Below, one piece after another: positions 1-64,000 of a DNA stretch of 64,000 nt. The position numbers and the translations under genes are program-made. The stretch covers positions 35,673 through 99,672 of the forward strand of contig JAQWBS010000005.1 in assembly GCA_028706255.1 (NCBI GenBank). Reading direction: 5' to 3'. Source of the DNA: Alphaproteobacteria bacterium. Lineage in GTDB: Bacteria > Pseudomonadota > Alphaproteobacteria > RF32 > CAG-239. The stretch's first letter is position 1, and each line of letters starts with the position of its first letter. The notes beneath the pieces were generated by a model. The model was given only the letters and a program-made list of their open reading frames with translations, did no database searches and was not told where the DNA came from.

Positions 1-125
1 GGGCAAGACCGCATTATGTTTTAGACATTGATGAACAAGACTTTGCAATTGAAATGCTAAAGCTTCTGGATAAGCTTCTCCCTTTCCCAAAACCTAAAAA
101 GAAAAAAGTTAAAGTAATAGATTAA
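1..125 (+). CDS. 3' end of a CDS that starts upstream of the window (…LDKLLPFPKPKKKKVKVID*); product unknown
   Basis: Open frame from the window edge to TAA at 123-125; lysine-rich tail; no family recognised. Confidence 0.3.
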   Translation, partial: ARPHYVLDIDEQDFAIEMLKLLDKLLPFPKPKKKKVKVID

Positions 126-233
126 GTCTTTTGCTTTGATTGGATTGCCACGCTTCGCTCGCAATGACAGCACTCAATTGTCATATTCGGGTTGTTTTTT
201 TTTTTAGTCATATTCGGGCTTGACCCGAATATC
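126..233 (-). repeat. Composite palindromic repeat: GTCATTGCGAGCGAAGCGTGGCAATCCAATCAAAG core plus an ATATTCGGG-N5-CCCGAATAT hairpin with GTCATATTCGGG half-sites; inverted copy of the element at 19797-19913
   Basis: Direct comparison: 126-168 is the reverse complement of the 19474/19859 core; 180-233 is the reverse complement of 19797-19852. Confidence 0.75.
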
Positions 234-238
234 CATAT

Positions 239-1618
239 TTAATATTTCCCTTGGTAAGCATCTTTTTCGGCATCTTTGATTCTGTTTTCAAGGTCGGCAA
301 TTTTGAGGGAAAGGGCGGGGGTTGGATTTCCTTTCTTTGCCATATCAAGTTGTTTGTTTGCGGCATCAAATTGTCCTAAACGTAAGCTAGATTCTGCAGA
401 AGCATAATTTGCTTCCGTCATTTTCCCCCGCATTGCATAAGTTCTTGCGAGCAGTAGCCAAGCTTCATAAGTTGGTTGCACAATGACAACTTTGTTCAAA
501 TTTCTTTCTGTTTCAATAAGTTCCGCTTGTGTCGGCTCATCTTCCAACGTTGCTTGGGCTAAACTAACCATAAACAAATTAGAAGTTGGTAACAGGCTTA
601 AAGCCTTTTTATATTCTGTCTTAGCTTGTTTCACATTGCCTGTTTCAAGATAAATTTGAGCTTTCAATTCGTGAAAAAACGGATTGTTGGGTTCAAGCGA
701 AATGAGTTCATCAATCAATGCAATGGCTTTCTTCTTTTGCATAATCCGATAATTAACAATAGCAAGCGCATATTTCTCAACAATGGTTTGTCCTTTGCCA
801 TAAGCTGCGAAAACCATTTCAGGAGGATAAATAAAAGCATAAAGCTTGGCTTTAACACGGCGAAATTCCTCGGTTTGAGTCACTTGTTTGTAAGGTGAGT
901 TTTGCGTGGCTTCCTCAATGAAAGAAATCCTTTCTTTGGTCACAGGGTGCGTTCTGAAATATGGTGTTTCGCTAACGCCAGTGGCTAAATTTTCTTGCTC
1001 AATTTTTTTCATAAAATTACGCATGCCCTGAGGTGAAATCTGATTGTCGTTCAACAAGCGAACACCTGCTTCGTCAGCACTTCTTTCTTCTTGAACACGA
1101 TAATTGAGATAGTTGTTCATCATTGAGCTTTGAGAGCCAAGCATTAATGCCATACCAACATCACCACGACCACTGGCAATAGCGGCCGCTCCTGCAACCA
1201 GCATTGAAGCTAAACCAGCCTCACTTAATTGTTGAGCTTTCAATTTACCTCGTAAGATATGTCCACCTTGAATATGTCCAATTTCATGGGCAATCACGCC
1301 ACGAAGTTCATCATCGCTACCGGCTCTAACAATAGTCCCCGTGTTGATGAAAAGCAAATTACCGTCCGCCACGAAAGCGTTCAAACTTTCGTCAGAGAGA
1401 ATATAGACATTATTACGATTAAAAGGAATGTTTGCACTGCGAAACAGTGGAACACTTAGCTTTTGAATGAAGCTTTCCGTTTCTTCATCATAGATAATGG
1501 TTTGGGCTTGCAAATTACCAACAAGCAAAAAACTTGCAAGCAGAATAAAACTGCTCACAAGCTTTTTGTTGATTTTTCTGAAGAGGGGGCTTAGCCTCCG
1601 ATAAGTTTTCTCCACCAA
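239..1618 (-). CDS. bepA: M48-family zinc metalloprotease with C-terminal TPR repeats (BepA/YfgC-like periplasmic protease)
   Basis: Signal-peptide-like N-terminus; HEIGH zinc motif (VIAHEIGHIQGGH); TPR-like C-terminal half; the annotated start overlaps the rne stop by about 28 nt, so the true start may be downstream or a non-ATG codon. Confidence 0.75.
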   Translation of the reverse strand: MVEKTYRRLSPLFRKINKKLVSSFILLASFLLVGNLQAQTIIYDEETESFIQKLSVPLFRSANIPFNRNNVYILSDESLNAFVADGNLLFINTGTIVRAGSDDELRGVIAHEIGHIQGGHILRGKLKAQQLSEAGLASMLVAGAAAIASGRGDVGMALMLGSQSSMMNNYLNYRVQEERSADEAGVRLLNDNQISPQGMRNFMKKIEQENLATGVSETPYFRTHPVTKERISFIEEATQNSPYKQVTQTEEFRRVKAKLYAFIYPPEMVFAAYGKGQTIVEKYALAIVNYRIMQKKKAIALIDELISLEPNNPFFHELKAQIYLETGNVKQAKTEYKKALSLLPTSNLFMVSLAQATLEDEPTQAELIETERNLNKVVIVQPTYEAWLLLARTYAMRGKMTEANYASAESSLRLGQFDAANKQLDMAKKGNPTPALSLKIADLENRIKDAEKDAYQGKY

Positions 1619-3975
1619 GTAGATTTTCCTTTCTTCTCTTTTTTCTCATTTCCGTTGCCAGATTCTTCGTTACGACGCTCTTCATAACGATTGCCATTTT
1701 CACGGTTTTCAAAACGACGACGGTTATTATATCTGTTCTTACGGCGATGATTATTGTTATTGTTATTGCGATTGCCGTTATTGTTGTTTTGTCTGTCGTC
1801 AGAAGATTTATCGTTATTTTCTTCCCAATAAATTTCTTCTTGTTTTTCAGGCTCATTAACTGTTTCAGTTGCTTCAGCCTTTTCTTCAACATCATTGCCG
1901 TTGCTTTTGGTTCTTTCAATTTTAAGACCAGCCACGTTTTTGATGCTGTCATCAGCACTAATGATAATGGTCATGTTATATTTATTTTCCAAGGCAACCA
2001 AAACTTCTCTTTTATTATTGAGAATATAAATGGCGATGTTGCTTGGAATGTAAACGTTAACTGAACTAAAACGGTTTTTGATGCCTTCGGCTTCAATTTC
2101 ACGCAAAACAGAGATTGCACTAGATTCAACAGTGCGGATGATGCCTTTGCCTAAACAGTGTGGACAAGGCTCATAACTTGTTTCAAAGAAAGACGGGTGC
2201 ATTCTTTGACGAGAAATTTCAATCAACCCAAAAATGCTCATCTTACCAACTTGAACACGGGAACGATCTTTTTTCAAAGCTTCTTTGATGCGTCGTTCAA
2301 CAGCTTGGTTATTTGCATTTTCATCCATATCAATAAAGTCGACTACAACCAAACCAGCAAGGTTACGCAAACGCAATTGACGAGCAATTTCATCAGCCGC
2401 TTCCAAATTGGTTTTAAGTGCTGTTTCTTCCAAGTCTTTCTCACGAGTTGAACGCCCAGAGTTGACATCAATTGCCACCAAAGCTTCTGTTGGGTTAATC
2501 ACCAAATAGCCACCAGATTCCAATTGAACAGTAGTGTCGTGCAGTTTTTCAAGCTGTCCTTCAACTTGAAAACGTTGGAAAAGAGGAATGTCGTTTTCAC
2601 GGCAAGTCTTAATTTTCTTCAAGCTTTGTGGCGAAAGAATTTTAATAAATTCACGAGCCAATTGATAGGCTTTTGCACCATCAACAATCACTTCTGAAAC
2701 ATCTTTGGTGTACATATCACGTAAAGAGCGTTTAATGAGGTTTGCTTCTTCATAAATGAGCGTTGGGGCTTTGCTCTTCAAAGAATCGTGTCTGATTTGA
2801 TTCCATGTTCTCATCAAGTAGTTATAGTCACGGCAAATGTCTTCTTTGCTCTTTTCTTCGCCCGCAGTTCTGACAATCATAGACATATCAGAAGTTAGCG
2901 GAAGCTCTTTCAAAATATTTTTAAGTCTTTTTCTGTCGTTGCCGTTAGTAATTTTGCGAGAAACGCCACCACTTTTAATGCGGTTAGGCATCAAAACGCA
3001 ATATCTGCCAGCAAGAGAAAGATAAGTGCTAAGTGCAGCGCCTTTGTTGCCTCTTTCTTCTTTCACAACTTGAACAACAACAATTTGTCCTTCTTTGATG
3101 ACTTCTTGAATTTTTTTACGATGGAAAAGTTTACGAGAAATCATTAGTTTTCTCAAAACTTCATCGTTAAAGCCTTGTTCCTCATCATCATCGTCATCTT
3201 CATCATCGTCAAATTCGTCTTCTTCATTGTCACGAGAGAATTTTTTACGAGAAGATTTGTATGGTTCATCTTCAGAAATTTTTTCTTCTTCAGTTCCCGT
3301 TGCTTCAGCGGAGACTTTTACTTTGTCGCCACTTGGTCTTCTGCGGTTTTTGTGATTTTTCTTCATCAAACGGCGAGATTTGTTTTTTTGTTGCTCGTCA
3401 TCAGAAGCTTCGTCAGGGGTTTCTTCTGAAGGTTCAGTGGAAGTTTTTTCAGAATCTGTTTCAGAGCTAGTTGTGGAACTTTCTTCTGTTTCACACACAG
3501 TTTCTGCTTGGGCTTCTGTTTGAGTTTCTTGAGAAACTTCTTCAGAAGATTCTTCATTTTTTTCTGCTTCGGTTTTTTGAGCTTCTAGCTTTTTTTGTTC
3601 TTCAATTGCACGAGCGGATTCTCTTTCTTCACGAGCTTTTTCTCGTTGCAATTCTTTTTCTTTGAGGGCTTGTTTTTTGCCTTCAATAAATTCATCAACT
3701 TCTTTTTCAACTTCAGCCAACTCTGTGTCTGAAACATTGTAATAGTCTGGGTGAATTTCACCAAAAGCCAAGAAGCCATGCTTATTGCCACCATAATCAA
3801 CGAAGGCAGCTTGCAGGGAAGGTTCAACACGAACAACTTTTGCTAAATAAACATTTCCTTTAATTTGTTTTCTAAAACTTGATTCAAATTCAACATCTTC
3901 AAGTTTGTTTCCATTTACGACAACAACCCTTGTTTCTTCAGGGTGTGTGTCATCGATGAGCATTCTTTTTGTCAT
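1591..3975 (-). CDS. rne: Ribonuclease E
   Basis: N-terminal S1/catalytic domain (MTKRMLIDDTHPEE…, RNase E/G core motifs); large acidic Glu/Asp/Ser-rich insertion typical of alphaproteobacterial RNase E; Asn/Arg-rich C-tail; ATG at 3975 chosen by N-terminal conservation (ORF-track start is 9 codons upstream). Confidence 0.9.
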   Translation of the reverse strand: MTKRMLIDDTHPEETRVVVVNGNKLEDVEFESSFRKQIKGNVYLAKVVRVEPSLQAAFVDYGGNKHGFLAFGEIHPDYYNVSDTELAEVEKEVDEFIEGKKQALKEKELQREKAREERESARAIEEQKKLEAQKTEAEKNEESSEEVSQETQTEAQAETVCETEESSTTSSETDSEKTSTEPSEETPDEASDDEQQKNKSRRLMKKNHKNRRRPSGDKVKVSAEATGTEEEKISEDEPYKSSRKKFSRDNEEDEFDDDEDDDDDEEQGFNDEVLRKLMISRKLFHRKKIQEVIKEGQIVVVQVVKEERGNKGAALSTYLSLAGRYCVLMPNRIKSGGVSRKITNGNDRKRLKNILKELPLTSDMSMIVRTAGEEKSKEDICRDYNYLMRTWNQIRHDSLKSKAPTLIYEEANLIKRSLRDMYTKDVSEVIVDGAKAYQLAREFIKILSPQSLKKIKTCRENDIPLFQRFQVEGQLEKLHDTTVQLESGGYLVINPTEALVAIDVNSGRSTREKDLEETALKTNLEAADEIARQLRLRNLAGLVVVDFIDMDENANNQAVERRIKEALKKDRSRVQVGKMSIFGLIEISRQRMHPSFFETSYEPCPHCLGKGIIRTVESSAISVLREIEAEGIKNRFSSVNVYIPSNIAIYILNNKREVLVALENKYNMTIIISADDSIKNVAGLKIERTKSNGNDVEEKAEATETVNEPEKQEEIYWEENNDKSSDDRQNNNNGNRNNNNNNHRRKNRYNNRRRFENRENGNRYEERRNEESGNGNEKKEKKGKSTWWRKLIGG

Positions 3976-4002
3976 AATTATTAAATTAACTCCGCAACAC
4001 AT

Positions 4003-4519
4003 ATAGCTGTGATTAAACAGCCAAAATTTATCTTAAAATGTTGTTTGAGAATCGAAAAAAGGGAGCTACACCAAACAGACCTTTGCCTTAAGAGGGGCAA
4101 AAGAAGTGTCGCTTTTAAAAAACTGCAAAGATTTATATCTATATTTTCAATTTATCTCTGCAAAATTTCAATTTTTTTGAACATTCATTCCTTGTTATTG
4201 CTTATTACGATGTTCAAAAGATAAAACTCAATCAACAAAAACTTTTCATTTCAACTATGTGATAATATTCAGTCGCTATGAAAGAATATGGTATCAACAA
4301 TTAAATCCACCTAAAAAACAAATGATATAATAGAATTTAACGCCAATATTTTTTAATTCACATAATCTAACAATAAAATATACAAAGATAATTAAAATTA
4401 CAACATTAATTTTGGTTATCTGAAAAAAATATTTTTTTTAACGCATTGGTAATAACTATTTTATATAACTTAAGTAAGTAGTGAATTTTGCATTTTAACG
4501 GACTAGAGCGACCCCAACA
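4003..4519. promoter_or_regulatory. AT-rich 517-bp divergent intergenic region: probable long rne 5' leader plus the amiC promoter
   Basis: Long non-coding gap between divergent rne and amiC; contains the hairpin CTTTGCC-N8-GGCAAAG (4080-4101); RNase E genes typically carry long autoregulatory leaders. Confidence 0.3.
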
Positions 4520-5761
4520 ATGAAAAATGTTTTTCAAAAATTAAGAAACATGCTGAGAACTTTAAGCTTTTTGTTACCGTTTTGTTGTCTTGCGACAAGC
4601 GAAGCTTTAGCTTATGATGTTTCAGATATTCGCATTGGGCAAGGGGTTGGAAGCATTCGCATCGTTTTTGATTCTTCCAAAAAATTTGATTATAAAGTTT
4701 TCTTGCTGGATGGTCCGAAAAGACTTGTGGTTGATATTTATGGAGCGACAGTTAATCCACGCATTGAAAAAGAAGTGACTGATAGTGATTTTGTGGAAAA
4801 CTTAAGAGTTGGGACAAAAATGGGGGATTCAACCCGCATTGTGTTTGACTTGAAAAAAAGTTCTATCATTAAAAAAGCTTTTGTTTTACCTCCTCAAAGC
4901 AGTTTTGATTGGCGTTTTGTGGTGGATATTTCTTTGGCTTCTGACCGTCAATATGCACAGAGCGTGGGAGCTGATAAGGCTTTCAGTAGCAGTGACACCA
5001 TTCAAGATTATTCCGACCGTGCAACAGCAACTTCAAGCTATTCTGCACCGAAATCTTCAGGAAATAAGAAAAGAATTATCGTCTTAGACCCTGGGCATGG
5101 TGGAAAAGACCCTGGGGCAATTGGTTATTCAGGCGTTTATGAAAAAAACATCACCTTGGCTATGGCGAAAGAATTAAAAGCACTTTTAGATAGAGATTCT
5201 CGTTATAAAGTTTATTTAACCAGAAATCGTGATGTGTTTATCTCTCTTCGTGATAGGGTAAAAATTTCTCGAAATCATGATGCAGATTTGTTTATCTCTA
5301 TTCATGCAGATAGTGCAAGAAATAGAAATGCAGTCGGACTTTCTGTTTACACTTTGTCTGAAGTGGCATCGGATAAGGAAGCAGAAGCTCTGGCTGACCG
5401 TGAAAATAAGGCAGATATCATTGCTGGGTTGAATCTTGTGGAACATTCTAAAGAAGTTTCAGACATTCTCATCAACTTGGCACAAAGAGAAACGATGAAC
5501 CGTTCATCTGAATTTGCTTCTTTTATGGTGGTTGAGATGAGAAAAGTTGCGAAAATTTTATCTAACACACATCGTTTTGCTGGGTTTGCGGTTTTAAAAG
5601 CGCCTGATGTGCCTTCTGTTTTGTTGGAAATGGGTTATCTTTCTAATAGAACCGAGGAAAGACTTTTGAAACAACCGTCATATCGTAAAAAATTGGCAAC
5701 AGCCACGAAAAAGGCAATTGATAAATATTTCGAAAATATGCAGCAAGCTTCTGTATTTTAA
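4520..5761 (+). CDS. amiC: N-acetylmuramoyl-L-alanine amidase with N-terminal AMIN domain (AmiC-like)
   Basis: Signal peptide; AMIN-like N-domain; Amidase_3 motifs (LDPGHGGKDPGAIG, …SIHADS…). Confidence 0.85.
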   Translation: MKNVFQKLRNMLRTLSFLLPFCCLATSEALAYDVSDIRIGQGVGSIRIVFDSSKKFDYKVFLLDGPKRLVVDIYGATVNPRIEKEVTDSDFVENLRVGTKMGDSTRIVFDLKKSSIIKKAFVLPPQSSFDWRFVVDISLASDRQYAQSVGADKAFSSSDTIQDYSDRATATSSYSAPKSSGNKKRIIVLDPGHGGKDPGAIGYSGVYEKNITLAMAKELKALLDRDSRYKVYLTRNRDVFISLRDRVKISRNHDADLFISIHADSARNRNAVGLSVYTLSEVASDKEAEALADRENKADIIAGLNLVEHSKEVSDILINLAQRETMNRSSEFASFMVVEMRKVAKILSNTHRFAGFAVLKAPDVPSVLLEMGYLSNRTEERLLKQPSYRKKLATATKKAIDKYFENMQQASVF

Positions 5762-5870
5762 TAAAATTAAAAATTATCCATATATTGCAATATTTTACTG
5801 TTAAAATAGAATAAATTGTTATAAATTGTGGGTTCAGTTTATTATAATCAAATTTAGCTCGGATATATTA

Positions 5871-8342
5871 ATGCTTAAAACGTTATCTTCTTTGTTCAGT
5901 ACCCTATGTTTCTTTGCGGTTATCACCATTGTGGTTGTAATTTCAACTTTGTGGAAGTTTTCTGAAGGACTTCCCGAATTTCATCAATTGGCGAAATATG
6001 AACCGCCAGTTACGACCAGATTCTATGCTGGTGACGGTCAGCTTTTGATGGAATATGCCAACGAAAAGAGAATTTTCGTGCCAGAAAATAAAATTCCGAC
6101 AATGGTTAAAAATGCATTCATTGCCACAGAAGATCAAAGATTCTACTCTCATATTGGTGTTGACCCTGTGGGGTTAACGCGTGCTTTGTTGGGAAATCTT
6201 AAAAATATTGGTCAAGGACGTCGACCAGCAGGAGCTTCAACGATTACGCAACAAGTGGCAAAAAACTTTTTGCTTTCTTCTGAGCTTTCATATTCTCGTA
6301 AGATTAAAGAAATGTTGCTCTCCCTCAAAATTGAAAGAGCCTTTTCAAAAGAACATATTTTAGAGCTTTATTTAAATGAAATTTATTTAGGAAATCGCTC
6401 TTATGGTGTGGCTGCAGCAGCACTTAATTATTTTGGGAAATCGCTTGATGAATTGGACTTGGAAGAAGTTGCTTACTTAGCAGCTTTGCCAAAAGGACCA
6501 AATAATTACAATCCAAAAACAAAATATAACGCAGCAATTGCACGTCGTAATGCTGTTTTAACACGTATGATTGAAGAAAGTTATATTGAAGCGGAAGAAG
6601 GCGAACTAGCCAAGCAAAAACCGCTTGTGACCATTCAAAGAAGCAATGAATTTGTCAAAGATGCTGACTATTTCAGTGAAGAAGTTAGAAGAGTGACCAA
6701 AAATAATTTTGGGGAAGAAGCACTCTATGAGGGCGGACTTTTGGTGAGAACGACCTTAGACCCTGAATTGCAATCTATTGCCACCAAGGCTTTCAAAGAT
6801 AATATTAGAAATTATGATTTAAGACATGGTTATCGTGGTCCAATTCAAAATATTGAACTCAAAGATGACTATATGGATGTGTTCAAAAAAATTGCTAAGC
6901 CAGATGGCGCAGATGCAACTTGGCAAAAGGCGCTTGTGTTGAATGTGACCGCAAATGCTGCGGAAATTGAAACAATTGAGGGTGGAAAAGGGACAATTCC
7001 TTTGTCTGTCTTAACATGGGCAAAGAAAAGACTTCCAAAACAAGCTGTTGGTTCTGCACCAACAAACGTAACCTCTGTTTTAGCAAAAGGGGATGTGATT
7101 TTGGTTGAGAAAGCTTCTCCAACTAAGAAATTGGCTGAAAATGCTTATGAACTTCGCCAAGTTCCCGATGCTGAGGGCGGAATGATTGTGATGGATCCAC
7201 ACACGGGTAAGGTTTTGGCAATGGTTGGGGGCTATTCTTTTAATAAGTCACAATTCAATCGTGCGGTTCAGGCTCGTCGTCAGACAGGTTCTGCATTCAA
7301 ACCTGTGGTTTATTTGACGGCACTTGAAAATGGCTATGCACCAAATGATTTGATTTTAGATGCACCTTTCGTGCTTGACCAAGGCCCTGGGTTGCCAAAA
7401 TGGAAACCTGTGAACTATTCTAAGAAATTTTATGGCTTGATGACGTTGCGTCAAGGGGTTGAGAAATCAAGAAACTTAATGACCGTTCGTTTGGCTCAAG
7501 ATATTGGTATGGATAAAGTGGCTGAAACAACCAGAGTTCTCGGCATTAATAATAATTTGCCAAAATATCTTTCAATGTCTTTAGGGGCTTCTGATGCGCG
7601 TTTGGTGGATATGACCAATGCTTATTCAAGTTTTGTGAATGGAGGAAAGAAAGTTGTGCCATATTTTGTGGAAAGAGTGCAAGACCGTCAAGGAAACACC
7701 ATTTTCAAGCATGACACTAGAGTATGTGAAAATTGCAATGCTGAGGCTTGGGACGGCACGCAACAAATTCCAGAACTCCAAGACATCAGAGAGCAAATTA
7801 TTGATCCATTGAGTGCTTACCAAATGACATATATTTTGGAAGGCGTGGCAACCAGAGGAACAGGGGCAAGATTAAGACAGATTAATAAGCACTTGGCAGG
7901 CAAAACAGGAACGACGAATGAAAATAAAGATGGTTGGTTTATTGGTTTTTCACCAGACTTAGTGGTGGGCATTTTTGTTGGCTTTGATGAACCTAGAACT
8001 TTAGGGCGTGTTGAAACTGGGGCAGCTGTGGCTTTGCCAGTGTTCTTTGAATTTATGAAAGAAGCTTTGAAACATCAACCTGATATGCCATTTCGTACAC
8101 CTTCTGGCATTAAGTTTATGAGAATTAATTATAACACTGGAAAACCAGCGACGCCGTTTGACAAAGAAGTGATTTCTGAAGCCTTGAAGCCTGAAGATGC
8201 TTCTCAAAAGGTCATTAGCGGGGGCGAGGAAAAAGCAGGTGATGTCACAGAAGGTGAAGAAAACACCGAGGCAGGTACAGATGAAAAAGTAGATTTTTCA
8301 TCAGATGAAGGCGATGCTTTCCAATTGGGAACAGAATATTAA
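5871..8342 (+). CDS. mrcA: Penicillin-binding protein 1A (bifunctional transglycosylase/transpeptidase)
   Basis: N-terminal TM anchor; glycosyltransferase motifs (EDQRFYSH, RKxxE); transpeptidase SxxK and KTGT motifs; start at ATG 5871 preferred over the ORF-track start at 5826. Confidence 0.85.
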   Translation: MLKTLSSLFSTLCFFAVITIVVVISTLWKFSEGLPEFHQLAKYEPPVTTRFYAGDGQLLMEYANEKRIFVPENKIPTMVKNAFIATEDQRFYSHIGVDPVGLTRALLGNLKNIGQGRRPAGASTITQQVAKNFLLSSELSYSRKIKEMLLSLKIERAFSKEHILELYLNEIYLGNRSYGVAAAALNYFGKSLDELDLEEVAYLAALPKGPNNYNPKTKYNAAIARRNAVLTRMIEESYIEAEEGELAKQKPLVTIQRSNEFVKDADYFSEEVRRVTKNNFGEEALYEGGLLVRTTLDPELQSIATKAFKDNIRNYDLRHGYRGPIQNIELKDDYMDVFKKIAKPDGADATWQKALVLNVTANAAEIETIEGGKGTIPLSVLTWAKKRLPKQAVGSAPTNVTSVLAKGDVILVEKASPTKKLAENAYELRQVPDAEGGMIVMDPHTGKVLAMVGGYSFNKSQFNRAVQARRQTGSAFKPVVYLTALENGYAPNDLILDAPFVLDQGPGLPKWKPVNYSKKFYGLMTLRQGVEKSRNLMTVRLAQDIGMDKVAETTRVLGINNNLPKYLSMSLGASDARLVDMTNAYSSFVNGGKKVVPYFVERVQDRQGNTIFKHDTRVCENCNAEAWDGTQQIPELQDIREQIIDPLSAYQMTYILEGVATRGTGARLRQINKHLAGKTGTTNENKDGWFIGFSPDLVVGIFVGFDEPRTLGRVETGAAVALPVFFEFMKEALKHQPDMPFRTPSGIKFMRINYNTGKPATPFDKEVISEALKPEDASQKVISGGEEKAGDVTEGEENTEAGTDEKVDFSSDEGDAFQLGTEY

Positions 8343-8354
8343 GAGAGTTAAGAA

Positions 8355-9450
8355 ATGAATATTGAAATTGCAAATGCCATAGAAGAAATTAAAACCTCAT
8401 TAGAGCTTATTCGGAGGTCTCTTTGACTATGATAATGCACTTATTCGTCTTGATGAATTAAACGCTCTTTCTCAAGATTCTAACTTATGGAATGATGCTG
8501 AAAAAGCTCAAAAGTTGATGAGTGAGAAAAACACTCTGGAAACAGCCTTGGCGGATTATGACGACATGAGCCAAGCGGTTGTTGACCTTGCTGAGCTTGC
8601 AGAAATTGCTGATGAAGATGATAACGAAATGTTGCAAGATATTGTGGCACAAGTTGAACATCTGAAAACGGAAGCAAAAAGAAAAGAACTTGAAGCGTTG
8701 CTTTCAGGGGAAGTTGATGCCAATGATGCCTTTTTAGAAGTGCATGCTGGAAGTGGTGGCACAGAGGCGCAAGATTGGACACAAATGTTGCTCAGAATGT
8801 ATGCTCGTTGGGCAGAATCACATAAATATAAAGTGGAATATCTTGAAGAAACCGAAGGGGATGTTGCGGGTATCAAATCTGTCACCATTAAAATTGCTGG
8901 CAAAAATGCTTATGGCTGGTTGAAGTCTGAAACAGGGGTTCATCGATTGGTGAGAATTTCTCCTTTTGATAGTTCAGCAAGAAGACACACGAGTTTTGCT
9001 TCGGTTGGGGTTTACCCTGTGATTGATGATGAAATCAAAATTGAAATCAAAGAAAGTGATTGCAGAATTGACACTTACAGAGCCAGCGGGGCAGGTGGAC
9101 AGCACGTTAACAAAACTGATTCAGCAATTAGAATTACGCATATTCCAACAGGAATTGTGGTGCAATGTCAAAATGACCGCTCCCAATTTAAAAACCGTGA
9201 TGCCGCATGGAAAATGTTGAAAGCCCGTCTTTATGAACTAGAACTTCAAAAAAGAGAAGCGGAAGCACAAGGCTTGAGAGATTCTCAGACAGACATTGGC
9301 TGGGGACATCAAATTCGTTCCTATGTTTTGCAACCTTATAAGCTTATCAAAGACTTACGCACTGAAGTTGAAACCTCAGATTCAAAAAGTGTGCTTGATG
9401 GCGAAATTGATTTGTTCTTAGAAGCTTATCTGTCACACAAGGTTGGGTAA
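8355..9450 (+). CDS. prfB: Peptide chain release factor 2, expressed through a programmed +1 ribosomal frameshift at CTT TGA C (8421-8427)
   Basis: Frame 0 ATG at 8355 runs 23 codons to an in-frame TGA at 8424-8426; it is preceded by an SD-like GGAGG and the CTT slippery codon; the +1 frame continues ([17 protein letters not shown]…) into the 311-aa RF2 ORF with its GGQ motif. Confidence 0.9.
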
Positions 9451-9453
9451 GCG

Positions 9454-10287
9454 ATGAAAAATAGATTTTGTAAGACTATATTTAAATTAATTCTTCTTTT
9501 TGTAACGGTCTATGCTGTGCTTTGTTTTGCGATTTATTTATTTCCTGAGCTTTTTGTAAATCATCCAAGCGACAAAGTTTCAGACATTGAGAAAGCTCGT
9601 GAAAAGGGTTATCCCGCAGAATTGATGTCTTATAAAGCAAAAGATGGCACAAAACTTTATGGTTGGTACACCAAAGGCACAAATGGAAAAGCAATCTTGT
9701 TTGCTCATGGCAATGCAATGAATTTAGAGCGGTTTTATCATAAACTTATTCCATTAGCGAATGCTGGCTATGCAACTTTTTTGCCTGAATATCGTGGTTA
9801 CGGTGGGATAAAAGGAAAGATTAATAGTCATAACCTAACTTTAGACACGATTGCAGGACTGGAAGAGCTTTATAAATTGGGCTATAAAAATGAAGATATC
9901 ATCATTTATGGAATGTCTTTAGGCTCTCATATGGCAACTGCAACGGCTTACTATATGAAAAAAAATGGCAAATTTGATGCACTTGTGTTGGAAGTTCCAT
10001 TTGATAATTTGCCGAATACGGCAAAAAATGTGATTCCTTTTTATATGCCTTTTGACTTTTTGATGAAAGATAAATATGATAGTTTATCGCTTATTTCTGA
10101 AGTGGATACCAGAGTTTTGATTATGGCGGCTGAGAAAGATGTGATTGTGCCAAACCAAAGAGCTAAAGCGCTTTATCAGGCGGCTGCTGAACCAAAAAAC
10201 TTTATTTTATATGAAAATGGCAAACATAGTTATCTTTATGCGAAAGCAAACTATAAAGATATGTTGAAATGGTTGAGTCTGAGATAG
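9454..10287 (+). CDS. Alpha/beta-fold hydrolase (serine hydrolase, membrane-anchored)
   Basis: N-terminal TM helix; GxSxG nucleophile elbow (GMSLGSH); later Asp/His positions consistent with the fold. Confidence 0.65.
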   Translation: MKNRFCKTIFKLILLFVTVYAVLCFAIYLFPELFVNHPSDKVSDIEKAREKGYPAELMSYKAKDGTKLYGWYTKGTNGKAILFAHGNAMNLERFYHKLIPLANAGYATFLPEYRGYGGIKGKINSHNLTLDTIAGLEELYKLGYKNEDIIIYGMSLGSHMATATAYYMKKNGKFDALVLEVPFDNLPNTAKNVIPFYMPFDFLMKDKYDSLSLISEVDTRVLIMAAEKDVIVPNQRAKALYQAAAEPKNFILYENGKHSYLYAKANYKDMLKWLSLR

Positions 10288-10293
10288 TTAGAA

Positions 10294-13200
10294 ATGGGAA
10301 TGTTAAATAAGAAAAAATATTTAGCCAGAAGAATTACGGACTATGTCGGAACAGCGATTTTTGCTTTCTTGCTCATTTTTATATGGCAACTTTATCGTTC
10401 GCCAATTCCATTGCCTTTCTTAAAGCCATATATCATCAAAGCCTTGAATCACGATAGTCAGGAATATGCTGTGGCGGTTGAAAGTGTGAACTTAGAATTA
10501 GTCCGCTCCATTCAGCCAATTAAGATTATTGCTCGAGAGGTTGAATATAAAAACAATAAAGGTAGCATTTCAATTAATGCACCAAGAATTGAAATTTCAT
10601 TCAGTGTACGTGCCTTAATTCGAGGCATAATTTCGCCGAGTTCTGTTGTGTTTGATAGCCCATCTGTTTCCGTTTTTACCAACTATGGTGAAACAGATAA
10701 AAGTTCTGAAATGAGCTTGAATGAGAAAAAAATCGGCTATTATTTCGACACTTTCAATCGCTTCATTGAGCGTTTCAATTCGCAAGATTTATCTTATCCT
10801 GAAAGTTATATCAATTATATTGCCATTCAAAATGGTGATTTTGAGTTTCATGAGGTTGACCTTAATCGAAACTGGAATTTTGTTAAAGCAAATTATGTGT
10901 TTGATAGGGATAGAGAAGATATAAACATTGGCATTGATGGTAATTTGATGATGGGTGAAGAAGCTGTTCCGCTTGATTTTGATTTGAAATATATGCCAAA
11001 AGTTGAGAAAGTTGACATTGATTTAGCCTTTTCAAATTTCTTGCCCTCAAAGGCTGTGGAAGCTTTTATTTCCGAGCAAGAACAAGCTGCAATCTATAAG
11101 GTTGATGTGCCAATTAATGGCAAACTTGACATTCTTGTCGATTTTAAGAAAGTTTTACAAAACAAGAATAATATCTCTAAGAGTTTAGACACTGCTGTTG
11201 AAGACTTCAAATTTAGATTTGAAGGAGATGATGGCAAAATTGCTTTTTCTGATAATGAAGCGTTTAACTATGACATTAAGGCATTTAGTTTGTCTGGGGA
11301 AGTTGACAGTGGCTTAAATGAAATTAAAATTTCTGATGCGCAGTTTGATATGGGAGAGAAGTCGACTTCTTTGAGTTTATATATTTCAGGTTTTAAAAAT
11401 TTATTACTCAAGAGTTCAATGAAAGACTTGAAAATTACGCTCAAGACTGAAGTTGAAAAAATGAATTTTAGCGAATTGCCTCGTTATTGGCCACGCTATA
11501 TTGCTGAAGATGCTTGGATTTGGGTTAAAGAAGGGATTTATGAGGGAGAAATTAAGGACGCTGCTTTTGCGTTTGAATTTGCTTATGACGCTAAACAAAA
11601 AGGACTTGCTTTCAAAAATTTAAGTGGAGAAGGAAAAGTCGAAAATGCCTCTTTGAATTATCTTGAGGGAATGCCTCATGCGCATAAAGTTTTTGGAAAA
11701 GCCACCTTTTATAATGATAAAATTGATATAAAAATTGATAAGGGTGAATCTGTTGGGAATAAGCTCACAGATGGACGTGTGATTTTATATGATTTAGATA
11801 AATATGATAACTTCATAGATATTCAACTTTCAGCAACTTCTTCCATTCCTGACGCTTTAAAGTTGATTGATAGCCCACCTTTGGAATTTGCAAGTGAAAT
11901 GGGCATTAAACCAGATGATATTTCTGGAAAAGCTGAAATCAATCTTAAACTAGATTTTGAATTAAAGAAAACTTTGACACCTGAAGAAGTGAAAGTGGCA
12001 GTTCAGTCCAAACTTTCAGATGTTACCATTAAAAATATTATCAAAGATAAAATCATCAAAGGGGATAGACTTGATTTGTCTGTGAATAATAAAGAAATGG
12101 TGGTGCGTGGTGATGTTGTGATTGATGAACTTCCAATGAATTTGGTTTGGCAAAAGCCTTTTATGAATAATAAATATCTCAATAAATATGAACTTTCATT
12201 TGATTTGAATACGCATATGAAGAAAAAACTAGGTTTTGATTTTGATATTTTGAAAGCCCCATATTTTATTGGCGATACCAAAATTAAGGCGAATGTGCTA
12301 GAAGTGAAAACAAATAAGTTTAAAGTCAATTTTGCTTCAGATTTGCTTGAAAATGAGATAAATTATGCCTTCCTTGGGTTTCTTAAAGAAAAAGGCGTGG
12401 TCGGAAGTTTGAATTTTTCCGTTGATGTGGAAAATGACAAAGTGAAAAAAATTAATGAGATAAAACTCACTAAAGAAGATTTTGAAGTTGAAGCTTCAAT
12501 GGATTTGAACAAAAAAGGTGAAATTGAAACCATTGATATCACGAAAGTGAAAGGACCCAAAACAAGTGCCAAAGCTAAGGTGATGATGAGCAAAGTGAAT
12601 GGTCAAGAACTAATTAAAGTGAACATTTCTGGATTGAGCTATGACATTTCTAATCTTTTTGAGATAAATATTAAAAGCAATGAAAAAACAGACTTAGATC
12701 CTGAAGAATATCTTAAACAAATGCCAAATACGGACATTAACATTGCCGTGGATAGCTTATGGACAAACAAAGAAGTTCCTGTGACGAACTTTGCGGGAAA
12801 TATGAAAATCAGGAACAAAATTGGCATTGATGAAATAAAAATGGTGGGCAATTTTGCGTATGTTAAAGATTCAAATTTCAGGTTTGAATATCTGCCAAGA
12901 GAACAAGGTGAGCATCTCATTAATGTCACCAGTAGTGATGCTGGAAAAGCTCTGAAAATTTTGAGGCTATATGACTATATGAATGGGGGAGATTTAAAAA
13001 TTTCTGCGCTTAAAGAAAAAGATGGTAAAATTGTTGGGCATGCCAAAATTAGAAGTTTTAACATCTTAAACACCAGTTTGTTGGCAAAAGTGGTGAGTAT
13101 GGCATCTTTAACAGGCATTATTAACACGTTGAGCGGTGAAGGAATTGCTTTTTCTCACCTTGACGTGCCATTTGAATTTGATGGTAGTGTGATAGAGATG

Positions 13201-13491
13201 AAAGAAGCAAAAGCTTTCGGAAATGTGTTGGGAATTTCGGCAAATGGTTATTATGATTATGACACAAGCCGTATAAAACTGGGAGGAATGCTTGCCCCTG
13301 CTTATAGTATCAATCGTTTTCTGGCAGGAATTCCACTGGTTGGAAGATTGCTTTCAGGAAAAGATGGCACAGTCTTTGCCGCGAGCTATCGTGTTTCTGG
13401 GGATGCGGAAAACCCTAAAATTAAAGTTGATCCACTTTCGGCAATTAGCCCTAATTCTATTAAAGAGATGTTTTCTAAAGATGAAAATTAA
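10294..13491 (+). CDS. AsmA-family / DUF3971 large envelope protein (AsmA_2 C-terminal domain)
   Basis: N-terminal TM; 1065 aa; C-terminal region (…GISANGYYDYD…GGMLAPAYSINRFLAGIPLVGRLLSGKDGTVFAASYRVSGDAENPKIKVDPLS…) matches the conserved tail of AsmA/YhdP-like proteins. Confidence 0.6.
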   Translation: MGMLNKKKYLARRITDYVGTAIFAFLLIFIWQLYRSPIPLPFLKPYIIKALNHDSQEYAVAVESVNLELVRSIQPIKIIAREVEYKNNKGSISINAPRIEISFSVRALIRGIISPSSVVFDSPSVSVFTNYGETDKSSEMSLNEKKIGYYFDTFNRFIERFNSQDLSYPESYINYIAIQNGDFEFHEVDLNRNWNFVKANYVFDRDREDINIGIDGNLMMGEEAVPLDFDLKYMPKVEKVDIDLAFSNFLPSKAVEAFISEQEQAAIYKVDVPINGKLDILVDFKKVLQNKNNISKSLDTAVEDFKFRFEGDDGKIAFSDNEAFNYDIKAFSLSGEVDSGLNEIKISDAQFDMGEKSTSLSLYISGFKNLLLKSSMKDLKITLKTEVEKMNFSELPRYWPRYIAEDAWIWVKEGIYEGEIKDAAFAFEFAYDAKQKGLAFKNLSGEGKVENASLNYLEGMPHAHKVFGKATFYNDKIDIKIDKGESVGNKLTDGRVILYDLDKYDNFIDIQLSATSSIPDALKLIDSPPLEFASEMGIKPDDISGKAEINLKLDFELKKTLTPEEVKVAVQSKLSDVTIKNIIKDKIIKGDRLDLSVNNKEMVVRGDVVIDELPMNLVWQKPFMNNKYLNKYELSFDLNTHMKKKLGFDFDILKAPYFIGDTKIKANVLEVKTNKFKVNFASDLLENEINYAFLGFLKEKGVVGSLNFSVDVENDKVKKINEIKLTKEDFEVEASMDLNKKGEIETIDITKVKGPKTSAKAKVMMSKVNGQELIKVNISGLSYDISNLFEINIKSNEKTDLDPEEYLKQMPNTDINIAVDSLWTNKEVPVTNFAGNMKIRNKIGIDEIKMVGNFAYVKDSNFRFEYLPREQGEHLINVTSSDAGKALKILRLYDYMNGGDLKISALKEKDGKIVGHAKIRSFNILNTSLLAKVVSMASLTGIINTLSGEGIAFSHLDVPFEFDGSVIEMKEAKAFGNVLGISANGYYDYDTSRIKLGGMLAPAYSINRFLAGIPLVGRLLSGKDGTVFAASYRVSGDAENPKIKVDPLSAISPNSIKEMFSKDEN

Positions 13492-13954
13492 AAGTCTTAA
13501 AATTGGACTGGATTTTCATGGAGTCATTAATGAGCATTATAAATTTTTTGAAGAATTTACGTCGCTTGCTTTAGCGAGAGGGCATAAAATTTTTGTCATT
13601 AGTGGAGGAAAAGGGGCTGTCTTGAAAAAAGAGTTGGCAGAGCACAACATTAAATATAGTGAGCTTTATTCTCTTTATGATTATTTTTCAGCATTAGGTT
13701 TGGTTGAAACGTTATCGGATGGCAGGTTTTATGTTGATGAAACTTTGTGGAACAAGCAAAAGGCAATTTATTGTTTGGAACAAAAAATTGATGTCCATAT
13801 TGATGATAGCATAGGATATTTACATAATTTTGAAACAGATTACTATCATTGCAATCCAGAGCAAAAGAAATGTTTTTGCTCTTGCCAAAAAGAAGTTCCA
13901 TTCTTTGTTAATCCGCACTTAGCCCTTCAGGAGATTGAAAAGACCTTTGGTTAA
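13481..13954 (+). CDS. Hypothetical protein (158 aa); start overlaps the stop of the AsmA-family gene
   Basis: ATG at 13481 overlaps the upstream stop (13489-13491); weak HAD-like LDFHGVI / VHIDDS motifs; the ORF-track extension to 13292 overlaps the previous gene and is rejected. Confidence 0.4.
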   Translation: MKIKSLKIGLDFHGVINEHYKFFEEFTSLALARGHKIFVISGGKGAVLKKELAEHNIKYSELYSLYDYFSALGLVETLSDGRFYVDETLWNKQKAIYCLEQKIDVHIDDSIGYLHNFETDYYHCNPEQKKCFCSCQKEVPFFVNPHLALQEIEKTFG

Positions 13955-13959
13955 TGACC

Positions 13960-14190
13960 TCAATCAAAGGTCTTTTTTGCATAATCACGATATGCTCTGA
14001 GCAATTTTTCAAGCTTAATTGGGTTGAGTTCTTTCTTCTTTAATTTTGCAATATCTTTCGTTTTATTCAGACAAACTGCATTGAGCCATTTTTTATCATA
14101 GCTTATGTTTTGTTGTAAAAAATTATATCTATTTTCAAGTTCGTTGAGGGTTTCTGAAGCTCCCTCAAGATAAATTTTATTGTTTCTCAT
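13960..14190 (-). CDS. Hypothetical 76-aa protein co-transcribed downstream of the phage repressor
   Basis: 3-nt gap from the repressor stop; charged, helical; no family recognised. Confidence 0.4.
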   Translation of the reverse strand: MRNNKIYLEGASETLNELENRYNFLQQNISYDKKWLNAVCLNKTKDIAKLKKKELNPIKLEKLLRAYRDYAKKTFD

Positions 14191-14193
14191 TTT

Positions 14194-14802
14194 TTACTGA
14201 CTTACCCATAAAATTCGATTGATTTCTTTGATTTTGCTAATTTCTAAGCTAATTTCTTTTTGTTTATCATTTAGCTCTATAATTTCGATTGTGCGAGCTG
14301 TTCTGCGAATAAATTCACCGATAAAAATGTTTCCATCAGAATATTTCACAAGGATTCGGTCTTTGCGTCTGGTTTCAGAATTTTGAGAGAGAATTAGAAT
14401 TGAGCCAATGTCATAAATGAGGGTTTCACAATCAATTTCTATGGCATAAAGCTTGTCTTTACTGTCTGGAAATTTGATTTTTTTTAGATAAGTCTTATCC
14501 TCTAAAAGCTCAGCATTTTCTTCAAGTTTTGAGAGCTCAACATAAGGAATATTGTGCGCTAAACTCTTGGGAGAAGATGTTTTTCCTAAGTTATAAAACT
14601 CTTCAAAACTGATGTGACAAGATTCGATAATTTTTTGAATACTATCTAAAGAAGGGAATCTTTTCTTTCCATCAGGTCTTGTTCTTTTGCTTTTATTGAA
14701 GGTTGTGGAGTCAAGCCCTGCTTTTTTTGCGAGTCCGGAAGCTGATAAACCATTTGCTTTGGCTAAGTTATCAACAGCGTCCCAAATTTTTTCGTGATTC
14801 AT
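14194..14802 (-). CDS. Phage CI/LexA-like repressor (N-terminal XRE HTH, C-terminal S24-like peptidase domain)
   Basis: HTH segment LSASGLAKKAGLDSTTFNKSKR; C-terminal β-rich domain with a LexA-like layout (…IGSILIL…LVKYSDG…); divergent to the + strand phage genes. Confidence 0.7.
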   Translation of the reverse strand: MNHEKIWDAVDNLAKANGLSASGLAKKAGLDSTTFNKSKRTRPDGKKRFPSLDSIQKIIESCHISFEEFYNLGKTSSPKSLAHNIPYVELSKLEENAELLEDKTYLKKIKFPDSKDKLYAIEIDCETLIYDIGSILILSQNSETRRKDRILVKYSDGNIFIGEFIRRTARTIEIIELNDKQKEISLEISKIKEINRILWVSQ

Positions 14803-14967
14803 GTTATCTCCTTAAAATCAAGCTATTAACGATTATGTCACTCATTATATATCAAATATAAATAGGAATCAAATCTTTTTTTGATTGAAATTCCTACAAC
14901 CTTATGTATAACCTCATACAGTTAATAAACTATTAATAATATTATACAACTAAAAGGAGTTTTGCTA
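14803..14967. promoter_or_regulatory. Divergent switch region between the repressor and the early operon (candidate operators and promoters)
   Basis: AT-rich 165 bp; inverted repeat AATCAAA-N7-TTTGATT; AAGGAG SD 8 nt before ATG 14968. Confidence 0.4.
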
Positions 14968-15297
14968 ATGGGGAGAATGTATGAGCCTTTTGAGAATGCA
15001 GAAGAGGTTTGGTTCTGGTTTTGCAGTAGCCTTATCAGCCAAGAAGACGGTTGGCGTGCCATGGGTGATTATGGGGGAAAAGAACGTTGTTGCGAAATCA
15101 ATGATATCTATCGAATTATTAAGAGGTTGAAGCTTTGTCACGAAACATCTAATCGTCATTTAAGAGTTGCTCTGAAATGGGGTAAGGAACTGACACCGCC
15201 ATATTATGCTAAAAGAGCAAAGAGAAGCGAAGTGAGAATCTGGGGGGAATTTATCACGGCTTTAGAAACTGCTTTGAAGAAAAAAGGAATTATATGA
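14968..15297 (+). CDS. Hypothetical phage early protein (110 aa, Trp/Cys-rich)
   Basis: Good SD (AAGGAG) then ATG; first gene of the operon divergent from the repressor; no family recognised. Confidence 0.5.
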   Translation: MGRMYEPFENAEEVWFWFCSSLISQEDGWRAMGDYGGKERCCEINDIYRIIKRLKLCHETSNRHLRVALKWGKELTPPYYAKRAKRSEVRIWGEFITALETALKKKGII

Positions 15298-15704
15298 AAA
15301 TGAATAATGCTATAAGCCAAGAAATTTCAGAATATTATGTTGTGTTTATTGATGAAACAAGCCTGTGGTGGTTGAGGTTTTTGAAAAAAGGCTTTCGCCA
15401 TTGTTATTTGCTTTTTCAGATTGATGAGGGAATGACATGGGTTGAAGCGAATCCTATGTCTAATCGTTTTTTCTTTTGTACCTATTCGTTTTGTGAAAAA
15501 GTTGATTATATTGCGGAGCTTAAAAAACAAATGAACTGTGAAATAATTTTACAAAAAGTTGAAAATGTTGGTTTAAAAATCGCACCGCTTAGTTTTTTTT
15601 CTTGTGTGGAATTTGTCAAGAGAAGCTTGGGGATTCATAGCTTTTGGACAATCACACCTTATCAGTTGTATAAAAAATTAAAGATTGTAGGAAAAAAGTC
15701 TTGA
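15294..15704 (+). CDS. Hypothetical phage early protein (136 aa)
   Basis: Start overlaps the previous stop (ATGA), so the two are translationally coupled; no family recognised. Confidence 0.5.
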   Translation: MKMNNAISQEISEYYVVFIDETSLWWLRFLKKGFRHCYLLFQIDEGMTWVEANPMSNRFFFCTYSFCEKVDYIAELKKQMNCEIILQKVENVGLKIAPLSFFSCVEFVKRSLGIHSFWTITPYQLYKKLKIVGKKS

Positions 15705-15767
15705 CAAATGGTTTTTTATATGTTACACCCTTAATTGTCACTAGGGAGTAGTGTATCTAAAATTTAT

Positions 15768-15800
15768 AAAGCTCAGTTGTTTAACTGGGCTTTATTTTTT
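15768..15800 (+). terminator. Rho-independent terminator between the early genes and the tail genes
   Basis: AAAGCTCAGTT-GTTT-AACTGGGCTTT stem followed by ATTTTTTT. Confidence 0.5.
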
Positions 15801-15867
15801 TAGAAAAATGGTGAAGTGGTTTTTAGTCTTTCTTTTGGAAAGGCTATTTTTTTTATTTAGGTGTTTT

Positions 15868-16476
15868 ATGAGCGAGAAGAAAATTAAAACAATTAAGGCT
15901 TTGAAAACACGTTTGAAGAAAACTTTAAGTATTTGCTCTAAAGCTTTATTTAAGCTTGGAGTTGATGGCATTGTTTCCTTTGAAGAAGGAACAGCAGAGG
16001 CGGACATTTCCAACAATCTGTTTGGGTTAATCCGTGATGGGCTTCTTTCTTCATATCCTTGGAGTTTTGCCACTGCACAAAAAAGATTGCCACGCCTTTC
16101 TGAAAATCCGTTAGCAGACTATAAATATGCTTATCTGTTGCCAAACGATTATTTGCGAATGATATCCGCAGGTTCAGGCACAAGAGGGCTTGGGTTAGAG
16201 TATCGCATTCAGAAAAATATGCTACATACTAACGCAGAAGAGGTGGTAATTACTTATATTTTTCGTCCGAAAGAGGAAGATTTTCCTCCGTTTTTTTGCG
16301 ATGTTTTGACCACAAAATTGGCGTCAGAATTTTGTTTGCCGCTCACGGAAGATAATGCCAAAGCAAATATTTTAATTAAAAGGGCTGAAGAAGAAATTAA
16401 AAATGCTCGATTAATTGATTCTCAACAAGCAACCCCGAAAAAGTTTGAAGATTTTACCTTGGTTGAGGTGAGATGA
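15868..16476 (+). CDS. Podovirus tail tubular protein A (T7 gp11-like)
   Basis: Translation aligns by eye along its length with T7 gp11: W-[ST]-F block, DYL-x-[LM]-[MI]-S block, …FPPFFCDVLTTKLASEF… versus …MPECFRYWIVTKASRQF…, and an acidic EEE block. Confidence 0.6.
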   Translation: MSEKKIKTIKALKTRLKKTLSICSKALFKLGVDGIVSFEEGTAEADISNNLFGLIRDGLLSSYPWSFATAQKRLPRLSENPLADYKYAYLLPNDYLRMISAGSGTRGLGLEYRIQKNMLHTNAEEVVITYIFRPKEEDFPPFFCDVLTTKLASEFCLPLTEDNAKANILIKRAEEEIKNARLIDSQQATPKKFEDFTLVEVR

Positions 16477-18374
16477 TGGCGAATATGTTTTCAGTTAAAA
16501 CAAATTTCACAGCAGGGCAAGTTTCTGAAAAAATTTTTGGACGAGGAGATTTAGGGGTTTATGAAAATGGGGCAAGAACTTTGGAAAATGTCATCATTCA
16601 ACCAACAGGCGGTGTTTCAAGAAGAAAAGGCTTGAAATTAGTTGATGAAGTTGAGGCAAAAGCAAAGCTTATTCCATTTGAGTTTAACGTGAATCAGACT
16701 TATCTTTTGTGCTTGTTTAACAACAAAATGCGTGTTTATAAAGATGATATGTTGATTGCTGAAATTGCCACGCCTTGGGCAAATGACCAACTTAATCAAC
16801 TAAACTGGACACAAAGTGCGGATACGCTTTTGGTGGTTCATCCTGAAGTTGCACCTAAGAAAATTACCAGAAATCTTGATGAGGTTTGGAAGGTGGAAGA
16901 TTGGGAATATTACACAAAAGATGGCATGGTTTTCTGCCCTTATTATAACTTTTATCAAAACAGAAATAATTTGCAGTCAAGTGGCACAAGTGGAACAGTG
17001 ACCTTAACAGCAACGGAAGATGTTTTCAGCACAGGCTATGTGGGGGTAATGATAAAACTTGGAACAGGGCTGGTAAAGGTGACGGAATATCTCACCACAA
17101 AGACAGTGAAGGCTTTGGTTTTAAAAAATGTGACAACAACAAGCACAAATGAATGGGAAGAACAGTCTTTTTCACCACTCAGAGGTTATCCAAGGTCGAT
17201 TACTTTTCATCAAGACAGGCTTGTGATTGGTGGCTCTAAAGGCTTGCCCAATCGATTGTGGTTTTCTAAGTCGTCAGATTTATTTAATTTTGACTTAGGC
17301 ACAGGGCTTGATGATGAGGCAATTGAATTTGCCATTTTGTCAGACCAAATCAATGCTATCTGCAATCTCGTTTCCAGCCGTCATTTGCTGATTTTTACCA
17401 CAGGGGCAGAATGGATGTTGTCTGCGGAAACTTTAACGCCAACCAGCTTAGTCTTGAGTTGTCAAACCAATACGGGAAGTTATGGGAAGAATAATCTCTT
17501 ACCGCAACAGATTAATGGGGCGACAGTGTTTGTTTCTAAAAATGGCAAGCAATTGCAAGAGTTTTTATATACAGACACCGAACAGGCATATTTAAGCAAA
17601 GACTTAAATTTGTTGGCAGATAATATTTTACAACAACCGCTTTCAATTGCTTTTTCACAATATGAAAATGTGGTTTATTTGGTGTTGGAAGACGGCACGG
17701 TTTCGGCTTTAACAACTTATCGAACGGAAGAGGTTAATGCTTGGAGCAAGCTTAAAACTTCAGGAGAATTTGTTTCTGTTGCCGTTATTGGGGAAGAAAT
17801 TTATTTTGCTGTGGCAAGAGGAGAAAGATTCTTTATTGAAAGATTTAGCGACACTTTTTTTGCGGATTGTGCAGTTGAATTAACAAGTGAGGATAATCAA
17901 AGCCATTGGGAGGGATTAAGTGTTTACGAAGGGCAAGAGGTTTGTGTTTCCTCAAAGGGGTATAATCTTGGGAAATATATTGTTCAAGATGAGGCAATTG
18001 ACTTGTTTGAGGAAACATCAAAGATTTATGTCGGACTTCCATATGAACATCTGATTGAACCTATGCCTTATATGATGGAAAATATCAAACCAATGCCGGT
18101 TAAAGGACTGCGTGTGGTGAATGCTTTATTTAGATTAATCAACAGCAAGTCTTTTAGGCTTAGATTGGCAGATGAATATGTGACTATTCCTCTAAAGAGA
18201 ATGTATAAAGACCAAATTTTAGATGCTCCTGCAAATAATTTTTCCGGAGACATTAATGTGCGTTCTTTGAAGTGGCTCAGAGAGATGAACTTGCCCATGT
18301 GGAGCATTAAAAGTGATGAACCTGTGGCGTTTAATCTGCTTTTGGCAGCAATGGAAGTGAAAATTAAAATTTAA
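16473..18374 (+). CDS. Podovirus tail tubular protein B (T7 gp12-like)
   Basis: Start overlaps the gp11-like stop (ATGATGG); N-terminal GGVSRRKGLKL and PNRLWFSKSSDLFNF blocks resemble the T7 gp12 motifs GLQKRP and RNRLGF…FNFYP; position immediately after the gp11-like gene. Confidence 0.5.
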   Translation: MMANMFSVKTNFTAGQVSEKIFGRGDLGVYENGARTLENVIIQPTGGVSRRKGLKLVDEVEAKAKLIPFEFNVNQTYLLCLFNNKMRVYKDDMLIAEIATPWANDQLNQLNWTQSADTLLVVHPEVAPKKITRNLDEVWKVEDWEYYTKDGMVFCPYYNFYQNRNNLQSSGTSGTVTLTATEDVFSTGYVGVMIKLGTGLVKVTEYLTTKTVKALVLKNVTTTSTNEWEEQSFSPLRGYPRSITFHQDRLVIGGSKGLPNRLWFSKSSDLFNFDLGTGLDDEAIEFAILSDQINAICNLVSSRHLLIFTTGAEWMLSAETLTPTSLVLSCQTNTGSYGKNNLLPQQINGATVFVSKNGKQLQEFLYTDTEQAYLSKDLNLLADNILQQPLSIAFSQYENVVYLVLEDGTVSALTTYRTEEVNAWSKLKTSGEFVSVAVIGEEIYFAVARGERFFIERFSDTFFADCAVELTSEDNQSHWEGLSVYEGQEVCVSSKGYNLGKYIVQDEAIDLFEETSKIYVGLPYEHLIEPMPYMMENIKPMPVKGLRVVNALFRLINSKSFRLRLADEYVTIPLKRMYKDQILDAPANNFSGDINVRSLKWLREMNLPMWSIKSDEPVAFNLLLAAMEVKIKI

Positions 18375-18389
18375 CGAAAGGAGGAAAAT

Positions 18390-18770
18390 ATGGGAGCAAC
18401 GGCTTTAACAGTAGCTGCTGTGGCAGCTTTTGCAAATCAAAAACATACTGAAAGAAAAACTAGAAGTGCAGAGTTGAAAAGTATACGAAGGCAACAGGCA
18501 ATTAATGAGGCGAAAAAGAAGAATATTTTAGAAGGACAATTGGCAGCAAGAAGAGCCAAAGTTGGAAGTTTAGGAATTTCAACTTCAGGGTCAAATGTTG
18601 CTGTTCAAAATAGATTGGTGGGAGATGCTCAGCGTGAAATTTCTTATGATAATTGGGGCTATCAGGATAAATATGCTCAAGTCTTTAATAATTATCAAGA
18701 CAAAATAAGGAGCGAAGCTATTGATTATGCCCCAAAAGTTTATAATTATGTTGAGAAAATGATAAAGTAG
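18390..18770 (+). CDS. Hypothetical phage protein (126 aa); an internal-virion-protein-like slot after tail tubular B
   Basis: Strong SD (AAGGAGGAAAATATG); positional analogy to T7 gene 13; no sequence family recognised. Confidence 0.45.
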   Translation: MGATALTVAAVAAFANQKHTERKTRSAELKSIRRQQAINEAKKKNILEGQLAARRAKVGSLGISTSGSNVAVQNRLVGDAQREISYDNWGYQDKYAQVFNNYQDKIRSEAIDYAPKVYNYVEKMIK

Positions 18771-18780
18771 GAGAATTGGA

Positions 18781-18975
18781 ATGCCACGAAAAAAAGAAAC
18801 TTATTTGGAAAAAAGAAAAAAAGCTTATCTGAAAGAAATTCCAATTGAAGAGCAATTAGATGCTATCTTAAAAGCTTTTGATATGGTTTTACAGGAAGAT
18901 GGCGTTTTGCCTTATGAACTAATTGATGTGATTGAAAAATGGCAGAAGATTAAGTTTAAATTTCCCAAAGAATGA
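18781..18975 (+). CDS. Hypothetical small protein (64 aa)
   Basis: SD GGAGAATTGGAATG; Lys-rich; no family recognised. Confidence 0.4.
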   Translation: MPRKKETYLEKRKKAYLKEIPIEEQLDAILKAFDMVLQEDGVLPYELIDVIEKWQKIKFKFPKE

Positions 18976-18985
18976 TGCAAAAAAA

Positions 18986-19013
18986 GTGACCCAAAGAGAA
19001 GTCTTTGGGTCAC
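18986..19013. terminator. Bidirectional hairpin terminator between convergent genes
   Basis: GTGACCCAAAG-AGAAGT-CTTTGGGTCAC, a perfect 11-bp stem; A-run on one side and T-rich run on the other, which gives a strong T-run for the minus-strand gene 19049-19294. Confidence 0.5.
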
Positions 19014-19048
19014 GTTTGTAAAATGAAAAAACAAAAATTTAGGAAAAA

Positions 19049-19294
19049 CTATTTTTTCTTATTTTTCTTTTCCAAGTCTTTCAAAATTTCAGGCTTATAA
19101 ATTTCGAGAATTTTATAAACACCAATTAATCCAACTAAAATATAGATTAAATTAACGATGAAACCTAAGCCAATAATATCAAACATATGATGTAAAATAT
19201 CAACATCAAGAAGTCCAAGAACGAGGTAATATGATGTGGCAAAGACGCAGATGAGGTTGCCAAATTTTTTAATGAGTTCAATAATTTTATCCAT
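19049..19294 (-). CDS. Small two-TM membrane protein with a highly charged C-terminus (holin-like)
   Basis: 81 aa; two hydrophobic helices; KDLEKKNKKK tail; convergent with the phage structural genes. Confidence 0.4.
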   Translation of the reverse strand: MDKIIELIKKFGNLICVFATSYYLVLGLLDVDILHHMFDIIGLGFIVNLIYILVGLIGVYKILEIYKPEILKDLEKKNKKK

Positions 19295-19404
19295 TTTCTA
19301 TCTCCGATGAGGAATTTTGAAATAATAACAGCTTTAATATTAAACAGTTTTTTATAATATTCAAGAATTTCCATGCAATTATTAATATTTGTGTGAAATT
19401 TTTA

Positions 19405-19915
19405 TCTCGGTCATTGCAATGTTTTTCTGTCATTGCGAGCGAAGTGTGAGATAATAGAACATTCTATCATCTTTGTCATTGCGAGCGAAGCGTGGCAATC
19501 CAATCAAAGCATGAATCCAAATAGCAATATCTCTCCATTCAGGTAGAGCCTCAGTCGAGATGACAGGAGTAAAGATAATCCCTAAAAAGCAATATCTCTC
19601 CGTTCGCTTCGCTCAGTCGAGATGACAGGGGCTTGAGAGGACATAAAAGAATTGTCATTTCGAAATTGACAACGTCAATGAGAAATCTTGCCTTATCGTC
19701 ATTCCATCACTTCCTTTATCATTTCCCATACTTCTCTGTCATTCCCAACGTCCTCCTCGTTGTCATTCCCGAGAAATCGGGAATCCACCTTTATGGATAT
19801 TCGGGTCAAGCCCGAATATGACAACTTAAAAATTAGCCCGAATATGACCCCTATGTATTGTCATTGCGAGCGAAGCGTGGCAATCCAATCAAAGAATGAA
19901 TCTGAATAGCAATTT
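19405..19915. repeat. Cluster of short palindromic repeats of the GTCATT family (GTCATTGCGAGCGAAG x3, GTCATTCCCGAGAAATCGGGAATCC hairpin, AGCAATATCTCTCC…TCAGTCGAGATGACAGG x2, ATATTCGGG-N5-CCCGAATAT)
   Basis: Repeated motifs visible in both orientations; 8-bp stem with GAAA loop at 19765-19784; no long ORF with sensible composition. Confidence 0.75.
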
Positions 19916-20101
19916 TTACATTTTTATTTTTTTACTGATTGACATCTTATTTTTTTAGTCTTACAATTCGATATATGGCGAATTGACGAATTGGATTTTA
20001 AAAGTTGATAAAATTGAGTTGGAGTTAAGGTTAGATTAGAAACAGAAATAAGATTAGATTAGAAAAACAGTAAGTTTATTAAATGTTGTAAGGAGGGGTA
20101 A

Positions 20102-20473
20102 ATGATAAGTTTTATGACAATGATGAAAGCAGTGTCGGATAAAAATAGAGTGCGGATTGTGGCGGCTTTGCAAAATTCTTCAATGTGTGTTTGTCAATTG
20201 ACTTCTTTATTAAAGCTCGCACCTTCAACAACTTCTAAACATATCTCAATTTTACAACAGGCAAAGCTCATTGAAAGCACCAGAAAAGGGAAATGGGTTT
20301 TTTATACAATCATTGAAGAAAAGAAAAACCCGCTAGTAAAAGAGGTTTTGACACTGATTAATAAGGGCACGAATGGATTTGAAGAAATCAAAGCGGATAA
20401 AAAACGTCTGCACGAAATTTTAAATGAATATTGTGAAATTCATCACGAATTTCACGGCAAAGCGGGGAGATAA
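20102..20473 (+). CDS. ArsR/SmtB-family metal-responsive repressor (CadC-like)
   Basis: wHTH with a metal-binding CVC motif (SMCVCQL); AGGAGG SD 5 nt upstream; stop is 3 nt before the ATPase gene. Confidence 0.8.
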   Translation: MISFMTMMKAVSDKNRVRIVAALQNSSMCVCQLTSLLKLAPSTTSKHISILQQAKLIESTRKGKWVFYTIIEEKKNPLVKEVLTLINKGTNGFEEIKADKKRLHEILNEYCEIHHEFHGKAGR

Positions 20474-20476
20474 ATA

Positions 20477-22477
20477 ATGGCACATTCACATAAACAAACA
20501 ACAGAAATATCTGAAATGCACGAACATCACCATTGTTGTTGTGGACATTGTCATCATCATGAAGAAGCACGTGATTCTCATGAACATTCACATGAACATT
20601 CTCATTCACATAACGATGAATGTGGTTGTGGGCATAACCATAATCATGGTGGAGAATATGATAAATGGATTTTAAGCCTTTCCGCTGTGCTTTATTTAGC
20701 AGTGATTGTGGTTGAGCATTTTATGACGATTTCCCCAATGATAACGGATGGCATTTTTTATGTTCTCTATTTGCTTTGTGGGTTCTCCGTGTTGAAAGAA
20801 GCTTTTAAGGGCGTGCTTCAAAAAGATTTTTTCAATGAATTTACGCTTATGACAATTGCCACGCTTGGGGCAGTTGCAATTTCAGAGTTGCCTGAAGCTG
20901 TTGGCGTAATGCTCTTTTATCGCATAGGAGAAGCGTTGCAGGAATATGCTGCAAACAAATCTCGAAACTCCATTAAGAGCCTTTTAGATTCTAAGCCAGA
21001 GTCCGCACATCTGATAGAAGGAGAGGAGATTAGGGAAATTCGTGTCGAGGAAATTCGCATTGGGCAAGAATTTCAAGTGAAGTCCGGTGAAAGAGTGCCA
21101 ACAGATGCTGTGGTCTTGAAAGGACAATCTCACCTAGATACTTCTTCAATCACAGGAGAATTTATGCCTATTGAGGTATTTGAAGGAACAGAGGTTTTAG
21201 GGGGAAGCATTAACATTGGTGGGGTTTTGGTCGTCAAAGCCTTGAAAGAATTTAGAGATACGAGTGTTGCCAGAACAATGGAGTTGGTCGAAAATTCTGC
21301 CAAGACAAAAGCACCAACAGAGAAGTTTATTAGTAAGTTTGCCAAAGTATATACCCCAATCGTCTTTTTCTTGGCGCTTGCGGTTGCAACCATTCCACCA
21401 TTGTTTTTCGGGCAACCTTGGGAAACATGGATTTATCGCTCACTGGTAATGCTCGTTATCTCTTGCCCTTGTGCTTTGGTCATTTCTATTCCACTGAGTT
21501 ACTTTGCTTCTATGGGGGCAGCATCTCGTTTGGGAATTCTAATTAAGGGTGGTGTGGTGATTGACGCTTTGACAAGTGTTGATATGGTAGCTTTTGATAA
21601 AACGGGAACGCTTACCAAGGGAGAATTAACAATTTCAGCCATTAAGCCAGTTGAAGGTGTTTCAGAGGCAGAACTTTTGGAATTGGCAAAAGAAGTTGAG
21701 CAATATTCAAATCACCCAATTGCTCAGACAATTTTGGGAAATGATTCTCTGAAGCATAATGAAACAGCAGAGGTGGAAGAAGTTGCAGGGCAGGGATTGT
21801 TGGTTAAACTTGGAAAAGAAACTTATCTTGCTGGTAATGCCAAGCTCTTAAAAGCACATCAAGTCATCTTTGAAGAAGAGGAAAGCTTTGGCACGCTCAT
21901 TTATATTGCCAAGAACAAAGCTTATCAAGGGGTGATTGTTTTGAATGACACAATCAAGCCTGAGGCGGTGAAAACGGTTGCGGAAATTAAAAAACAAGGC
22001 ATGTTGACTTATATGTTGACGGGAGATAATGAAAAGTCTGCAAGTTATGTTGCCGAAAAAGTGGGCGTGGATGAATATCAAGCAGAGCTTTTGCCTGAAG
22101 ACAAGCTCTATATTGTTGAAGAGTTACATAAGTCATCAAAAGTGATGTTTGTTGGCGATGGCACAAACGATGCTCCTGTTCTAGCAAATGCTTCTGTTGG
22201 AGTGGCAATGGGGGGCTTAGGCTCTAAGTTAGCAATTGAGGTTTCCGATGGGGTCATTTTAAATGATGATATCTCAAAGGTGCTAACACTCCTTAATTTA
22301 GCGAAGAGAACCAAAACAATTGTTTGGCAAAATATTTCCCTTGCGCTTGGTGTGAAAACGCTCTTTATGGTATTGGGGATTGTGGGGGTCTCTGGATTAT
22401 GGGAAGCTGTATTTGCTGATGTTGGCGTGAGTGTTTTGGCAATTTTGAATGCAATCAGGCTTTTGCGTAAAAATTAA
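20477..22477 (+). CDS. zntA: Heavy-metal (Zn/Cd/Co-type) translocating P1B-type ATPase with a His/Cys-rich N-terminal metal-binding tail
   Basis: CPC transmembrane motif (SCPCALV); DKTGTLT phosphorylation site; GDGTNDAP hinge; N-terminal HEHHHCCCGHCHHHEE…HSHEHSH. Confidence 0.9.
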   Translation: MAHSHKQTTEISEMHEHHHCCCGHCHHHEEARDSHEHSHEHSHSHNDECGCGHNHNHGGEYDKWILSLSAVLYLAVIVVEHFMTISPMITDGIFYVLYLLCGFSVLKEAFKGVLQKDFFNEFTLMTIATLGAVAISELPEAVGVMLFYRIGEALQEYAANKSRNSIKSLLDSKPESAHLIEGEEIREIRVEEIRIGQEFQVKSGERVPTDAVVLKGQSHLDTSSITGEFMPIEVFEGTEVLGGSINIGGVLVVKALKEFRDTSVARTMELVENSAKTKAPTEKFISKFAKVYTPIVFFLALAVATIPPLFFGQPWETWIYRSLVMLVISCPCALVISIPLSYFASMGAASRLGILIKGGVVIDALTSVDMVAFDKTGTLTKGELTISAIKPVEGVSEAELLELAKEVEQYSNHPIAQTILGNDSLKHNETAEVEEVAGQGLLVKLGKETYLAGNAKLLKAHQVIFEEEESFGTLIYIAKNKAYQGVIVLNDTIKPEAVKTVAEIKKQGMLTYMLTGDNEKSASYVAEKVGVDEYQAELLPEDKLYIVEELHKSSKVMFVGDGTNDAPVLANASVGVAMGGLGSKLAIEVSDGVILNDDISKVLTLLNLAKRTKTIVWQNISLALGVKTLFMVLGIVGVSGLWEAVFADVGVSVLAILNAIRLLRKN

Positions 22478-22537
22478 AGTAATTTTAATGCTAAGTTTCT
22501 ATAAGTGATTATAGCATAGTTTATGAGGAGAAGATTT

Positions 22538-23050
22538 ATGGAAGAAAGCGCATTATTTAAATTGACGCAAGGGTTATATATTTTAGGCAGTCGTGATGGC
22601 GACAGGTTCGTAGGTAGTGCGGTTGATGCGGTGATGCAGGTTTCTAATAAGCCATTATACATTGTGGTTTCTTGCCACAACACCTCATATACGAAAGAAA
22701 TGCTTGAAGCTTGCGGAGAATTTTCCATTTCAATCTTAGGCGAAAACAGCAATCCTTTTGTGATTGGCAATTTTGGGTTTCAAAGTAGTCGCACGGTTGA
22801 TAAATGGAATAATGTTCCGTTCTTTGTTGAGGATAATTTACCTTTTTTGCAAGAAAGCATTGCAATTATCAAAGGAAAAGTATTAAGTAAGGAAGTGTTG
22901 GGAACAAACACATTATTCACTGCCGAAGTGGTAGATTGTCGAAACCTTAAGGAAGAAGGGGCAATCACGTATAATGAATATCGCAATGGTTATAAGAATA
23001 AAGTGTTCAAAGCGATGGAAGAATATCGCAAAACATTGGTCAAAAAATAG
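22538..23050 (+). CDS. Flavin reductase-like (FMN-binding split-barrel) protein
   Basis: Flavin_reduct-like N-terminus (LTQGLYILGSRDGDRFVGSAV…); start at ATG 22538 (GAGGAG SD 7 nt upstream) preferred over 22523. Confidence 0.65.
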   Translation: MEESALFKLTQGLYILGSRDGDRFVGSAVDAVMQVSNKPLYIVVSCHNTSYTKEMLEACGEFSISILGENSNPFVIGNFGFQSSRTVDKWNNVPFFVEDNLPFLQESIAIIKGKVLSKEVLGTNTLFTAEVVDCRNLKEEGAITYNEYRNGYKNKVFKAMEEYRKTLVKK

Positions 23051-23062
23051 AGGAGAAGATGA

Positions 23063-23200
23063 ATGGCTGAAGAAAAGAAGCATGTTTGCACAGTTTGTGG
23101 ATGGGAATATGACGGTTCTGAAGGACCATGGGAAGAACTTCCAGAAGACTATCTTTGCCCGCTATGTGGCGTTGGAAAAGATTTGTTTGAAGAACAATAA
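23063..23200 (+). CDS. Rubredoxin (45 aa); not in the ORF track
   Basis: [45 protein letters not shown] carries both CxxCG knuckles and the CPxCG motif; AGGAG SD 7 nt upstream. Confidence 0.8.
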
Positions 23201-23204
23201 GCAT

Positions 23205-23232
23205 AAAAGCCTCTCTTTGGAGAGGTTTTTTT
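23205..23232 (+). terminator. Rho-independent terminator after the rubredoxin gene
   Basis: CCTCTC-TTT-GGAGAGG followed by TTTTTTT. Confidence 0.65.
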
Positions 23233-23479
23233 ATTTCAGAATCGGAAAGAATCCTCCCCAAAAGGTTAACGGGAGCGGGTTAGAGCCTAAAAATGTGGTG
23301 GAAAAAGCTAAAAAACTGTTTTTTTGTAAAAAAAAATCAAAAAAAGTTGTTAAATACGTTTATTTCATTTGACTTATCTGAAAATAAAGGCTTAAATTTT
23401 CTTGTGATTGTGATTTAGGTTCTTTTGAATATACGTAATCACATTGGTTTATAACAATTTTTTAGAGGGAGTCCTCACC

Positions 23480-23758
23480 GTGAATAAAAGTGAACTTATT
23501 ACTAGCATTGCTAGCAAAACTGGCCTTACTAAGACAGATTCTACTAAGGCTTTAGATGCATTCATCGCTTCTGTTGCTGAAGAAGTTAAAAAAGGTGGTG
23601 AAGTTCGTTTAGTTGGTTTCGGTACATTTTCTGTATCAGAACGTAAAGCAACTACTGGTCGTAACCCTCGCACTGGCGCGACAATCAAAATTGCTGCTAA
23701 GAAAGTAGTTAAATTTAAGCCAGGTAGCGAATTAGTTGCCGTAGCTAATAAGAAATAG
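23480..23758 (+). CDS. hup: HU/IHF-family nucleoid-associated DNA-binding protein
   Basis: MNKSELI… start (GTG at 23480, AGAGGGA SD); …GFGTFSV…RNPRTGA… arm motifs; 93 aa. Confidence 0.85.
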   Translation: MNKSELITSIASKTGLTKTDSTKALDAFIASVAEEVKKGGEVRLVGFGTFSVSERKATTGRNPRTGATIKIAAKKVVKFKPGSELVAVANKK

Positions 23759-23768
23759 TGACTCAAAG

Positions 23769-23797
23769 AAAGGGAGGTTATTGCTTCCCTTTTTTTT
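23769..23797 (+). terminator. Rho-independent terminator
   Basis: GGGAGG-TTATTG-CTTCCC followed by TTTTTTTT. Confidence 0.55.
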
Positions 23798-23820
23798 AAT
23801 TATTTCTCTGTACAAAAAAA

Positions 23821-23848
23821 AGAGCTCAAGAAAGAGCTCTTTTTTTTA
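23821..23848. terminator. Second, bidirectional hairpin terminator
   Basis: AGAGCTC-AAGAA-AGAGCTCT, a perfect stem, flanked by an A8 run and a T8 run. Confidence 0.6.
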
Positions 23849-24214
23849 TGACTAAAATGTGGAAACGGGAATTTTAACAGACAAAGATGAACTTGTTTTC
23901 CCAAAATTTTAAAGGAATGCAATAAGAAAACGGCGTAAAGAATTGAATTTTTATCCCGTTTTTTTGTGTCTTTAATTTATCTTATGCTTTATAAGATAAG
24001 TCAAATTTTTTAATCAGTTGTTTTGCCAAATGGACAGGCTGTTGAATTTATCCGTCTACAACAGGTGAATCCTCCCATGTATAGGTCAAAAACATTGTAT
24101 CTCGAAGCAGTTTCATCACCAAAGCTTCAAATATCTTAATTTTCCTATTCACAAATATATAAATATTTGATACTTTGCTTGGGTTAAGAATTTTATATAA
24201 AAGAGGAAATTAAA

Positions 24215-25732
24215 ATGGCACTTAAAACAACAAGAAAAGAAAATTACCCTGAGTGGTATCAAAGTGTGGTGGCGGAAGCTGATATGGCGGAAATTTCTGC
24301 CTCTCCAGGCTGTATGGTTATCAAACCTTGGGGATATGGAATTTGGGAGAATATTCAAAAGTTCTTAGATGAAAAAATCAAAGACACAGGGCATGAAAAT
24401 TGCTATTTCCCAATGTTTATTCCGCTTTCTTTCTTCCAAAAAGAAGCTGACCATGTGGAAGGCTTTGCCAAAGAAATGGCTGTGGTTACACATTCAAGAT
24501 TAAGTTCTGTCGACGGTAAATTAGTGCCAGATGCACCGCTCGAAGAACCCTTGATTGTCCGCCCGACTTCTGAAGCAATTATTGCAGATTCTTTTTCAAA
24601 ATGGATTCAATCTTATCGTGATTTGCCAATTCTCATCAATCAATGGGCAAATGTGGTTCGTTGGGAAATGCGTCCAAGAATGTTCCTCCGCACCAGAGAG
24701 TTTTTGTGGCAAGAGGGTCACACAGCTCACTCAACAACAGAAGAAGCTGAAGAAGAAACATTAAAAATGCTTGAAGTTTATCGCCAAACTTCTGAAGATG
24801 CTTTGGCAATGCCTGTGTTAACTGGTCGCAAACCTGAATTTGACAAGTTCCCAGGGGCTGTCGACACCTATTGTATTGAATCTATGATGCAAGACGGAAA
24901 GTCTTTGCAAGCAGGAACTTCTCACTATTTGGGTCAAACTTTTGCAAAATCTGCAAACATCACATTCGTAAACAAAAACAATGAAAACGAATATGCTTAC
25001 ACAACTTCATGGGGTGTTTCAACTCGTTTGATTGGGGGGGTGATTATGTCGCATGCTGATGATGAAGGAATGATTGTTCCTCCTCGCATTGCGCCATATC
25101 AGATTGTTATTCTTCCTGTGATTAGAAAGCCTGAGGAAGCTGAAGAAGTGATGAATTACATCACACAATTCCAAAATGAAATTAAACAACAAACAGCTTT
25201 TGGCGAAAAAATTCGTATCAAAATTGATAATCGTGATAAGAAATCTGCCGACAAATTCTGGGAATGGACCAGAAAAGGAGCTCCAATTCTTTGTGAAATT
25301 GGTCCTCGTGACGTTCAAGGTAATAAAGTGATGGTTAAAGAACGCCTTAAGTTTGGAACAGAAGAAGGCAAACAAATCTTGGATAAAGATGAATTTGCGC
25401 ATGCTGTTGGTGAAAAAATTGAGAAAATTCAGACAGAAATGTTTGCAAAAGCTAAGGCTCGTTTGGAAAACAACATCAACACATCAATCAAGACCAATGC
25501 TGATTTCGTGAAATATTTTGAAGCACCAAGCACTTGGATTGAAGAAAATGGTAAAGGAGTTGGGTTTGTTCGTGGTAAATGGAGTGGTGATGAAAAATCT
25601 GATGAACTTTTAAAAGAGATGAAGATTAATATTCGTTGCATTCCATTCGACCAAAGCGGAACAGAAGGCGAATGTTTGCTTACTGGTAAGAAAGGGGCAA
25701 CAATCGACGTAATCTATGGCAGAAGCTATTAG
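24215..25732 (+). CDS. proS: Prolyl-tRNA synthetase, archaeal/eukaryote-like architecture with a C-terminal zinc-binding domain ending in Tyr
   Basis: Class II motifs; the N-terminus runs straight into the catalytic domain with no bacterial-type INS editing insertion; C-terminus …CIPFDQSGTEGECLLTGKKGATIDVIYGRSY. Confidence 0.8.
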   Translation: MALKTTRKENYPEWYQSVVAEADMAEISASPGCMVIKPWGYGIWENIQKFLDEKIKDTGHENCYFPMFIPLSFFQKEADHVEGFAKEMAVVTHSRLSSVDGKLVPDAPLEEPLIVRPTSEAIIADSFSKWIQSYRDLPILINQWANVVRWEMRPRMFLRTREFLWQEGHTAHSTTEEAEEETLKMLEVYRQTSEDALAMPVLTGRKPEFDKFPGAVDTYCIESMMQDGKSLQAGTSHYLGQTFAKSANITFVNKNNENEYAYTTSWGVSTRLIGGVIMSHADDEGMIVPPRIAPYQIVILPVIRKPEEAEEVMNYITQFQNEIKQQTAFGEKIRIKIDNRDKKSADKFWEWTRKGAPILCEIGPRDVQGNKVMVKERLKFGTEEGKQILDKDEFAHAVGEKIEKIQTEMFAKAKARLENNINTSIKTNADFVKYFEAPSTWIEENGKGVGFVRGKWSGDEKSDELLKEMKINIRCIPFDQSGTEGECLLTGKKGATIDVIYGRSY

Positions 25733-25761
25733 TTTAGACTAAAACATAATTAAACTTAAGG

Positions 25762-25795
25762 AAAAGCCGAGCAATATGCTTGGCTTTACTTTTTA
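25762..25795 (+). terminator. Terminator after proS
   Basis: AAAGCCGAGC-AATAT-GCTTGGCTTT followed by a T-rich tract. Confidence 0.5.
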
Positions 25796-25866
25796 TAGGT
25801 TGACAAATTCGACAAAAAGTGTAAAGTATGAGCAACTTACTTATTATTAATCAAAAAACACTTATT

Positions 25867-26451
25867 ATGAACAAAATTAATTCTTTAGCTTTTCATGGAG
25901 AAAATTTCACTATTGGTTCTTTCAACGTCATTGAAAAAAATGTTATCATCGGTAACAATGTTACCATTGGAAACGGTTGCACAATCTGCGAAGGAACGAA
26001 AATCGGCGACAATGTCTTTATTGGACACAATGTCGTCATCGGACAAAAATGCAAAATCGAATCAGGCGTGGAAATTTCTTGCGGAAGCTTGATAAATGAC
26101 AAGGTGTGGATTGGACAAGACGCCATTGTTTCTCTTGGTGGGAAAGTTTTGGCAGATGTTCTTCCTTTTGCCATAGTTCAAGACAAAGAGATTTTCAGTT
26201 TCAATCAGGAGGCGGTTAAAGCTCAAAGAAAAGAGCTTGGCATTGCACCTCGAGAGATCGAAAGTATGTCTGCGGAAGCGTGGCGTTTGATTGATTACAT
26301 ATTGACTCATCGGGAAAGCTTTCCTGAAAGAATCAAAAAGGAACTTCGCCGTGCTGAAGGGCTAACCGATGGCAAAATTTTGAGAATAGTTTGCGAATTT
26401 GCCCTCAATGAGGAACGTAAAGGAAAAGAGTTTTGCCCTTATAATTACTAA
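25867..26451 (+). CDS. Truncated LpxA-like left-handed β-helix acyltransferase paralog (hexapeptide repeats plus an LpxA-type C-terminal helical domain)
   Basis: Runs of [LIV]G-x-x-x-x-I hexapeptides; C-terminal …NQEAVKAQRKELGIAPREIESMSAEAWRLI… resembles LpxA …[23 protein letters not shown]…; only 194 aa. Confidence 0.5.
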   Translation: MNKINSLAFHGENFTIGSFNVIEKNVIIGNNVTIGNGCTICEGTKIGDNVFIGHNVVIGQKCKIESGVEISCGSLINDKVWIGQDAIVSLGGKVLADVLPFAIVQDKEIFSFNQEAVKAQRKELGIAPREIESMSAEAWRLIDYILTHRESFPERIKKELRRAEGLTDGKILRIVCEFALNEERKGKEFCPYNY

Positions 26452-26473
26452 GGAATCCAAAGCAAAGAGAATA

Positions 26474-26508
26474 AAAAGTCAGACTTCAAAGTCTGGCTTT
26501 TTTTGTTG
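26474..26508 (+). terminator. Rho-independent terminator
   Basis: AGTCAGACT-TCAA-AGTCTGGCT followed by TTTTTTT. Confidence 0.6.
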
Positions 26509-26598
26509 TAATAAATTGTAGAAGTTTGTGTATTTACTTTGCAAAGAAAACTTAATAAATTATACTCAGAAAAATAAATCATTTAAGGAGATACATAT

Positions 26599-27405
26599 AT
26601 GTCTAATATTCACCCAAGTGCCGTTGTTGAAAAAGGGGCGCAAATTGCAGCTTCTGCAAAAATTGGTCCTTTCTGCTTCATTAGTGCTAAGGCAAAAATT
26701 GGGGAAGAGGTTGAACTTATCTCCAATGTCACTGTGATGAACGACACAACAATCGGTGCAGGCACAAAAGTATTTCCAGGGGCTGTTTTGGGTGCAGGTC
26801 CACAAGACCACGGCAACGAATTCAAAGACGGCATGAAACTCATCATCGGTAAAAACAACATCATTCGTGAAAATGTGACCATGCAATGTGGCACACCAAA
26901 AGAACAAATGACAACTGTTGTTGGGGATGACGGGATGTTTATGGTCAATTCACACATCGCACACGACTGCGTGGTTGGAAATGGGGTGATTATGACAAAT
27001 AATGCGGTGATTGGCGGACATGTTCACTTGGGCGATAATGTCATTCTCGGTGGAAATTCTGCCGTTCACCAATTTGTTCGTATTGGTCGTTGTGCAATGA
27101 TTGGCGGGCTTGCTGGTGCGGATAGAGATGTTATTCCTTTCGGAATGGTGTTTGGCGTTCGTGAAGGTATTGGTAGTATTAATATGGTTGGTTTGAAACG
27201 CAGAGGATTCACCAAAGAACAAGTTGCTGAAATTATGCACACTTTCAACGTGTTGTTCAAAGATGAAAGTTTTGGAGCTTTTGCCGACCGTGTGGAATAT
27301 GCTCGTAAATCTTATGGCAAAAACCCAATTATTGATGAAATTTTAGATTTTATTAAAGATTCTGAAACTGGTCGTCGTCGTGTGATGACAGCTGCAAGGA
27401 ACTAA
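26599..27405 (+). CDS. lpxA: Acyl-ACP--UDP-N-acetylglucosamine O-acyltransferase
   Basis: Full-length hexapeptide β-helix plus C-terminal domain (…MVGLKRRGFTKEQVAEIMHTFNVLF…). Confidence 0.85.
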   Translation: MSNIHPSAVVEKGAQIAASAKIGPFCFISAKAKIGEEVELISNVTVMNDTTIGAGTKVFPGAVLGAGPQDHGNEFKDGMKLIIGKNNIIRENVTMQCGTPKEQMTTVVGDDGMFMVNSHIAHDCVVGNGVIMTNNAVIGGHVHLGDNVILGGNSAVHQFVRIGRCAMIGGLAGADRDVIPFGMVFGVREGIGSINMVGLKRRGFTKEQVAEIMHTFNVLFKDESFGAFADRVEYARKSYGKNPIIDEILDFIKDSETGRRRVMTAARN

Positions 27406-27410
27406 GAACA

Positions 27411-28256
27411 TTGTCGGATAAAAGCAGAAAATTGGGCATCATTGCCGGTGGAAGCACAATTCCTAAGAGATTGATTGACGAATGTGTGGCACAAGGAAGA
27501 GATTTTTTTGTGCTTTGCATTGAAGGAAATGCCGATGAAACTTATTTCACAGATGCAATTCCACATAAATGGATAAGAATTGGTCAATCTGGAACAGGAT
27601 TTAAGCTTTTTAAAGATGAAAAAGTGCAAGATGTGGTGATGATTGGCACAATTAAACGTCCAACATTGTCAGACCTTATTCCTGACCTCAGAACCACAAT
27701 GTTTTTCACTAAGATTGCTGCTAAATCTTTAGGAGATGACGGGATTTTACGTGCTTTGGCGAATGACATTGAACATGAGGGGATGAAAATTAAGGGTGTT
27801 CATGAAGTGATGCCCGAAATTTTGGCTCGTGAGGGCATAATGACCAAAACAAAACCAGATAAACAAGCATTGCAAGATATTAAGCGAGGCGTTGAAGTTT
27901 GTTTAGAGTTAGGGCGTCTTGACGTGGGGCAGGCGGTTATTGTTCAACAAGGGCTTATTCTTGCTGTTGAAGGCATTGAAGGCACAGACAAACTCATTGA
28001 ACGTACCAAGGATTATCAACGCAAGGGTGAAAAACCAATTTTGGTAAAACTTAGAAAACCAAATCAAGATATGCGACTTGACTTGCCGACCATTGGGTTG
28101 AGAACAATTGAAAAAGCCATTGAAAGCGGGTTGAGAGGCGTTGCTGTTCATGCTGGAAATGCGTTGATGGTTGATGAAAAAGAAGCGATTGAACTTGCGA
28201 ATAAACATAATATATTTATTATTGGCATCAACCCCGCAGATTATGTGAAAGAATAA
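27411..28256 (+). CDS. lpxI: UDP-2,3-diacylglucosamine pyrophosphatase LpxI (DUF1009)
   Basis: Position between lpxA and lpxB as in alphaproteobacteria; N-terminal GIIAGGSTIP…; size about 280 aa. Confidence 0.7.
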   Translation: MSDKSRKLGIIAGGSTIPKRLIDECVAQGRDFFVLCIEGNADETYFTDAIPHKWIRIGQSGTGFKLFKDEKVQDVVMIGTIKRPTLSDLIPDLRTTMFFTKIAAKSLGDDGILRALANDIEHEGMKIKGVHEVMPEILAREGIMTKTKPDKQALQDIKRGVEVCLELGRLDVGQAVIVQQGLILAVEGIEGTDKLIERTKDYQRKGEKPILVKLRKPNQDMRLDLPTIGLRTIEKAIESGLRGVAVHAGNALMVDEKEAIELANKHNIFIIGINPADYVKE

Positions 28257-29440
28257 TGAAACAAGAAAACAAAAAATTGAAAATTTATCTCATTGCTGGA
28301 GAGCCTTCTGGAGATGCTTTAGGCTCAAGATTGATGAGGGCTTTGAGAAAAAAGACCAATGGAAATGTTGAGTTTTTAGGACTTGGCGGAGATTCTATGG
28401 AAGCTGAGGGCTTAACCCCGTTGTTTGATATTTCCGACCTTGCAATTATGGGTTTAGCAGAAGTTATTCCAAGCATTCCTAAAGTTTTGAGAAGAATTAA
28501 GCAAACCGTGGCAGATATCATCAAACAACAGCCTGATATTGTTATCACAATTGATAGTTGGAGTTTTGCTTCACGAGTTCAGAAAAAGCTCAGAAAACTT
28601 GCCACAAACATTCCACAAGTGCATTATGTTGCGCCACAAGTTTGGGCTTGGAAGAAAAAAAGAGCGAAAACGATGTATAAATATGTCGACCATTTGCTCA
28701 CTCTTTTGCCACAAGAACCGAAATATTTCACACCATATCATTTGGAAACAACCTTTGTTGGTCACCCTGTCATTGAAAGTGGCATTTTCACAGGTAGTGC
28801 GGAAGATTTTCGCAAAAAATTTAATATCTCAGCTGAAAAAAGGATTATCTCCTTGCTCCCTGGGTCAAGACACAACGAAGTTGCAAGACTTTTTACTGAC
28901 TTTATTGCAACCGCAAAACTTTTGAAACAAGAAGATGAAAACTTTGTTTTTGTTGTCCCAACAGTTAAAACCGTTTCCAAACGTGTGAAAGAAATGGCGG
29001 CAAAAAGCGAATTGGAAGTGATTGTCGTTGAAAAAGAATGTGACCGTCATGATGCCTTTATTGCCTCTGAAGTAGCAATTGCTGCCTCTGGAACAGTGGC
29101 TTTGGAATTGGCAATTGCAAACATTCCGCATATTGTGGCTTATAAAGTTTCGCCAACGTCTGCCTTTCTGGCTCGCCGTTTGCTTAAAATTCAATTTGTG
29201 AATTTGTCAAATATTATGCTTGGAAGAGAAATTGTGCCAGAACTTTTGCAAGAACGTTGCGTGCCTCAAAACATCAAACATTACATTGATAAGCTTTTGC
29301 ACAAAGATGAGTTGTATGACACGCAAATGGAAGGATTTCAGGAAGTTCGCGAGGTCTTAGGCATGGGCGAACAAACGCCAAGCGAAAATGCAAGCGATGT
29401 TATACTAAAAATTATTAACGAAACTAAAAAAGAAGCTTGA
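28256..29440 (+). CDS. lpxB: Lipid-A-disaccharide synthase
   Basis: N-terminal IAGEPSGD… GT-B motif; 394 aa; start overlaps the lpxI stop. Confidence 0.85.
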   Translation: MKQENKKLKIYLIAGEPSGDALGSRLMRALRKKTNGNVEFLGLGGDSMEAEGLTPLFDISDLAIMGLAEVIPSIPKVLRRIKQTVADIIKQQPDIVITIDSWSFASRVQKKLRKLATNIPQVHYVAPQVWAWKKKRAKTMYKYVDHLLTLLPQEPKYFTPYHLETTFVGHPVIESGIFTGSAEDFRKKFNISAEKRIISLLPGSRHNEVARLFTDFIATAKLLKQEDENFVFVVPTVKTVSKRVKEMAAKSELEVIVVEKECDRHDAFIASEVAIAASGTVALELAIANIPHIVAYKVSPTSAFLARRLLKIQFVNLSNIMLGREIVPELLQERCVPQNIKHYIDKLLHKDELYDTQMEGFQEVREVLGMGEQTPSENASDVILKIINETKKEA

Positions 29441-29459
29441 TTAAAGCTTCTTTTTTTTT
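29426..29459 (+). terminator. Rho-independent terminator overlapping the lpxB stop codon
   Basis: AGAAGCTT-GATTA-AAGCTTCT followed by T9. Confidence 0.55.
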
Positions 29460-29505
29460 ATACTCATTAGATTAATTGTTTTTATATTTTAGGAAACATA
29501 ATCAG

Positions 29506-31032
29506 ATGAAGAAATTGATTGAGATTGTCGATACAACGGTGCGTGATGGAGAACAAACGAAAGGTGTTTCTTATCGAAAAGAAGAAAAGCTCATCATTGT
29601 ACGTCGTCTTTTGGAAGAGGTGAAAGTTTCTCGCTGTGAAGTTTGCAGTGCAAAAGTGAGTCCTGATGAACAAGTGGGGCTAACTCATTTGATGGCTTGG
29701 GCAAAGTCTGCAAAAATGCAAGACCGCATTGAGGCTTTGAGCTTTACGGATTATGACAAATCAATTGCTTGGTTAGAGCCGACAGGCTGTCGCAGAATTA
29801 ATTTATTGACGAAAGGCTCTCAAAGACACTGTGAACTCCAGCTCAAAAAAACATTGCAAGAACATTTAACGGATGTTGAGAAAACCGTCAAATATGCCCA
29901 AGATAAAGGCTTTAAAATTAATGTCTATCTTGAAGACTGGTCAAATGGCATCAAAGATAGTCCTAATTATGTTTGGAAAATGTTAGAAGCTTATTCAAAA
30001 TTTGGATTTGATAAAATATTGCTTCCTGACACCTTGGGAATTCTCAACCCATTCACGACCCAAAAATATATTGCTGAAACGGTGAAAAGATTTCCGAATA
30101 TGGCATATGAATTTCATGCCCATAATGATTATGGCATGGCAACAGGAAATTCTTTGGCAGCGATTATGGCGGGTGCAAGTGGGGTTCATGTAACGGTTAA
30201 TTCTCTGGGTGAACGAACAGGAAACGTGGACTTGGCACAAATTGTAACGACAATCAATGACCATACTAATTTCACAACAACCGTTGATGAAAAAAAGCTC
30301 AAAGAAGCTAGCCAGTTAGTTGAAACCTTCAGCGGAAAGCGAATTGCTTGGAATATGCCGATTGTGGGCAATGATGTCTTCACCCAAATAGCGGGCATTC
30401 ACGCAGACGGCGATAAGAAGGGTAATCTTTATGCTTCAAGCTTAACACCAGACAGATTTGACCGAAACAGAGATTATGCCCTTGGCAAGCTTTCTGGCAA
30501 GGCAAATATTGAAATGAACTTGCGTAAGCTTGGCATTAGTTTGAACGAAGACCAAAAAGCAAAAATTTTGGAAAAAGTTGTTGAACTTGGCGACTTGAAA
30601 AAGAATGTCACGGTTTACGACTTGCCTTTCTTGGTGGCGGATATGTTCGGGGCACAAAGATATAAAACGTTCAGAGTGGTCGGCTGTGTTGTCACTACCA
30701 CAATGAAAATGAAGCCAAGTGCCAATATTCAGGTGGAATATAATGGGGAAATTTATGAAGAAACAGCTGTGGGAAGTGGTGGTTTTGATGCCTTTATGAT
30801 TGCGCTTCGTAAGCTTGCTCCAAAAATGGGCATTGAAATTCCGAAATTGATTGATTTTGAAATCACCATTCCACCGGGGGGAAATTCTAATTCCATCGTT
30901 GAAGCAAACATCAAGTGGGATAATGGCATGACAACGCACGCCGTGTCTTCCGACCAAGTGAAAGCCTCCATCAAAGCAACGGAACGTGTGATTAACTTGA
31001 TTTATTCCAAAGAACTTTTGAAAGAAGAATAA
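29506..31032 (+). CDS. LeuA/CimA-family synthase (2-isopropylmalate / citramalate / homocitrate synthase family) with a C-terminal LeuA-dimer regulatory domain
   Basis: DTTVRDGEQ HMGL-like start; (β/α)8 barrel motifs (HAHNDYG); C-terminal …IKWDNGMTTHAVSSDQVKASIKA…. Confidence 0.7.
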   Translation: MKKLIEIVDTTVRDGEQTKGVSYRKEEKLIIVRRLLEEVKVSRCEVCSAKVSPDEQVGLTHLMAWAKSAKMQDRIEALSFTDYDKSIAWLEPTGCRRINLLTKGSQRHCELQLKKTLQEHLTDVEKTVKYAQDKGFKINVYLEDWSNGIKDSPNYVWKMLEAYSKFGFDKILLPDTLGILNPFTTQKYIAETVKRFPNMAYEFHAHNDYGMATGNSLAAIMAGASGVHVTVNSLGERTGNVDLAQIVTTINDHTNFTTTVDEKKLKEASQLVETFSGKRIAWNMPIVGNDVFTQIAGIHADGDKKGNLYASSLTPDRFDRNRDYALGKLSGKANIEMNLRKLGISLNEDQKAKILEKVVELGDLKKNVTVYDLPFLVADMFGAQRYKTFRVVGCVVTTTMKMKPSANIQVEYNGEIYEETAVGSGGFDAFMIALRKLAPKMGIEIPKLIDFEITIPPGGNSNSIVEANIKWDNGMTTHAVSSDQVKASIKATERVINLIYSKELLKEE

Positions 31033-31034
31033 AA

Positions 31035-31781
31035 ATGAAAAAGAAAGTCATTGCCATTGGTGGCGGAAGTATGTGGGAAGGAAAAAGAGATATTTATCCA
31101 ATTTCTCGTCAAATTCTCAAACGCTCAGGAAAAAATAAAGGAACAATTTGTTTTATCCCAACCGCTAGCAAAGACAGTCAAATAGGGATTGATGCTTTTC
31201 AAAAATATTATGGCACAAAGTTTGGTTGCACCATTAATGTGCTAAAACTCTATGAAAATGCTCCTGATTATGCCACAATTCGCGAGATGATTTTATCTTC
31301 TGACATCGTTTATGTTGGGGGTGGAAACACCAAAATGATGATTGAAATTTGGAAGACGCACAAAGTTGATGCGCTTTTGAAAGAAGCCTATGAAAAAGGG
31401 ATTGTGATGTCTGGCTTAAGTGCTGGAGGCATTTGTTGGTTCAAATATGGCAATAGTGATTCAAATCAGATTGCTGAACATAATGAGAGCGTGCCTCTTA
31501 TTCAAGTCGACGGGTTAGGCTGGTTTGACCTTATGTTTTGTCCGCATTATGATGAAGAAAAAGACAGAGAACCATCCTTAAAAGAAATGACCAAAGGCAA
31601 AAAATTCAAAGCTCTTGGTGTGGACAGATGTGCTGCCATTGAAATTGTGGAAGACGAATTTCGTATTCTAACCACAAAGCCAACTGCAAATGTTTATCTG
31701 GTTTATTGGCAGGGTGAAACATATATCAAAAAAGCCTTACCCAAAGATATGAAATTTAGAAAACTTTCTGAACTTATCTAA
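31035..31781 (+). CDS. Peptidase S51 family protein (dipeptidase E / cyanophycinase-like)
   Basis: IGGGS… start and …VYVGGGNT…SGLSAGG… nucleophile region typical of S51. Confidence 0.6.
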   Translation: MKKKVIAIGGGSMWEGKRDIYPISRQILKRSGKNKGTICFIPTASKDSQIGIDAFQKYYGTKFGCTINVLKLYENAPDYATIREMILSSDIVYVGGGNTKMMIEIWKTHKVDALLKEAYEKGIVMSGLSAGGICWFKYGNSDSNQIAEHNESVPLIQVDGLGWFDLMFCPHYDEEKDREPSLKEMTKGKKFKALGVDRCAAIEIVEDEFRILTTKPTANVYLVYWQGETYIKKALPKDMKFRKLSELI

Positions 31782-31794
31782 AAGAGGGAACAAA

Positions 31795-33858
31795 TTGTTT
31801 TCATACTTAAGACTTTTCATTCACAAAACAAAAGAGATGTTTTTCGCTGAACAATCTCGTTGGTTTTTGTGGTCTCCTGTTTTATTTGGCATCGGGATCG
31901 GTGTTTATTTCACCTTGCCGTTTGAAGTTTCTAAGTGGATTGTTATAGCTGTTTTTGAGCTTTTTTTGCTCCTCTTTTATCTGTTTCGTCATCAGTCAAA
32001 TCGCCTTTTTATAACTTCATGTTTATTCTTAATTTTAATAGGTTATATCTCTGTTTATATGCAAGTTTTATATTTTTCAAAGTCGATTTATCCTGTGGAA
32101 GAAAAACGAGTTTATTTCAAAGGACGCATTGAAAATATTGATCATAATTATCGTGGCAAGCAACGAATTATTGTTGATGAATTGGTTGATTTTGATGAAA
32201 TGCCAATTAAAGGAAAATATCGCCTGACTTTGATGTCAAAATATCCTGAACTAAGAGACGGAGATTGCATCGAAACGGTTGCTGAAATTAGCCCACCGAC
32301 AAAACCTTTTCTGGTTGGAGGCTATATTCCCTCTGTGCAGACTTTTTTTGAAAAAATCAGTGGGGTTGGTTATGTGAGTGCTGGTGTTTTGCCTGTTGAA
32401 TGTTCGAAAAGCAATCGATTTATGGATTATCTGAATAATCAGCGAATTAAGATTGAACAGCACATTGCCAAGATTTTACCACCTAATGAGGCGGCTGTTG
32501 TGGCGGCAATTTCTGTTGGAAGCCGTGGAGGCATCACCAATAAGCTGAAAGATGATTATCGAGATTCGGGTTTGGCACATTTTCTTTCCATCTCTGGCGT
32601 GCATATGACGATGATTGCGGGGTTGACCTTCTTTTTTGTTCGGTTCTTAATAGCACTTATTCCATTTTTTGCCTTGAGGGTGGACGGGAAAAAGGTTTCC
32701 GCCATTTTAGCTTTGCTGATGAGTTTTATTTATTTGTTGATTTCAGGCATGGAAATTCCCGCCCAAAGAGCCTTTTTTATGACAACCATTGTCTTACTTG
32801 GGGTTTTGTTGGATAGGAATGCTATTTCTTTGCGTGTTCTAGCAGTGACAACGCTGATTATCTTAATTCTTTCACCTCAAGCTTTAGTTGGACCAAGTTT
32901 TCAAATGTCCTTTGCAGCAGTCATCGCTTTAATTGCCTTTTATGAAAAATATGGTGCTTCTGTTGGAAGATTTATCAGAGGAGAGAGCTATAAGCAAAAC
33001 AACCTATTAAGCAAATTGGTTAAAGTGTTGCTTGTCTATTTCTGCGGAATTATCCTCACAGACCTTGTCGCCAGCATAACAACTTCTGTTTATGCGGTTT
33101 ACCATTTTAACCGCTTAGCAATTTATACCAGCATTGGAAACAGCCTTTCAGGACCGATTATTGGCTTTGTGGTGATGCCTTTTTTGCTTTTCTCACTGAT
33201 TTTAATGCCGTTGGGGTTGGATAAAATTCCTCTTGAAATTTGTGGTTGGGGTGTTCAAAAGGTGAATGAAATCACGAGTTATGTGGCTGCTTTGCCAGAT
33301 TCCTCTGTTCTCATTCCTTCTTTTCCATTATGGGGATTGCTATTTCTCACGTTTGGAGGTTTATGGCTTTGCTTGTGGCAAAAACCATGGCGAAATTGGG
33401 GGTGGATAGGGATTTTTATCGGCTGTTGCAGTCTGTTCAGCGTTTCAAATCCAAGCTTAATCATTAATGAAGAAGCCAACACCATCGCCGTGCAAGCTGA
33501 AAATGGGGAAATGGTGGTTTTGCCTTCTCGTGGCAATTATGTTTTGAAAAAAGTTTGGCTGGAAAAAACGGCAAGCACGCCCTTAAAAGCCAAACAAAAG
33601 AAGCTGTTAAAAGAAATCTATCAAGGAAAAGCTGAAGATTTATCTTGGCTTAACCTAAAATGTTTTGAAACTTATTGTGATTATAAGGGGCGTATAAAAA
33701 TCTATAAAAACGGAAGATTATATGATATAAAGAAAAATGAATATTTCATCGTTTATAGTGGCGGTTCAGTTTGGATTGAAAAAGACCAATTGAAAATTAG
33801 AACAATGGATGAATATCTCGGCAAAAGAGCCTATATACAAAAGGAAGTTATTGAATAA
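31795..33858 (+). CDS. comEC: ComEC/Rec2-family membrane channel protein (competence domain; no metallo-β-lactamase domain)
   Basis: Multiple TM helices; …AHFLSISGVHMTMIAGL… signature of the competence domain. Confidence 0.7.
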   Translation: MFSYLRLFIHKTKEMFFAEQSRWFLWSPVLFGIGIGVYFTLPFEVSKWIVIAVFELFLLLFYLFRHQSNRLFITSCLFLILIGYISVYMQVLYFSKSIYPVEEKRVYFKGRIENIDHNYRGKQRIIVDELVDFDEMPIKGKYRLTLMSKYPELRDGDCIETVAEISPPTKPFLVGGYIPSVQTFFEKISGVGYVSAGVLPVECSKSNRFMDYLNNQRIKIEQHIAKILPPNEAAVVAAISVGSRGGITNKLKDDYRDSGLAHFLSISGVHMTMIAGLTFFFVRFLIALIPFFALRVDGKKVSAILALLMSFIYLLISGMEIPAQRAFFMTTIVLLGVLLDRNAISLRVLAVTTLIILILSPQALVGPSFQMSFAAVIALIAFYEKYGASVGRFIRGESYKQNNLLSKLVKVLLVYFCGIILTDLVASITTSVYAVYHFNRLAIYTSIGNSLSGPIIGFVVMPFLLFSLILMPLGLDKIPLEICGWGVQKVNEITSYVAALPDSSVLIPSFPLWGLLFLTFGGLWLCLWQKPWRNWGWIGIFIGCCSLFSVSNPSLIINEEANTIAVQAENGEMVVLPSRGNYVLKKVWLEKTASTPLKAKQKKLLKEIYQGKAEDLSWLNLKCFETYCDYKGRIKIYKNGRLYDIKKNEYFIVYSGGSVWIEKDQLKIRTMDEYLGKRAYIQKEVIE

Positions 33859-33879
33859 TATTTTTATGAGGAGAAGAAA

Positions 33880-35040
33880 ATGTCAGCACATAGATTTATC
33901 TTAAATGAAACAAGCTATCACGGACAAGGTGCAATTAAGGAGATTGTGACAGAAATTAAACATCGCAATTTCAAAAAAGCCTTCATTGTAACAGATAAAG
34001 ATTTGGTGAAATTTAATGTTGTCAAAAAAGTGACGGATATCCTAGATGAACATAAGCTCCCATATGAAGTTTTTGATGATGTGAAAGCTAATCCAGCTGT
34101 TTCCACTGTGAAGGCAGGGGTAGGCGCTTATAAAAAATCAGGTGCGGATTACATCATTGCCATTGGTGGCGGTTCTCCGATTGACACTGCAAAAGGCATC
34201 GGCATTATCATTAATAACCCAGAATTTTCAGATGTGGTTTCGCTAGAAGGGGTTGCTCCAACAAAAAATCGTTCTGTTCCAATTATTGCGATTCCAACAA
34301 CTGCGGGAACAGCGGCAGAAACCACAATCAATTATGTTATCACAGATGAAGAAAAGAAACGCAAATTTGTTTGTGTTGACCCGAATGATATTCCTGTGGT
34401 GGCAATTGTTGACCCTGAGATGATGTCTTCTATGCCGAAAGGATTAACTGCTGCAACAGGGATGGACGCTTTGACACACGCCATTGAAGCTTATACCACG
34501 CTTGGGGCTTGGGAATTGGCGGATACACTAAACTTAAAGGCAATTGAAATGATTGGACGCTCTTTGCGTGGGGCGGTTCAAAACGAACCAAAGGCGAGGG
34601 AAGATATGGCTCTGGCACAATATGTGACAGGCATGGCTTTCTCAAACGTGGGCTTAGGCGTTGTTCACGGTATGGCTCACCCACTTGGTGCTTTTTATGA
34701 CACGCCACATGGCATTGCGAATGCGGTTTTATTGCCATATGTGATGGCTTTCAATGCCCCAGACACAGGTGATAAATTTAGAGATGTTGCCAAAGCACTT
34801 GGTGTTCAAGGAACAGAAAAAATGAGCCAAGAAGCATATCGCAAGGCAGCAATTGACGCCGTTAAACAGCTTTCAAAAGATGTGGGCATTCCTGCAACCT
34901 TGAAAGAAATTGGGGTGAAAGAGCAAGATTTGGAAACCCTAGCAAAAGCGGCAATGGCTGACGTTTGCACAGGTGGAAACCCAAGAACGTGCAATTTAGG
35001 ATTAGTTTTGGAAGTTTATAAAAAAGCTTATCAAGGCTAA
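33880..35040 (+). CDS. Iron-containing (group III) alcohol dehydrogenase, lactaldehyde/propanediol oxidoreductase-like
   Basis: GGGSPIDTAK NAD-binding motif; His-rich iron site (…HGMAHPLGA…); 386 aa. Confidence 0.8.
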   Translation: MSAHRFILNETSYHGQGAIKEIVTEIKHRNFKKAFIVTDKDLVKFNVVKKVTDILDEHKLPYEVFDDVKANPAVSTVKAGVGAYKKSGADYIIAIGGGSPIDTAKGIGIIINNPEFSDVVSLEGVAPTKNRSVPIIAIPTTAGTAAETTINYVITDEEKKRKFVCVDPNDIPVVAIVDPEMMSSMPKGLTAATGMDALTHAIEAYTTLGAWELADTLNLKAIEMIGRSLRGAVQNEPKAREDMALAQYVTGMAFSNVGLGVVHGMAHPLGAFYDTPHGIANAVLLPYVMAFNAPDTGDKFRDVAKALGVQGTEKMSQEAYRKAAIDAVKQLSKDVGIPATLKEIGVKEQDLETLAKAAMADVCTGGNPRTCNLGLVLEVYKKAYQG

Positions 35041-35060
35041 GCCTTGCAACAAATAAAAAA

Positions 35061-35093
35061 CCCTCTCTTAGAAATTTCTAAGGGAGGGTTTAA
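35061..35093. terminator. Bidirectional terminator between convergent genes
   Basis: CCCTCTCTTAG-AAATTT-CTAAGGGAGGG with flanking A-run and T-run. Confidence 0.6.
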
Positions 35094-35109
35094 ATTTTTA
35101 AGTATCAGT

Positions 35110-35430
35110 CTACAAAATCCGATGATAGCCTGATAATATTTTCTTCGCTTCTTGCTTAACCGAAATGAGATGTTTTCTCTCATTGAGATGTTTTTTCAAT
35201 TCAAGTTCGCAATAATCTCTTTCTGGTTTTGAAAGCTCTTTGTTCTTTTCTAGTTCTTCTTGATAATAAGAAATGTTATTGTTCACAATAAACAATTTCT
35301 TGTCAACAAGGCTTATTTCTTTCTCATACTTTTTGATTCTTTCATATTTGAAAGATTGGGGAAGCTGAGCATAAGCGGAAACTGAAAAAACAAGAAAAGC
35401 AAAGACAAATAAGATAAAAAATTTTTTCAT
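35110..35430 (-). CDS. Small secreted coiled-coil protein (106 aa), hypothetical
   Basis: Signal peptide MKKFFILFVFAFLVFSVSAYA; charged helical remainder. Confidence 0.45.
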   Translation of the reverse strand: MKKFFILFVFAFLVFSVSAYAQLPQSFKYERIKKYEKEISLVDKKLFIVNNNISYYQEELEKNKELSKPERDYCELELKKHLNERKHLISVKQEAKKILSGYHRIL

Positions 35431-35580
35431 AATGATAATATAATTAATAAGACAAAATTGTATTTTTGAAATTTAATCATAACTTAAAAAGATTTTCTAT
35501 ACAACATATTATATATTAAAGCTTTGTAACAAAAAAACTGCCGACCCAAAGGACAGCAGTTTCTAAGAACAAAGATAATG

Positions 35581-37455
35581 TTAATCAGCAAGACCAAGGA
35601 GACGATATTTAATTCTCACATCATAGTCTTGAGCATAATCATTCACCAAGTTTCCTTGATATTCTTTCGCCAGATTCATTTTTAAAATAGCTTTGCTTTT
35701 TTCAATGTCTGTGGCTGTTGGTTTGCTAATCTTCAAATTAGATGGTTTAGCAACCGCAATGATTTTGATTTTATCATTATCAATCACACGAGCAGTGTCG
35801 TAATTTTCTTGGAACAACTGCATCATTGCTTGTTGACCAACATTTTCAAAACTATCTGTGCGGGTGAGAGGTTTTGTTTGTTGGAATGTAAGGCTAAATC
35901 TTTTAGCAATGTCTTTAAGATTTTCACCTGTTTCAACATAGTGCAAAACATCATTGGTAATTTCTTGAACAATCGCTGCTCTTTCATTAACTGCCCAAAT
36001 CTTTTCAATTTGTCCTCTAACTAAATTCAAGTCACGAGGATGAGCTTCATTGATGACATCAACTCTTAAAACCACAAGCCCATTATTTGTTTCAATCACT
36101 TGGCTGAGTTCGTTTGTGCTATATAAGAAAGCAGTGTCAACGAAGTCATTATCTTTTAATAAAGACTTATATGCACTGGCAACTTGCTTCGCATTCCCAT
36201 CTTCAGTGAGCGTAGAAATTTTGTAAATTTTAGTGTTCAAAGATTGAGCAATCGCTTCCAAATCATCCCCACTGCCAATTTGGTCTTCGATGGTTCGGCT
36301 TAAATCTTGAGTGATTTCATAAGCTTTTTCATGACGAAGTTCAGCAACAATTTCTTGTTTTGCTTTAGCATAGTCAACTTTAGAAGCAGGAGTCACTTCT
36401 GTTACTTTAACTAAGTGCCAGCCTAAGTCAGATTTGAAGGGTGCACCAACCAAGTTCTTCTTAGCAGCAAAAACATTCGTTGAAACATCTTCAGCAAGCA
36501 TATCAGCAGAAACAGAACCTAAGTTTGTGTCTTCCTTAGATTGCTTTGCAAATTTTTCAGCAGCTGCATAAAATTCCATGCCATTCAAAATTGCCTTTCT
36601 AGCTTCAACCGCTTCAACTTCATCAGTGAAGATGATTTGTAGAACAGTTCTTTTTTCAGGCGTTTCATATTGCTCAATATGTTCTTTATAATAAGCAGAT
36701 ATTTCTTTTTCTGTTGGCTTATAGTTTTTAGACACGTCTTCATTATTGATAAAGATAAAAGAAATGTCACGATTTTCAGGTTCTGTGAACTCTGCTGCGA
36801 AGTCTTGATAATATTGATTAACTTCTTCTTCAGAGATGTTTCTATCAATTTTGACTTTATTCGTGTCAAGTTTAATATATTCAAAAATTTTCTTCTGATT
36901 TTCTGCTTTTGCCATATATCTTGCCATAATTTCAGGAACAGGCATATTTTCAACAGGCGTTTCAACAAGATGTTGCTTCATCACAGCATTTTTGATACGA
37001 GCGAGATAGGTCGCTTCATTCAAGCCAGAAACAGCCAGCAAACGACGCATTTTCATAAGATCAAATTGTCCAAATTCATTTTGAAATTCAGGTTGAGAGA
37101 AAACAATTTTGCGAATAAGCCCATCACTAACATAAACATTATATTTGTCAGCTGTTCTTTCAACAATTAAATCTGTGAGTTCTTTATTCAAAACTTGTTG
37201 AAGGATAATGGCTCTAATACCATCATTATATTTTTCTCCAAGCAAGCCTTTTGCCATAGAGCTTTCTTTTTCCACTTCGGTCATAAAGTCGCCTTGCAAC
37301 ACTTCCAAACCATCAACTTTAATCACTGGTTTGTTTTGCCCAACACTGCTCATATATCCTGAAACACCAAAAAGCGACATAAAGCTCATTGCTGTCAAAA
37401 ATAAAATAAACTTTGTGAACCAAGCATTTTGACTTTTTCTAAAAAATTTCATCAT
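35581..37455 (-). CDS. ppiD: Periplasmic chaperone / peptidyl-prolyl isomerase PpiD-like (SurA-N plus parvulin domain, membrane-anchored)
   Basis: N-terminal TM; 624 aa; parvulin-like segment (…GWHLVKV…); location upstream of tpiA-secG-pyrG. Confidence 0.65.
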   Translation of the reverse strand: MMKFFRKSQNAWFTKFILFLTAMSFMSLFGVSGYMSSVGQNKPVIKVDGLEVLQGDFMTEVEKESSMAKGLLGEKYNDGIRAIILQQVLNKELTDLIVERTADKYNVYVSDGLIRKIVFSQPEFQNEFGQFDLMKMRRLLAVSGLNEATYLARIKNAVMKQHLVETPVENMPVPEIMARYMAKAENQKKIFEYIKLDTNKVKIDRNISEEEVNQYYQDFAAEFTEPENRDISFIFINNEDVSKNYKPTEKEISAYYKEHIEQYETPEKRTVLQIIFTDEVEAVEARKAILNGMEFYAAAEKFAKQSKEDTNLGSVSADMLAEDVSTNVFAAKKNLVGAPFKSDLGWHLVKVTEVTPASKVDYAKAKQEIVAELRHEKAYEITQDLSRTIEDQIGSGDDLEAIAQSLNTKIYKISTLTEDGNAKQVASAYKSLLKDNDFVDTAFLYSTNELSQVIETNNGLVVLRVDVINEAHPRDLNLVRGQIEKIWAVNERAAIVQEITNDVLHYVETGENLKDIAKRFSLTFQQTKPLTRTDSFENVGQQAMMQLFQENYDTARVIDNDKIKIIAVAKPSNLKISKPTATDIEKSKAILKMNLAKEYQGNLVNDYAQDYDVRIKYRLLGLAD

Positions 37456-37635
37456 GATTAATTAATCCTAACTGACATAAATTATAAAACGTTTTATCGG
37501 AGTATAGAAAAAAAGCTCAAGATATGCAATCTGATTAATATTAATGTTGAAAAGTTTTTTTTGACTGGAAAAAAAAATTCGCTGTGATAAAAACAAACAA
37601 AGAGAAAAATGAAAATATGAAAGGGATTAAAGCAT

Positions 37636-38397
37636 ATGGCTAGAAAAAAATTAATTGCTGGAAACTGGAAGATGAACGGGCTTTTGGCAGATGGTGTTGA
37701 GTTGGCAAAAGGGGTTGCTGCTGAAGTTAAAAAGCTTGGCAGAGTTTCAACCGTTGAATTTTTGGTTTGTCCACCTGCAACATTGCTTACTTCTGTTAAG
37801 AAGGCTTTGAAAGGCGCAAGAGTTGCTTTGGGAGCACAAGATTGCCACTTCAACCTTAAAGGAGCTCACACTGGCGATATTAGCCCAGCAATGTTGACAG
37901 ATGTTGGTTGTTCATATGTGATTCTTGGTCACTCTGAAAGAAGAGCAGATCACGGAGAATCTAACGCATTAATTAATAAGAAAGCTGTTTCGGCTCAAGC
38001 TGAAGGCTTGAAAGCAGTGATTTGCATTGGTGAAACAGAAGCACAGAGAGATGCTGGCAAAACACTTGAAGTTTGCAGAGAACAAATTTTGGGTTCTGTT
38101 CCTGAAGGTTCAACAAATAAAAAAACAGTCATTGCTTATGAACCAGTTTGGGCAATTGGCACAGGAAAGACTCCGACAGCTGCCGATGTTCAAGAAGTTC
38201 ACGCTGAAATTCGTAAAGTCTTGTCAAAGAAACTTGGACGTGCGGTTGCCAATAAAATTCAAATTCTTTACGGCGGTTCTGTGAAACCAACAAATGCAAA
38301 AGAATTTTTGTCTTTGCCTGATGTTGATGGGGCATTGATTGGTGGCGCAAGTTTGAAAGTTGAAGATTTTTTGGGCATTGCTACAAAAGTCTTGTAA
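37636..38397 (+). CDS. tpiA: Triose-phosphate isomerase
   Basis: NWKMNG, AYEPVWAIGTGKT and GGSV motifs. Confidence 0.92.
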   Translation: MARKKLIAGNWKMNGLLADGVELAKGVAAEVKKLGRVSTVEFLVCPPATLLTSVKKALKGARVALGAQDCHFNLKGAHTGDISPAMLTDVGCSYVILGHSERRADHGESNALINKKAVSAQAEGLKAVICIGETEAQRDAGKTLEVCREQILGSVPEGSTNKKTVIAYEPVWAIGTGKTPTAADVQEVHAEIRKVLSKKLGRAVANKIQILYGGSVKPTNAKEFLSLPDVDGALIGGASLKVEDFLGIATKVL

Positions 38398-38455
38398 TTT
38401 GTTTCAATTTGATTTAAAAGAACCATAAAGTTTTATTAAAAAGGAAAATAATATT

Positions 38456-38779
38456 ATGGAAACGGTTTTATTGGTTTTACATTTGATGGTTGCTATCTTT
38501 TTGGTTGCTGTCATCTTGTTGCAACAATCTTCTGCCGGTGCATTAGACGGTCTTGGTGGTGGAAACAGTGCCAGTAGCTTCTTGAGTGCACGTGGTAAAG
38601 GTAATCTGTTGACTAGAGTTACAGCTATTTTAGCTGGAACGTTCATTTTGACCAGTATTTTGCTTTCAATTTATTATAAAAATCCTGAACACAAAGCAAA
38701 GTCGATTCTTGATGTTGCCCCTGTTGTCGAGGAATCTGCAGCACCTAGCGTGCCTGTTGTTCCGACCGACGGCGAATAG
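38456..38779 (+). CDS. secG: Preprotein translocase subunit SecG
   Basis: Two TM helices with a Gly-rich loop (LQQSSAGALDGLGGGNS), followed by an intrinsic hairpin at 38803-38829. Confidence 0.85.
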   Translation: METVLLVLHLMVAIFLVAVILLQQSSAGALDGLGGGNSASSFLSARGKGNLLTRVTAILAGTFILTSILLSIYYKNPEHKAKSILDVAPVVEESAAPSVPVVPTDGE

Positions 38780-38851
38780 ATGAAAATAAAAACTAAAAAT
38801 AAGGGCACCTTTTCAAAAGGTGCCCTTGTCACTTTAAAGTAGAGGAAAAAA

Positions 38852-40516
38852 ATGTCTGAAAATACGATAATTGAAACACTTAACCCTAAGAATAAATTTA
38901 TCTTTATCACTGGCGGCGTTGTTTCGTCTTTAGGCAAGGGATTGGCTTCGGCATCTCTAGCTTCTTTATTACAAAGTAAAGGCTATAAAGTTAGGCTTCG
39001 TAAGCTTGACCCATATCTAAACGTTGACCCAGGGACAATGTCACCTTATCAACATGGTGAAGTTTATGTCACAGATGATGGTACCGAAGCAGACTTAGAC
39101 TTAGGTCACTATGAACGCTTTTCGGGCGTGCCTGCAAAAAGAACAGATAGCATCACCACAGGCAAAATTTATCAACGTGTGATTGATAAAGAAAGAAGAG
39201 GCGACTATCTTGGGGCAACGATTCAAGTCATTCCTCATGTGACAAATGAAATTCAGGAATTTATTTATTCAGACTTAAGCGATGAAGATTTTGTCTTGTG
39301 TGAAATTGGTGGAACAGTGGGCGACATTGAAGGTCAGCCATATCTTGAAACAATCCGTCAGGTGGCATATGATTTGGGCAAAGAAAGAGTAATGTTCTTG
39401 CATGTTACGTTGTTGCCATATATCCCAACAGCTGGCGAGCTTAAAACCAAACCGACACAACACTCTGTGAAACATTTGCAGGAATATGGAATTCAACCAG
39501 ATATGCTTTTGTGTCGTTCACAAATGCCAATTCCACAAAATGAAAAAAGAAAAATTGCCCTTTTTTGTAATATCAAAGAAGAGAATGTGATTACGGCGGA
39601 AGATGTAAAAAGCATTTATCAGGTGCCAATTGCTTATTCAATGGAAGGTATGGATAAGCAAGTTTGCAAATATTTTGGCTTGGATTGTGATCAACCAACA
39701 GATTTAAGCAAATGGCAAAATATTATGAAGGTAATTTCTAATCCTGAAGGTGAAGTTCAAATTGCTGTGGTTGGAAAATATGTTCAGCTTTTGGAAGCAT
39801 ATAAATCTTTGAATGAAGCTTTGGTGCATGGCGGAATTGCCAATCATCATAAAGTTAAAATCAAATGGATTGACGCTGAAGATTTGGAAAATGGTAATCC
39901 GAGTGATTATTTATCTGACGTTTCTGCAATCCTTGTCCCAGGGGGGTTTGGTTCTCGTGGAACAGACGGAAAAATGATTGCTATTCGTTATGCTAGAGAA
40001 AATAAATTGCCTTTCTTCGGAATTTGTTTCGGAATGCAATTGGCTGTGATTGAAACCATGAGAAATGTGGTTGGCGTTAAAAATGCTGGCACAACAGAAA
40101 TTCATGAAGGTTGTGAACCTGTGGTTGGTTTGATGACCGAATGGGACAAAGAAGGGGCAAAGCAAGTGCGTCATAAAAACGGCGATTTAGGTGGCACAAT
40201 GCGTTTAGGTGCTTATGAAGCTGTTTTAAAACCAGAGTCTTTGGTGCGTCAAATTTATGGCACGGAAACCATTTCAGAACGTCACCGTCACCGCTATGAA
40301 GTGAATATGAAATATGAAAAAGATTTGAATTCTGCGGGAATGTTTATTGCGGCAACATCACCAGATGGGAAGCTTCCTGAAATTGCTGAAATCAGAAATC
40401 ACCCATGGTTTGTTGGGGTGCAATTCCACCCAGAACTTAAATCTAAACCATTTGCTCCACATCCATTGTTTGTGTCTTTTGTGAAGGCTGCAATTGATAA
40501 AGGAAGATTGCTTTAA
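38852..40516 (+). CDS. pyrG: CTP synthase
   Basis: N-terminal [13 protein letters not shown]; glutamine amidotransferase GICFGMQ / HPE triad. Confidence 0.95.
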
Positions 40517-40544
40517 ATTTTTTATAACGTTTATTCTTTTTTAC

Positions 40545-40580
40545 AGGTGCGTAGCTGTGTTTTGGTTACGCACCTTTCTT
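40545..40580 (+). terminator. Terminator after pyrG
   Basis: GGTGCGTA-N14-TACGCACC followed by TTTCTT. Confidence 0.5.
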
Positions 40581-40671
40581 ATAATACTATAGTTAATATT
40601 GTCTTTAATGCCTTTTATTCGGTAGAATGAGTGATTATGTACTTAATAGCTATGATATTTGAGAGAGAAAA

Positions 40672-43188
40672 ATGAGACGCTTTTTATGGACTTTTTTATT
40701 GTCAACAACCATGATTTCAACAGCAAATGCCACTTGCTCAGCACCAGGAGCGAGAGGTAATATTATTTGTACTGCTGATGGAAGTGGAAATATTAACGAA
40801 GTGAATGATTTGGATTTAAATATTACATCAGGATCTTTGATTTATGCGGTTACTTTTTCTCAACCAGTTACAGATATTAATTTTGTAAATAATGGGGATA
40901 TCACGAATGCTTATGGAGGTGGTTTCGTATATGGAACATATGGGGTTGCTTCAAGTGCGAATATCACATTTGTTCAAAATGCAGATATTTATATGTCTGG
41001 AAACTCAAATACTTATGGTTTAAATATTAATGATACTTCCGGATTGGCTGATATAACATGGAATGGAGATATTATTATTGATGATTTTGGAGGAAGTTAT
41101 TCTCATGGAATTGTTAGTATAGCCTCAGAAACAAAATTAAACGTGGGAGATGATGTTAAAATCACCATGAAAACGAATAATGATACGAATAGAGACATGA
41201 AAGGAATTGCCATTATAAGTGATAAAGCAGAGGTGAATATTGGTAAGAATGTTATAATTGATGTTTTTAATCATGGTGATGTTGCTGTTTCTTATACTGC
41301 AAATGAAGGAAGTTTGTTTATTGATAAGGGGTCTCAAATTCTTGGAAGATGGGCTGGTATCACTATAGGTGTATCTGATTCTGTTAATATGGTTAACTAT
41401 GGACTGATTGATTCAAATAATTCTCATGCTTTATATGTTGGGCAAGATTCTGCAGGAAGTTTATCTTTTGCAAATTATGGGACGGTGAATGGTTATATAC
41501 ACTCAAGAGGAACAAACCTGACTTTAAATCATTATGGTACGTGGAATCTAATTGATTTTAGTGGATATAATAATGCTTTGGGTATTAGAGATACACTTTC
41601 CCCTTCTGTCCAAGGATTTGCGGGTGGAAGCATGGAAAATAATGGTGTTATAACGATGGTAAATACAGATTTTTATAATTTATCAGCAACAACAATTTCA
41701 ACATCTAAAGAATATAAAATAAATGGCTCAACCTATACTGCTAATCAATATCTTGTTGATGGAAATTCGGTGCATGATATGAATAATGGTGCAATGCAGG
41801 CTGCTTTTTATAACCTTTCATCCTTTTCTAACAAAGGTGAAATTGATATGACCTATAATTCCTATGCAGGTGATGTGTTAAGAATGAGTTCAGGTTTGCC
41901 CACTGGTTCTGGAGGAGGTGCTTCAGAATATATTTCAAATGGTGGGTTATTGAAGATTGATACAGTTTTAAATGAAGGAGGCGCGAATTCGGTCTCAGAC
42001 GTTTTGGTTGTTGATAATACAGTTCTTGGATCAGGAGGTGCAACTAGTATTTTAGTTAAGAATGCTGGAGGTATGGGAGCTGAGACAACTGGTGAAGGGA
42101 TTAAAGTTGTTGAAGTTTTAGGAACATCTTCTGACGCAGGGTCGTTCAAACTTGGTTCAGTTTTAACCGCAGGGATATATGAATATGCTCTATATCAAGG
42201 AGATTTGTCAGGGATTGATTCTTTAAGTTGGTATTTACGAGCAAACTCAGCTAGCATTTCCCCTAAGATTGGGGGCGTTTTGGCAACTCAATCAGCCATG
42301 AACGACATTTTTATGCATGGTTTATATGACAGATTGGGACGTCCAAGTTTTATAGATAATTGTTCAGAAGTTTATAATAAATATGGAATGTGGGCAAGAA
42401 TTGAAGGGCGTAATGCTTCTGGGTCTGTTGATTCATCAGCAAAGTTTGATAGTGATATTTACTCAACTCAAATTGGTTCAGACATTTACCGTACAGATTT
42501 AGAGAAGGGTAGTGTTCATGTCGGTTTAATGGGGGGATATGGACGTATTAATACAGAAAGCAAATCTAAGACGACAGGAAACAAATCTGAAGGCACAGCA
42601 AATGTTTATGGACTAGGAACTTATGCAACTTATTATAATGGACCATTATATATTGATGGTTGGACCCAATATTCTTGGGCAAGCAATAAAGTTGGTAACA
42701 AAGGAAATGCAAAAGATAAATATGATAGTTCAAACATTACGTTGAGCATTGAAACGGGGTATGGTCTCTTGTTTGCACAAGATAATTACTATCATTATAT
42801 TATTGAACCACAAGCACAATTAGCTTATGTTATGACGGAGATGGATAGTTATACAAGTAAGGTTGACGGACTTCATGTGAGTGGTAAGAATGATGGCTTT
42901 ATAAGTCGTTTAGGCACAAGAATTTATACAAAAGACAAAAAGCTAAGAAGTTATACGTTAGAACCATATGTTGAAGCAAACTGGATTCACAACACGAATC
43001 AAATTGAACAAAAGTTTGATGGAAATAAGTTCAAGATTGCAACACCAAAAAATAAATATGAATTCAAGGCTGGTTTGCAAAGTGCTATCTCACAAAAATT
43101 CCAGATTTGGGGCGATGTCGGATATGCTTTTGGAAAGCATAGCTTTGATGAAAAATCTTTCACGCTTGGGGCTAGATATCTGTGGTAA
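40672..43188 (+). CDS. Classical (type Va) autotransporter with signal peptide, about 550-aa passenger and C-terminal β-barrel translocator
   Basis: Signal peptide MRRFLWTFLLSTTMISTANA; Gly/Asn/Thr-rich β-helix-like passenger; C-terminal alternating amphipathic strands ending …FTLGARYLW. Confidence 0.8.
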   Translation: MRRFLWTFLLSTTMISTANATCSAPGARGNIICTADGSGNINEVNDLDLNITSGSLIYAVTFSQPVTDINFVNNGDITNAYGGGFVYGTYGVASSANITFVQNADIYMSGNSNTYGLNINDTSGLADITWNGDIIIDDFGGSYSHGIVSIASETKLNVGDDVKITMKTNNDTNRDMKGIAIISDKAEVNIGKNVIIDVFNHGDVAVSYTANEGSLFIDKGSQILGRWAGITIGVSDSVNMVNYGLIDSNNSHALYVGQDSAGSLSFANYGTVNGYIHSRGTNLTLNHYGTWNLIDFSGYNNALGIRDTLSPSVQGFAGGSMENNGVITMVNTDFYNLSATTISTSKEYKINGSTYTANQYLVDGNSVHDMNNGAMQAAFYNLSSFSNKGEIDMTYNSYAGDVLRMSSGLPTGSGGGASEYISNGGLLKIDTVLNEGGANSVSDVLVVDNTVLGSGGATSILVKNAGGMGAETTGEGIKVVEVLGTSSDAGSFKLGSVLTAGIYEYALYQGDLSGIDSLSWYLRANSASISPKIGGVLATQSAMNDIFMHGLYDRLGRPSFIDNCSEVYNKYGMWARIEGRNASGSVDSSAKFDSDIYSTQIGSDIYRTDLEKGSVHVGLMGGYGRINTESKSKTTGNKSEGTANVYGLGTYATYYNGPLYIDGWTQYSWASNKVGNKGNAKDKYDSSNITLSIETGYGLLFAQDNYYHYIIEPQAQLAYVMTEMDSYTSKVDGLHVSGKNDGFISRLGTRIYTKDKKLRSYTLEPYVEANWIHNTNQIEQKFDGNKFKIATPKNKYEFKAGLQSAISQKFQIWGDVGYAFGKHSFDEKSFTLGARYLW

Positions 43189-43213
43189 TTTAATAATATT
43201 TAAAAAAAGTGCG

Positions 43214-43250
43214 TAAAAACAATATTTGGTTATTGTTTTTATGCATTTTT
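43214..43250 (+). terminator. Terminator after the autotransporter gene
   Basis: AAAACAATA-TTTGGT-TATTGTTTT followed by a T-rich tract. Confidence 0.45.
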
Positions 43251-43293
43251 ATGTTATACAGCAAAAAAATATTATAAAAAAACAGGAGCTTTT

Positions 43294-44067
43294 ATGAAAA
43301 AGATTATTTTTACGACCCTCTTTTCTTTTTGTTTTATCTCTGGTGCTTCGGCAGTGGATTTGAGCAATGCTTATGGTGAAAAAACAATGGAAGAAAAGTT
43401 GAGAGCCTATCAGAAAATTAACACTCAGCTTCAAGATGAAGATAAAACCCCTGAAAAAGCTAAAATTAAGCTCTATGAAGAAGAGGAAGAAGAACATATC
43501 TTACCTGCAAAATCAGAGAGCGAACCTTTAACCGTTGAACCTTTGACAAGTTCTCCTTCAGATGAAACAACTGAAGAAGGCACAATTTCAAAATATTGGA
43601 ATAAGTTTAAGCACAACACTTCTGAAACTTGGAACAATCCAACTAATTATAATGTGATGATTCCTTTCTATGCTTGGCACAACCGCTTGGCATATGACAA
43701 GAAACATCTTGATAAATATAATGAAGAAGCTTGGGGTTTGGGTTTTGCAATGTCACGCTATGATGAAGATGATGACTGGCACTCGCTTTATGCAATGGTG
43801 TTTAAGGATTCAAATTTCCATCCTGAAACAATGTTCGGCTATGCTTACCAGAGTCGTCACTATTTTGATTGCAACCATAAATGGTTTGCAGGGGCGGGCT
43901 TTACACTTGGCTTGACTCAAAGACATGAATATTCATATATTCCAGTGCCTTTGCCTTTGCCAATGGTCAGCTTTGGACATCGAAATTTCAACATCAATAT
44001 GGCTTATGTGCCAGGGATTACGAATGACGGAAACGTTGCGTTCTTCTTCACCAATGTTGAATTCTAA
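43294..44067 (+). CDS. pagP: PagP-like lipid A palmitoyltransferase with an acidic N-terminal extension
   Basis: Residues about 100-257 align closely by eye with E. coli PagP (…PFYAWHNRLAYDKK…WGLGFAMSRYDEDDDWHSLYAMVFKDS…YIPVPLPLPMVSFG…YVPGITNDGNVAFFF…EF); signal peptide plus about 70 aa of Glu/Ser/Thr-rich linker. Confidence 0.7.
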   Translation: MKKIIFTTLFSFCFISGASAVDLSNAYGEKTMEEKLRAYQKINTQLQDEDKTPEKAKIKLYEEEEEEHILPAKSESEPLTVEPLTSSPSDETTEEGTISKYWNKFKHNTSETWNNPTNYNVMIPFYAWHNRLAYDKKHLDKYNEEAWGLGFAMSRYDEDDDWHSLYAMVFKDSNFHPETMFGYAYQSRHYFDCNHKWFAGAGFTLGLTQRHEYSYIPVPLPLPMVSFGHRNFNINMAYVPGITNDGNVAFFFTNVEF

Positions 44068-44074
44068 TTTGAAA

Positions 44075-44102
44075 TAGGGGCTTGCAAGAGCCTCTTTTTT
44101 TT
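44075..44102 (+). terminator. Terminator after pagP
   Basis: AGGGGCT-TGCAAG-AGCCTCT followed by T9. Confidence 0.55.
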
Positions 44103-44188
44103 GCTCATAACTATTTATATGATTGCGAAATTCAAGAAAAGCTGATATTTTGTCAGCATTCATAACTATATTTATCTGGAGTTTAGAA

Positions 44189-45031
44189 ATGCAACAAAGA
44201 GAAGTCCAATTAGGAAATTTTAAAATCGGTAACAAGCTTCCTCTCGCTGTTTTAGCAGGACCTTGTCAAATTGAATCTCGTCAACATGCCATTGACTTGG
44301 CGGGAAAATTAGTTGAAATCACTAAAGAAGTAGGCATTAATTATGTGTTTAAAGCCTCTTTTGATAAGGCAAACAGAACCTCTATTTCAGGGGCAAGAGG
44401 CGTGGGCATTGAAGAAGGTCTTCGCACTTTTGACGAAATTAAAAAACTTTACGGTTGCCCAATTGTGACGGATATTCACGAAAAAGAACAATGTGCTATT
44501 GTTGCTCAACATGTTGATATGTTGCAAATTCCAGCATTTTTATGCCGTCAAACAGACTTGGTTGTAGCTGCGGCTCAAACAGGCAAAGTGATTAATGTGA
44601 AAAAAGGACAATTTCTTGCACCTTGGGACGTTAAAAACATTGTAAAAAAATGTGAAGACACAGGAAACTTCAATGTTTGTTTAACGGAAAGAGGCACAAG
44701 CTTTGGTTATAACACGCTTGTCAATGATATGACAGCTTTCCCTGTGATGGCAAATGAAACAGGTTGTCCACTTATTTTTGACGCCACACACTCTGTTCAA
44801 AAACCTGGTGGACTTGGCGGTTCAACAGGTGGAAATCGTGAGTTTGTTCCACCTCTCTCTCGTGCTGCTGTGGCGGTTGGGATTGCGGCTGTGTTTATTG
44901 AAACACATGAAAACCCAGAAGTTGCGTTCAGTGACGGTCCAAATAGTGTTTATTTGAAAGATATGAAAAACTTGCTCTCAACGTTGAAGCAATATGACAC
45001 TTTAACAAAAACTTTGGTGAATGAATATTAA
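44189..45031 (+). CDS. kdsA: 3-deoxy-8-phosphooctulonate synthase
   Basis: …LAGPCQIESRQHA… start, DIHE and PAFLCRQTDL motifs; start at ATG 44189. Confidence 0.9.
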   Translation: MQQREVQLGNFKIGNKLPLAVLAGPCQIESRQHAIDLAGKLVEITKEVGINYVFKASFDKANRTSISGARGVGIEEGLRTFDEIKKLYGCPIVTDIHEKEQCAIVAQHVDMLQIPAFLCRQTDLVVAAAQTGKVINVKKGQFLAPWDVKNIVKKCEDTGNFNVCLTERGTSFGYNTLVNDMTAFPVMANETGCPLIFDATHSVQKPGGLGGSTGGNREFVPPLSRAAVAVGIAAVFIETHENPEVAFSDGPNSVYLKDMKNLLSTLKQYDTLTKTLVNEY

Positions 45032-45034
45032 TCA

Positions 45035-45766
45035 ATGAATATTATTGATGAAGGATACATAATTGGGTTACGCAAACACGGGGATAAATCTTTGATTTTA
45101 ACCGTGTTAACCAAACATAACGGAAAACTTATCGGTTATGTTAAGGGAGCTTTGAGTAAAAAAACTTTTTCAACCTTTCAATTGGGAAATTTAGTTCACA
45201 TTCAAGCTTATGCTCGCCTTGATGAAAATATGCTGAGCTTTAGGATTGAGCTGATTGCACCTGTTGCCGTGTCTTTTATGTCTTCTCCACAAAAACTTGA
45301 TGTGCTTTCTTCTTTTTGCACGCTTTGTCACGATTGTTTGCCTGAAAAAGAACCTTTAGAGCGTTTTTTCTACTATATTGATAGTTTTTTTTCTTTCATT
45401 AATGAGGAAAATTGGTTTGTGCATTATGCCTTGTTTGAATATTTCTTGCTTGATTTTTTAGGAATTGGGCTTGATTTGAGCGAATGTTCAGCAACAGGAG
45501 TGACCGAAAATTTAGCATATGTTTCCCCAAAGAGCGGAAAGGCGGTTTGTTTTTCAGCAGGACAGCCATATAAAGATAGATTATATCAATTTCCACATTT
45601 TGTGGTGGAAAACAATTATTTTCCGACAGCGTTTGAAGTGGCAGATTTGTTGGATATGACAGCATTTTTCCTCAATAAAAACTTTTTTAAAGCACATGGC
45701 TTGAAATTCCCAATAAAGCGTGCTAATTTGCGTGAAATTACAATTGAATATAAAGAAGCAGTATAA
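45035..45766 (+). CDS. recO: DNA repair protein RecO
   Basis: N-terminal OB-fold segment (EGYIIGLRKHGDKSLILTVLTKHNGKLIGYVKGA); Cys-containing C-terminal domain; 243 aa. Confidence 0.75.
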   Translation: MNIIDEGYIIGLRKHGDKSLILTVLTKHNGKLIGYVKGALSKKTFSTFQLGNLVHIQAYARLDENMLSFRIELIAPVAVSFMSSPQKLDVLSSFCTLCHDCLPEKEPLERFFYYIDSFFSFINEENWFVHYALFEYFLLDFLGIGLDLSECSATGVTENLAYVSPKSGKAVCFSAGQPYKDRLYQFPHFVVENNYFPTAFEVADLLDMTAFFLNKNFFKAHGLKFPIKRANLREITIEYKEAV

Positions 45767-45769
45767 AAG

Positions 45770-47989
45770 ATGACAAAAGAACTACAAAACATCAAAGAAG
45801 TTCAGCTTGCCGAAGAGCTCAGCAAAAGATATTTATCTTATGCGATGTCGACCATTGTTTCTCGTTCGCTTCCAGACGTGAGAGATGGCTTGAAGCCAGT
45901 GCATAGACGTCTGCTTTATGCAATGCGTCAACTTCACTTAGACCCAAAATCTGGCTTTAAAAAATGTGCCAGAGTGGTTGGGGATGTGATTGGTAAATAT
46001 CACCCACATGGTGATTCAGCCGTTTATGGTGCAATGGTGCGTTTGGCACAAGATTTTTCAGTGCGATATCCCTTGGTTGATGGACAAGGAAACTTCGGAA
46101 ACATTGACGGAGACGGTCCAGCCGCAATGCGTTATACGGAAGCAAAACTTACCGAATTTGCCATGGCAGTTATGGAAGGCTTGAACGAAGATGCAGTTGA
46201 TTTCAGAGAAACTTATGACGGGGACGACAGCGAACCAATCGTGATGCCGTCAGCTGTTCCAAACTTACTATGTAATGGTTCAAGCGGAATTGCTGTTGGT
46301 ATGGCAACTAACATTCCTCCTCACAATTTGAGTGAAGTTTGCGATGCTTTGCTTCACGTGATTGAAAAACCAGATTGTGAAATTGATGCTTTGGTTAGAA
46401 AAATTAAAGGTCCAGATTTTCCAACAGGTGGTATTATTACAGACGGATTTGCGAGCATTTTAGACACGTATAAGCAAGGCCGTGGAGCTTTCAAAATCAG
46501 AGCAAAATGGGAAAAAGAAGAGCTTTCTCATGGGCAATATCAAATTGTCATTACCGAAGTGCCATATCAAGTTCAAAAAGCAAAACTCATTGAGAAAATT
46601 GCTTCCTTGATTATTGAGAAAAAAGTACCACTCTTAGATGACATTAAAGATGAATCAACAATCGATGTTCGCATTGTGTTAGTGCCAAAAAACCGCACAG
46701 TTGATGCAAATTTGCTGATGGAACATTTGTTCAAACAAACCGAACTTGAAGTTCGTTTTAATATGAATATGAACGTGCTTGATTCCGACGGCGTACCTCG
46801 TGTGATGAGCTTGAAAGAAGTTTTGGTGGAATATTTAAACCACCGTCACGTTGTGTTGCAAAGAAAAGCCAATTTCAGATTAGATAAAATTAATAATCGC
46901 TTGGAGCTTTTAGCAGGCTATTTAATTGCATTCCTCAATATTGATGAGGTGATTCACATTATCCGTCAAGAAGATGAACCAAAACAAGTTCTGATGAAGA
47001 AATTTGACTTAACGGAAAATCAGGCTGAGGCGATTTTGAATATGCGTCTTCGCTCTTTGCGTAAGCTCGAAGAAGTTGAAATCAGAAGAGAATTTGACGA
47101 GCTTTCAGGGGAAAAAGGCGAAATTGAAGCTTTGCTTGCAGATGAGGGTAAACGTTGGGCAAAAATTGCTGAAGAAATTAAAGCAACCAAAGAAAAATTT
47201 AGTAAAAAGACGGCTTTGGGTCGTAGACGTACGGAATTTGTTGAGGCAACGGAAGAATTTGAAATGCCTTTGGAAGTTTTGGTTGAAAAAGAGCCTATCA
47301 CGGTCATTCTTTCTGAAAAAGGTTGGATTAGATGTTTGAAAGGACATGCTAACCTTGAAGAAGAATTTAAGTTCAAAGATGATGATAGTCTGTTGATGGC
47401 ACTTCACGCTCAAACAACAGATAAGATTGTTATCTTCGACACAAATGGCAAGTTTTTCAACATTCTCGGGCACGAAATTCCAAGTGGAAGAGGGTTCGGA
47501 CAACCGCTTCGTTTGATGATTGATATGGCAAACACCGACAATGTTTGTGCGATGTTTGTTTATGAAGAAAGCAAGAAATATCTCATTGCGTCAAGTTCGG
47601 GCAGGGGCTTTGTGGTTGATGAAAGTCATTTAATTGCACAGACCAAAAACGGACGCAAAATCATGAACTTAGATGAAGGCGAAGTTGCTCAATATTGCGT
47701 CGAGGTCACAGGGGATATGATTGCTGTGGTCGGAACTAATCGTAGAATGATTATCTTTGAATTAGAAGAAATTCCGTCAATGGCAAGAGGTCGTGGCGTG
47801 GCATTGCAAAAATATAAAGATGCCAATATTTCAGACATTCAAATCTTCAAAAAAGAAGAAGGTTTCGTCTTTGAAAAGACCAACGGACCTAAGGTGGAAA
47901 CTGATTTAATTACTTGGCTCGGACACCGTGCTCAAGTTGGAAAGCAAGTGCCTTACGGCTTCCCAAGAAGCAACAAGTTCAAGGGCTAA
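45770..47989 (+). CDS. parC: DNA topoisomerase IV subunit A
   Basis: GyrA/ParC N-terminal domain with active-site region (…[10 protein letters not shown]…); 739 aa fits ParC rather than GyrA; follows recO. Confidence 0.8.
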
Positions 47990-48009
47990 GCTAATGTAAA
48001 ACATCATCC

Positions 48010-48048
48010 AAAAGGAATACTTAACTAAAGTATTCCTTTTGTTGTTTG
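48010..48048 (+). terminator. Terminator after parC
   Basis: AAAGGAATACT-TAACTA-AGTATTCCTTT, a perfect 11-bp stem, followed by TTGTTGTTTG. Confidence 0.6.
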
Positions 48049-48095
48049 ACGAAGCATCTGATTTATGTTACTAATCTCCTGAATTATTTATTATT

Positions 48096-48722
48096 GTGTC
48101 ACATTTAATTTTTTTTACTATGGTACTTTTTTTTACTTTATTAGTTCTAGTTGTGTTAACCTTTTCTTTTTCATTTAATTTCTTTTACATTAATTTCTGG
48201 TGGAGATATAAAACTTGGATTAAAGGAAAAATCATTTTCCTGCCAATGATTGTCAAAGAAGGTAAATTGACCTTTGAAGACCCTTCTTTTGAGGCTTATA
48301 TTAAGCTAAACAGAAATGATTATCATCTCTCAGATGAGTTTAAAAATTTTGAAAGAAAAAGACTACATCTTCCTTTTGCTTCTTGTTCCATTGCACCTTT
48401 TGCCAGTTGTTCTTTTGCGTTTGCAGAAATGAATTTGAAAATTGTTTTCATTCAAGATGATTGTGTGAAATGTCTAATTCCAAGAGTTTATTATGAAGAT
48501 GAATTTCAGTTTGATGTTTTATCGCTGAAGAATGAAGTGTTGATTGATTATTGCTTGAAAAAAGAGTTTGTTAAAACTCACGTTTTTGACCTGCAAGAAG
48601 GAGGCGATATTCATCAAGCAAAGAAGAACCTTTTTTGCCTTAAGGCGGAAGATGGCAAAATTTCTGTGTCTATTGAGCCTAGAATTGTCAAAGCTAAAAA
48701 GGAAGAAATTCCTGAGTTGTGA
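48096..48722 (+). CDS. Hypothetical protein, possibly degenerate (N-terminal hydrophobic stretch, tandem PFASCS repeat)
   Basis: ORF only; the N-terminus is encoded by a poly-T/AT-rich tract; internal tandem repeat LPFASCSIAPFASCSF. Confidence 0.3.
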   Translation: MSHLIFFTMVLFFTLLVLVVLTFSFSFNFFYINFWWRYKTWIKGKIIFLPMIVKEGKLTFEDPSFEAYIKLNRNDYHLSDEFKNFERKRLHLPFASCSIAPFASCSFAFAEMNLKIVFIQDDCVKCLIPRVYYEDEFQFDVLSLKNEVLIDYCLKKEFVKTHVFDLQEGGDIHQAKKNLFCLKAEDGKISVSIEPRIVKAKKEEIPEL

Positions 48723-48800
48723 AAAAGTATCATTCATTTTGAAAAAGGGAAGTTGAAACTTCTCTTTTTTTGTGTTTATATGCAAATAAAGGAACATAAA

Positions 48801-48977
48801 ATGAGTGAGATTTTATTTGAATTTGTCAGAGAGGGAAGCTTGGTTAAAGTTTCAGCGATTGATGTTGAAACAAAAACTGAGGCAATCGTTGTCGTGCCTT
48901 TGGGCTTAACTGAAAATCAAATGAAACAACATGCGCTGAACCGCTTGAAATATCTTTTGCAAAAAAAGCGGAAATAA
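48801..48977 (+). CDS. Small hypothetical protein (58 aa)
   Basis: GGAACATAAAATG context; compact, charged C-terminus; ORF-track start at 48753 trimmed to ATG 48801. Confidence 0.4.
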   Translation: MSEILFEFVREGSLVKVSAIDVETKTEAIVVVPLGLTENQMKQHALNRLKYLLQKKRK

Positions 48978-49022
48978 CCCTGTCATAATCCTTTAAATTT
49001 CAAAAAAACTTGTTATAATCAA
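48978..49022 (+). promoter_or_regulatory. Candidate sigma70 promoter with extended -10 (TGtTATAAT) for the giant coiled-coil gene
   Basis: TGTTATAAT at 49011-49019; second TGTCATAAT at 48981-48989; weak -35 elements. Confidence 0.35.
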
Positions 49023-49129
49023 GGCAGATTTTTAGTGCCTCGCTAAGATAAAATTAAACATCTTGCTTTAGAATGTTGAAATGAATTTTATGGTTTGCAA
49101 AGCATATCTTGAAAATAAGGAATTTTTTG

Positions 49130-52100
49130 ATGTCAAAACAAGAACTTGATACACAAGCTTACGAAGAAGAGAGCGTCCTCGATGAAGCAACTTATGAAAG
49201 AGACTTTTCAGAAGAAAGACCTCGCAAAAGCAACATCAATGTTGACGTGCATGAAGGTTGGCTGACTAATAACCTTAATCGCTTGATGATTGGAATTAGT
49301 GTTTTTTGGTTTGCCTTTGTTTTGATTTATATTACCCAATTCTTTGGTTGGTCAAATCTGTTCTTGATGATGCCTGATGAATTTGGCGGTTTTCTTGCTG
49401 GGGTGACTTTGCCTTTGGCAATTATTTGGGTGGTGATGGCATATATTGACCGAGGTTCTAGTTTCAAAAATGAAGCGAAGTTTTTGAGAGCTTATATGAA
49501 CCAGTTGGTTTATCCTGAAGAAGGTAGCGCAAAAACAGCTAAAGCTATGGCGGATGCTATTCGTTCACAAGTGGTTGAACTTCAAGAAGTGACTAAAATT
49601 GCAACCAAACAAACAGATATCATTAAAAATGAACTTTCAAGCCGTGTTGACGACTTTGCCCGTTTGGTTTCTTTGCTTGATAATTATTCAGGTAAGTCAA
49701 TGAGAGAACTTGGCGAAACGGTTGAAACTTTAACGAAAAGTTTTGAATATGTGAGCGATAAAGCCATTGGAGCAACCGACGGGTTTAAAGACACAATTGC
49801 TGAATTTAATGTTTCAGCTAATCAGGTTCAAGATAACTTAAAGACCTTGATTTCTGTTGTTTCGCCACAATTAGATGATATGGAAAAATATGCAGCAAGA
49901 CTTCAAAACTTGAACATTGATAATGAAAACCGTATGGCAAAAGCGAATAATTTGCTTTCTGAATTTAGTGCAAAATCAAGCACCAATATGGAATATGTTG
50001 CTGACTTACTCACAAACCAATTGACGAAAATTGATGAATCTTCTTCAAAAGTGAGAGAAGAATATGGCTCAATTGAAAAAACGTTGGATAAGAGTTTGGA
50101 AAAAGTGGGCGATTTACTCACTTCACAAAGCAAATTTGTTTTGGAACATGTGGATATGCTTGGTAAGAAATCTGATGTGCTTTCAGGTAAATTCACTGAA
50201 CATGGCGAAAAAATCAGTCTTGAGATTGAAAAGATTATGTCTCGCACAAATTCTTTGGAAGAATCAATTGCAATCCAAGTGAGAGATTTAGACAGCGTTT
50301 CTAAACGAATTGAAGGTTCAATGCAAGAAGTTGAAGATTCCGTCAATTCACAAGTGGCTGTGCTTGAAGATAAATCAAAATATGCGATTGAAACAATTTC
50401 TTCTTTGGTTGAAAAACTTGAAGATGAAAATAATCGTATTGCCGAAGTAACGGATAAAAACATCGAAAGAGGCGAAAAAGTTTCTGCTGAAGTTGCAAAA
50501 AGAAATGACGTTTTGCATAATGTTTCAGAAGAAATTTTGACACATTTGAGAAGCTTAAGTCAAGAACTTGAAATGAACACCAACAACATCAGAATTCAGT
50601 CTGAAGATTCAATTGCCAAGTTTAATGACGTGAATAATAATCTGAAGAAAAACACAGAATCGCTCAATGAAACAACCTCAATCATTGTCACACAAAGCAA
50701 AATTGGTGAAACCTCTTTGGCACAACAGCAACGTCATATTGCTGATTCAATCAGCCGTCTGGACGCAACTAAGGGTGAACTTAAACGTCAAATTGATGAG
50801 CTCACTCGTGCGGCAACAATTGTGAACCAAGAAGCTGAAACTTCTCTTGCGAATGTTAAAAAACATCTTGAAGAAGTTATCTCTAGTTCTGAAGAAGTTG
50901 CCAAAAGAAGTCAAAAAATTCTTGAGAAAATGCAACACCAAGCAACCGAATTTGATGAAACATCGGATAGAGTTTTGGATAAAACAACCAAAGCAGGCGA
51001 AATTCTTGAAACTCAGAATAAGAAAATTGGTGAAACTTCTGAAAACATTCTTGAAAGAGCAAACGAAGTTAAGCGAATTATTGAAAAAGAAGCAGAAGTT
51101 ATTGATTCAACAACAACAAGTTCTGAAAAAACATATCAAAACATTCTCAATTCGTTTGAAAGTCAATCTGTTCTCATCAACTCTGTTGCTGAAAATACTG
51201 TCTCTTACGTTTCGGATGTGGTTCAAGCTTTGGATGAAAAAGCGGAAGCCATTAACTTGCTCTTTAAGCACCAAGAAAATGAATTTAAAGATATTTGTGA
51301 AAAAATCTCTGAAAACACAGGTAGTATTGGTTCTTCATTGAAACAAAACTTATCAACCATTGAACAAAGTGCAGACAGAGTCTTTTCTCGTATGGCACTT
51401 TTGGAAGAAGATGTCACCAAGCGTTCTGAAACAGTTATCTCTAGTTCAACGAGAACCATTGACCGCTTGGCAGAAGTGGATAATGCCATTGGCTTGAGAA
51501 ATAATGAAGTGAACGAATTTGTTAAATCTTCATCTGAAAAACTTGGTGAAATTGCTGAGAGCTTCAAAACAAATATTAGTGCTTTCTCAAACATTGTGAA
51601 AGAAGTTAAAGATGAGTCAAATGAAACAACCAACAACTTGCTAACAAATTTCAATAAGGTTAAGGAAGTTAACTCTAGTCTTGTCCAAGAAACGAAAAAC
51701 GTTTCAACAATTATTGACAATAATATCAAAAATATTGATGTGGCAATGATTAAAGCAAAAGCACAAGCAGACGCAATTAGAGAAACTTTTGAACAACAAA
51801 AAGAAAGCTTGAGCGACATTGTGAATGTGGTTTCAACGCAATCCAGATTAGGCGAGGCATCTCTCACACAGCAATATAAAATTTTGTCTGATGTTTCAAC
51901 AGATGTTGCTAAGAAGATGAATGAAATTAATGATAGTTTCAAAAAAGGCACAGATAAAGTCTTTGATACAACAGGTAAAGTGGCTTATGAAATTGATGTT
52001 CTGGGTGATAGATTGCTGAAAGTTGGCGAAGATGTTGCAAAGTCTTCAAAATCGACCATTAAAGATGTTGAACAAGTGAATATGGCCTTGTCACAATCTG

Positions 52101-53149
52101 CAGAAGACTTAATCCATACGGCAACAACGTCAAATAAGTCTATCTCTGATGTGATGAAAAACTACGAAACATATATTTCCAGATTTTCAACAGTCACTGC
52201 TGAAGCCAGCACCAGCGTTGTTGAAATTAGCGATTTAATCACTGAACAAAATGATAAAATGATTAAAATTAGTGAAGATACCAAACAACTGGTTGATTGT
52301 TTCAATGTGGTCTTGAACGACACATCATTACAACTTTCAAATCGTGCAAATTATGCTTACGACAAAGTGAAAGGTCTGGGCGAAAGCTTTAAAAACTTGA
52401 GTATGCAACTTGAAGAAACAACCAAACATAGTTCAAAACATTTGGAAAATTCAGGCGATAAATTACGTTCGTCAATTTCTGAAATTGCTGCAAATGCTGA
52501 AAGAATTTCAAATGAAATCAGAAATTCAGGCGAAGTGTTCTTGAAACAATCTGAAGTTTTGGTCGGAGCAACAGATGAAACCTTGAAAAAAGTTGAAAAT
52601 GTGATGAGTTTCTTGAATAAATCTTCAGGTGAATTTGTCAATAAGTCTGAAACAATTGTTCAAAAATCCGCAACGTTTAATGAGATGTTTGATAAGCAAA
52701 TCGCTCTTTTAGCATCAACTTCTAAGAAAGCAGATGAGAAGATTAAAGAGCTCAACAAGGGTTATGATGAAGTGGAACTTTCAAACTTCTTGAAATCTGC
52801 CGCTCATATTGTGGAACAGTTAGAAGCTGCTTCTGTGGACATTAACCGCATTTATAATCCTGATTCTGAAGAAGAACTTTGGAAGAAATATTATAACGGT
52901 GATAGTTCTGCTTTTGTTAGACATTTGGAAAAAACAATGACCAAAAAGCAAATCATCAACATCAAAAACTTATTTGAGAAAAATGTTGAGTTCAGAACTT
53001 TTGTCACACGTTACATTTCAGAATTTGAACATTTGTTGGATAAAGCTAAGAAGAGCGAAAACGCAAGCTTATTGCTTTCAGTGCTTTCAGGCTCTGACAT
53101 TGGAAAAATTTACTATATCTTGGCAAAATCTTTGGATAAAATAGATTAA
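49130..53149 (+). CDS. Giant (1339-aa) membrane-anchored coiled-coil protein: acidic N-tail, two TM helices, about 1150 aa of apolipoprotein-like heptad repeats, and a C-terminal globular domain
   Basis: TM segments LMIGISVFWFAFVLIYITQFF and FLAGVTLPLAIIWVVMAYI; long low-complexity E/K/S/T/N-rich helical repeats; stop overlaps the dusB start. Confidence 0.7.
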   Translation: MSKQELDTQAYEEESVLDEATYERDFSEERPRKSNINVDVHEGWLTNNLNRLMIGISVFWFAFVLIYITQFFGWSNLFLMMPDEFGGFLAGVTLPLAIIWVVMAYIDRGSSFKNEAKFLRAYMNQLVYPEEGSAKTAKAMADAIRSQVVELQEVTKIATKQTDIIKNELSSRVDDFARLVSLLDNYSGKSMRELGETVETLTKSFEYVSDKAIGATDGFKDTIAEFNVSANQVQDNLKTLISVVSPQLDDMEKYAARLQNLNIDNENRMAKANNLLSEFSAKSSTNMEYVADLLTNQLTKIDESSSKVREEYGSIEKTLDKSLEKVGDLLTSQSKFVLEHVDMLGKKSDVLSGKFTEHGEKISLEIEKIMSRTNSLEESIAIQVRDLDSVSKRIEGSMQEVEDSVNSQVAVLEDKSKYAIETISSLVEKLEDENNRIAEVTDKNIERGEKVSAEVAKRNDVLHNVSEEILTHLRSLSQELEMNTNNIRIQSEDSIAKFNDVNNNLKKNTESLNETTSIIVTQSKIGETSLAQQQRHIADSISRLDATKGELKRQIDELTRAATIVNQEAETSLANVKKHLEEVISSSEEVAKRSQKILEKMQHQATEFDETSDRVLDKTTKAGEILETQNKKIGETSENILERANEVKRIIEKEAEVIDSTTTSSEKTYQNILNSFESQSVLINSVAENTVSYVSDVVQALDEKAEAINLLFKHQENEFKDICEKISENTGSIGSSLKQNLSTIEQSADRVFSRMALLEEDVTKRSETVISSSTRTIDRLAEVDNAIGLRNNEVNEFVKSSSEKLGEIAESFKTNISAFSNIVKEVKDESNETTNNLLTNFNKVKEVNSSLVQETKNVSTIIDNNIKNIDVAMIKAKAQADAIRETFEQQKESLSDIVNVVSTQSRLGEASLTQQYKILSDVSTDVAKKMNEINDSFKKGTDKVFDTTGKVAYEIDVLGDRLLKVGEDVAKSSKSTIKDVEQVNMALSQSAEDLIHTATTSNKSISDVMKNYETYISRFSTVTAEASTSVVEISDLITEQNDKMIKISEDTKQLVDCFNVVLNDTSLQLSNRANYAYDKVKGLGESFKNLSMQLEETTKHSSKHLENSGDKLRSSISEIAANAERISNEIRNSGEVFLKQSEVLVGATDETLKKVENVMSFLNKSSGEFVNKSETIVQKSATFNEMFDKQIALLASTSKKADEKIKELNKGYDEVELSNFLKSAAHIVEQLEAASVDINRIYNPDSEEELWKKYYNGDSSAFVRHLEKTMTKKQIINIKNLFEKNVEFRTFVTRYISEFEHLLDKAKKSENASLLLSVLSGSDIGKIYYILAKSLDKID

Positions 53150-54147
53150 TGCAAGCGTTAGGATTCAAAAGTAAAGTCTTTTTAGCCCCAATGGCAGGAA
53201 TTACAGATCTTCCAATGAGAAGATTGGTTGCTTCAATTGGTGGCGGACAAATGGTTTCCGAAATGGTGGCGATTAATTCGGTACAATATAAAAATCCGAA
53301 GAGTTATCGCATCGCAGATGTAAGGAGCGAGCCTTATCCTGTGGTCGTTCAGTTGTTAGGGAATGAGCCAGAACTATTTGCTGAAGTTGTGCCTTTGATT
53401 GAAGAAATGGGTGCTCATTCCATTGATATTAATATGGGATGTCCGGTTAAGAAAATCACGGCAAATAACACAGGTTCAGCTTTGATGAAAGATATTTCAC
53501 TGGCAGCGAAAATTGTTGAATCTGCCGTGAAAGCCTCCAAACTCAAAGTGAGCGTAAAATTCCGAAAAGGTTGGGATAATAATTCAGTCAATGCGGTTGA
53601 ATTTGCAAAGATGTGTGAAGATAAAGGAGCTGCATATGTGACAGTTCATGGACGCACCAGAAGTGAGTTCTATTCTGGCAAAGCTGATTGGGACATTATC
53701 AAAGCAGTTAAAGAAAGCGTGAAAATTCCTGTCATTGGGAATGGTGATGTAAATTCACCTCAAAAAGCTCAGGAAATGCTTGCATACACGGGTGTTGATG
53801 CAGTGATGGTTGGCAGAGCAGCTTTAGGAAATCCTTGGATGGTGCCAAATATTCATCAGTTTTTAGAAACAGGTGAAGAACTCCCTAAACCAACGGTTCA
53901 AGAAATTAAACAAGTTCTTTTGAAACATATGGACGAGCTTTTGGCTTATTATAATGAACAAATTGGGCTCCCTGTGACCAGAAAATATGTCTGTTGGTAT
54001 TGTAAAAATCTTTATGATGCGAAACGTTTTCGAGAACGTTATAACCGCATTGATAATTATGCCGATGCAGTGGCAGAAATTAATGACTATTTCGACAACA
54101 TTGCTGAATTTGTGACGGGTGAGGACAGCGAAGAAGTTTTGTTTTAA
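53149..54147 (+). CDS. dusB: tRNA-dihydrouridine synthase B
   Basis: FLAPMAGITD start; MGCP and catalytic K/C region; TIM-barrel Dus family. Confidence 0.85.
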   Translation: MQALGFKSKVFLAPMAGITDLPMRRLVASIGGGQMVSEMVAINSVQYKNPKSYRIADVRSEPYPVVVQLLGNEPELFAEVVPLIEEMGAHSIDINMGCPVKKITANNTGSALMKDISLAAKIVESAVKASKLKVSVKFRKGWDNNSVNAVEFAKMCEDKGAAYVTVHGRTRSEFYSGKADWDIIKAVKESVKIPVIGNGDVNSPQKAQEMLAYTGVDAVMVGRAALGNPWMVPNIHQFLETGEELPKPTVQEIKQVLLKHMDELLAYYNEQIGLPVTRKYVCWYCKNLYDAKRFRERYNRIDNYADAVAEINDYFDNIAEFVTGEDSEEVLF

Positions 54148-54213
54148 ATCTCTTGCATAATTTTGAAATAAGATTAAAATCGGGCTAAATAAATAATAAT
54201 AACAAAGAAAGGT

Positions 54214-54435
54214 ATGGCTATGTCCGGCAAAGTTCAAAGCGATTTTTTAGATGAAATTAAAAAAAATGATGTTTCAGTAACGGTTTTTCTCGTTAATGGA
54301 ATTAAGTTGCAAGGGTTGATTACATTTTTTGATGATGAAACAATTTTGCTTCGTCGTGATGGACACACACAACTTATTTATAAACATGCCGTTTCAACAA
54401 TTATGCCAAATACAATGGTAGAAATTCAAGAGTAA
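54214..54435 (+). CDS. hfq: RNA chaperone Hfq
   Basis: Sm1/Sm2 motifs (VFLVNGIKLQG…YKHAVSTI). Confidence 0.9.
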   Translation: MAMSGKVQSDFLDEIKKNDVSVTVFLVNGIKLQGLITFFDDETILLRRDGHTQLIYKHAVSTIMPNTMVEIQE

Positions 54436-54439
54436 AAAC

Positions 54440-55738
54440 TTGGGGCTGATTGAATTAAATCAAAACAAAAAAAGCAAGGCGATTGTCGTCTTTCCTAATG
54501 TTTATCATTCAGAAATTAAACTCTCTCCGGAAGCAAGGCTTGAAGAAGCTGAAGGGCTTGCTTTGGCAATTAATTTAGAGATTGTTCATAAAGAAATTGT
54601 CAATTTGAAGCAACTCAAACCAGCAACTTATTTTTCCAGTGGTTTAATTGAAAGATTTTTGCCAATTATTGAAGAAAATGAAGCAGAGCTTTTCATTATC
54701 GACACCACCATTAGCCCAATTCAACAAAGAAACTTAGAAAAAGCATTAAAGGTTAAAATCATTGATAGAACAGCTTTGATTTTGGAGATTTTCGGTGAAA
54801 GAGCCAACACCCGAGAAGGCGTTTTGCAAGTTGAACTAGCACATTTAACCTATCAACGTAGCCGTTTGGTTAGAAGTTGGACACACTTGGAACGTCAAAG
54901 AGGCGGAGCGGGCTTTTTAGGAGGCCCTGGGGAAACGCAAATAGAGTTAGACCGCCGTTTAATTGATGATAAAATTGTAAAAATCAAAAAAGAATTAGAA
55001 AAAGTAAAAAAAACCCGTGAACTTCATCGAGGTTCAAGACGTAAAGTGCCTTATCCTGTTGTGGCATTAGTGGGTTATACGAACGCTGGAAAATCTTCTT
55101 TGTTCAATGCTCTTTCCAAAGCAGGTGTTTTTGCTGAAGACTTGCTATTTGCGACGCTTGACCCAACGATGCGAAAAATCAGTCTGCCAAGTGGACGAGA
55201 AATTATCTTGTCCGACACAGTGGGCTTCATTTCAGATTTGCCACATGAATTAGTGATGTCTTTTCGTGCCACTTTGGAAGAAGTTTTGGAAGCTGACGTT
55301 GTCGTTCACGTGAGAGATATTGCAAATGTCGACACAGCGGCTCAGAAAAAAGATGTGCTTTCTGTTTTAGCGAATTTAGGCTTAAAAGAAATTGAATCTG
55401 ATGTAAAATATCTTGAAGTTTTGAACAAAATTGACCTTTTGAGCGATGATAAAAAAACTTATTATCAAAATTCAACTAAAATTTTGGAAAGCAATGCTGC
55501 AACTTCCGCTCATTCTGGCGAAGGATTAGATCTTTTGTTGAAAAAAATAGATGCCAAACTTTCGGCAAAACACCAAATTGTTAAACTCAAACTCAATGTT
55601 GCTGAAGGCAAGTTAATGGCTTGGATATATGAAAATGCTGAAGTTTTGAGTGTAGAAAACAAAAAAGAGCTTATGTATTTAACGGTTAAAATTTCCAAAC
55701 TCAATTTAGATAAGTTTAATTCTAAAATTGCTTCCTAA
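54440..55738 (+). CDS. hflX: GTPase HflX
   Basis: HflX N-domain followed by G1 (GYTNAGKSSL), G3 (DTVGF) and G4 (NKID) motifs; the start codon is uncertain (TTG at 54440). Confidence 0.8.
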   Translation: MGLIELNQNKKSKAIVVFPNVYHSEIKLSPEARLEEAEGLALAINLEIVHKEIVNLKQLKPATYFSSGLIERFLPIIEENEAELFIIDTTISPIQQRNLEKALKVKIIDRTALILEIFGERANTREGVLQVELAHLTYQRSRLVRSWTHLERQRGGAGFLGGPGETQIELDRRLIDDKIVKIKKELEKVKKTRELHRGSRRKVPYPVVALVGYTNAGKSSLFNALSKAGVFAEDLLFATLDPTMRKISLPSGREIILSDTVGFISDLPHELVMSFRATLEEVLEADVVVHVRDIANVDTAAQKKDVLSVLANLGLKEIESDVKYLEVLNKIDLLSDDKKTYYQNSTKILESNAATSAHSGEGLDLLLKKIDAKLSAKHQIVKLKLNVAEGKLMAWIYENAEVLSVENKKELMYLTVKISKLNLDKFNSKIAS

Positions 55739-55833
55739 CAAATGTTAGGCTTTACCCCTTTTAATTTTTAAGATATAGATTATCTTTAGTATATATTCTA
55801 AAGTATAATATTAATTAAAAGTTGTATTGCTGT

Positions 55834-56388
55834 ATGTTTGTCAGAAAATGGAGCATTTTTATTTTGACGATGCTAATCTCTTTCCCAGCTTGGGGTGGAG
55901 AAGGAAAGATTTTGGCAATTTTTTTCACTCCTGGGAATGAATGTGAAACAGAAATCATCAGAAAAATTAATCAGGCTCAAAAAATAGACATTGCAGTTTA
56001 TGCCATTAATAATGATAACATTGTCAAAGCCTTGATAGAAGGATATCACCAAGGCAAAGAGATTCGCATTGTGACAGATAGAGTACAATCTAAAGGCAAA
56101 TGGTCTAAAGTTTCAGAACTTTCTCAGTCTGGAATTGCACTGCAAACAAATCGCAGACACAAAATTGAACATAATAAATTTGCAGTTTTTGATGAAGAGG
56201 AAGTGGTGAGTGGGTCTTTTAACTGGACCAATCCCGCAAGTCTTAAAAATAGTGAAAATTGCATTTTCTTCACAGACCCTCAGAAAAATTTTCAAAGCAG
56301 GTTTCAGTATCTATGGAATTTTTATAAACCAACAGAAAAGGCAAGGGCGGAACCACATCAAAAAAGCCCCGCAATTGCGAGGCTTTAA
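55834..56388 (+). CDS. Secreted phospholipase-D-superfamily nuclease (Nuc-like; single HKD motif)
   Basis: Signal peptide MFVRKWSIFILTMLISFPAWG; HxK(x)4D motif HNKFAVFD followed by GSFNWT; size about the same as Nuc endonuclease. Confidence 0.6.
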   Translation: MFVRKWSIFILTMLISFPAWGGEGKILAIFFTPGNECETEIIRKINQAQKIDIAVYAINNDNIVKALIEGYHQGKEIRIVTDRVQSKGKWSKVSELSQSGIALQTNRRHKIEHNKFAVFDEEEVVSGSFNWTNPASLKNSENCIFFTDPQKNFQSRFQYLWNFYKPTEKARAEPHQKSPAIARL

Positions 56389-56403
56389 GAAGTTTATTTC
56401 AGC

Positions 56404-57564
56404 TTAAGCAGCTTTTGTTTTTTGAGCAAAACTGTTGAGGCAAGAAATGATGTAGTCTTGTTCTTCAGTTGTCAAATAAGGGTGCATTGGAAGGCTCAAA
56501 ACTTTGCTTGCCATTGATTCGCAAACAGGAAGAGAACGTGTGTTGTAGCTCTTATATGCTGTTTGTGTGTGAACTGGTCTTGGATAGAAGTTTGCAAAAG
56601 GGATGCCACATTCTTTCAACCAATCTTGAAGTTCAGCTTTGTTGTCTGCAAGAATTGTGTAAATTGCATAAGCAGAAACACAATTATTGAGAACCTTTTG
56701 TGTTTTGAATGATGAATCCAAGTTTGCTGAATAATATTTACCAATTTTTTCACGATTTTTAAGTTCATCATCAAATACAGTCAATTTTTGCATCACAACA
56801 GCAGCTTGGAAGCTATCCATACGAGCAGTTAAGCCCAAACGAACGTTGTCATATTTATCTTCTGTGCTTGATCCGTGAACACGGCAAGATTTAACAAGGG
56901 CTAGTTCTTCATCAGTGTTGCAGAAAACCGCACCACCGTCACCATAGCAACCCAAAGGTTTTGTAGGGTAGAAGCTTGTTGCTGTCATATCAGCCAACGT
57001 TGAATGACCAACTTTTTTGCCTTCATAAACTGCACCATAGCTTTGTGCGGCATCAGACAAATATTTCATATTATTTTCTTTAGCAACAGCGTGGATTTCA
57101 GAATAGTTTGCAGGGTTTCCAAAGATATCAACGGAAATAATAGCTTTTGGTGTAAGTTTGCCTTGTGCTTTAACTTCTGCAATTGCTTTTTTAAGGTCAG
57201 CAACGTCCATATTCCAAGTTTCTGTATTTGAGTCAACAAACACAGGAGTTGCACCCAAGAAAGCAACAGCTTCAGCAGTCGCAACGAATGTGAAAGAAGG
57301 AACGAAAACAGCATCTCCAGCTTTAACTTCCCAAGCCATAAGGGCTAAAATCAAAGCATCTGTTCCTGAAGAACAAGTTGCACAATGTTTTGTGCCTGAG
57401 TAAGAAGCAAGTTTTGTATCAAGCTCAGCACATTCAGGACCTTGAGCATATCCACCATGATTTAAGATTTTTTCAAAAGCATTCAAGAAATTTTCTTGTC
57501 CAATAGCCTTTTGATTTGAAGGAATATCAAAAAGGCAGATAGATTTTGAAGGTTTATTAGTCAT
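56404..57564 (-). CDS. DegT/DnrJ/EryC1/StrS-family PLP-dependent sugar aminotransferase (ArnB-like)
   Basis: Fold-type I aminotransferase motifs (…GTDALILAL…, …SFYPTKPLG… with the PLP lysine); start at the second ATG (MTNKPSK). Confidence 0.75.
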   Translation of the reverse strand: MTNKPSKSICLFDIPSNQKAIGQENFLNAFEKILNHGGYAQGPECAELDTKLASYSGTKHCATCSSGTDALILALMAWEVKAGDAVFVPSFTFVATAEAVAFLGATPVFVDSNTETWNMDVADLKKAIAEVKAQGKLTPKAIISVDIFGNPANYSEIHAVAKENNMKYLSDAAQSYGAVYEGKKVGHSTLADMTATSFYPTKPLGCYGDGGAVFCNTDEELALVKSCRVHGSSTEDKYDNVRLGLTARMDSFQAAVVMQKLTVFDDELKNREKIGKYYSANLDSSFKTQKVLNNCVSAYAIYTILADNKAELQDWLKECGIPFANFYPRPVHTQTAYKSYNTRSLPVCESMASKVLSLPMHPYLTTEEQDYIISCLNSFAQKTKAA

Positions 57565-57766
57565 CTTATTATTTCCCATATATAATTAACACTGTTTGGG
57601 AGTGTACTTTAGTTTCTAAATATATGCAAAACACAAAACATTTATATTTATTACAATTCAAAAATTGTTTCTATTGCTGAATTTAGCGATAATTTTGTTG
57701 ATTTTGTAGGTTTTATTGCTATATTTAATCAAGATAAATAGTATAAGGGTTTTAAATGTGACTAAA

Positions 57767-58528
57767 ATGTTAACCAAAAGATGTATGACACTTGCCGTTG
57801 TCTTAGGTGTTTGTTTCTCAGCAGGAGTTGTTCGTGCTGATATTCCTGTGGAAAATGAAGATAAGTTTGAAGGCTTTAATCGAGCTATGTTCGGTTTTAA
57901 TATGACATTAGACGAATATGTGCTTGAACCTCTCGCAAAAGGCTATCGTGCCATTACCAATCAATATGTGCGCGACAGAGTAAGTGGTGTCCTTTCAAAT
58001 ATTGTTGAACCTGTTTCTGCGGTCAATCATCTATTACAAGGTGACGTCGTAAAAAGTGGTCAGAATATTGGTCGATTTGCTTTAAACTCAACCTTAGGGC
58101 TTTTGGGAATGTATGATGTTGCTGGTGGCGGTTGGCATCTTGCTCCTGCAAAAACAAATTTTGATGAAACTTTGGCAACTTGGTGTGTTAAAGATGGTCC
58201 TTATCTTGTGTTCCCTGTTTTAGGAATGAACACAATGCGTTCTTTCAGTGGGGAAATTGTTGATGGTTTTGCGAACCCACTCTATATTGCCACTTACGGC
58301 GATTCTAATATCAATGCAAAGGTTCTTTACCCTTATGCTGGTTTAGTGATGATTTCCAAAAGAGAAAAATCAATTGAATTTATTGATAGTTTCAAGCAAA
58401 GCTCTGTTGATTTATATGCAATTTCTCGTTCTGCCTTTTTGCAAAACCGGAAGAAAATGGCAAGATGTGGCGTCGTGGAAGAAAGTGCAACACCAGATTA
58501 TGATTTTGATTTTGATGTTGAAGAATAA
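57767..58528 (+). CDS. mlaA: MlaA/VacJ outer-membrane lipoprotein of the phospholipid-maintenance system
   Basis: Signal peptide; MlaA family core (…FNRAMFGFN…LNSTLGLLGMYDVA…). Confidence 0.7.
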   Translation: MLTKRCMTLAVVLGVCFSAGVVRADIPVENEDKFEGFNRAMFGFNMTLDEYVLEPLAKGYRAITNQYVRDRVSGVLSNIVEPVSAVNHLLQGDVVKSGQNIGRFALNSTLGLLGMYDVAGGGWHLAPAKTNFDETLATWCVKDGPYLVFPVLGMNTMRSFSGEIVDGFANPLYIATYGDSNINAKVLYPYAGLVMISKREKSIEFIDSFKQSSVDLYAISRSAFLQNRKKMARCGVVEESATPDYDFDFDVEE

Positions 58529-58554
58529 ACGTAAAAGTTTTAGGAGAAAATAGA

Positions 58555-59151
58555 ATGAAAAAATTGGCTTTCTTGGTTGTTTGTTTGGCTTTCGTGGCCA
58601 CAAATGCTTTGGCTGAAATTAATACAAAAAAAGCAGAGGCTTTTATTGAAAAATTGACCACAGACGGCATTGAGGAATTGGTTAATTCTAATGCTTCTAA
58701 GGCTGTTAAACAAGAAAAGTTTCGTAAACTTTTTAATGAAGATCTTGACTTGGACTTTATTGGTAAATTTGTTTTAGGTCGTTATTGGAGAACAGCAACT
58801 CCAACACAACAAAAAGATTTCTTAGACGCTTATAGAGAACTCAATATTCAAACTTGGTCAGCTCGTTTTGATGAGTTCAAAGGCAAAACGTTTGAGTTCC
58901 AAAATGTGACACCATCAACCAGTCAAGACCAAGTCTTTGTGAACACAATTGTAGATATGAAAAATGGTCAACAGCCTGCAAAAGTTGTTTGGCGTGTGCG
59001 TCAAAAGGGTGAAACATTCAAAGTTGTTGATATTATCATTGAAAATGTCAGCCTTGCTATTTCTGCTCGTAATGAATATGCTGGATATATCAAAGCAAAT
59101 GGGCTTGATGCCTTGATTAAAGATTTGCAAACAAGAGCAAAGAAATCTTAA
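58555..59151 (+). CDS. mlaC: MlaC/Ttg2D periplasmic phospholipid-binding protein
   Basis: Signal peptide; Tol_Tol_Ttg2 family layout; adjacent to mlaA. Confidence 0.7.
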   Translation: MKKLAFLVVCLAFVATNALAEINTKKAEAFIEKLTTDGIEELVNSNASKAVKQEKFRKLFNEDLDLDFIGKFVLGRYWRTATPTQQKDFLDAYRELNIQTWSARFDEFKGKTFEFQNVTPSTSQDQVFVNTIVDMKNGQQPAKVVWRVRQKGETFKVVDIIIENVSLAISARNEYAGYIKANGLDALIKDLQTRAKKS

Positions 59152-59170
59152 AGTTATAATTTAAATAAAC

Positions 59171-59203
59171 AAAAAGACCGCTTGATTAAAGGCGGTTTTT
59201 TTG
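59171..59203. terminator. Bidirectional terminator between convergent mlaC and flgE
   Basis: ACCGC-N10-GCGGT flanked by an A-run and T7. Confidence 0.4.
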
Positions 59204-59222
59204 TTTTTAGATTAAATCTTAA

Positions 59223-60443
59223 TTATGATTTTAAATCAATGATTGTGCTAACCATTTCATTGTTTACGGTGAAGGTCTGCGTGTTCATTGAATAAGCTCG
59301 TTGCACTTGAATCATTCGAGAAAATTCTTCTTCAGGGTTGACATTTGAGCTCTCCAAAGATTGAGCTTTAACAATTGTTTTATCTGCCGTATCATATCCC
59401 ATTACATAAAAACTATCTCCAGTGCCATTTCCAGCTTGAAAAAGAGTTCCTGTGACTGCGGTTAAGTTTTCGGGAGCGGTAAAGCCAACCAAAGAAAGTT
59501 TAGCGACATCAATTGTTTGTCCGTTGGAATAAGCTGCTTTTAGAACACCATCATCATCAATATAACTTTTGAGGAAATTTCCGCTAGATTTTCCATCTTG
59601 TGCAAGGTCTTTAACAACATTTGCACCATCATACTGTGTCATTTTAGAAATGTCCATTGTCACAACATTTTGACTACCGTCACTCCAATCAACAGTGAAG
59701 TCGAAATTTTGTGGAGAAAGAACTTCTCCATTATTTCCGAAAACCACCTGAATCGGGTCTGAAGATACAGTTGCGCCATCCATATTAAAGGAAACATCCC
59801 ACGTGTTCACATTTCCTTCAACTTTACTGAAAATCATATTCATATTTTGACCGTCATTATTTGGCCCATAAATAGTGATTCCATAACTGCTTGAATTTAC
59901 GTCAGAAGCAGGAACGTTTGCTAAAAGAGAAACTGTTGACGTTGGAACAGAAGGAATAACATCTGTGCTTGGCATAATGATATGGCTTGGAGAACTACTG
60001 AAACCTCCTTCTTCAAGGGCTTCGAATCCTTGAACTTTCATATTGCTAGAATTTACCATATAAGTAACACCATCTTCGGTGAGGGTGCTAAAATTTCCGG
60101 CACGACTATAATAAACATTGTCATAACCATCTCTGACCATAAAAAAGGCGTTTTCACGGTTAATGGCAACATCATAATTATTACCAGTTGAAGCAACTGT
60201 TCCTTGTTTCAAGATATTTGTGCGTTCATAAGCACTGACACCATAGATGTCAGAACGTGAACCATAATTGCCACTGGCATTGGTTTTGATTGCAGGCTGA
60301 CTTCCGAGCAAGGTTGAAAACATTGTCTCGTTAGACTTATATCCTGTTGTTGTCATATTCGCAATGTTCATGCTCACGCTTTGCATTGCTCTTGACTGTG
60401 CTTCCATTCCACTAATAGAAGCATAAAAATTACTCAAAGACAT
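59223..60443 (-). CDS. flgE: Flagellar hook protein FlgE-like (flagellar hook/rod family)
   Basis: N-terminal MSLSNFYASISGMEAQ…MNIANMTTTGYK; C-terminal …ESSNVNPEEEFSRMIQVQRAYSMNTQTF…; 406 aa fits the hook protein. Confidence 0.6.
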   Translation of the reverse strand: MSLSNFYASISGMEAQSRAMQSVSMNIANMTTTGYKSNETMFSTLLGSQPAIKTNASGNYGSRSDIYGVSAYERTNILKQGTVASTGNNYDVAINRENAFFMVRDGYDNVYYSRAGNFSTLTEDGVTYMVNSSNMKVQGFEALEEGGFSSSPSHIIMPSTDVIPSVPTSTVSLLANVPASDVNSSSYGITIYGPNNDGQNMNMIFSKVEGNVNTWDVSFNMDGATVSSDPIQVVFGNNGEVLSPQNFDFTVDWSDGSQNVVTMDISKMTQYDGANVVKDLAQDGKSSGNFLKSYIDDDGVLKAAYSNGQTIDVAKLSLVGFTAPENLTAVTGTLFQAGNGTGDSFYVMGYDTADKTIVKAQSLESSNVNPEEEFSRMIQVQRAYSMNTQTFTVNNEMVSTIIDLKS

Positions 60444-60735
60444 TTTGAATATCCCATATAATTTACCACATAAGATTATATGCAAATTTCGTGCCATTTA
60501 ATTATTTTATATATAAAATCTATTTTAAGTTGTTTTTTTATTATTAATAAATATCAAATTTTTACAGATGAAATATTTTTTTAAAATATATAAATTTCAA
60601 GCCAAAAACACTCATTTATGCGTAAAATTTTTAGATTATATCCACGTTTTTAAGATTTTTGTTGTTTTTAAGGAAAATCGGGAGTATGAATCTAGTTGAG
60701 TTTTTTTAATTAATCATATTAGAGAGAAAAAAATA

Positions 60736-61215
60736 ATGTCTGATAATTTGGATACTAAAGTTATAAGTAAGCTTGCTGAAATTCTTGATAAAAACAACCT
60801 CACTGAATTGGAATATGAAGGTGAAACATTCAGAATTTGCCTCACAAGAGATTTTTCAGGTAATGTTCAAGCACCAACTTATGTTCAAGCTCCGATGCAA
60901 GTTCAAGCACCTGTTGTAGCTTCTGCACCTGTTGTTACTTCTGCTCCTGCTGTGGCTCAAGAAGATGATTATAGTAAGCATCCTGGAGCTGTTAAATCTC
61001 CAATGGTTGGGGTTGTTTATCTTTCAAGTTCTCCAAACACACCTAATTATGTTGAAGCTGGTACTTCAGTTAAGGAAGGTGACACAATTTGCTTAATCGA
61101 AGCAATGAAAACCTTTAACCCTGTTAAAGCAACAAAATCTGGTAAAGTTACAAAAATTTTGGTTGCAGGCGGTGATCCTGTTGAATATGGCGAGCCTTTG
61201 GTTATCATTGAATAA
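60736..61215 (+). CDS. accB: Acetyl-CoA carboxylase biotin carboxyl carrier protein
   Basis: Pro/Ala/Val-rich linker; biotinyl-lysine motif EAMKT. Confidence 0.9.
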   Translation: MSDNLDTKVISKLAEILDKNNLTELEYEGETFRICLTRDFSGNVQAPTYVQAPMQVQAPVVASAPVVTSAPAVAQEDDYSKHPGAVKSPMVGVVYLSSSPNTPNYVEAGTSVKEGDTICLIEAMKTFNPVKATKSGKVTKILVAGGDPVEYGEPLVIIE

Positions 61216-61227
61216 TAAAGTTGGAAA

Positions 61228-62580
61228 TTGCTTATGTTTGAAAAAGTATTAATTGCTAATCGTGGTGAAGTTGCCCTCAGAATCCATAGAGCCTGTAAAG
61301 AAATGGGTATCAAGACTGTGGCTGTTCACTCCGAAGCTGATGCTGATGCAATGCATGTTAGACTTGCTGATGAAGCTGTTTGCATTGGACCAGCACGCTC
61401 AACCGATTCATATTTGAATAAATCTGCCATCATTTCTGCAGCTTTAATCACAGGGGCAGATGCTATTCACCCTGGGTTTGGCTTCCTTTCTGAAAATGCA
61501 GATTTTGCTGATATGGTTGAACTTCATGGAATTACGTTCATTGGACCTTCTTCCGAACAAATGAGAACAATGGGTGACAAGGTTGCTGCTCGTGAAGCTG
61601 CAATTCAATCTGGTTTGCCTGTCGTTCCTGGTTCTCCTGCACTTGAAAGTGTTGAAGATGCTGTGAAATGGGGTGCAAAAATTGGTTACCCTGTCATCAT
61701 TAAAGCTTCTGCGGGTGGTGGCGGAAAAGGAATGAAACAAGCTTATAATGAAGAAGAAGTGAAAACAGCTTTCACAATGGCTAAGGCTGAAGCTAAAGCT
61801 GCTTTTTCTAATGATGTGGTTTATATGGAAAAATATCTCCAAAAACCTCGTCATATTGAAATTCAAATTTTGGCAGATAAGCATGGAAACGTTGTTCACC
61901 TTGGTGAACGTGACTGTTCAATCCAAAGAAATCACCAAAAAGTTTTGGAAGAAACTCATTCTCCTGCGTTGAACGAACAACAAAGAGAAGAAATTGGTGA
62001 AATTGCACGTAAGGCTATGGAAAAAATTGGCTACTACAATGCTGGAACAATTGAGTTCTTGTTTGAAGAAGGCAAGTTTTATTTCATTGAAATGAACACA
62101 CGTCTGCAAGTTGAACACCCAATCACAGAAGCCATTACCGGCATTGATATTGTTCGTGAACAAATCAGAATTGCTAGTGGTGCAGCTTTGGGATATACTC
62201 AAAAAGACATTAAATTTGCTGGTCATGCCATTGAGTGTCGTATCAATGCTGAAGACCCTGAAACTTTTATCCCTTGTGCTGGAAAGATAACTGACTGGCA
62301 TGCCCCTGGCGGACTTGGTGTTCGTGTCGATTCTGCAATTTATTCGGGATATTCAATTCCGCCATACTATGATAGTATGATTGCAAAATTGATTGTTTAT
62401 GGCAAAACCAGAAACGCTTGCCTAATGCGATTGCGTCGTGCTTTGGAAGAGTTTGTAATTGGTGGCACAAAGACAACCATTCCTTTGCAACAGGAAATTA
62501 TTTCCCAGCCAGAATTCATTGATGGAAATTATAACATCCATTGGCTTGAAAAACATATGGCTGAAACTAAGAAAAAATAG
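61228..62580 (+). CDS. accC: Acetyl-CoA carboxylase biotin carboxylase subunit
   Basis: ATP-grasp motifs; MFEKVLIANRGE start; EMNTRLQVEHP. Confidence 0.95.
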   Translation: MLMFEKVLIANRGEVALRIHRACKEMGIKTVAVHSEADADAMHVRLADEAVCIGPARSTDSYLNKSAIISAALITGADAIHPGFGFLSENADFADMVELHGITFIGPSSEQMRTMGDKVAAREAAIQSGLPVVPGSPALESVEDAVKWGAKIGYPVIIKASAGGGGKGMKQAYNEEEVKTAFTMAKAEAKAAFSNDVVYMEKYLQKPRHIEIQILADKHGNVVHLGERDCSIQRNHQKVLEETHSPALNEQQREEIGEIARKAMEKIGYYNAGTIEFLFEEGKFYFIEMNTRLQVEHPITEAITGIDIVREQIRIASGAALGYTQKDIKFAGHAIECRINAEDPETFIPCAGKITDWHAPGGLGVRVDSAIYSGYSIPPYYDSMIAKLIVYGKTRNACLMRLRRALEEFVIGGTKTTIPLQQEIISQPEFIDGNYNIHWLEKHMAETKKK

Positions 62581-62625
62581 TTTTTTTTCCAATCCCCGAG
62601 CATAATTCTCGGGGATTTCTTTATA
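62581..62625. terminator. Terminator after accC
   Basis: AATCCCCGAG-CATAATT-CTCGGGGATT, a perfect 10-bp stem with T-runs on both sides. Confidence 0.6.
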
Positions 62626-62709
62626 AAAGATTTGCGTATAAAGTAATTGTTAAATTTTTTAATTTAGATATAATACGAATAAGAATAACCATTACCAGTT
62701 AAGGCGTAA

Positions 62710-64000
62710 ATGTTAAGACAATATGAATTAGTTGATTTAGTTAAATCCTATGACCCCGAAGCCGATGAAGATGCTCTGAACAGGGCATATGTTTTTGCAA
62801 TGAAAAAACATGGAGCACAATTGCGTGCTTCTGGCGACCCATATTATTCTCATCCTGTAGAAGTTGCAGGTATTTTAACTAAAATGAAGCTTGATGCTTC
62901 CTCCATTATTGCAGGTCTGTTGCATGACACAGTTGAAGACACCGACACAACGGTTGAAGAAATCAAAGAGCTTTTTGGCGAACAAGTAGCAAACCTTGTT
63001 GATGGCTTGACTAAGTTGGCAATGATTGAACAAAAATCAACCAACAGCAAACAAGCAGAAAACTTTAGAAAATTGCTTTTAGCAATGAGTGAAGATATCC
63101 GTGTTTTGTTGATTAAGCTTGCGGATAGATTGCATAATATGCGAACCTTGCACTATATCCAAAAACCTGAAAAAAGACTTCGTATTGCCAAAGAAACCTT
63201 AGATATCTATGCGCCTTTAGCAGAGCGTATTGGTATGCAAGAAGTGAAGAATGAACTGGAAGAAATTGCCTTTGCAGAAATTCATAAAGAAGCTCATGCT
63301 TCTATTGTGGCTCGTTTGAACTTTTTGAGAGAGCAGGGAAGCAATATTGTTCCAAAAATCATTAAGCAACTTCAAAAAGATATGAAAGATAATGACATTA
63401 AGGCAAGCGTTACAGGACGTGAAAAAACGCCTTATTCCATTTGGCGAAAAATGCAACAAAAGAATGCGACCTTTGAACAACTTGCAGATATTATGGCTTT
63501 CAGAATTTGCGTTGATGACATTGGCAGTTGTTATCAGGCTTTAGGCGTGGTGCATAGCAAATATCATATGGTTCCTCGTCGCTTTAAAGATTATATTTCA
63601 ACACCAAAACCAAACGGTTATCGCTCCATTCACACAGGGGTTATTGGCCCTGAAAACACTCGAATTGAAATTCAGATTCGCACAAGTGATATGCATGAAA
63701 TTGCAGAAAAAGGTGTTGCTGCTCACTGGGCTTATAAGCAAGGGCAAAAAGCAGAAGGTAAAAACTTCCGCTGGGTGCGTGAGCTTTTGGATATTTTGGA
63801 ACAGGCTTCCAATCCTGAAGAATTTCTCGAAAATACCAAAATGGAAATGTATAATGACCAAGTTTTCTGTTTTACGCCTAAAGGTGACTTAATTGGGCTT
63901 CCAATTAGCTCAACACCGGTAGATTTTGCCTATGCGGTTCACTCTAGCGTGGGAGATACTTGTGTTGGGGCAAAAATTAATGGTGAAATTAAACCACTTA
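62710..64000 (+). CDS. spoT: Bifunctional (p)ppGpp synthetase/hydrolase RelA/SpoT homolog; 5' part, continues beyond the window
   Basis: HD-domain start (…YYSHPVEVAGILT…HDTVED…); synthetase region (…RFKDYISTPKPNGYRSIHT…); no stop before the window end. Confidence 0.85.
   Translation, partial: MLRQYELVDLVKSYDPEADEDALNRAYVFAMKKHGAQLRASGDPYYSHPVEVAGILTKMKLDASSIIAGLLHDTVEDTDTTVEEIKELFGEQVANLVDGLTKLAMIEQKSTNSKQAENFRKLLLAMSEDIRVLLIKLADRLHNMRTLHYIQKPEKRLRIAKETLDIYAPLAERIGMQEVKNELEEIAFAEIHKEAHASIVARLNFLREQGSNIVPKIIKQLQKDMKDNDIKASVTGREKTPYSIWRKMQQKNATFEQLADIMAFRICVDDIGSCYQALGVVHSKYHMVPRRFKDYISTPKPNGYRSIHTGVIGPENTRIEIQIRTSDMHEIAEKGVAAHWAYKQGQKAEGKNFRWVRELLDILEQASNPEEFLENTKMEMYNDQVFCFTPKGDLIGLPISSTPVDFAYAVHSSVGDTCVGAKINGEIKPL

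Follow-up and report, generated by a model that had tools for sequence, protein, structure and literature searches.

We found that the inverted composite repeats that bracket the rne-to-prophage region of an alphaproteobacterial contig are, with a probability of about 0.78, clusters of small, directional hairpin repeats belonging to the NTS/Ssn-related motif (SRM) class, and that their inverted arrangement around this region is incidental. NTS and SRM are the ssDNA targets of small GIY-YIG Ssn nucleases (cd10448) (Chenal et al., Nat Commun 2025, PMC11893778). What had been suspected to be a hotspot of structural variation is more plausibly a case of ordinary hairpin repeats in dispersed copies. 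In an annotation of the window (the whole 64-kb stretch of DNA that was analysed), the two sites are best marked as intergenic clusters of Ssn-type repeats rather than as the ends of a 19.6-kb segment able to invert or move. The analysis also extends the Ssn-motif class, which dates from 2025, to unit types outside its published search pattern.

The inverted copies, at 126-238 (copy A) and 19792-19913 (copy B), contain three blocks that are 100% identical between them, of 31 nt (TATGGATATTCGGGTCAAGCCCGAATATGAC), 12 nt (CCCGAATATGAC) and 36 nt (TGTCATTGCGAGCGAAGCGTGGCAATCCAATCAAAG), where 0 are expected by chance (block alignment of 110-250 on the minus strand against 19780-19920 on the plus strand). 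Hence, the composite repeat of about 110 bp in inverted orientation, which a sequence-only reading of this DNA had proposed, is borne out. The same reading had put the difference between the copies down to a few substitutions, which does not hold: the blocks are perfectly identical and the spacers between them match at only 8 of 15 and 3 of 10 columns, so the differences are concentrated in the spacers. Between inverted copies, no perfect match runs longer than 38 nt, that of 132-169 with 19474-19511 (100% complementary).

Counts against shuffled sequence gave three exact copies of the core 27-mer (142-168 on the minus strand, 19475-19501 and 19860-19886 on the plus strand; 0 expected), two copies of the hairpin ATATTCGGG-N5-CCCGAATAT in the window (0 expected) and four copies of CCCGAATATGAC (0.1 expected). 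The pairing of two copies was therefore real but incomplete, as a third full core at 19475-19528 had been missed. Likewise, of the two half-sites claimed for each copy, CCCGAATATGAC is present but one of the two belongs to the hairpin as its 3' arm. Also unmentioned had been two truncated cores (19410-19421 and 19429-19449) and the fact that related units form an unbroken mosaic over 19410-19913. In the 64-kb window, units occur in two intergenic spacers and nowhere else. A protein search with the translated composite ORF at 19688-19909, for further composite copies called as genes, returned no candidate.

The intergenic mosaic at 19410-19913 consists of some 13 short units, each with an orientation, and these fall into five types, which we call C, H, D, E and N. 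Units of types H, N, C and E read GTCAT-stem-loop-stem-(AT)C[C/T], with a GTCAT head and a tail that is typically ATCC. Each composite consists of a full H unit, a 3'-truncated H head 26-27 nt upstream and an opposite-strand C unit that stands head to head with the H units. On the left, the full C unit GTCATTGCGAGCGAAGCGTGGCAATCC (142-168) and its genome-specific 3' extension AATCAAAG occupy 132-169 on the minus strand and form the left copy of the core. The 3'-truncated H head GTCATATTCGGG (180-191) and a 15-nt T-rich filler follow at 180-206 on the plus strand, 27 nt head-to-head from the full H unit GTCATATTCGGGCTTGACCCGAATATCC at 207-234 (plus strand), which has a 9-bp stem and a 5-nt loop and resembles NTSvar. 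This arrangement of an H half-unit with a T-rich filler was met again in unrelated metagenome contigs.

The right-hand site, which spans 0.5 kb, has a third C unit in addition, as well as units of types D, E and N. It begins with two truncated C units on the plus strand at 19410-19449, GTCATTGCAATG (19410-19421) and GTCATTGCGAGCGAAGTGTGA (19429-19449), which form a direct-repeat family. The third full C unit (19473-19528, plus strand; core at 19475-19501) has a long 3' extension; it repeats copy B in direct orientation (95% over 56 nt) and copy A in inverted orientation. Tail-to-tail with it lies a D unit on the minus strand, GTCATCTCGACTGAGG...GAGAGATATTGC (19526-19564), and a second D unit, GTCATCTCGACTGAGCGAAGCGAACGGAGAGATATTGC, occupies 19588-19626 on the same strand. 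On the plus strand, the E unit GTCATTTCGAAATTGACAACGTCAATGAGAAATCT, a nested hairpin, is found at 19654-19688, and truncated N heads with pyrimidine-rich fillers run from 19698 to 19761 with a period of about 20 nt (GTCATTCC at 19698, a degenerate head at about 19719 and GTCATTCCCAAC at 19738). They lead into the full N unit GTCATTCCCGAGAAATCGGGAATCC at 19762-19786 (plus strand), whose palindrome is the exact Neisseria dRS3 pattern ATTCCC-N8-GGGAAT. The right composite closes the mosaic, with a full H unit identical to that at 207-234 (19795-19822, minus strand), a truncated H head (19837-19848) with a 14-nt AT-rich filler (19823-19848, minus strand), 26 nt head-to-head from the full H unit, and a full C unit with its extension (19858-19913, plus strand; core at 19860-19886) as the right copy of the core. 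An array of the truncated-N-head type also adjoins a GIY-YIG gene in another locus, L133.

The layout of these units is that of the Ssn targets. NTS reads CGTCATTCCCGCGMAVGCGGGAATCYRG and its Neisseria variant, NTSvar, reads CGTCATACTCGGGNNNNNCCCGAGTATC; the nuclease depends critically on the three bases 5' of the palindrome and on the C that directly follows it, NTS clusters are intergenic, and the ssn gene occurs in an NTS-ssnA-NTS arrangement (PMC11893778). Strand-specific binding and cleavage of ssDNA were shown only for the Neisseria and Wolbachia pairs (PMC11893778). We found that the H unit differs from NTSvar by one compensatory pair only (C:G to T:A). Folded as ssDNA, the H unit reached -8.2 kcal/mol (z = -5.7 against shuffles) and the N unit -7.7 kcal/mol (z = -4.1), and both folds leave the head GTC and the tail CC unpaired, which matches the published drawing of NTS. 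The fold of the E unit is marginal, and the C and D units fold no better than shuffled sequence (z = -0.55 and +0.53, respectively). The published SRM string, HGTCWYN(0-2)YYVSBRHN(0-5)WNVSBRGN(0-2)RNCYNB, has 0 matches in the window and in a relative with 82% protein identity (L123); the units depart from it at one or a few positions of the stem, through a higher AT content and through the TGCGAG arm.

The same units recur far outside this genome. We found the exact core 27-mer in more than 119 genome stretches with unrelated flanks from at least 10 phyla, many of these loci being MAGs, so that binning errors could inflate the taxonomic breadth. Exact 27-mers are common to CPR bacteria, spirochaetes, Chloroflexota, Bacteroidota and several proteobacterial classes, and the H unit is present in more than 120 metagenome contigs. 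Viral contigs carry the C unit in 12 stretches, some as tandem arrays, without a GIY-YIG gene, and no H unit was found in viral contigs. Hence, there is no clear phage vehicle.

A GIY-YIG ORF of about 95 aa (PF01541, E = 1e-13 to 1e-17) lies within 300 nt of the core in 6 of 119 loci, and in L020 the gene is flanked by the core on both sides. For the H unit, 13 of 120 loci have such an ORF, which adjoins the unit in 12 and is 3.6 kb off in L168. The adjoining ORF is mostly directly 3' of the H unit, and in L133 the unit is about 22 nt before the ATG; in general, units are placed either upstream on the strand of the GIY-YIG gene or downstream and inverted. Unbiased clustering of the ORFs within 1.5 kb of 137 core copies identified GIY-YIG as the only genuine recurrent family. 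The repeat-adjacent GIY-YIG proteins share 43-66% identity with one another; against NCBIfam they matched no specific model and only Pfam GIY-YIG, and their PDB match to 1zg2 is weak. Their C-terminal signatures are K[AS]GSR.KK beside C units and KKWNR[DE]WK beside H units. By these sequences, motif type appears to track the C-terminal signature of the adjacent nuclease.

The bracketed stretch was compared with two other assemblies of the strain and with relatives. Copy A lies between the C-terminus of a TfoX_N-family gene (3-125, plus strand) and the convergent gene for an M48 metalloprotease/TPR protein (239-1615, minus strand), which together define junction A. At junction B, the mosaic lies between an 81-aa membrane ORF (19049-19294, minus strand) and an arsR-family gene (20102-20473, plus strand), whose sigma-70-like promoter (19939-19967) is outside the repeats. 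The gene content described earlier was confirmed, from the M48 protease and rne through the podovirus-type tail tubular genes of a prophage remnant (15751-18374, plus strand; PHROG 394 at 5.9e-47 and PHROG 376 at 1.1e-140). A relative, L244, has a fuller T7-like prophage at the corresponding place.

Junction A (TfoX_N-like gene and M48) is kept in L123, and a relative at 63% identity has M48-rne-amiC-PBP1a-RF2-hydrolase-YhdP-prophage-80aa-ArsR-ATPase on one contig with order and orientations conserved. In both relatives, the corresponding intergenic spacers are short and without these repeats, and too diverged to align, so these genomes offer no empty site with alignable flanks. Since both keep the gene order and junctions yet do without the repeats, the repeats were inserted into intergenic DNA in this lineage and do not mark the ends of a segment that moved or inverted, and the segment between the clusters is ancestral and collinear with the relatives.

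This synteny bears on two other explanations. Inverted copies can act as substrates for homologous recombination, by which the 19.6 kb would flip orientation within the population; the perfect blocks of 31 and 38 nt in inverted orientation suit this idea, and both ends of a Logan short-read contig fall exactly within the repeats (at 208 and 19500 of the window), as expected of any repeat, an invertible one included. Two other assemblies of the strain are 100% identical to and collinear with the window, however, and one of these two, the NCBI contig, runs through copy B with the orientation seen in the window. Inversion of the intervening segment, which had been raised from the sequence, thus left no sign, with one orientation in three strain assemblies and two relatives, and the comparison of related genomes that had been proposed to reveal it found junctions and internal order unchanged in the 82% and 63% relatives, which lack the repeats. 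Also against inversion, the GC skew is continuous across copy B with no change of sign, no recombinase or invertase gene is present among the ORFs of 1-23 kb, and identity blocks of at most 38 nt are a poor substrate, being near the lower limit for RecA-dependent exchange. Documented inversions, for example between IS or rrn copies, likewise have two inverted copies that bracket a chromosomal segment, but their repeats are hundreds to thousands of bp long, whereas here perfect identity is at most 38 nt and no alternative orientation was seen. We consider an invertible segment very improbable, except perhaps as a rare polymorphism in the population. If instead the repeats were the two ends of a large mobile element or island, resembling a composite transposon, rne to the prophage would have arrived as a block. 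The H units do face inward at both ends, the geometry of unit-ssn-unit elements, but the segment holds core housekeeping genes (rne, PBP1a, RF2 and yhdP) in the same order and with the same neighbours as in relatives without repeats, and the picture of two ends does not accommodate a third core copy and many further units. We hold this to be scarcely credible, and the composite transposon was rejected as contradicted by synteny. The earlier notion of footprints of the same mobile element survives in a loose sense, in that both sites carry the same small repeat elements, but these do not delimit the 19.6 kb.

Two further explanations accept small repeats and assign them differently. Host transcript-level signals (terminators, mRNA stabilisers or protein-binding sites) could come to resemble one another through selection for their role. 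In favour, the genes around copy A converge and those around copy B diverge, and H and N units are stable hairpins. However, no unit scores as an intrinsic terminator, none qualified in a promoter scan of the repeat units, and both the real terminator-like site (18986-19013) and the arsR promoter are found beyond the repeats. The relatives do without the units in much shorter spacers, and the whole window has 0 matches to Rfam at the gathering threshold. We judge a transcript role unlikely. REP/BIME-type repeats maintained by a RAYT (an IS200/IS605-like Y1 transposase) rather than by a GIY-YIG nuclease offer a general resemblance, as short extragenic palindromes in mosaics that are often inverted doublets (with a partner 10-60 nt downstream in many loci). 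The REP head is of the GTAG type, though, and the head here is GTCAT; REPs are normally species-specific, whereas the 27-mers here are identical across phyla; and no transposase family recurs among the ORFs within 1.5 kb of the 137 core copies, where GIY-YIG alone does. The RAYT/REP reading was rejected on this analysis of neighbouring genes, and we regard it as very improbable.

For repeats of the NTS/SRM class, a route of action can be proposed from the published pairs (PMC11893778). When DNA becomes single-stranded during replication, repair or uptake, a unit would fold and be bound in one orientation by its cognate Ssn nuclease, which would cut a few nucleotides 5' of the unit. Such cutting would trim incoming or exposed ssDNA and lower recombination across the site (PMC11893778). 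By the same analogy, the repeats would likely be amplified through the pairing of nuclease and site, as non-autonomous derivatives of an IS-like 'unit-ssn-unit' element (PMC11893778).

We further propose, as a tentative combination that is rather doubtful as a whole, that C and H units may be the cognate sites of two distinct Ssn subfamilies (K[AS]GSR.KK and KKWNR[DE]WK, respectively); that these pairs of nuclease and site may have spread horizontally, nearly unchanged, over at least 10 phyla; that the stereotyped arrays of 3'-truncated heads with pyrimidine-rich fillers about 27 nt, or one unit length, upstream of a full unit may be scars of the way the repeats amplify, through cleavage 5' of the hairpin and then template-switch repair; and that the SRM string may miss this branch entirely. 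If the pairing of motif and nuclease is true, it would supply enzymes together with their sites for direct use as ssDNA tools, and a way into the question of how these repeats multiply.

Compared with known systems, the units here share with SRM the GTCAT head, the palindromic stem and the C after the palindrome, as well as a length of 25-35 nt and an intergenic, clustered distribution. As with SRM, they adjoin small single-domain GIY-YIG genes in diverse phyla, on both sides of the gene in one locus. They differ in that the C unit (TGCGAG...GCAAT) has a 5-bp outer stem only and a weak fold, and in that the 64-kb window has no ssn gene; a search with a profile from six repeat-adjacent ORFs (hmmsearch, E up to 10) found no GIY-YIG ORF in it. 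The host also differs from Neisseria, being an uncultured low-GC (36.9%) alphaproteobacterium in which the units are known from sequence alone.

The dRS3 repeats of Neisseria, for which targeting by phage integrase is described, and the NIME that they form part of are a second point of comparison. The dRS3 pattern has one exact match, the palindrome of the N unit at 19765-19784 (0 expected), and the other unit types have none. Like dRS3/NIME, the 19.4-19.9 kb region is an intergenic mosaic, and its 0.5-kb cluster is comparable to the dRS3/NTS clusters of Neisseria or the BIMEs of E. coli. Unlike them, it has a single dRS3-type unit in a mosaic that mixes five unit types, and no RS blocks of 50-150 bp bounded by dRS3 pairs were identified. 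With the REP/BIME/REPIN systems of E. coli and Pseudomonas, the units share extragenic palindromes, an arrangement in inverted doublets and mosaics, and the presumption that a single-copy enzyme specific for ssDNA hairpins mobilises them in trans; they are set apart from them by the head motif, by a GIY-YIG enzyme rather than an HUH Y1 transposase and by sequence identity across phyla.

We found that copy A (126-238) and copy B (19792-19913) are inverted relative to each other, as the sequence-only reading had described: aligning 110-250 on the minus strand with 19780-19920 on the plus strand gave three blocks of 100% identity. Block 1 (31 nt) holds the hairpin ATATTCGGG-TCAAG-CCCGAATAT plus GAC, block 2 (12 nt) is CCCGAATATGAC, and block 3 (36 nt) is TGTCATTGCGAGCGAAGCGTGGCAATCCAATCAAAG; in the spacers between them, only 8 of 15 and 3 of 10 columns match. 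Pattern searches of the window against dinucleotide-preserving shuffles gave three copies of the 27-nt core and two of the hairpin, with 0 expected for each, and four copies of the 12-mer, with 0.1 expected. Hence, the repeats are not chance occurrences, which confirms the observation. The count of exactly two copies did not hold, since the window also has another full core (19475-19501) and truncated ones at 19410 and 19429. This third full core, taken with its extension, has 95% identity to copy B across 56 nt, and 19410-19913, inside the 19295-20101 spacer, is densely filled with related short units.

Every unit, read on its proper strand, follows one plan: GTCAT, a stem-loop and (A)ATCC. 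The five types are the H unit (GTCATATTCGGGCTTGACCCGAATATCC; 207-234 on the plus strand and 19795-19822 on the minus strand), the C unit (GTCATTGCGAGCGAAGCGTGGCAATCC; 142-168 on the minus strand, 19475-19501 and 19860-19886 on the plus strand), the N unit (GTCATTCCCGAGAAATCGGGAATCC; 19762-19786, plus), the D unit (GTCATCTCGACTGAG..., two copies, minus) and the E unit (GTCATTTCGAAATTGACAACGTCAATGAGAAATCT; 19654-19688, plus). As ssDNA, the H and N units form strong hairpins (-8.2 kcal/mol, z = -5.7, and -7.7 kcal/mol, z = -4.1, respectively) that leave the GTC head and CC tail unpaired; C and D units fold no better than shuffled sequence. The N palindrome matches ATTCCC-N8-GGGAAT exactly, and the C unit has 59% GC vs 37% for the window. 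The units are restricted to intergenic spacers, and scanning for GTCAT with a perfect stem gave convincing units in only these two spacers of the 64 kb. Each 'composite' is a truncated H head and a full H unit, with a C unit on the opposite strand, head to head.

We also found 3'-truncated heads with T- or pyrimidine-rich filler preceding full units on the same strand (180-234, 19698-19786 and 19795-19848). Truncated H heads lie at 180-191 (plus) and 19837-19848 (minus), 27 and 26 nt from a full H unit, respectively, and truncated N heads at 19698 and 19738 (plus). Similar arrays occur in metagenome contigs with an H unit (L129, L132, L159, L165, L170, L243, and L133 at 2620-2760). Of 116 H units, 18 have a head up to 60 nt upstream and one has a head downstream; the most frequent head-to-head spacing is 27 nt, one unit length. 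These stereotyped arrays may interest specialists.

By a genome-collection scan, the exact 27-nt C core was found in at least 119 genome stretches, among them stretches from Chloroflexota, Patescibacteria, Spirochaetota, Bacteroidota, Actinomycetota, Bacillota, Campylobacterota, Dependentiae, Thermodesulfobacteriota, and alpha-, beta- and gammaproteobacteria; a metagenome scan found the H unit in at least 120 contigs, many from gut and rumen. Two exact 27-mers, GTCATTGCGAGCGAAGCGTGGCAATCC and GTCATATTCGGGCTTGACCCGAATATC (loop CTTGA in 100 of 116 copies), are common to genomes of at least 10 phyla and to many gut/rumen metagenome contigs. Flanks of the C core are unrelated between genomes, and an inverted partner, GGATTGCC...CTCGCAATGAC, lies 10-60 nt downstream of many copies. 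Identical 27-mers across phyla with unrelated flanks suggest horizontal spread or very strong constraint, and may interest specialists. The predicted viral contig L247 (IMG/VR) carries tandem full C units with a 37-45-nt period at 2700-2900 and 12640-12820, and predicted viral contigs also carry a C-unit variant with a stronger inner stem, GTCATTGCGAGGGCGAAGCCCGTGGCAATCC. No GIY-YIG gene was found on the viral contigs with C-unit tandem arrays.

Elsewhere, GIY-YIG genes adjoin the units. In six of the 119 listed core loci, a profile search of all six-frame ORFs placed a GIY-YIG ORF of ~90-100 aa no more than 300 nt from the core, and all six ORFs match Pfam GIY-YIG at 1e-13 to 1e-17. Upstream cores are on the gene's strand, downstream cores are inverted in 4/5 cases, and one ORF (L020) has cores on both sides. 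A similar ORF is present in 13 of the 120 listed H-unit contigs and adjoins a unit in 12, where the unit usually sits immediately 5' of the gene; in L133, the ATG is ~22 nt past the end of the H unit, and in L168 the ORF is 3.6 kb away. Unbiased all-against-all clustering of ORFs within 1.5 kb of cores gave GIY-YIG as the sole genuine recurrent family, a second cluster being repeat-derived pseudo-ORFs, and no recurrent transposase. Eleven extracted nucleases share 43-66% identity, except one 98% pair. Near the C-terminus, those beside C units (L008, L020, L051, L075, L112, L121) have K[AS]GSR.KK in 5/6, with KATNRNAK in L020, and those beside H units (L133, L195, L196, L231) have KKW[NK]R[DE]WK. 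In this small sample, the C-terminal motif may be a mark of specificity that matches each nuclease subfamily to a motif type, a co-variation that may interest specialists. The 64-kb window itself has no GIY-YIG gene.

A full-text search on the motif heads led to the Ssn system (Chenal et al. 2025, PMC11893778), in which the Neisseria NTS is CGTCATTCCCGCGMAVGCGGGAATCYRG, NTSvar is CGTCATACTCGGGNNNNNCCCGAGTATC and Ssn-related motifs (SRM) form a wider class. The nuclease SsnA consists of a single GIY-YIG domain (94 aa); it binds the folded unit in ssDNA only, and only in one orientation, and cleaves a few nt upstream of it. Critical positions are the C that directly follows the palindrome and the bases immediately on its 5' side (PMC11893778). 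Typically, ssn genes have their own motifs on both sides (NTS-ssnA-NTS), and the system makes N. meningitidis less transformable by DNA that carries NTS (PMC11893778). By analogy, a folded unit on ssDNA would be recognised by a cognate Ssn nuclease, which would cleave 5' of the unit, with possible consequences for recombination and repeat spread.

The segment between the copies encodes, from left to right, an M48 protease, RNase E/G, an AmiC-type amidase, PBP1a, RF2, a hydrolase, YhdP, a prophage remnant (repressor-like ORF and podovirus tail tubular proteins) and an 81-aa membrane ORF, with arsR and a P-type ATPase next on the right. Two contigs match the window at 100%, an NCBI MAG contig (labelled Alphaproteobacteria bacterium) and a Logan contig; the two ends of the latter fall exactly within the repeats, as short-read assemblies do at repeats. 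In a relative at 82% protein identity (L123), the genes from YhdP to rne-M48 keep their order, and M48 converges with a neighbouring TfoX_N-family gene. Since the C-terminus of this gene matches window 3-125, the junction at copy A is ancestral. The window's units are absent from the relatives' orthologous spacers: the L123 spacer at this junction is 65 nt with one different unit, TGTCATTCCCAACTTGATTGGGAATCTAT, and the 63% relative has none in either corresponding spacer. The latter keeps M48 and the ATPase on one 66.5-kb contig in the same order and orientations, with 196 nt between its 80-aa ORF and arsR. GC skew keeps its sign across copy B, and no recombinase domain was found among ORFs of window 1-23 kb. 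Our conclusion is that, in this lineage, the repeats were inserted into two spacers that already existed, with no import or inversion of the segment between them.

Several features lie beside the repeats. Podovirus tail tubular proteins (PHROG 394 and 376) are encoded at 15751-18374 and a repressor-like ORF at 14194-14802 (minus). At the same chromosomal position, the 63% relative carries a more complete T7-like prophage (terminase, portal, capsid; L244 1-9100); hence, 13292-18770 holds a decayed remnant of an old integration. That relative lacks, at the corresponding position, the TfoX_N-family gene that ends just left of copy A (3-125). TfoX/Sxy proteins are competence regulators in other bacteria, and transforming ssDNA is what Ssn/NTS systems act on, which makes this neighbour noteworthy. 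The RF2 (PCRF/RF-1) ORF at 8480-9450 starts at profile position 28 and is overlapped by a short upstream ORF, which fits the programmed +1 frameshift that is usual for prfB. Just upstream of arsR and immediately outside the mosaic is a sigma-70-type promoter close to the consensus, TTGACA-17-TACAAT (19939-19967), which seems undisturbed by repeat accumulation.

The sequence-only reading had also suggested that such repeats can drive inversion of the 19.6 kb between them or may be footprints of one mobile element at both ends; this structural interpretation is unsupported. With 38 nt of perfect identity, inversion by homologous recombination between the copies is formally possible, but no observation favours it, and synteny contradicts a composite mobile element. 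REP/RAYT elements are contradicted by both the head motif and the neighbour-gene analysis. Terminator and promoter scans and Rfam lend no support to a host regulatory role of the hairpins, although they may have secondary effects on transcripts.

Our reading is that Ssn-related units entered two existing spacers. Only a single compensatory pair in the stem separates the H unit from NTSvar. The degenerate string published for the SRM class matches 0 of the window's units, so we assign them to the class on the grounds of architecture and gene association rather than of the search definition in the paper. The repeats appear to be members of the class described in 2025, with unit variants outside the published pattern.

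Follow-up and report, generated by a model that had tools for sequence, protein, structure and literature searches.

The lambdoid Q/pR′/tR′ arrangement consists of a small regulator gene just 5′ of a strong sigma-70-type late promoter, a short leader ended by a terminator, and further terminators within the late operon, which imply that read-through is processive. In Caulobacter, RogA represses gafYZ, and GafY and GafZ are responsible for activation and antitermination of a phage-like cluster (PMC11150451). In CI/Cro immunity regions, the repressor and the first early gene diverge from a shared intergenic region that bears the operators. The locus described here, which lies within a window of 64,000 nt (the whole stretch of DNA that was analysed), has features in common with each of these systems (Table 1).

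The likeness to Q/pR′/tR′ covers the features listed above; a candidate regulator operon stands directly 5′ of a constitutive-type late promoter with a promoter-proximal terminator and, whilst lambda Q ends 44 nt before pR′, the TGA stop of ORF2 overlaps the late −35 hexamer (TTGACA). There are also differences: the conserved element is in the initially transcribed region (~+1 to +22) and not in the −35/−10 spacer, the late promoter carries a repressor-type operator, the leader is 30–100 nt long compared with about 194 nt in lambdoid phages, and the promoter-adjacent ORF2 has homologues inside phage head modules. Neither ORF1 nor ORF2 has sequence or fold kinship to Q-lambda or Q21; profile comparison (hhalign) with lambda Q was negative (probability 0.1%), and homology to that protein was rejected. 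The likeness to GafY/GafZ is one of architecture only: in both cases the setting is alphaproteobacterial, a repressor apparently presides over a two-gene operon, a phage-like cluster without replication genes lies behind terminators, and a motif is common to the promoter of the regulators and that of the cluster (PMC11150451). The cluster here is, however, podovirus/T7-like rather than RcGTA/HK97-like, the regulators adjoin it, the repressor is CI/LexA-like, and the late promoter has a consensus −35, which, unlike the situation in the Caulobacter GTA, implies no activator. The divergent repressor and first early gene recall CI/Cro regions, as do the helix-turn-helix (HTH) and Peptidase_S24 self-cleavage domains in the repressor of most clades; in contrast to those regions, ORF1 lacks a Cro/HTH_3 signature, the gut-clade repressor is predicted to be non-cleavable, the non-gut early promoter adds a host LexA box, and there are no integrase, excisionase or replication genes alongside. 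The reading that we favour, to which we give slightly less than an even chance, is an antitermination switch gated by the repressor, in which ORF1 is the leading candidate for an element-specific regulator or antitermination factor.

Table 1. Positions of the control elements and genes, numbered from the first nucleotide of the window
Feature	Position	Strand	Description
76-aa gene	13960–14190	−	Co-transcribed with, and downstream of, the repressor gene; conserved in the gut clade only
Rep, CI-type repressor	14194–14802	−	N-terminal HTH and degenerate, predicted catalytically dead S24-like C-terminal domain
Probable Rep promoter	14872–14844	−	Listed by the promoter scan
Candidate operator	14863–14896		Inverted TAGGAAT (14863–14869)/ATTCCTA (14890–14896); overlaps the −35 elements of the divergent promoters
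Early promoter of ORF1–ORF2	14885–14912	+	−35 TTGAAA (14885–14890), 16-nt spacer, −10 TATAAC (14907–14912)
Direct repeat	14921–14939	+	GTTAA-N6-(A)TTAA; directly 3′ of the early −10
ORF1	14968–15297	+	109 aa, basic, four helices, undescribed family; ATG start at 14968, stop ending at 15297
ORF2	15294–15704	+	136 aa, alpha/beta, undescribed family, pI 8.9
Late promoter	15688–15729	+	Operator-like TAGGAAAAAAGTC (15688–15700), −35 TTGACA (15701–15706), 17-nt spacer, −10 TACACC (15724–15729)
Initially transcribed element	15736–15757	+	~22 nt; block 1 TCACT; block 2 AGTGTATC, 20–23 nt after the −10
Intrinsic terminator 1	15766–15801	+	13-bp stem (15766–15795), 4-nt loop, T-run
Intrinsic terminator 2	15824–15854	+	10-bp stem (hairpin 15824–15846) and T8; then ribosome-binding site and ATG at 15868
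TerS′–tubA in-frame fusion	15868–16476	+	Residues 1–20 from a TerS-like protein (104-aa first late gene); 20–202 tail tubular protein A (adaptor)
Tail tubular protein B (nozzle)	16473–18374	+	Intact; phrog_376, E 1e-140
Last two cluster genes	18390–18975	+	126 aa and 64 aa; cluster end, then host genes

Rep matches a transcriptional repressor family (phrog_4; E 2.8e-5). Its non-gut homologues contain an HTH and a Peptidase_S24 domain (E 1e-25); the proteins of the window and of two relatives (L001 and L003) have no Peptidase_S24 match. An alignment of gut-clade Rep proteins, the window protein included, reveals that the serine of the GDSMEP motif, the catalytic lysine and the Ala-Gly site have all been lost. 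Judged by these residues, gut-clade Rep is predicted to be non-cleavable, and the window protein not to be a self-cleaving repressor of the CI/LexA type. Most gut-clade loci have a homologue of the 76-aa gene (w76/s85) at the equivalent place, and this gene has no match in Pfam, NCBIfam or PADLOC.

Since Rep has lost both the Ser/Lys dyad and the Ala-Gly site, another route of induction is needed in the gut clade, and ORF2, or ORF1 and ORF2 together, could conceivably serve as an antirepressor and inactivate Rep, by proteolysis for instance, as a substitute for RecA-dependent self-cleavage. The conserved His/Cys pair of ORF2 (described below) would suit such a role. We nonetheless regard it as very unlikely: ORF1 and ORF2 are equally conserved where Rep has an intact S24 domain, an antirepressor controlled by its own target has no entry point for induction, an ORF2 homologue is present in an isolated Vibrio phage with no detectable Rep homologue, and neither protein matches protease or Ant/KilAC families.

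The TAGGAAT/ATTCCTA pair between the divergent promoters is kept in every gut-clade relative, and distant clades have an operator-like palindrome, TAGGA-N6-TCCTA, beside TTGAC. This palindrome is present at early and late promoters alike and, in some clades, lies inside the late promoter spacer. TAGGAAW is not enriched across the window (18 found vs 19.4 expected); what carries meaning is solely that it clusters locally at the two promoters and is conserved in relatives. The elements of the early promoter were read from the sequence and are in register across gut-clade loci; our promoter scan demanded T at the last −10 position and therefore did not list this promoter. At the position of the direct repeat, other clades have GAAC-N7-GAAC or GTTC-N7-GTTC, which is the alphaproteobacterial LexA box (consensus GTTCN7GTTC; PMC12700426). 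The CI-type Rep and the predicted operator support the proposal in the earlier note that the ORF pair lies directly downstream of a divergent promoter under repressor control.

ORF1 and ORF2 are real genes rather than chance reading frames, as evidenced by their homologues, their adjacency (147 of 163 related loci) and their confident AlphaFold2 models (pLDDT 88 for each). There are 33 close homologues and 409 cluster representatives in the ORF1 family, and 73 close homologues of ORF2, with at least 499 relatives in species-representative genomes and a further 435 in IMG/VR. A GGAG sequence is located 9 nt 5′ of the ORF1 ATG, and the ATG of ORF2 overlaps the ORF1 stop (ATGA), suggesting translational coupling; overlap or abutment of the two genes is seen in most loci. 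Both genes thus exist as the earlier note described them, and its failure to recognise a family for either is matched by our searches of Pfam, NCBIfam, PHROG, PADLOC and PDB families, all of which were empty. At E≤1 there was no Pfam match for the window ORF1 protein and 33 family members (HTH families included), nor for the window ORF2 protein and 73 family members. No homology to Cro or antirepressor proteins surfaced from the remote homology searches and structure prediction.

ORF1 contains five Trp and four Cys residues and has a pI of 9.1. Across its family, in which lengths range from 109 to 140 aa, an EEVWFWFC motif is invariant and a helix with the motif RHLRV..WG is conserved. Foldseek comparison of the four-helix model with the PDB gave no significant match; the scores against Q21 (6p1a and 6p19; TM 0.36, E 4.7–8.6) were insignificant, as were matches to LuxR-type HTH proteins, and both assignments were rejected. 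A Cro or HTH_3-type repressor is likewise unsupported at the domain level, as a recognisable Cro/C1 HTH was absent at E≤1 from the window protein and from all 33 members.

The late promoter is near-consensus (TTGACA-17-TACACC) and is accompanied by an operator-like TAGGAA motif. The initially transcribed element occurs once in the window (0 expected by chance) and once or twice per related locus. The two terminators follow 36 and 94 nt after the late −10, with the first late gene next, and the 135-nt leader has a folding energy of −38 kcal/mol (z = −5.7 vs shuffles). Over positions 13000–17000, an Rfam search at E≤1 returned only sub-threshold matches to the terminator (MicC, 31.5 bits vs a gathering threshold of 90), and a known RNA family was rejected; the spacing in the leader is also unlike GAAC-N7-GAAC, so that a LexA box was discounted. 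The leader forms a small hairpin (CACTA-GGGAG-TAGTG) of a kind found throughout the gut clade, CACT(A)-N5-7-(T)AGTG, but small stems in other clades are in different registers relative to TGYR. For this reason we do not claim a conserved RNA structure in the leader, and a universal hairpin was dropped as a candidate.

These features modify the account in the earlier note, in which the early operon ended at a hairpin at 15768–15800. The hairpin and T-run are real and conserved, but a near-consensus promoter precedes them; because this promoter overlaps the ORF2 stop, the unit is better described as a promoter, a conserved leader and then a terminator. The accompanying suggestion of a boundary controlled by antitermination is the best reading, because transcription of the late genes must cross the conserved hairpin.

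To examine the late module across relatives we used a comparison set of more than 160 related loci (166 sources for the module search). A regular expression for promoter plus downstream leader (TTGAY-N17-19-TAnMnn followed by the leader) matches 78 distinct loci, from gut MAGs of 35% GC to Rhodospirillales of 65% GC, and in 69 of these block 2 (TGYR) is fixed 20–23 nt after the −10. In an alignment of 36 diverse sequences (A4), neither the −35 nor the TA.A of the −10 nor block 2 varies, and the spacer is free. An nhmmer profile detected the module in 115 of the 166 sources, always on the sense strand; it follows ORF2 in 95 cases and otherwise lies directly 5′ of the capsid gene or of p64–portal. 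Where the late genes are split (L148, L154 and L043), each operon has its own copy of the module, with the same leader and different spacers and terminators. Under strict criteria, a hairpin and T-run was found within 200 nt of 55% of modules compared with 6.2% of random windows, at a median gap of 10 nt. Equivalents of terminator 1 are present in most gut-clade relatives and several distant clades, with stems of unrelated sequence, and the start signals of the first late gene (ribosome-binding site and ATG) come within ~10–30 nt of the T-run. Two terminators in a row are also found in L084, L114 and L116 and at the second copy in L148. A further terminator recurs after the capsid/p85 genes in 39 of 100 loci, which fits a processive mechanism.

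The module is linked to the regulatory genes as well as to the late genes. In two loci (L011 and L148), Rep, ORF1, ORF2 and the module have moved as one cassette. ORF1 and the module are both present in 102 sources, ORF1 only in 14, the module only in one and neither in five, counts that are not phylogenetically independent; Vibrio podophages have ORF2 and lack both ORF1 and the module. The arrangement of the cis elements, their conservation, their duplication and their co-occurrence with ORF1 are thus direct observations.

In the mechanism that we propose, Rep would bind the predicted TAGGAA/TTCCTA operators, which overlap the divergent early promoter and the near-consensus late promoter. Once repression is lifted, the early promoter would drive the coupled ORF1–ORF2 pair, and late transcripts, carrying the conserved ~22-nt 5′ element, would then meet one or two intrinsic terminators. 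As these terminators stand between the late promoter and the first late gene, late (packaging, head and tail) expression would need read-through. ORF1, possibly in complex with ORF2, may modify RNA polymerase at the initially transcribed element, and the modified polymerase would read through both the promoter-proximal terminators and the terminator that recurs behind the capsid genes. Such a switch would be lambda-Q/GafZ-like in logic, though built from unrelated proteins. We infer the pairing of proteins with sites, and the mediation of read-through by a protein, from the conserved architecture, the excess of terminators, the duplicated module, the cassette linkage, the co-occurrence with ORF1 and the shared operator; the small size, basic character and helical fold of ORF1, and its overlap or abutment with ORF2 in most loci, are also consistent with this role. 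Against it, neither ORF1 nor ORF2 is similar to any antiterminator or DNA-binding family in Pfam, NCBIfam and PDB profile searches, the module was undetected in the 14 sources that have ORF1 only, and ORF2 is disfavoured as a factor needed before late transcription because its homologues lie inside the late head module of Vibrio phages.

As the late promoter carries an operator, simple derepression with leaky termination could also suffice. ORF1 would then be a Cro-like protein acting at the Rep promoter, the late promoter would be derepressed, the terminators would be leaky attenuators or insulators, and the leader would serve mRNA stability or translation. Such a minimal CI/Cro-type switch accounts for the position of ORF1, which as the first gene divergent from a CI-type repressor occupies the classical place of Cro, and for the operator-like motif common to both promoters, in some clades within the late spacer; a near-consensus late promoter needs no activator, and a terminator after capsid genes is common in phage late operons. 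It is nonetheless unlikely in our view, since ORF1 has no Cro/HTH_3-type domain and at 109–140 aa exceeds a typical Cro, and since strong terminators downstream of the promoter, a median of 10 nt past the leader and in independent copies, are hard to explain as insulation. The leader sequence is moreover kept across a 30% range of GC, far beyond what a stabilising hairpin needs.

ORF2 has a set of invariant residues (R35-H36-C37, C104-V-E, K109 and T121-P122), in which the histidine (His36) lies in a strand and the cysteine (Cys104) at the N-terminus of a helix (104–112). In the AlphaFold2 model this arrangement suggests catalysis or metal binding. The His...Cys-x-Glu order of motifs is that of permuted NlpC/P60 (LRAT-like) papain-fold enzymes, a candidate that we rejected because the fold is unsupported; in a Foldseek search of the PDB nothing reached E≤0.001, and the top 50 entries included neither LRAT nor NlpC/P60. 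The structural relatives of ORF2 in BFVD are all uncharacterised phage proteins.

Homologues of ORF2 are present in 49 isolated Vibrio podophages, located between TerL and a p64-like gene plus portal, with the FHHC, SCVEFVK and ITPYQL motifs retained (A2 profile, E 4e-22). In MG592509, the one phage examined for gene overlaps, the homologue (NVP1138O_03), which has all of the invariant motifs, overlaps its neighbouring genes, including the TerL stop, and ORF2, the p64-like gene, portal, scaffold, capsid, adaptor and nozzle genes are syntenic with the cluster. That phage differs from the cluster in that the gene after TerL belongs to a single co-oriented late module, with no ORF1, Rep homologue or late control module. 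Four environmental contigs (L008, L069, L078 and L079) likewise have the order TerL–ORF2–portal, without an ORF1 or module match, and the non-gut elements keep the phage order ORF2–p64–portal. Given its place between the terminase and portal genes of true podophages, ORF2 is unlikely to be a classic early regulator, and the expectation that this slot would hold Cro, antirepressor or toxin genes does not extend to it. We regard ORF2 as an ancestral head/packaging-module gene, which may be a Cys/His enzyme or a morphogenetic factor instead of a partner of ORF1.

Alternatively, ORF2, and perhaps ORF1, might simply be a head-assembly or packaging accessory, for example a Cys/His enzyme or zinc protein whose target is the neighbouring p64-like protein, portal or terminase; ORF2 would then owe its place beside the repressor solely to the opening of the ancestral phage genome at the TerL/ORF2 boundary. 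The phage and environmental gene orders, the His/Cys geometry and the BFVD relatives are all in keeping with this possibility, which we consider improbable on the following grounds. The module divides ORF2 from the structural genes in 95 sources, with a hairpin and T-run in about half; given this separation, the early promoter would express ORF2 together with ORF1. Rearranged elements keep ORF2 with Rep–ORF1 and not with p64–portal, and the window ORF2 is intact, with all invariant residues, despite the loss of the terminase, portal and capsid genes. No known enzyme matches its fold, and ORF1 has no phage counterpart, which leaves half of the pair unexplained.

The cluster to which the locus belongs is podovirus/T7-like, with a portal (PF12236), a T7-type scaffold and tubular proteins A and B, and when intact it comprises 11–15 kb of head and tail genes. 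It occupies the same chromosomal site in ~30 gut-clade genomes (left flank amiC, PBP1, prfB, a hydrolase and yhdP). Pairwise identities of element and host genes are correlated (r = 0.86–0.97), with mean identities of 85% for the capsid protein and 82% for prfB, a pattern of vertical inheritance under purifying selection. No integrase or replication gene was found among all genes between yhdP and the arsR-side flank, nor in a 14.7-kb non-gut version (L023 plus L165). On account of the fixed site, the co-divergence with host genes and the lack of integrase and replication genes, the cluster looks domesticated and GTA-like; it is podovirus-derived and vertically inherited by many Alphaproteobacteria. 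DNA similarity to isolated phages was limited to a single weak match (67.8%), to an unannotated faecal contig. When compared with PHROG, the small conserved genes (p63, p64, p75, p85 and TerS-like) matched only families of unknown function.

Vertical inheritance also bears on whether ORF1 and ORF2 are cargo (morons) with anti-defence, superinfection-exclusion or toxin functions, as might be supposed of small, unannotated, basic proteins beside an immunity gene. We consider this most unlikely. Almost every member of the element family, across orders of Alphaproteobacteria, has the pair, and the divergence of the pair tracks that of host and structural genes (r about 0.9), whereas cargo genes are normally variable, and the real cargo insertions of this element family are elsewhere (Sel1-type tandem-repeat genes in L154). 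A PADLOC search for defence systems with ORF1, ORF2 and the 76-aa gene was empty, and a defence or anti-defence role, also raised in the earlier note, gains no support from it.

A broader proposal, which we put forward as possible though doubtful, is that ORF1, with or without ORF2, founds a new family of processive antitermination factors that load at the initially transcribed element (TCAAC/TCACT ... GCnAGnAnTGYRnC) and not at the promoter spacer. It would be the master switch of an unrecognised podovirus-derived, vertically inherited GTA-like system across Rhodospirillales, Micavibrio, Terasakiella, Magnetospirillum, Azospirillum and gut Alphaproteobacteria, SOS/LexA-gated in most clades. 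If this is true, the few processive antitermination systems (N, Q, put, AlpA and GafZ) would gain both an additional protein family and a loading site of a new kind, in a compact switch that consists of an operator, a leader and one or two small proteins. We found no description of a podovirus-type GTA, or of such a cluster in Rhodospirillales, in the literature searched. The GTA families so far classified are, to our knowledge, all of other lineages, and a podovirus-type cluster would be a new GTA lineage if the particle system is real. Mitomycin-C-inducible particles containing ~10 kb of host DNA have been reported in Azospirillum (PMC3899980), and the cluster may explain them. Its cultured carriers (Terasakiella, Magnetospirillum, Azospirillum, Skermanella and Micavibrio) make experiments feasible; Terasakiella brassicae, Magnetospirillum aberrantis, Skermanella aerolata and Micavibrio aeruginosavorus are examples in which the cluster is intact and Rep is predicted to be cleavable.

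In the window itself the cluster is incomplete. Relatives keep TerS, TerL, lysin, portal, scaffold and capsid genes where the window has a deletion of ~6.5 kb, which runs from the small-terminase-like gene through the capsid genes and has removed the head genes. The junction, at ~15925–15930, lies within an in-frame fusion: residues 1–20 share 85–90% identity with the N-terminus of the TerS-like protein in L001 and L003, and the rest (20–202) is 72–81% identical to tubA residues 5–188 (phrog_394, E 3e-47). The genes for tubular proteins A and B do follow the hairpin, as the earlier note stated, but their immediate adjacency is an artefact of the deletion. From the gene content, the switch would now govern only the TerS′–tubA fusion, tubB and two small genes, and the element is a decaying remnant from which heads can no longer be built. 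A vertically inherited cluster with no integrase, decaying in this genome, is not the ordinary temperate phage that had been assumed. The tubB homologue in L003 has a weak Phage_nozzle annotation. Beyond the end of the cluster, the host genes begin with an 81-aa membrane protein followed by arsR, and the right end of L084 is identical to that of the window cluster.

ORF1 and ORF2, the two small plus-strand genes diverging from the CI-type repressor gene (Rep), are genuine, occur widely and carry no annotation. Close homologues of ORF1 number 33 (49-66% identity), and a profile search of 1.84 billion proteins gave 409 cluster representatives; for ORF2 there are 73 close homologues, with relatives numbering at least 499 in species-representative genomes and 435 in IMG/VR. 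The carriers are all Alphaproteobacteria, among them gut MAGs (CAG:495, Ca. Scatocola), Micavibrio, Terasakiella, Magnetospirillum, Azospirillum and Skermanella. That the pair are cargo genes seems highly improbable. ORF1 lies directly 5′ of ORF2 in 147 of the 163 loci fetched, usually with a 4-nt overlap. As the earlier note had it, neither protein belongs to a recognisable family: NCBIfam, PHROG, PADLOC and PDB sequences gave no match, nor did Pfam for ORF1, ORF2 or any of the 33 ORF1-family and 73 ORF2-family members. The remote homology searches and structure predictions which it proposed yielded no known family or PDB fold for either. Both AlphaFold2 models are confident (pLDDT 88 for each). 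The ORF1 model consists of four helices, without a significant neighbour in the PDB (best E 2); a likeness to Q21 (TM 0.36) was insignificant and was rejected. The ORF2 model is alpha/beta, likewise with no PDB neighbour found; clear structural relatives occur among proteins, all uncharacterised, from uncultured phages (TM 0.67-0.75, E down to 2e-7). Its invariant residues (R35-H36-C37; C104-V-E at a helix N-terminus; K109; T121-P122) hinted at a permuted papain/LRAT-like enzyme, which the fold search did not support.

Features of the cluster in the window and in related loci (L-numbers)
Feature	Locus	Position	Strand	Remarks
76-aa gene	window	13960-14190	-	follows Rep; accompanies dead-peptidase version of Rep
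Rep	window	14194-14802	-	202 aa; phage repressor match phrog_4, E 2.8e-5
TAGGAAT	window	14863		candidate operator half, Rep-ORF1 intergenic region
Early -35, TTGAAA	window	14885-14890	+	flanked by TAGGAAT/ATTCCTA pair
ATTCCTA	window	14890-14896		candidate operator half, inverse of TAGGAAT
Early -10, TATAAC	window	14907-14912	+	
ORF1	window	14968-15297	+	109 aa
ORF2	window	15294-15704	+	136 aa; ATG overlaps ORF1 stop (ATGA)
Operator-like TAGGAAAAAAGTC	window	15688-15700	+	start of conserved stretch
Late -35, TTGACA	window	15701-15706	+	overlaps ORF2 TGA stop
Late -10, TACACC	window	15724-15729	+	17-nt spacer from -35
Conserved element TGTCACTAGGGAGTAGTGTATC	window	15736-15757	+	about 7 nt after -10
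Terminator-like hairpin 1	window	15766-15795	+	13 bp + T-run; consensus scan
Terminator-like hairpin 2	window	15824-15846	+	consensus scan
Tail tubular protein A (tubA) ORF	window	15868-16476	+	phrog_394, E 3e-47
Tubular protein B/nozzle (tubB)	window	after tubA		phrog_376, E 1e-140
Module copies	L148	1186 and 7277		
Module copies	L154	10385 and 14436		
Module copies	L043			two copies
MG(S/G)-start protein gene	L167 (Vibrio phage MG592509)	1964-2828		
MG(S/G)-start protein gene	L134	10421-10684		
MG(S/G)-start protein genes	many loci			p64 genes
GTA_holin_3TM Pfam match	L165	4475-5062		E 5e-10; end of non-gut cluster
Tailspike	L165	13-1818		601 aa; pectate-lyase fold

The order described in the earlier note, with two ORFs diverging from a repressor, then a hairpin and T-run, then tail genes, is correct as written. 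The adjacency of hairpin and tail genes, although true in the window, is an artefact of a deletion. Relatives carry Rep on the minus strand, ORF1, ORF2, a 104-aa TerS-like gene, T7-type TerL, a 75-aa gene and a SleB-type lysin, then two small genes, portal, Bbp19, a T7-type scaffold, capsid and an 85-aa gene, and at the right end tubA, tubB, a 126-aa gene and a 64-aa gene. In the window tubA ORF, residues 1-20 share 85-90% identity with the TerS-like protein at its N-terminus, and residues 20-202 share 72-81% with residues 5-188 of tubA. Judged by these identities, the window "tubA" is a fusion gene, the opening 20 codons of the TerS-like first late gene being joined in frame to tubA, which implies that ~6.5 kb, terminase through capsid, has been lost (terminase, lysin, portal, scaffold and capsid genes; junction about 15925-15930). 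Since the hairpins lie 5′ of the original first late gene, they are ancestral and not deletion-made. In the closest relative, L084, a different partial deletion has truncated TerL and removed the 75-aa through 64-aa genes; the cluster is decaying in the present genome and partly in L084. Two small ORFs follow tubB, and host genes begin from about 19.0 kb (arsR, P-type ATPase, proS, lpxA/I/B, leuA); the left neighbour of the cluster is a yhdP/asmA-type gene. Between yhdP and the cluster, the window (13481-13954, plus strand) and most gut-clade relatives (those from gut alphaproteobacterial genomes), L001 and L003 excepted, hold a ~157-aa gene matching phrog_13623 of unknown function (E 8e-13), with a weak HAD-like match; as listed, from an upstream TTG start, the ORF overlaps the end of yhdP.

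The non-coding stretch after ORF2 is near-identical in about 45 gut-clade loci, regardless of where ORF2 stops. It forms a module of late promoter and conserved leader; the TGTCACTAGGGAGTAGTGTATC element is succeeded by the terminator(s), and these by a ribosome-binding site and the first late gene. This arrangement recurs in 78 distinct loci, 60-65%-GC Rhodospirillales among them: TTGAC, a 17-19-nt gap, TAnAnn, TCAAC/TCACT, and nTGYRnC (containing block 2, TGYR) at a fixed 20-23 nt past the -10. Among 36 diverse aligned copies invariance is confined to the -35, TA.A in the -10 and TG in block 2, the spacer being free. We take the TGYG of the leader to be similar to the 3′ portion of the elemental pause consensus and, at about +15 to +18, to fall near the lambda pR′ pause. 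A profile search found the module in 115 of 166 sources, on the sense strand every time, with 95 copies after ORF2 and 26 elsewhere, the latter standing immediately 5′ of capsid (Azospirillum-type loci, Micavibrio) or of p64-portal (p64, the small gene before portal). In loci with split late genes (L148, L154, L043), every operon carries a module copy of its own, in which the leader is the same and the spacer and terminator differ; in L011 and L148, Rep, ORF1, ORF2 and module relocate as a single block. In Terasakiella L154 (10473-14399), and also in L130 and L142, two module copies flank an insertion, ~4 kb in L154, which looks like cargo captured within the switch; it holds a 479-aa gene and, on the opposite strand, three genes whose ~250-aa products resemble one another at the N-terminus and by eye look like Sel1-type tandem repeats.

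The 135-nt stretch containing both hairpins folds at -38 kcal/mol (z = -5.7). Under strict criteria, a hairpin with T-run follows 55% of modules within 200 nt, versus 6.2% of random windows, at a median gap of 10 nt; stem sequences vary among relatives, and a second recurrent terminator lies 3′ of the capsid/p85 genes in 39 of 100 loci (p85, the small gene after capsid). The late-gene ribosome-binding site abuts the T-run, so every late transcript, from early or late promoter, must cross the terminator. Among informative sources, whose counts are phylogenetically non-independent, ORF1 and module occur together in 102, ORF1 only in 14, module only in one and neither in five. A plain CI/Cro switch with leaky terminators is, in our estimation, unlikely; a regulated terminator is the best-supported reading, in line with the boldest guess of the earlier note, an antitermination-controlled early/late boundary.

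In other clades the early promoter carries a palindrome, TAGGA-N6-TCCTA, adjoining TTGAC, and at the late promoter a TAGGA/TCCTA motif abuts the -35 or sits within the spacer. As the motif is common to both, one protein, most simply Rep, probably gates both promoters. Rep of non-gut elements is an HTH protein with Peptidase_S24 (E 1e-25), and just past their early -10 stands GAAC-N7-GAAC or GTTC-N7-GTTC, the alphaproteobacterial LexA box (PMC12700426); such repeats occur in one or two copies in L016, L018, L019, L043, L130, L132, L134, L144, L147 and L148. With an S24-type Rep and a LexA box these elements look SOS-inducible twice over, the boxes implying putative direct host SOS control on top of their own repressor. 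Rep homologues in Terasakiella, Magnetospirillum and others keep the catalytic Ser, Lys and Ala-Gly site, all of which are lost in the window and gut-clade relatives (alignment A3); these have GTTAA-N6-GTTAA in place of the LexA box. An antirepressor among the two early proteins is very unlikely.

The mechanism we favour, tentatively and at somewhat below an even chance, is a repressor-gated two-tier switch, with read-through of the terminators by ORF1 with or without ORF2. Rep, and in most clades host LexA too, would hold both promoters, and derepression would lead to production of ORF1-ORF2. Late-promoter transcripts bearing the conserved 5′ element would then halt at the terminators unless a factor, of which ORF1 is the prime candidate, possibly together with ORF2, makes the polymerase termination-resistant; the same modification would carry it through the terminator after the capsid genes. 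The logic is that of lambda Q with pR′-tR′, Q ending 44 nt before pR′, and of Caulobacter RogA, GafY and GafZ (PMC11150451). Lambda Q is unrelated to the proteins here (hhalign probability 0.1%), and it is the initially transcribed region, not the promoter spacer, that holds the conserved site.

True ORF2 homologues are present in 49 isolated Vibrio podophages with genomes of ~32 kb. The ORF2 family profile (A2) matches the Vibrio phage homologue at E 4e-22, with the motifs FHHC, SCVEFVK and ITPYQL retained. TerL stands on one side of the gene and a p64-like gene plus portal on the other, and in MG592509, the one phage examined, this gene overlaps the adjoining ones; TerL-ORF2-portal order is also seen in environmental contigs L008, L069, L078 and L079. 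The Vibrio phage is without ORF1, Rep homologue and module, and neither ORF1 nor module was matched in those four contigs. This distribution argues that ORF2 is an ancestral gene of the podovirus head/packaging module and that ORF1 is specific to the chromosomal elements, so that ORF2 is not, as had been supposed, an early accessory gene. In 95 sources ORF2 is nonetheless found on the early side of the module, and it accompanies Rep-ORF1 when the cassette relocates. That ORF2 is a morphogenetic enzyme we consider possible though rather improbable; conserved adjacency raises the idea that this Cys/His protein might modify the adjoining p64-like protein. The gene after ORF2, in Vibrio phages and alphaproteobacterial elements alike, encodes a small low-complexity protein starting MG(S/G), then ..S.PK.P, a start that presumably resembles that of the ejected T7 head protein gp6.7.

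Nor is the setting that of an ordinary temperate phage, as the earlier note had assumed. In about 30 gut-clade genomes (28 counted) the cluster occupies one chromosomal site (window 13960-18975; loci L001, L003, L084-L123), flanked on the left by amiC, PBP1, prfB, hydrolase and yhdP and, in the window and L084, on the right by a small membrane protein and arsR. Pairwise identities of element and flanking host genes correlate (r = 0.86-0.97), and element genes are as conserved as housekeeping genes (mean pairwise identities: capsid protein 85%, host prfB 82%, portal 75%, host PBP1 74%). The cluster is vertically inherited and contains no integrase or replication genes. Fixed site, co-divergence and this gene content are as expected for a particle system domesticated in the manner of a GTA and not for an ordinary prophage; the cluster is a candidate podovirus-derived GTA-like element, possibly a domesticated element of a new kind. 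Literature searches found no description of such a cluster. The non-gut version, about 14.7 kb (L023 + L165), adds a tailspike, TerS/TerL, SleB-type lysin and a GTA_holin_3TM-family protein; the gut-clade cluster lacks both this protein and the 601-aa tailspike, and, the SleB-type hydrolase aside, its functions for fibre and lysis may be sited elsewhere or absent. Azospirillum lipoferum and Azospirillum sp. B510 are reported to produce mitomycin-C-inducible particles containing ~10-kb random host DNA, and Azospirillum to have unexplained 13-kb "prophage" regions (PMC3899980). Azospirillum genomes carry the SOS-boxed cluster (L156, L159, IMG isolate contigs such as L015 and L033), to which these particles may be related.

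The 829-kb contig of L085 and L001, JAISVX010000003.1, is deposited as "MAG: Lactobacillaceae bacterium". It shows gut-alphaproteobacterial synteny (amiC, PBP1, prfB, yhdP and the cluster), so a wrong label or a binning error is probable; L119 ("Lactobacillus sp.") looks like the same case.

Follow-up and report, generated by a model that had tools for sequence, protein, structure and literature searches.

A podovirus-type adaptor–nozzle gene pair without head genes in an alphaproteobacterial genome: a probable deletion remnant of a GTA-like element

To our knowledge, only a handful of gene transfer agent (GTA) types are known. In the RcGTA type (Rhodogtaviriformidae), in BaGTA of Bartonella and in FpGTA of Faecalibacterium, head, tail and lysis functions are encoded by a small chromosomal cluster. 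Classical GTAs are controlled by host regulators. The structural genes of the Rhodobacter capsulatus GTA (RcGTA) are HK97/siphovirus-like, its loci are scattered over the chromosome, and it relies on the competence channel of the recipient. For BaGTA (20–25 kb), a portal of 620 aa and a TerL of 447 aa have been reported, and a small cluster free of replication and integration genes, location at a fixed site, co-divergence and purifying selection are the criteria that were used (PMC3610622). Within the open-access papers and bioRxiv preprints that we searched, none of the alphaproteobacterial GTAs is podovirus-like, and no description of a podovirus-type GTA-like element in Alphaproteobacteria was found. 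The PhiGT1 study of related prophages covers prophages of ~40 kb only.

T7, the marine podovirus Carin-1 (PDB 8ck1) and Legionella phage LME-1 (PDB 9efk) share folds and the order capsid, adaptor, nozzle with the family of elements described here, and Carin-1 and LME-1 are its closest solved relatives by sequence. The closest cultured phages, judged by the nozzle (24–35% identity), are HTVC010P-type pelagiphages, Methylophilales phage MEP301, Yersinia phages YeP4-6 and ~32–34-kb Vibrio podophages such as vB_VibP_ZCVPP1. These phages (32–36 kb) are autonomous and carry replication genes and large internal virion proteins, whereas the elements measure 12–14 kb and have neither. ZCVPP1 (34.5 kb), which encodes structural proteins of 967 and 835 aa as well as replication genes, shares with the elements the order divergent repressor-like gene, p136-like gene, portal, scaffold, capsid, adaptor and nozzle.

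We analysed a stretch of 64,000 nucleotides from an Alphaproteobacteria bacterium (GCA_028706255.1 JAQWBS010000005.1:35673-99672), hereafter called the window, which contains an adaptor and a nozzle gene of this kind. We consider it likely that a deletion left this pair from the distal late operon of a ~12-kb podovirus-derived element, and that the parent element was vertically inherited, domesticated and GTA-like. Read in this way, the local feature is an ordinary deletion remnant and the puzzle of a tail without a head is solved; its importance lies in the abundant parent family, which has BaGTA- and RcGTA-like genomic hallmarks and yet T7-like parts.

Adaptor and nozzle genes and the deletion junction

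A sequence-only reading of the window had proposed intact, translationally coupled genes for gp11-like and gp12-like tail tubular proteins. Both ORFs were recovered, the stop codon of the first overlapping the start codon of the second as ATGA (...GTGAGATGATGG...). The length of 633 aa given for the second protein was correct; the first has 202 aa and not 203. In comparisons with PHROGs, the adaptor ORF matched phrog_394 (E = 3e-47) and phrog_9239, a 'tail tubular protein' (9e-18), and the nozzle ORF matched phrog_376 (1e-140). Profile searches of the PDB led from the adaptor to the 'connector' of Carin-1 (8ck1_E, 3e-12) and LME-1 orf17 (9efk_T, 9e-10), and from the nozzle to the Carin-1 'Tail Nozzle' (8ck1_A, 6e-81) and LME-1 orf18 (9efk_M, 6e-48); 8ck1_A was also reached with the single nozzle sequence (5e-54). 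The LME-1 structure contains 12 chains of orf17 and 6 of orf18, which is the expected ring stoichiometry. These ORFs are true homologues of podovirus adaptor and nozzle, far above chance.

T7 gp11 and gp12 were not reached by direct sequence search of the PDB and required fold comparison. The AF2 model of the adaptor (pLDDT 74.5) retrieved T7 gp11 in Foldseek (6r21_M, E = 2e-6, TM 0.61), together with 7box, 7ey7 and KP32 TTPA (5mu4). The nozzle model (pLDDT 65.9, good over residues 50–250 and 430–530) retrieved 8ck1_A (1e-29) and T7 gp12 (9jyz_P, 5e-14; 6r21_a, 4e-13), which identifies the beta-propeller/nozzle fold of gp12. Identities between T7 and the window pair are 11–17%, so that the match is one of fold only. 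The likeness to T7 tail tubular protein A that had been noticed earlier thus stands as a homologous fold and not as a sequence match, and the motif blocks cited for it (PWSF, DYLRMIS, TKLASEF and EEE) are present in the window protein. The Pfam comparison that had been suggested as a check was negative, with no family at E ≤ 0.1 for the adaptor and no match for the nozzle. Among the best 120 adaptor homologues none has a precomputed Pfam domain, while PF25675 (Phage_nozzle) is precomputed on most nozzle homologues, often weakly. The proposal was to be given up if neither profiles nor structures matched tail tubular proteins; strong PHROG, PDB and Foldseek matches were obtained instead.

Related loci, numbered here with the prefix L, were compared with the window. 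L004 is flanked as the window copy is, to the left by YhdP, a HAD-like gene, the 76-aa ORF and the repressor, and to the right by a 79-aa membrane ORF, ArsR and a P-type ATPase. Between its p135 and adaptor genes it has those for portal, Bbp19-like protein, scaffold and capsid. The intact module is colinear in about 20 further loci of a gut clade. It spans ~12 kb in the order repressor, two small genes, TerS-like gene, T7-type TerL, lysis genes, portal, scaffold, capsid, adaptor, nozzle and two small genes. The window nozzle is 70% identical to that of L004 across all 633 aa. Nearly all of its best 120 homologues measure 624–639 aa (the majority 632–634 aa), compared with about 790–830 aa in T7, Carin-1 and LME-1.

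Synteny with L004 and L003 and DNA alignment mapped a deletion junction inside the adaptor ORF (residues ..AAGAAAACTTTA/AGTATTTGC..; Table 1). Upstream of it lie 20 codons that are 85% identical to L004 4299–4358, the start of a TerS-like gene which in intact elements encodes 104–107 aa and directly precedes TerL. Downstream of it, the adaptor part is 81% identical to L004 and 59% to L003. The missing DNA amounts to about 7.0 kb relative to L003 and about 5.1 kb relative to L004. It comprises the rest of the TerS-like gene, TerL, p94, the SleB-type hydrolase, the holin-like p177, p65, portal, Bbp19-like gene, scaffold, major capsid protein, p85 and adaptor codons 1–6. The 202-aa form of the adaptor is restricted to the window lineage; the 436 other homologues mostly have 188–190 aa and align from about residue 15. 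Compared with T7 gp11, the window adaptor thus has a foreign N-terminus of 20 residues and no portal to dock on.

In tblastn searches with the TerL, portal, scaffold and capsid proteins of the family against all 64 kb, nothing was found below E = 0.1, which agrees with the earlier observation that the pair has no head or packaging partner. The ten largest ORFs downstream (24–63 kb) have housekeeping or envelope functions, with the exception of a 1346-aa ORF without a reliable family match. The window also contains a comEC gene.

One deletion explains the tail genes without a head, and it is mapped to the codon. A single event of ~7 kb would have taken out packaging, lysis and head genes together and placed TerS-like codon 20 in frame with adaptor codon 7. 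Adaptor rings of the gp11 type are built onto a portal. Since the portal is gone and the adaptor ring needs it, the remnant cannot build a particle, and we infer that it is particle-incompetent and non-functional.

Regulators, leader and distal genes of the remnant

On the sequence evidence, adaptor, nozzle, p126 and p64 together are the distal end of the element's late operon, and the regulatory end of the element precedes them (Table 1). The repressor matches the phrog_4 transcriptional repressor (E = 3e-5), and its orthologues match PF00717 (Peptidase_S24). According to the alignment, the catalytic Ser and Lys of the S24 domain are lost in the window repressor (EIDCETL, IGEF) and in the gut-clade repressors, whereas Acetobacteraceae repressors keep GDSM/GESM and AKEL. 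The 76-aa ORF is a conserved left-end member in the gut clade, 61% identical to its L004 counterpart and with equivalents of 68–85 aa in L003, L007, L008 and L009; it matched no family in Pfam, PHROGs or PADLOC.

Table 1. Coordinates of the element remnant in the window (positions counted from the first nucleotide)
Feature	Position	Strand	Remarks
76-aa small ORF	13960-14190	-	same strand as repressor and downstream of it
Repressor-like protein, 202 aa	14194-14802	-	N-terminal HTH and LexA/CI-type S24 domain
p109 early gene	14968-15297	+	directly after divergent repressor in every complete element
p136 early gene	15294-15704	+	invariant GFRHC...C-V...LG...TP (alignment)
Late-operon leader	15701-15854	+	promoter, motif, two hairpins
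-35 TTGACA	15701-15706		overlaps p136 stop; followed by N17
-10-like TACACC	15724-15729		
Conserved motif TGTCAC...AGTG	about 15735-15753		
Intrinsic-terminator-like hairpin	15766-15795		with T run (terminator scan)
Intrinsic-terminator-like hairpin	15824-15846		with T run (terminator scan)
TerS-like gene start, codons 1-20 (MSEKKIKTIKALKTRLKKTL)	15868-15927	+	now 5' end of fusion ORF
Tail adaptor ORF (gp11-like, tail tubular protein A)	15868-16476	+	202 aa, fusion ORF
Deletion junction	15927/15928		TerS-like codon 20 fused in frame to adaptor codon 7
Ancestral adaptor part of fusion ORF	15928-16476	+	residues 7-189 of ancestral protein
Nozzle ATG	16473-16475		part of ATGA overlap
Adaptor stop TGA	16474-16476		part of ATGA overlap
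Tail nozzle (gp12-like, tail tubular protein B)	16473-18374	+	633 aa, full length
p126	18390-18770	+	conserved post-nozzle gene, hydrophobic N-terminus
p64	18781-18975	+	last gene of gut-clade module, highly conserved
Closing hairpin of late operon	18986-19013		12-bp stem, 6 GC pairs, flanking T run

Neither early gene had a match in Pfam, PHROG or PDB. No phage homologue of p109 was found; distant homologues of p136 occur at the equivalent position, just upstream of the portal, in ~32–34-kb Vibrio podophages. All gut-clade loci share this leader layout, their hairpins differing in sequence by compensatory changes, and it is also found in Acetobacteraceae. The conserved late promoter with an obligatory terminator behind it suggests antitermination by p109 or p136. 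From their position and the architecture of the leader, p109 is a candidate late-gene activator or antiterminator and p136 a candidate late-gene regulator.

At the distal end, p126 is homologous to p122 of L003 (E = 1e-15) and weakly to a 146-aa post-nozzle gene of Acetobacteraceae (E = 1e-3), and probably encodes a virion or tail accessory protein. The product of p64 is 86% identical to its L004 and 73% to its L003 counterpart and matched no family. An Rfam search of 13–21 kb gave nothing approaching any family threshold. There are no tRNA genes in the window and hence no tRNA-type att site.

Explanations for a tail without a head

Retention of the pair had been called functionally puzzling, and an origin as a remnant or a role as an outer-membrane-associated nozzle or adhesin-like structure had been offered. 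The first of these is borne out by the junction; the second found no support. The puzzle mostly dissolves, because the pair forms the distal portion of an operon that has lost its proximal portion through deletion. Cryptic or defective prophage remnants are of exactly this kind, and in the window copy one deletion has spared part of a late operon, with its regulators in place. It differs from an ordinary prophage remnant in its parent, which probably was already a domesticated, non-mobile element and not a recently integrated phage. Since repressor, early genes, late promoter and terminators were retained, the remnant would probably be mostly silent and cheap to carry. Across the seven remaining element ORFs compared, no frameshifts or stops were found; either the deletion was recent or nothing selects against the remnant. 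Loss of the lysis cassette may itself have been favoured, because induction would no longer kill the cell. The only close relatives of the window lineage are 100% identical, and the next are 70–81% identical with saturated dS.

Decay of this kind has recurred. L004 has a deletion of its own, in which the N-terminal half of TerL became joined to the p65 C-terminus, and L027 is a third, head-less derivative. With the window they form a natural deletion series that illustrates how such elements decay. The lysis cassette was removed in all three, and each is an in-frame fusion that keeps translation toward the nozzle (chance 1/27, post hoc, n = 3). This pattern, the small residue of the puzzle, could reflect selection to keep the nozzle translated.

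Such selection would be expected if adaptor, nozzle, p126 and p64 had been recruited for a new task after loss of the head, for instance as a ring on the cell surface or in the periplasm, to block a receptor, or as a barrier to superinfection, which comes near to the nozzle or adhesin idea of the sequence-only reading. The four genes and the three regulators are all intact, the window lineage is not accelerated relative to L004 in a relative-rate test (a weak test, because L004 is itself damaged), the in-frame fusions preserve translation into the ATGA-coupled nozzle, and the independent head-less L027 contig keeps a full nozzle of 633 aa. We nevertheless regard recruitment as improbable. Neither adaptor nor nozzle has a signal peptide or a membrane or other hydrophobic segment, no export route was found, the remnant proteins matched no secretion or defence family in Pfam and PADLOC, and the neighbouring genes are the element's own regulators. 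Retention of the nozzle is an ascertainment effect, because the loci were found by searching with it; the window fusion is limited to one lineage, the L027 contig has a coverage of only 1.4x, and the gene still lies behind two terminators. A defence system was dropped as a candidate, as PADLOC gave only noise-level E2 matches on 40 residues of the nozzle. Alternatively, the tail genes might act in trans with head and packaging genes elsewhere, in a second copy of the element or in a scattered arrangement for which RcGTA is a precedent. The window covers 64 kb of the genome, and late promoter and regulators were retained. There is little probability in this, given that head and tail genes are contiguous in all ~100 related loci with enough flank, that the fusion destroys the TerS-like gene, a signature of deletion unlike translocation, that the adaptor N-terminus is altered, and that protein searches gave no further nozzle or adaptor with an identity above 82% to those of the window. 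Finally, the window derives from a MAG with the locus tag PHE89_05565 and the related L027 contig has very low coverage, so that a metagenome mis-join has to be considered. It is hardly credible, since the arrangement is repeated in GCA_043955425.1, the identical 202-aa fusion protein occurs on two contigs (sources ncbi, lgn and nr; the longest 101.5 kb) and the junction yields a clean in-frame ORF.

The parent family of elements

A chromosomal cluster for head, tail, packaging and lysis was present in L003, L007–L010 and L171–L173. TerL of the family matches NF033889 (1e-124). The elements lack ejectosome genes, and those outside the gut clade encode a fibre gene. Of the genes between the host flanks in the contexts examined, some of them small uncharacterised ORFs, none matched an integrase, excisionase, recombinase, primase, polymerase or replication-initiator family. 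The parent is best read, from its gene content, as a particle-forming element with a T7-like head and short tail that lacks integrase, replication genes and ejectosome. Searches with the window nozzle gave 2,760 protein clusters at E ≤ 1e-20 and searches with a Teichococcus nozzle 3,227 at E ≤ 1e-30, and hundreds of metagenomic and IMG/VR loci were obtained. Many of the elements are called proviruses by IMG/VR.

In three genera of Acetobacteraceae the element occupies the same chromosomal site, with lysK-mprF to the left and DUF952-EamA-pyrD-HAD to the right. A class-I LysRS gene (lysK) lies upstream in six metagenomic loci (upstream of the repressor in 8 loci in another tally) and directly adjoins the repressor in each of the three loci checked (L088, L069 and L048). 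For portal, capsid, TerL and nozzle, pairwise identities correlate with those of LysRS (Pearson 0.87–0.94) at similar absolute values, and this co-divergence holds down to about 52–60% identity. In the gut clade the flank is YhdP, and YhdP and nozzle identities match. The family has a dN/dS of 0.03–0.15; in two close pairs the elements have the same dS as the host genes beside them, and in one close pair dS is mosaic inside the element. The parent elements, known here from their genes, thus seem to be vertically inherited under strong purifying selection and to carry GTA hallmarks.

In common with the known GTAs, the element encodes head, tail and lysis functions in a small chromosomal cluster, lacks genes for replication and integration, occupies a fixed site, and diverges together with its host under purifying selection. 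It is set apart from RcGTA by its T7-like portal, T7-type TerL, adaptor and nozzle, and from classical GTAs by a HTH-S24 repressor and two early genes of its own. BaGTA was set aside as the parent because the published gene sizes differ (PMC3610622), a separation by size and not by sequence. An intact temperate prophage was rejected, as integrase and att sites, replication module and ejectosome, which related true phages have, are lacking. A PICI- or cf-PICI-like satellite was also rejected; there is no integrase or replication initiator, and adaptor and nozzle, outside the gut clade also a fibre, are encoded by the element itself.

We tentatively suggest that the copy in the window is a decayed member of a class not recognised before, in which a podovirus-type cluster of 12–14 kb at fixed sites by lysK or yhdP acts as a GTA. 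Included in this tentative reading are Acetobacteraceae (Roseomonas, Teichococcus, Belnapia), Magnetovibrio, uncultured gut Alphaproteobacteria and marine groups. The competing view, to which we attach a rather low probability, is that the family consists of mobile satellites or site-specific defective prophages, for which a ~33-kb helper podophage would supply replication, integration and ejectosome proteins. True phages of this structural lineage with the missing functions do exist (Vibrio phage ZCVPP1), the repressor kept is of phage type and in Acetobacteraceae predicted to be cleavable, and both the provirus labels in IMG/VR and the mosaic dS within one close pair fit with mobility. Against this stand the lack of integrase, excisionase, primase and replication-initiator genes in every context, the same site across genera and the co-divergence with the adjacent LysRS. 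Moreover, known phage satellites borrow structural proteins instead of encoding a near-complete virion, which is what the elements do.

If the GTA reading holds, the element may deliver DNA only to the periplasm, because it has no ejectosome, and may rely on the competence channel of the recipient in analogy to RcGTA. Cultured Acetobacteraceae carry the family, and their repressor still seems cleavable. One holin-like protein of the gut clade weakly matched PF11351 (GTA_holin_3TM).

The adaptor–nozzle pair and its deletion junction

The two genes that the sequence-only reading had described as translationally coupled T7 gp11- and gp12-like tail tubular genes do overlap by ATGA, the nozzle ATG running into the adaptor stop TGA in GTGAGATGATGG. 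A Pfam search gave no match for the window adaptor (gp11-like) or nozzle (gp12-like). Against PHROGs, the adaptor matched phrog_394 ('tail protein', E=3e-47) and phrog_9239 ('tail tubular protein', 9e-18), and the nozzle phrog_376 (1e-140). Among PDB sequences, the nozzle matched 8ck1_A, annotated 'Tail Nozzle' in the marine podovirus Carin-1 (5e-54; 6e-81 with a profile), and LME-1 orf18 (6 chains, 6e-48), while the adaptor profile matched the Carin-1 'connector' (3e-12) and LME-1 orf17 (12 chains, 9e-10). By tblastn against GenBank phages, the nozzle found 'tail tubular protein B' genes of Methylophilales phage MEP301 (35% identity), HTVC010P-type pelagiphages and others. AlphaFold models (pLDDT 74.5 for the adaptor, 65.9 for the nozzle) were compared by Foldseek and matched T7 gp11 (6r21_M, E=2e-6, TM 0.61) and T7 gp12 (9jyz_P, 5e-14), respectively. 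By profile and by fold, the pair belongs to the podovirus adaptor and nozzle families. This confirms the tail tubular A/B identity, with matches in PHROGs, PDB and Foldseek where the earlier reading had allowed for there being none.

A scan of species-representative genomes yielded three uncultured alphaproteobacterial MAG contigs with nozzles 57–59% identical to that of the window. A protein search with the nozzle returned 2,760 homologues at E<=1e-20; among the best 120 of these, nearly all were 624–639 aa long, mostly 632–634. In the intact relative L003, the pair forms the end of a compact module. This module comprises a 68-aa ORF (−), an HTH/S24-like repressor (−), p109, p139 (small proteins are named by length in aa) and a 104-aa TerS-like gene; TerL (499 aa; NCBIfam termin_lrg_T7 at 1e-124), p94, a SleB-type hydrolase, holin-like p177 and p65; a T7-type portal, a Bbp19-like protein, scaffold, capsid and p85; and finally adaptor, nozzle, p122 and p64. 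The closest non-identical nozzle (P0002, 70% identity) is located in L004. Here both flanks are syntenic with those of the window, with YhdP, a HAD-like gene, a 76-aa ORF, repressor, p109 and p135 (p136 in the window) on the left and a 79-aa membrane ORF, ArsR, P-type ATPase, flavin reductase and rubredoxin on the right. Between p135 and the adaptor, L004 carries portal, Bbp19-like protein, scaffold, capsid and p84.

The window fusion ORF starts with MSEKKIKTIKALKTRLKKTL, the N-terminus of the TerS-like gene of L004 and L003 (MKDKKIKTIKALKKRLKKTLPDK...), and resumes at adaptor residue 7 (SICSKAL...). This indicates that a single deletion, about 7.0 kb as measured on L003, joined the two genes in frame. 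The fusion is genuine, since the same arrangement occurs in GCA_043955425.1 and the identical 202-aa protein is found on two contigs, one of 101.5 kb. The 436 other adaptor homologues are mostly 188–190 aa long and have no TerS-like graft. TerL, portal, scaffold and capsid of the same family, compared with the whole 64 kb, gave nothing below E=0.1; within the window, the pair is indeed without a head or packaging partner, as had been claimed.

Many loci of the gut clade (window, L003, L004, L008, L011, L012, L031, L091) have the HAD-like gene at the left edge of the element; the two-helix membrane ORF at its right edge is shared by the window, L004 and L007. Between this ORF and arsR in the window lie about 800 bp without a called gene, where the only RNA match was FtrB, sub-threshold at 34 bits versus a gathering score of 66.

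Positions of features in the window and in compared loci
Feature	Locus	Position	Strand	Remark
HAD-like gene	window	13481-13954		157 aa, left element edge
Repressor	window	14194-14802	-	LexA/CI-type
p136	window	15294-15704		
Late-operon leader	window	15701-15854		
Late-operon leader	L003	2262-2398		
Late-operon leader	L171	5690-5870		
Late-operon leader	L172	5720-5900		
-35 TTGACA	window	15701-15706		overlaps p136 stop codon
17-nt spacer + TACACC	window			downstream of TTGACA
TGTCAC...AGTG motif	window			after TACACC; conserved
Terminators (hairpin plus T-run)	window	15766-15795, 15824-15846		
Adaptor fusion ORF	window	15868-16476	+	202 aa from ATG at 15868; listed 15751/15868-16476
Deletion junction	window	15927/15928		
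Stretch with the ATGA overlap (GTGAGATGATGG)	window	16468-16479		
Nozzle ORF	window	16473-18374	+	633 aa
Membrane ORF	window	19049-19294	-	81 aa, right element edge
No called gene	window	19295-20101		
ComEC gene	window	31795-33858		PF03772, 8e-57
1346-aa ORF	window	49109-53149		
Head half	L003	4207-9330		compared with L001
Head half	L001	82-5207		compared with L003
Fusion ORF	L027	5389-5874		Dtd-like N-terminus joined in frame to last 57 adaptor residues
Nozzle	L027	5871-7772		intact, 633 aa
p136-like gene	ZCVPP1 (L174)	5148-5657		just upstream of portal

Distribution, chromosomal site and selection of the parent family

The parent family of 12–14-kb podovirus-derived clusters comprised 453 confirmed loci in a metagenome scan and at least 533 in IMG/VR. 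A gene-content table of 170 loci revealed two gene arrangements. The gut clade follows the L003-type order, complete in about 20 loci, with three deletion derivatives as exceptions; the environmental clade stems from marine, soil and sediment samples and many isolate genomes. Gene order is permuted between the clades (L037–L170 versus L001–L036), the TerS–TerL–lysis block being placed after the tail genes in the environmental clade and before the portal in the gut clade. After the nozzle, environmental members carry a tail fibre or spike gene (378–780 aa) whose product combines a T7-fibre N-terminal domain with pectate-lyase-like repeats. No fibre gene was seen in any gut-clade locus, and it is missing from four of the lysK-linked metagenomic loci (L038, L048, L066 and L069); nearly all other non-gut members have one. 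The nozzle of L143, an environmental-clade provirus of Teichococcus aestuarii, has homologues (68–100% identical, 624–627 aa) in Roseomonas, Teichococcus, Belnapia, Neoroseomonas, Craurococcus, Paracraurococcus, Siccirubricoccus and Roseicella.

At about 14 kb, the element of Roseomonas marmotae, Belnapia rosea and Neoroseomonas oryzicola lies between lysK-mprF on one side and DUF952-EamA-pyrD-HAD on the other, each flank being common to two of the three genera. Six metagenomic loci have a class-I LysRS gene upstream of the repressor, directly adjoining it in all three checked. No integrase, recombinase, primase or polymerase was present in any element context examined. Across eight lysK-linked loci, pairwise identities of portal, capsid, TerL and nozzle correlated with those of LysRS (Pearson 0.87–0.94), and absolute identities were alike (LysRS 52–95%, portal 55–98%). 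For YhdP versus nozzle in the gut clade, identities matched likewise, at 63 versus 70%, 55 versus 55.5% and 53 versus 51%. Element genes showed dN/dS values of 0.03–0.15, like flanking genes, and element dS equalled flank dS in two close pairs. In a third pair the head half had a lower dS, which points to recombination inside the element. Between the closely related MAGs of L003 and L001, dS was 0.05–0.2 in the head half versus 0.6–1.2 in nozzle, p64 and flanking host genes, suggesting that the head module was recently recombined or exchanged between strains.

The late-operon leader and its candidate regulators

In the window, 164 bp separate p136 from the fusion ORF and constitute the late-operon leader of the family. 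Every gut-clade locus has identical promoter hexamers, and each has a terminator hairpin whose sequence varies by compensatory changes. The layout is likewise kept in high-GC Acetobacteraceae elements (related environmental loci have 58–63% GC, the gut bacteria 36%). A promoter with a terminator directly behind it resembles the lambda pR'/tR' antitermination arrangement and, by this analogy, suggests that p109 or p136 might license read-through. Neither protein matched anything of known function in Pfam, PHROG or PDB. p136 has an invariant GFRHC...C...LG...TP pattern, and homologues 24–28% identical occur in 49 Vibrio podophages of about 32–34 kb, including ZCVPP1, the sole one with a gene map examined. 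These homologues indicate that p136 is an ancestral phage gene, not a host addition. For p109, no phage homologue was found.

In Acetobacteraceae, the repressor has the catalytic Ser (GDSM/GESM) and Lys of its S24 domain, both of which every gut-clade copy, that of the window included, has lost (alignment A7). RecA-stimulated self-cleavage is thus probably no longer a route of induction for gut-clade elements. Together with the leader terminators, this loss probably renders the window remnant transcriptionally quiet, which helps to explain its persistence.

Status of the remnant and relation to known systems

The sequence-only reading had left a choice between a remnant and an outer-membrane nozzle or adhesin-like structure. 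The former is borne out by the mapped in-frame deletion; the latter was not supported, as neither adaptor nor nozzle has a signal peptide or membrane segment. What the window retains is a defective remnant, and quite probably one unable to form particles. Defence-system searches with the element proteins and RNA-family searches around the locus gave no match. A Tajima-type relative-rate test against L004 revealed no acceleration in adaptor, nozzle, p126 or p64, but is weak because L004 is itself damaged: TerL residues 1–301 are joined in frame to the p65 C-terminus, and the TerL nuclease half and lysis genes are gone. The third derivative, L027, is independent and headless and comes from a low-coverage human-gut contig. 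All three deletions are in-frame fusions (chance 1/27, judged post hoc with n=3), and the lysis cassette is lost in each, which fits selection against lethal induction. 'Nozzle retention' reflects ascertainment, given that the nozzle served as the query by which the loci were located. We regard exaptation of the retained tail genes as unlikely, and complementation of the window tail genes in trans as slightly less likely still.

RcGTA-type clusters are siphovirus-like, whereas the parent family is T7-like. Genuine phages that share its structural lineage have genomes of 32–36 kb, in which replication genes are joined by genes for large internal virion proteins; the family lacks both. Entry of DNA into RcGTA recipients requires competence homologues, and an ejectosome-less podovirus-type particle might, by analogy, share this need. 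To span the periplasm, podophages of Gram-negative hosts depend on ejectosome proteins (PMC11440229). Judged by the genomic hallmarks used for BaGTA, namely fixed site, co-divergence and host-like Ka and Ks (PMC3610622), the parent family resembles a gene transfer agent; it differs in its T7-like parts and in keeping its own repressor. The gene sizes published for BaGTA differ from those of the family (PMC3610622). In open-access papers and bioRxiv, we found no podovirus-type alphaproteobacterial counterpart. That the family is a true gene transfer agent is a tentative reading, which falls somewhat short of an even chance; it is directly testable, as cultured Acetobacteraceae carry the element. 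Ordinary locally, the window feature is of value as a pointer to a widespread podovirus-type domesticated element that is apparently undescribed so far.

The ten largest ORFs 3' of the locus (24–63 kb) include ProRS, LeuA, ComEC, a PpiD-like protein, PyrG, an autotransporter, ParC, HflX, AccC and one 1346-aa ORF without a convincing family match, whose sole, sub-threshold ATG17-like match probably reflects coiled coil. The gene for the ComEC competence channel lies 13 kb from the remnant.
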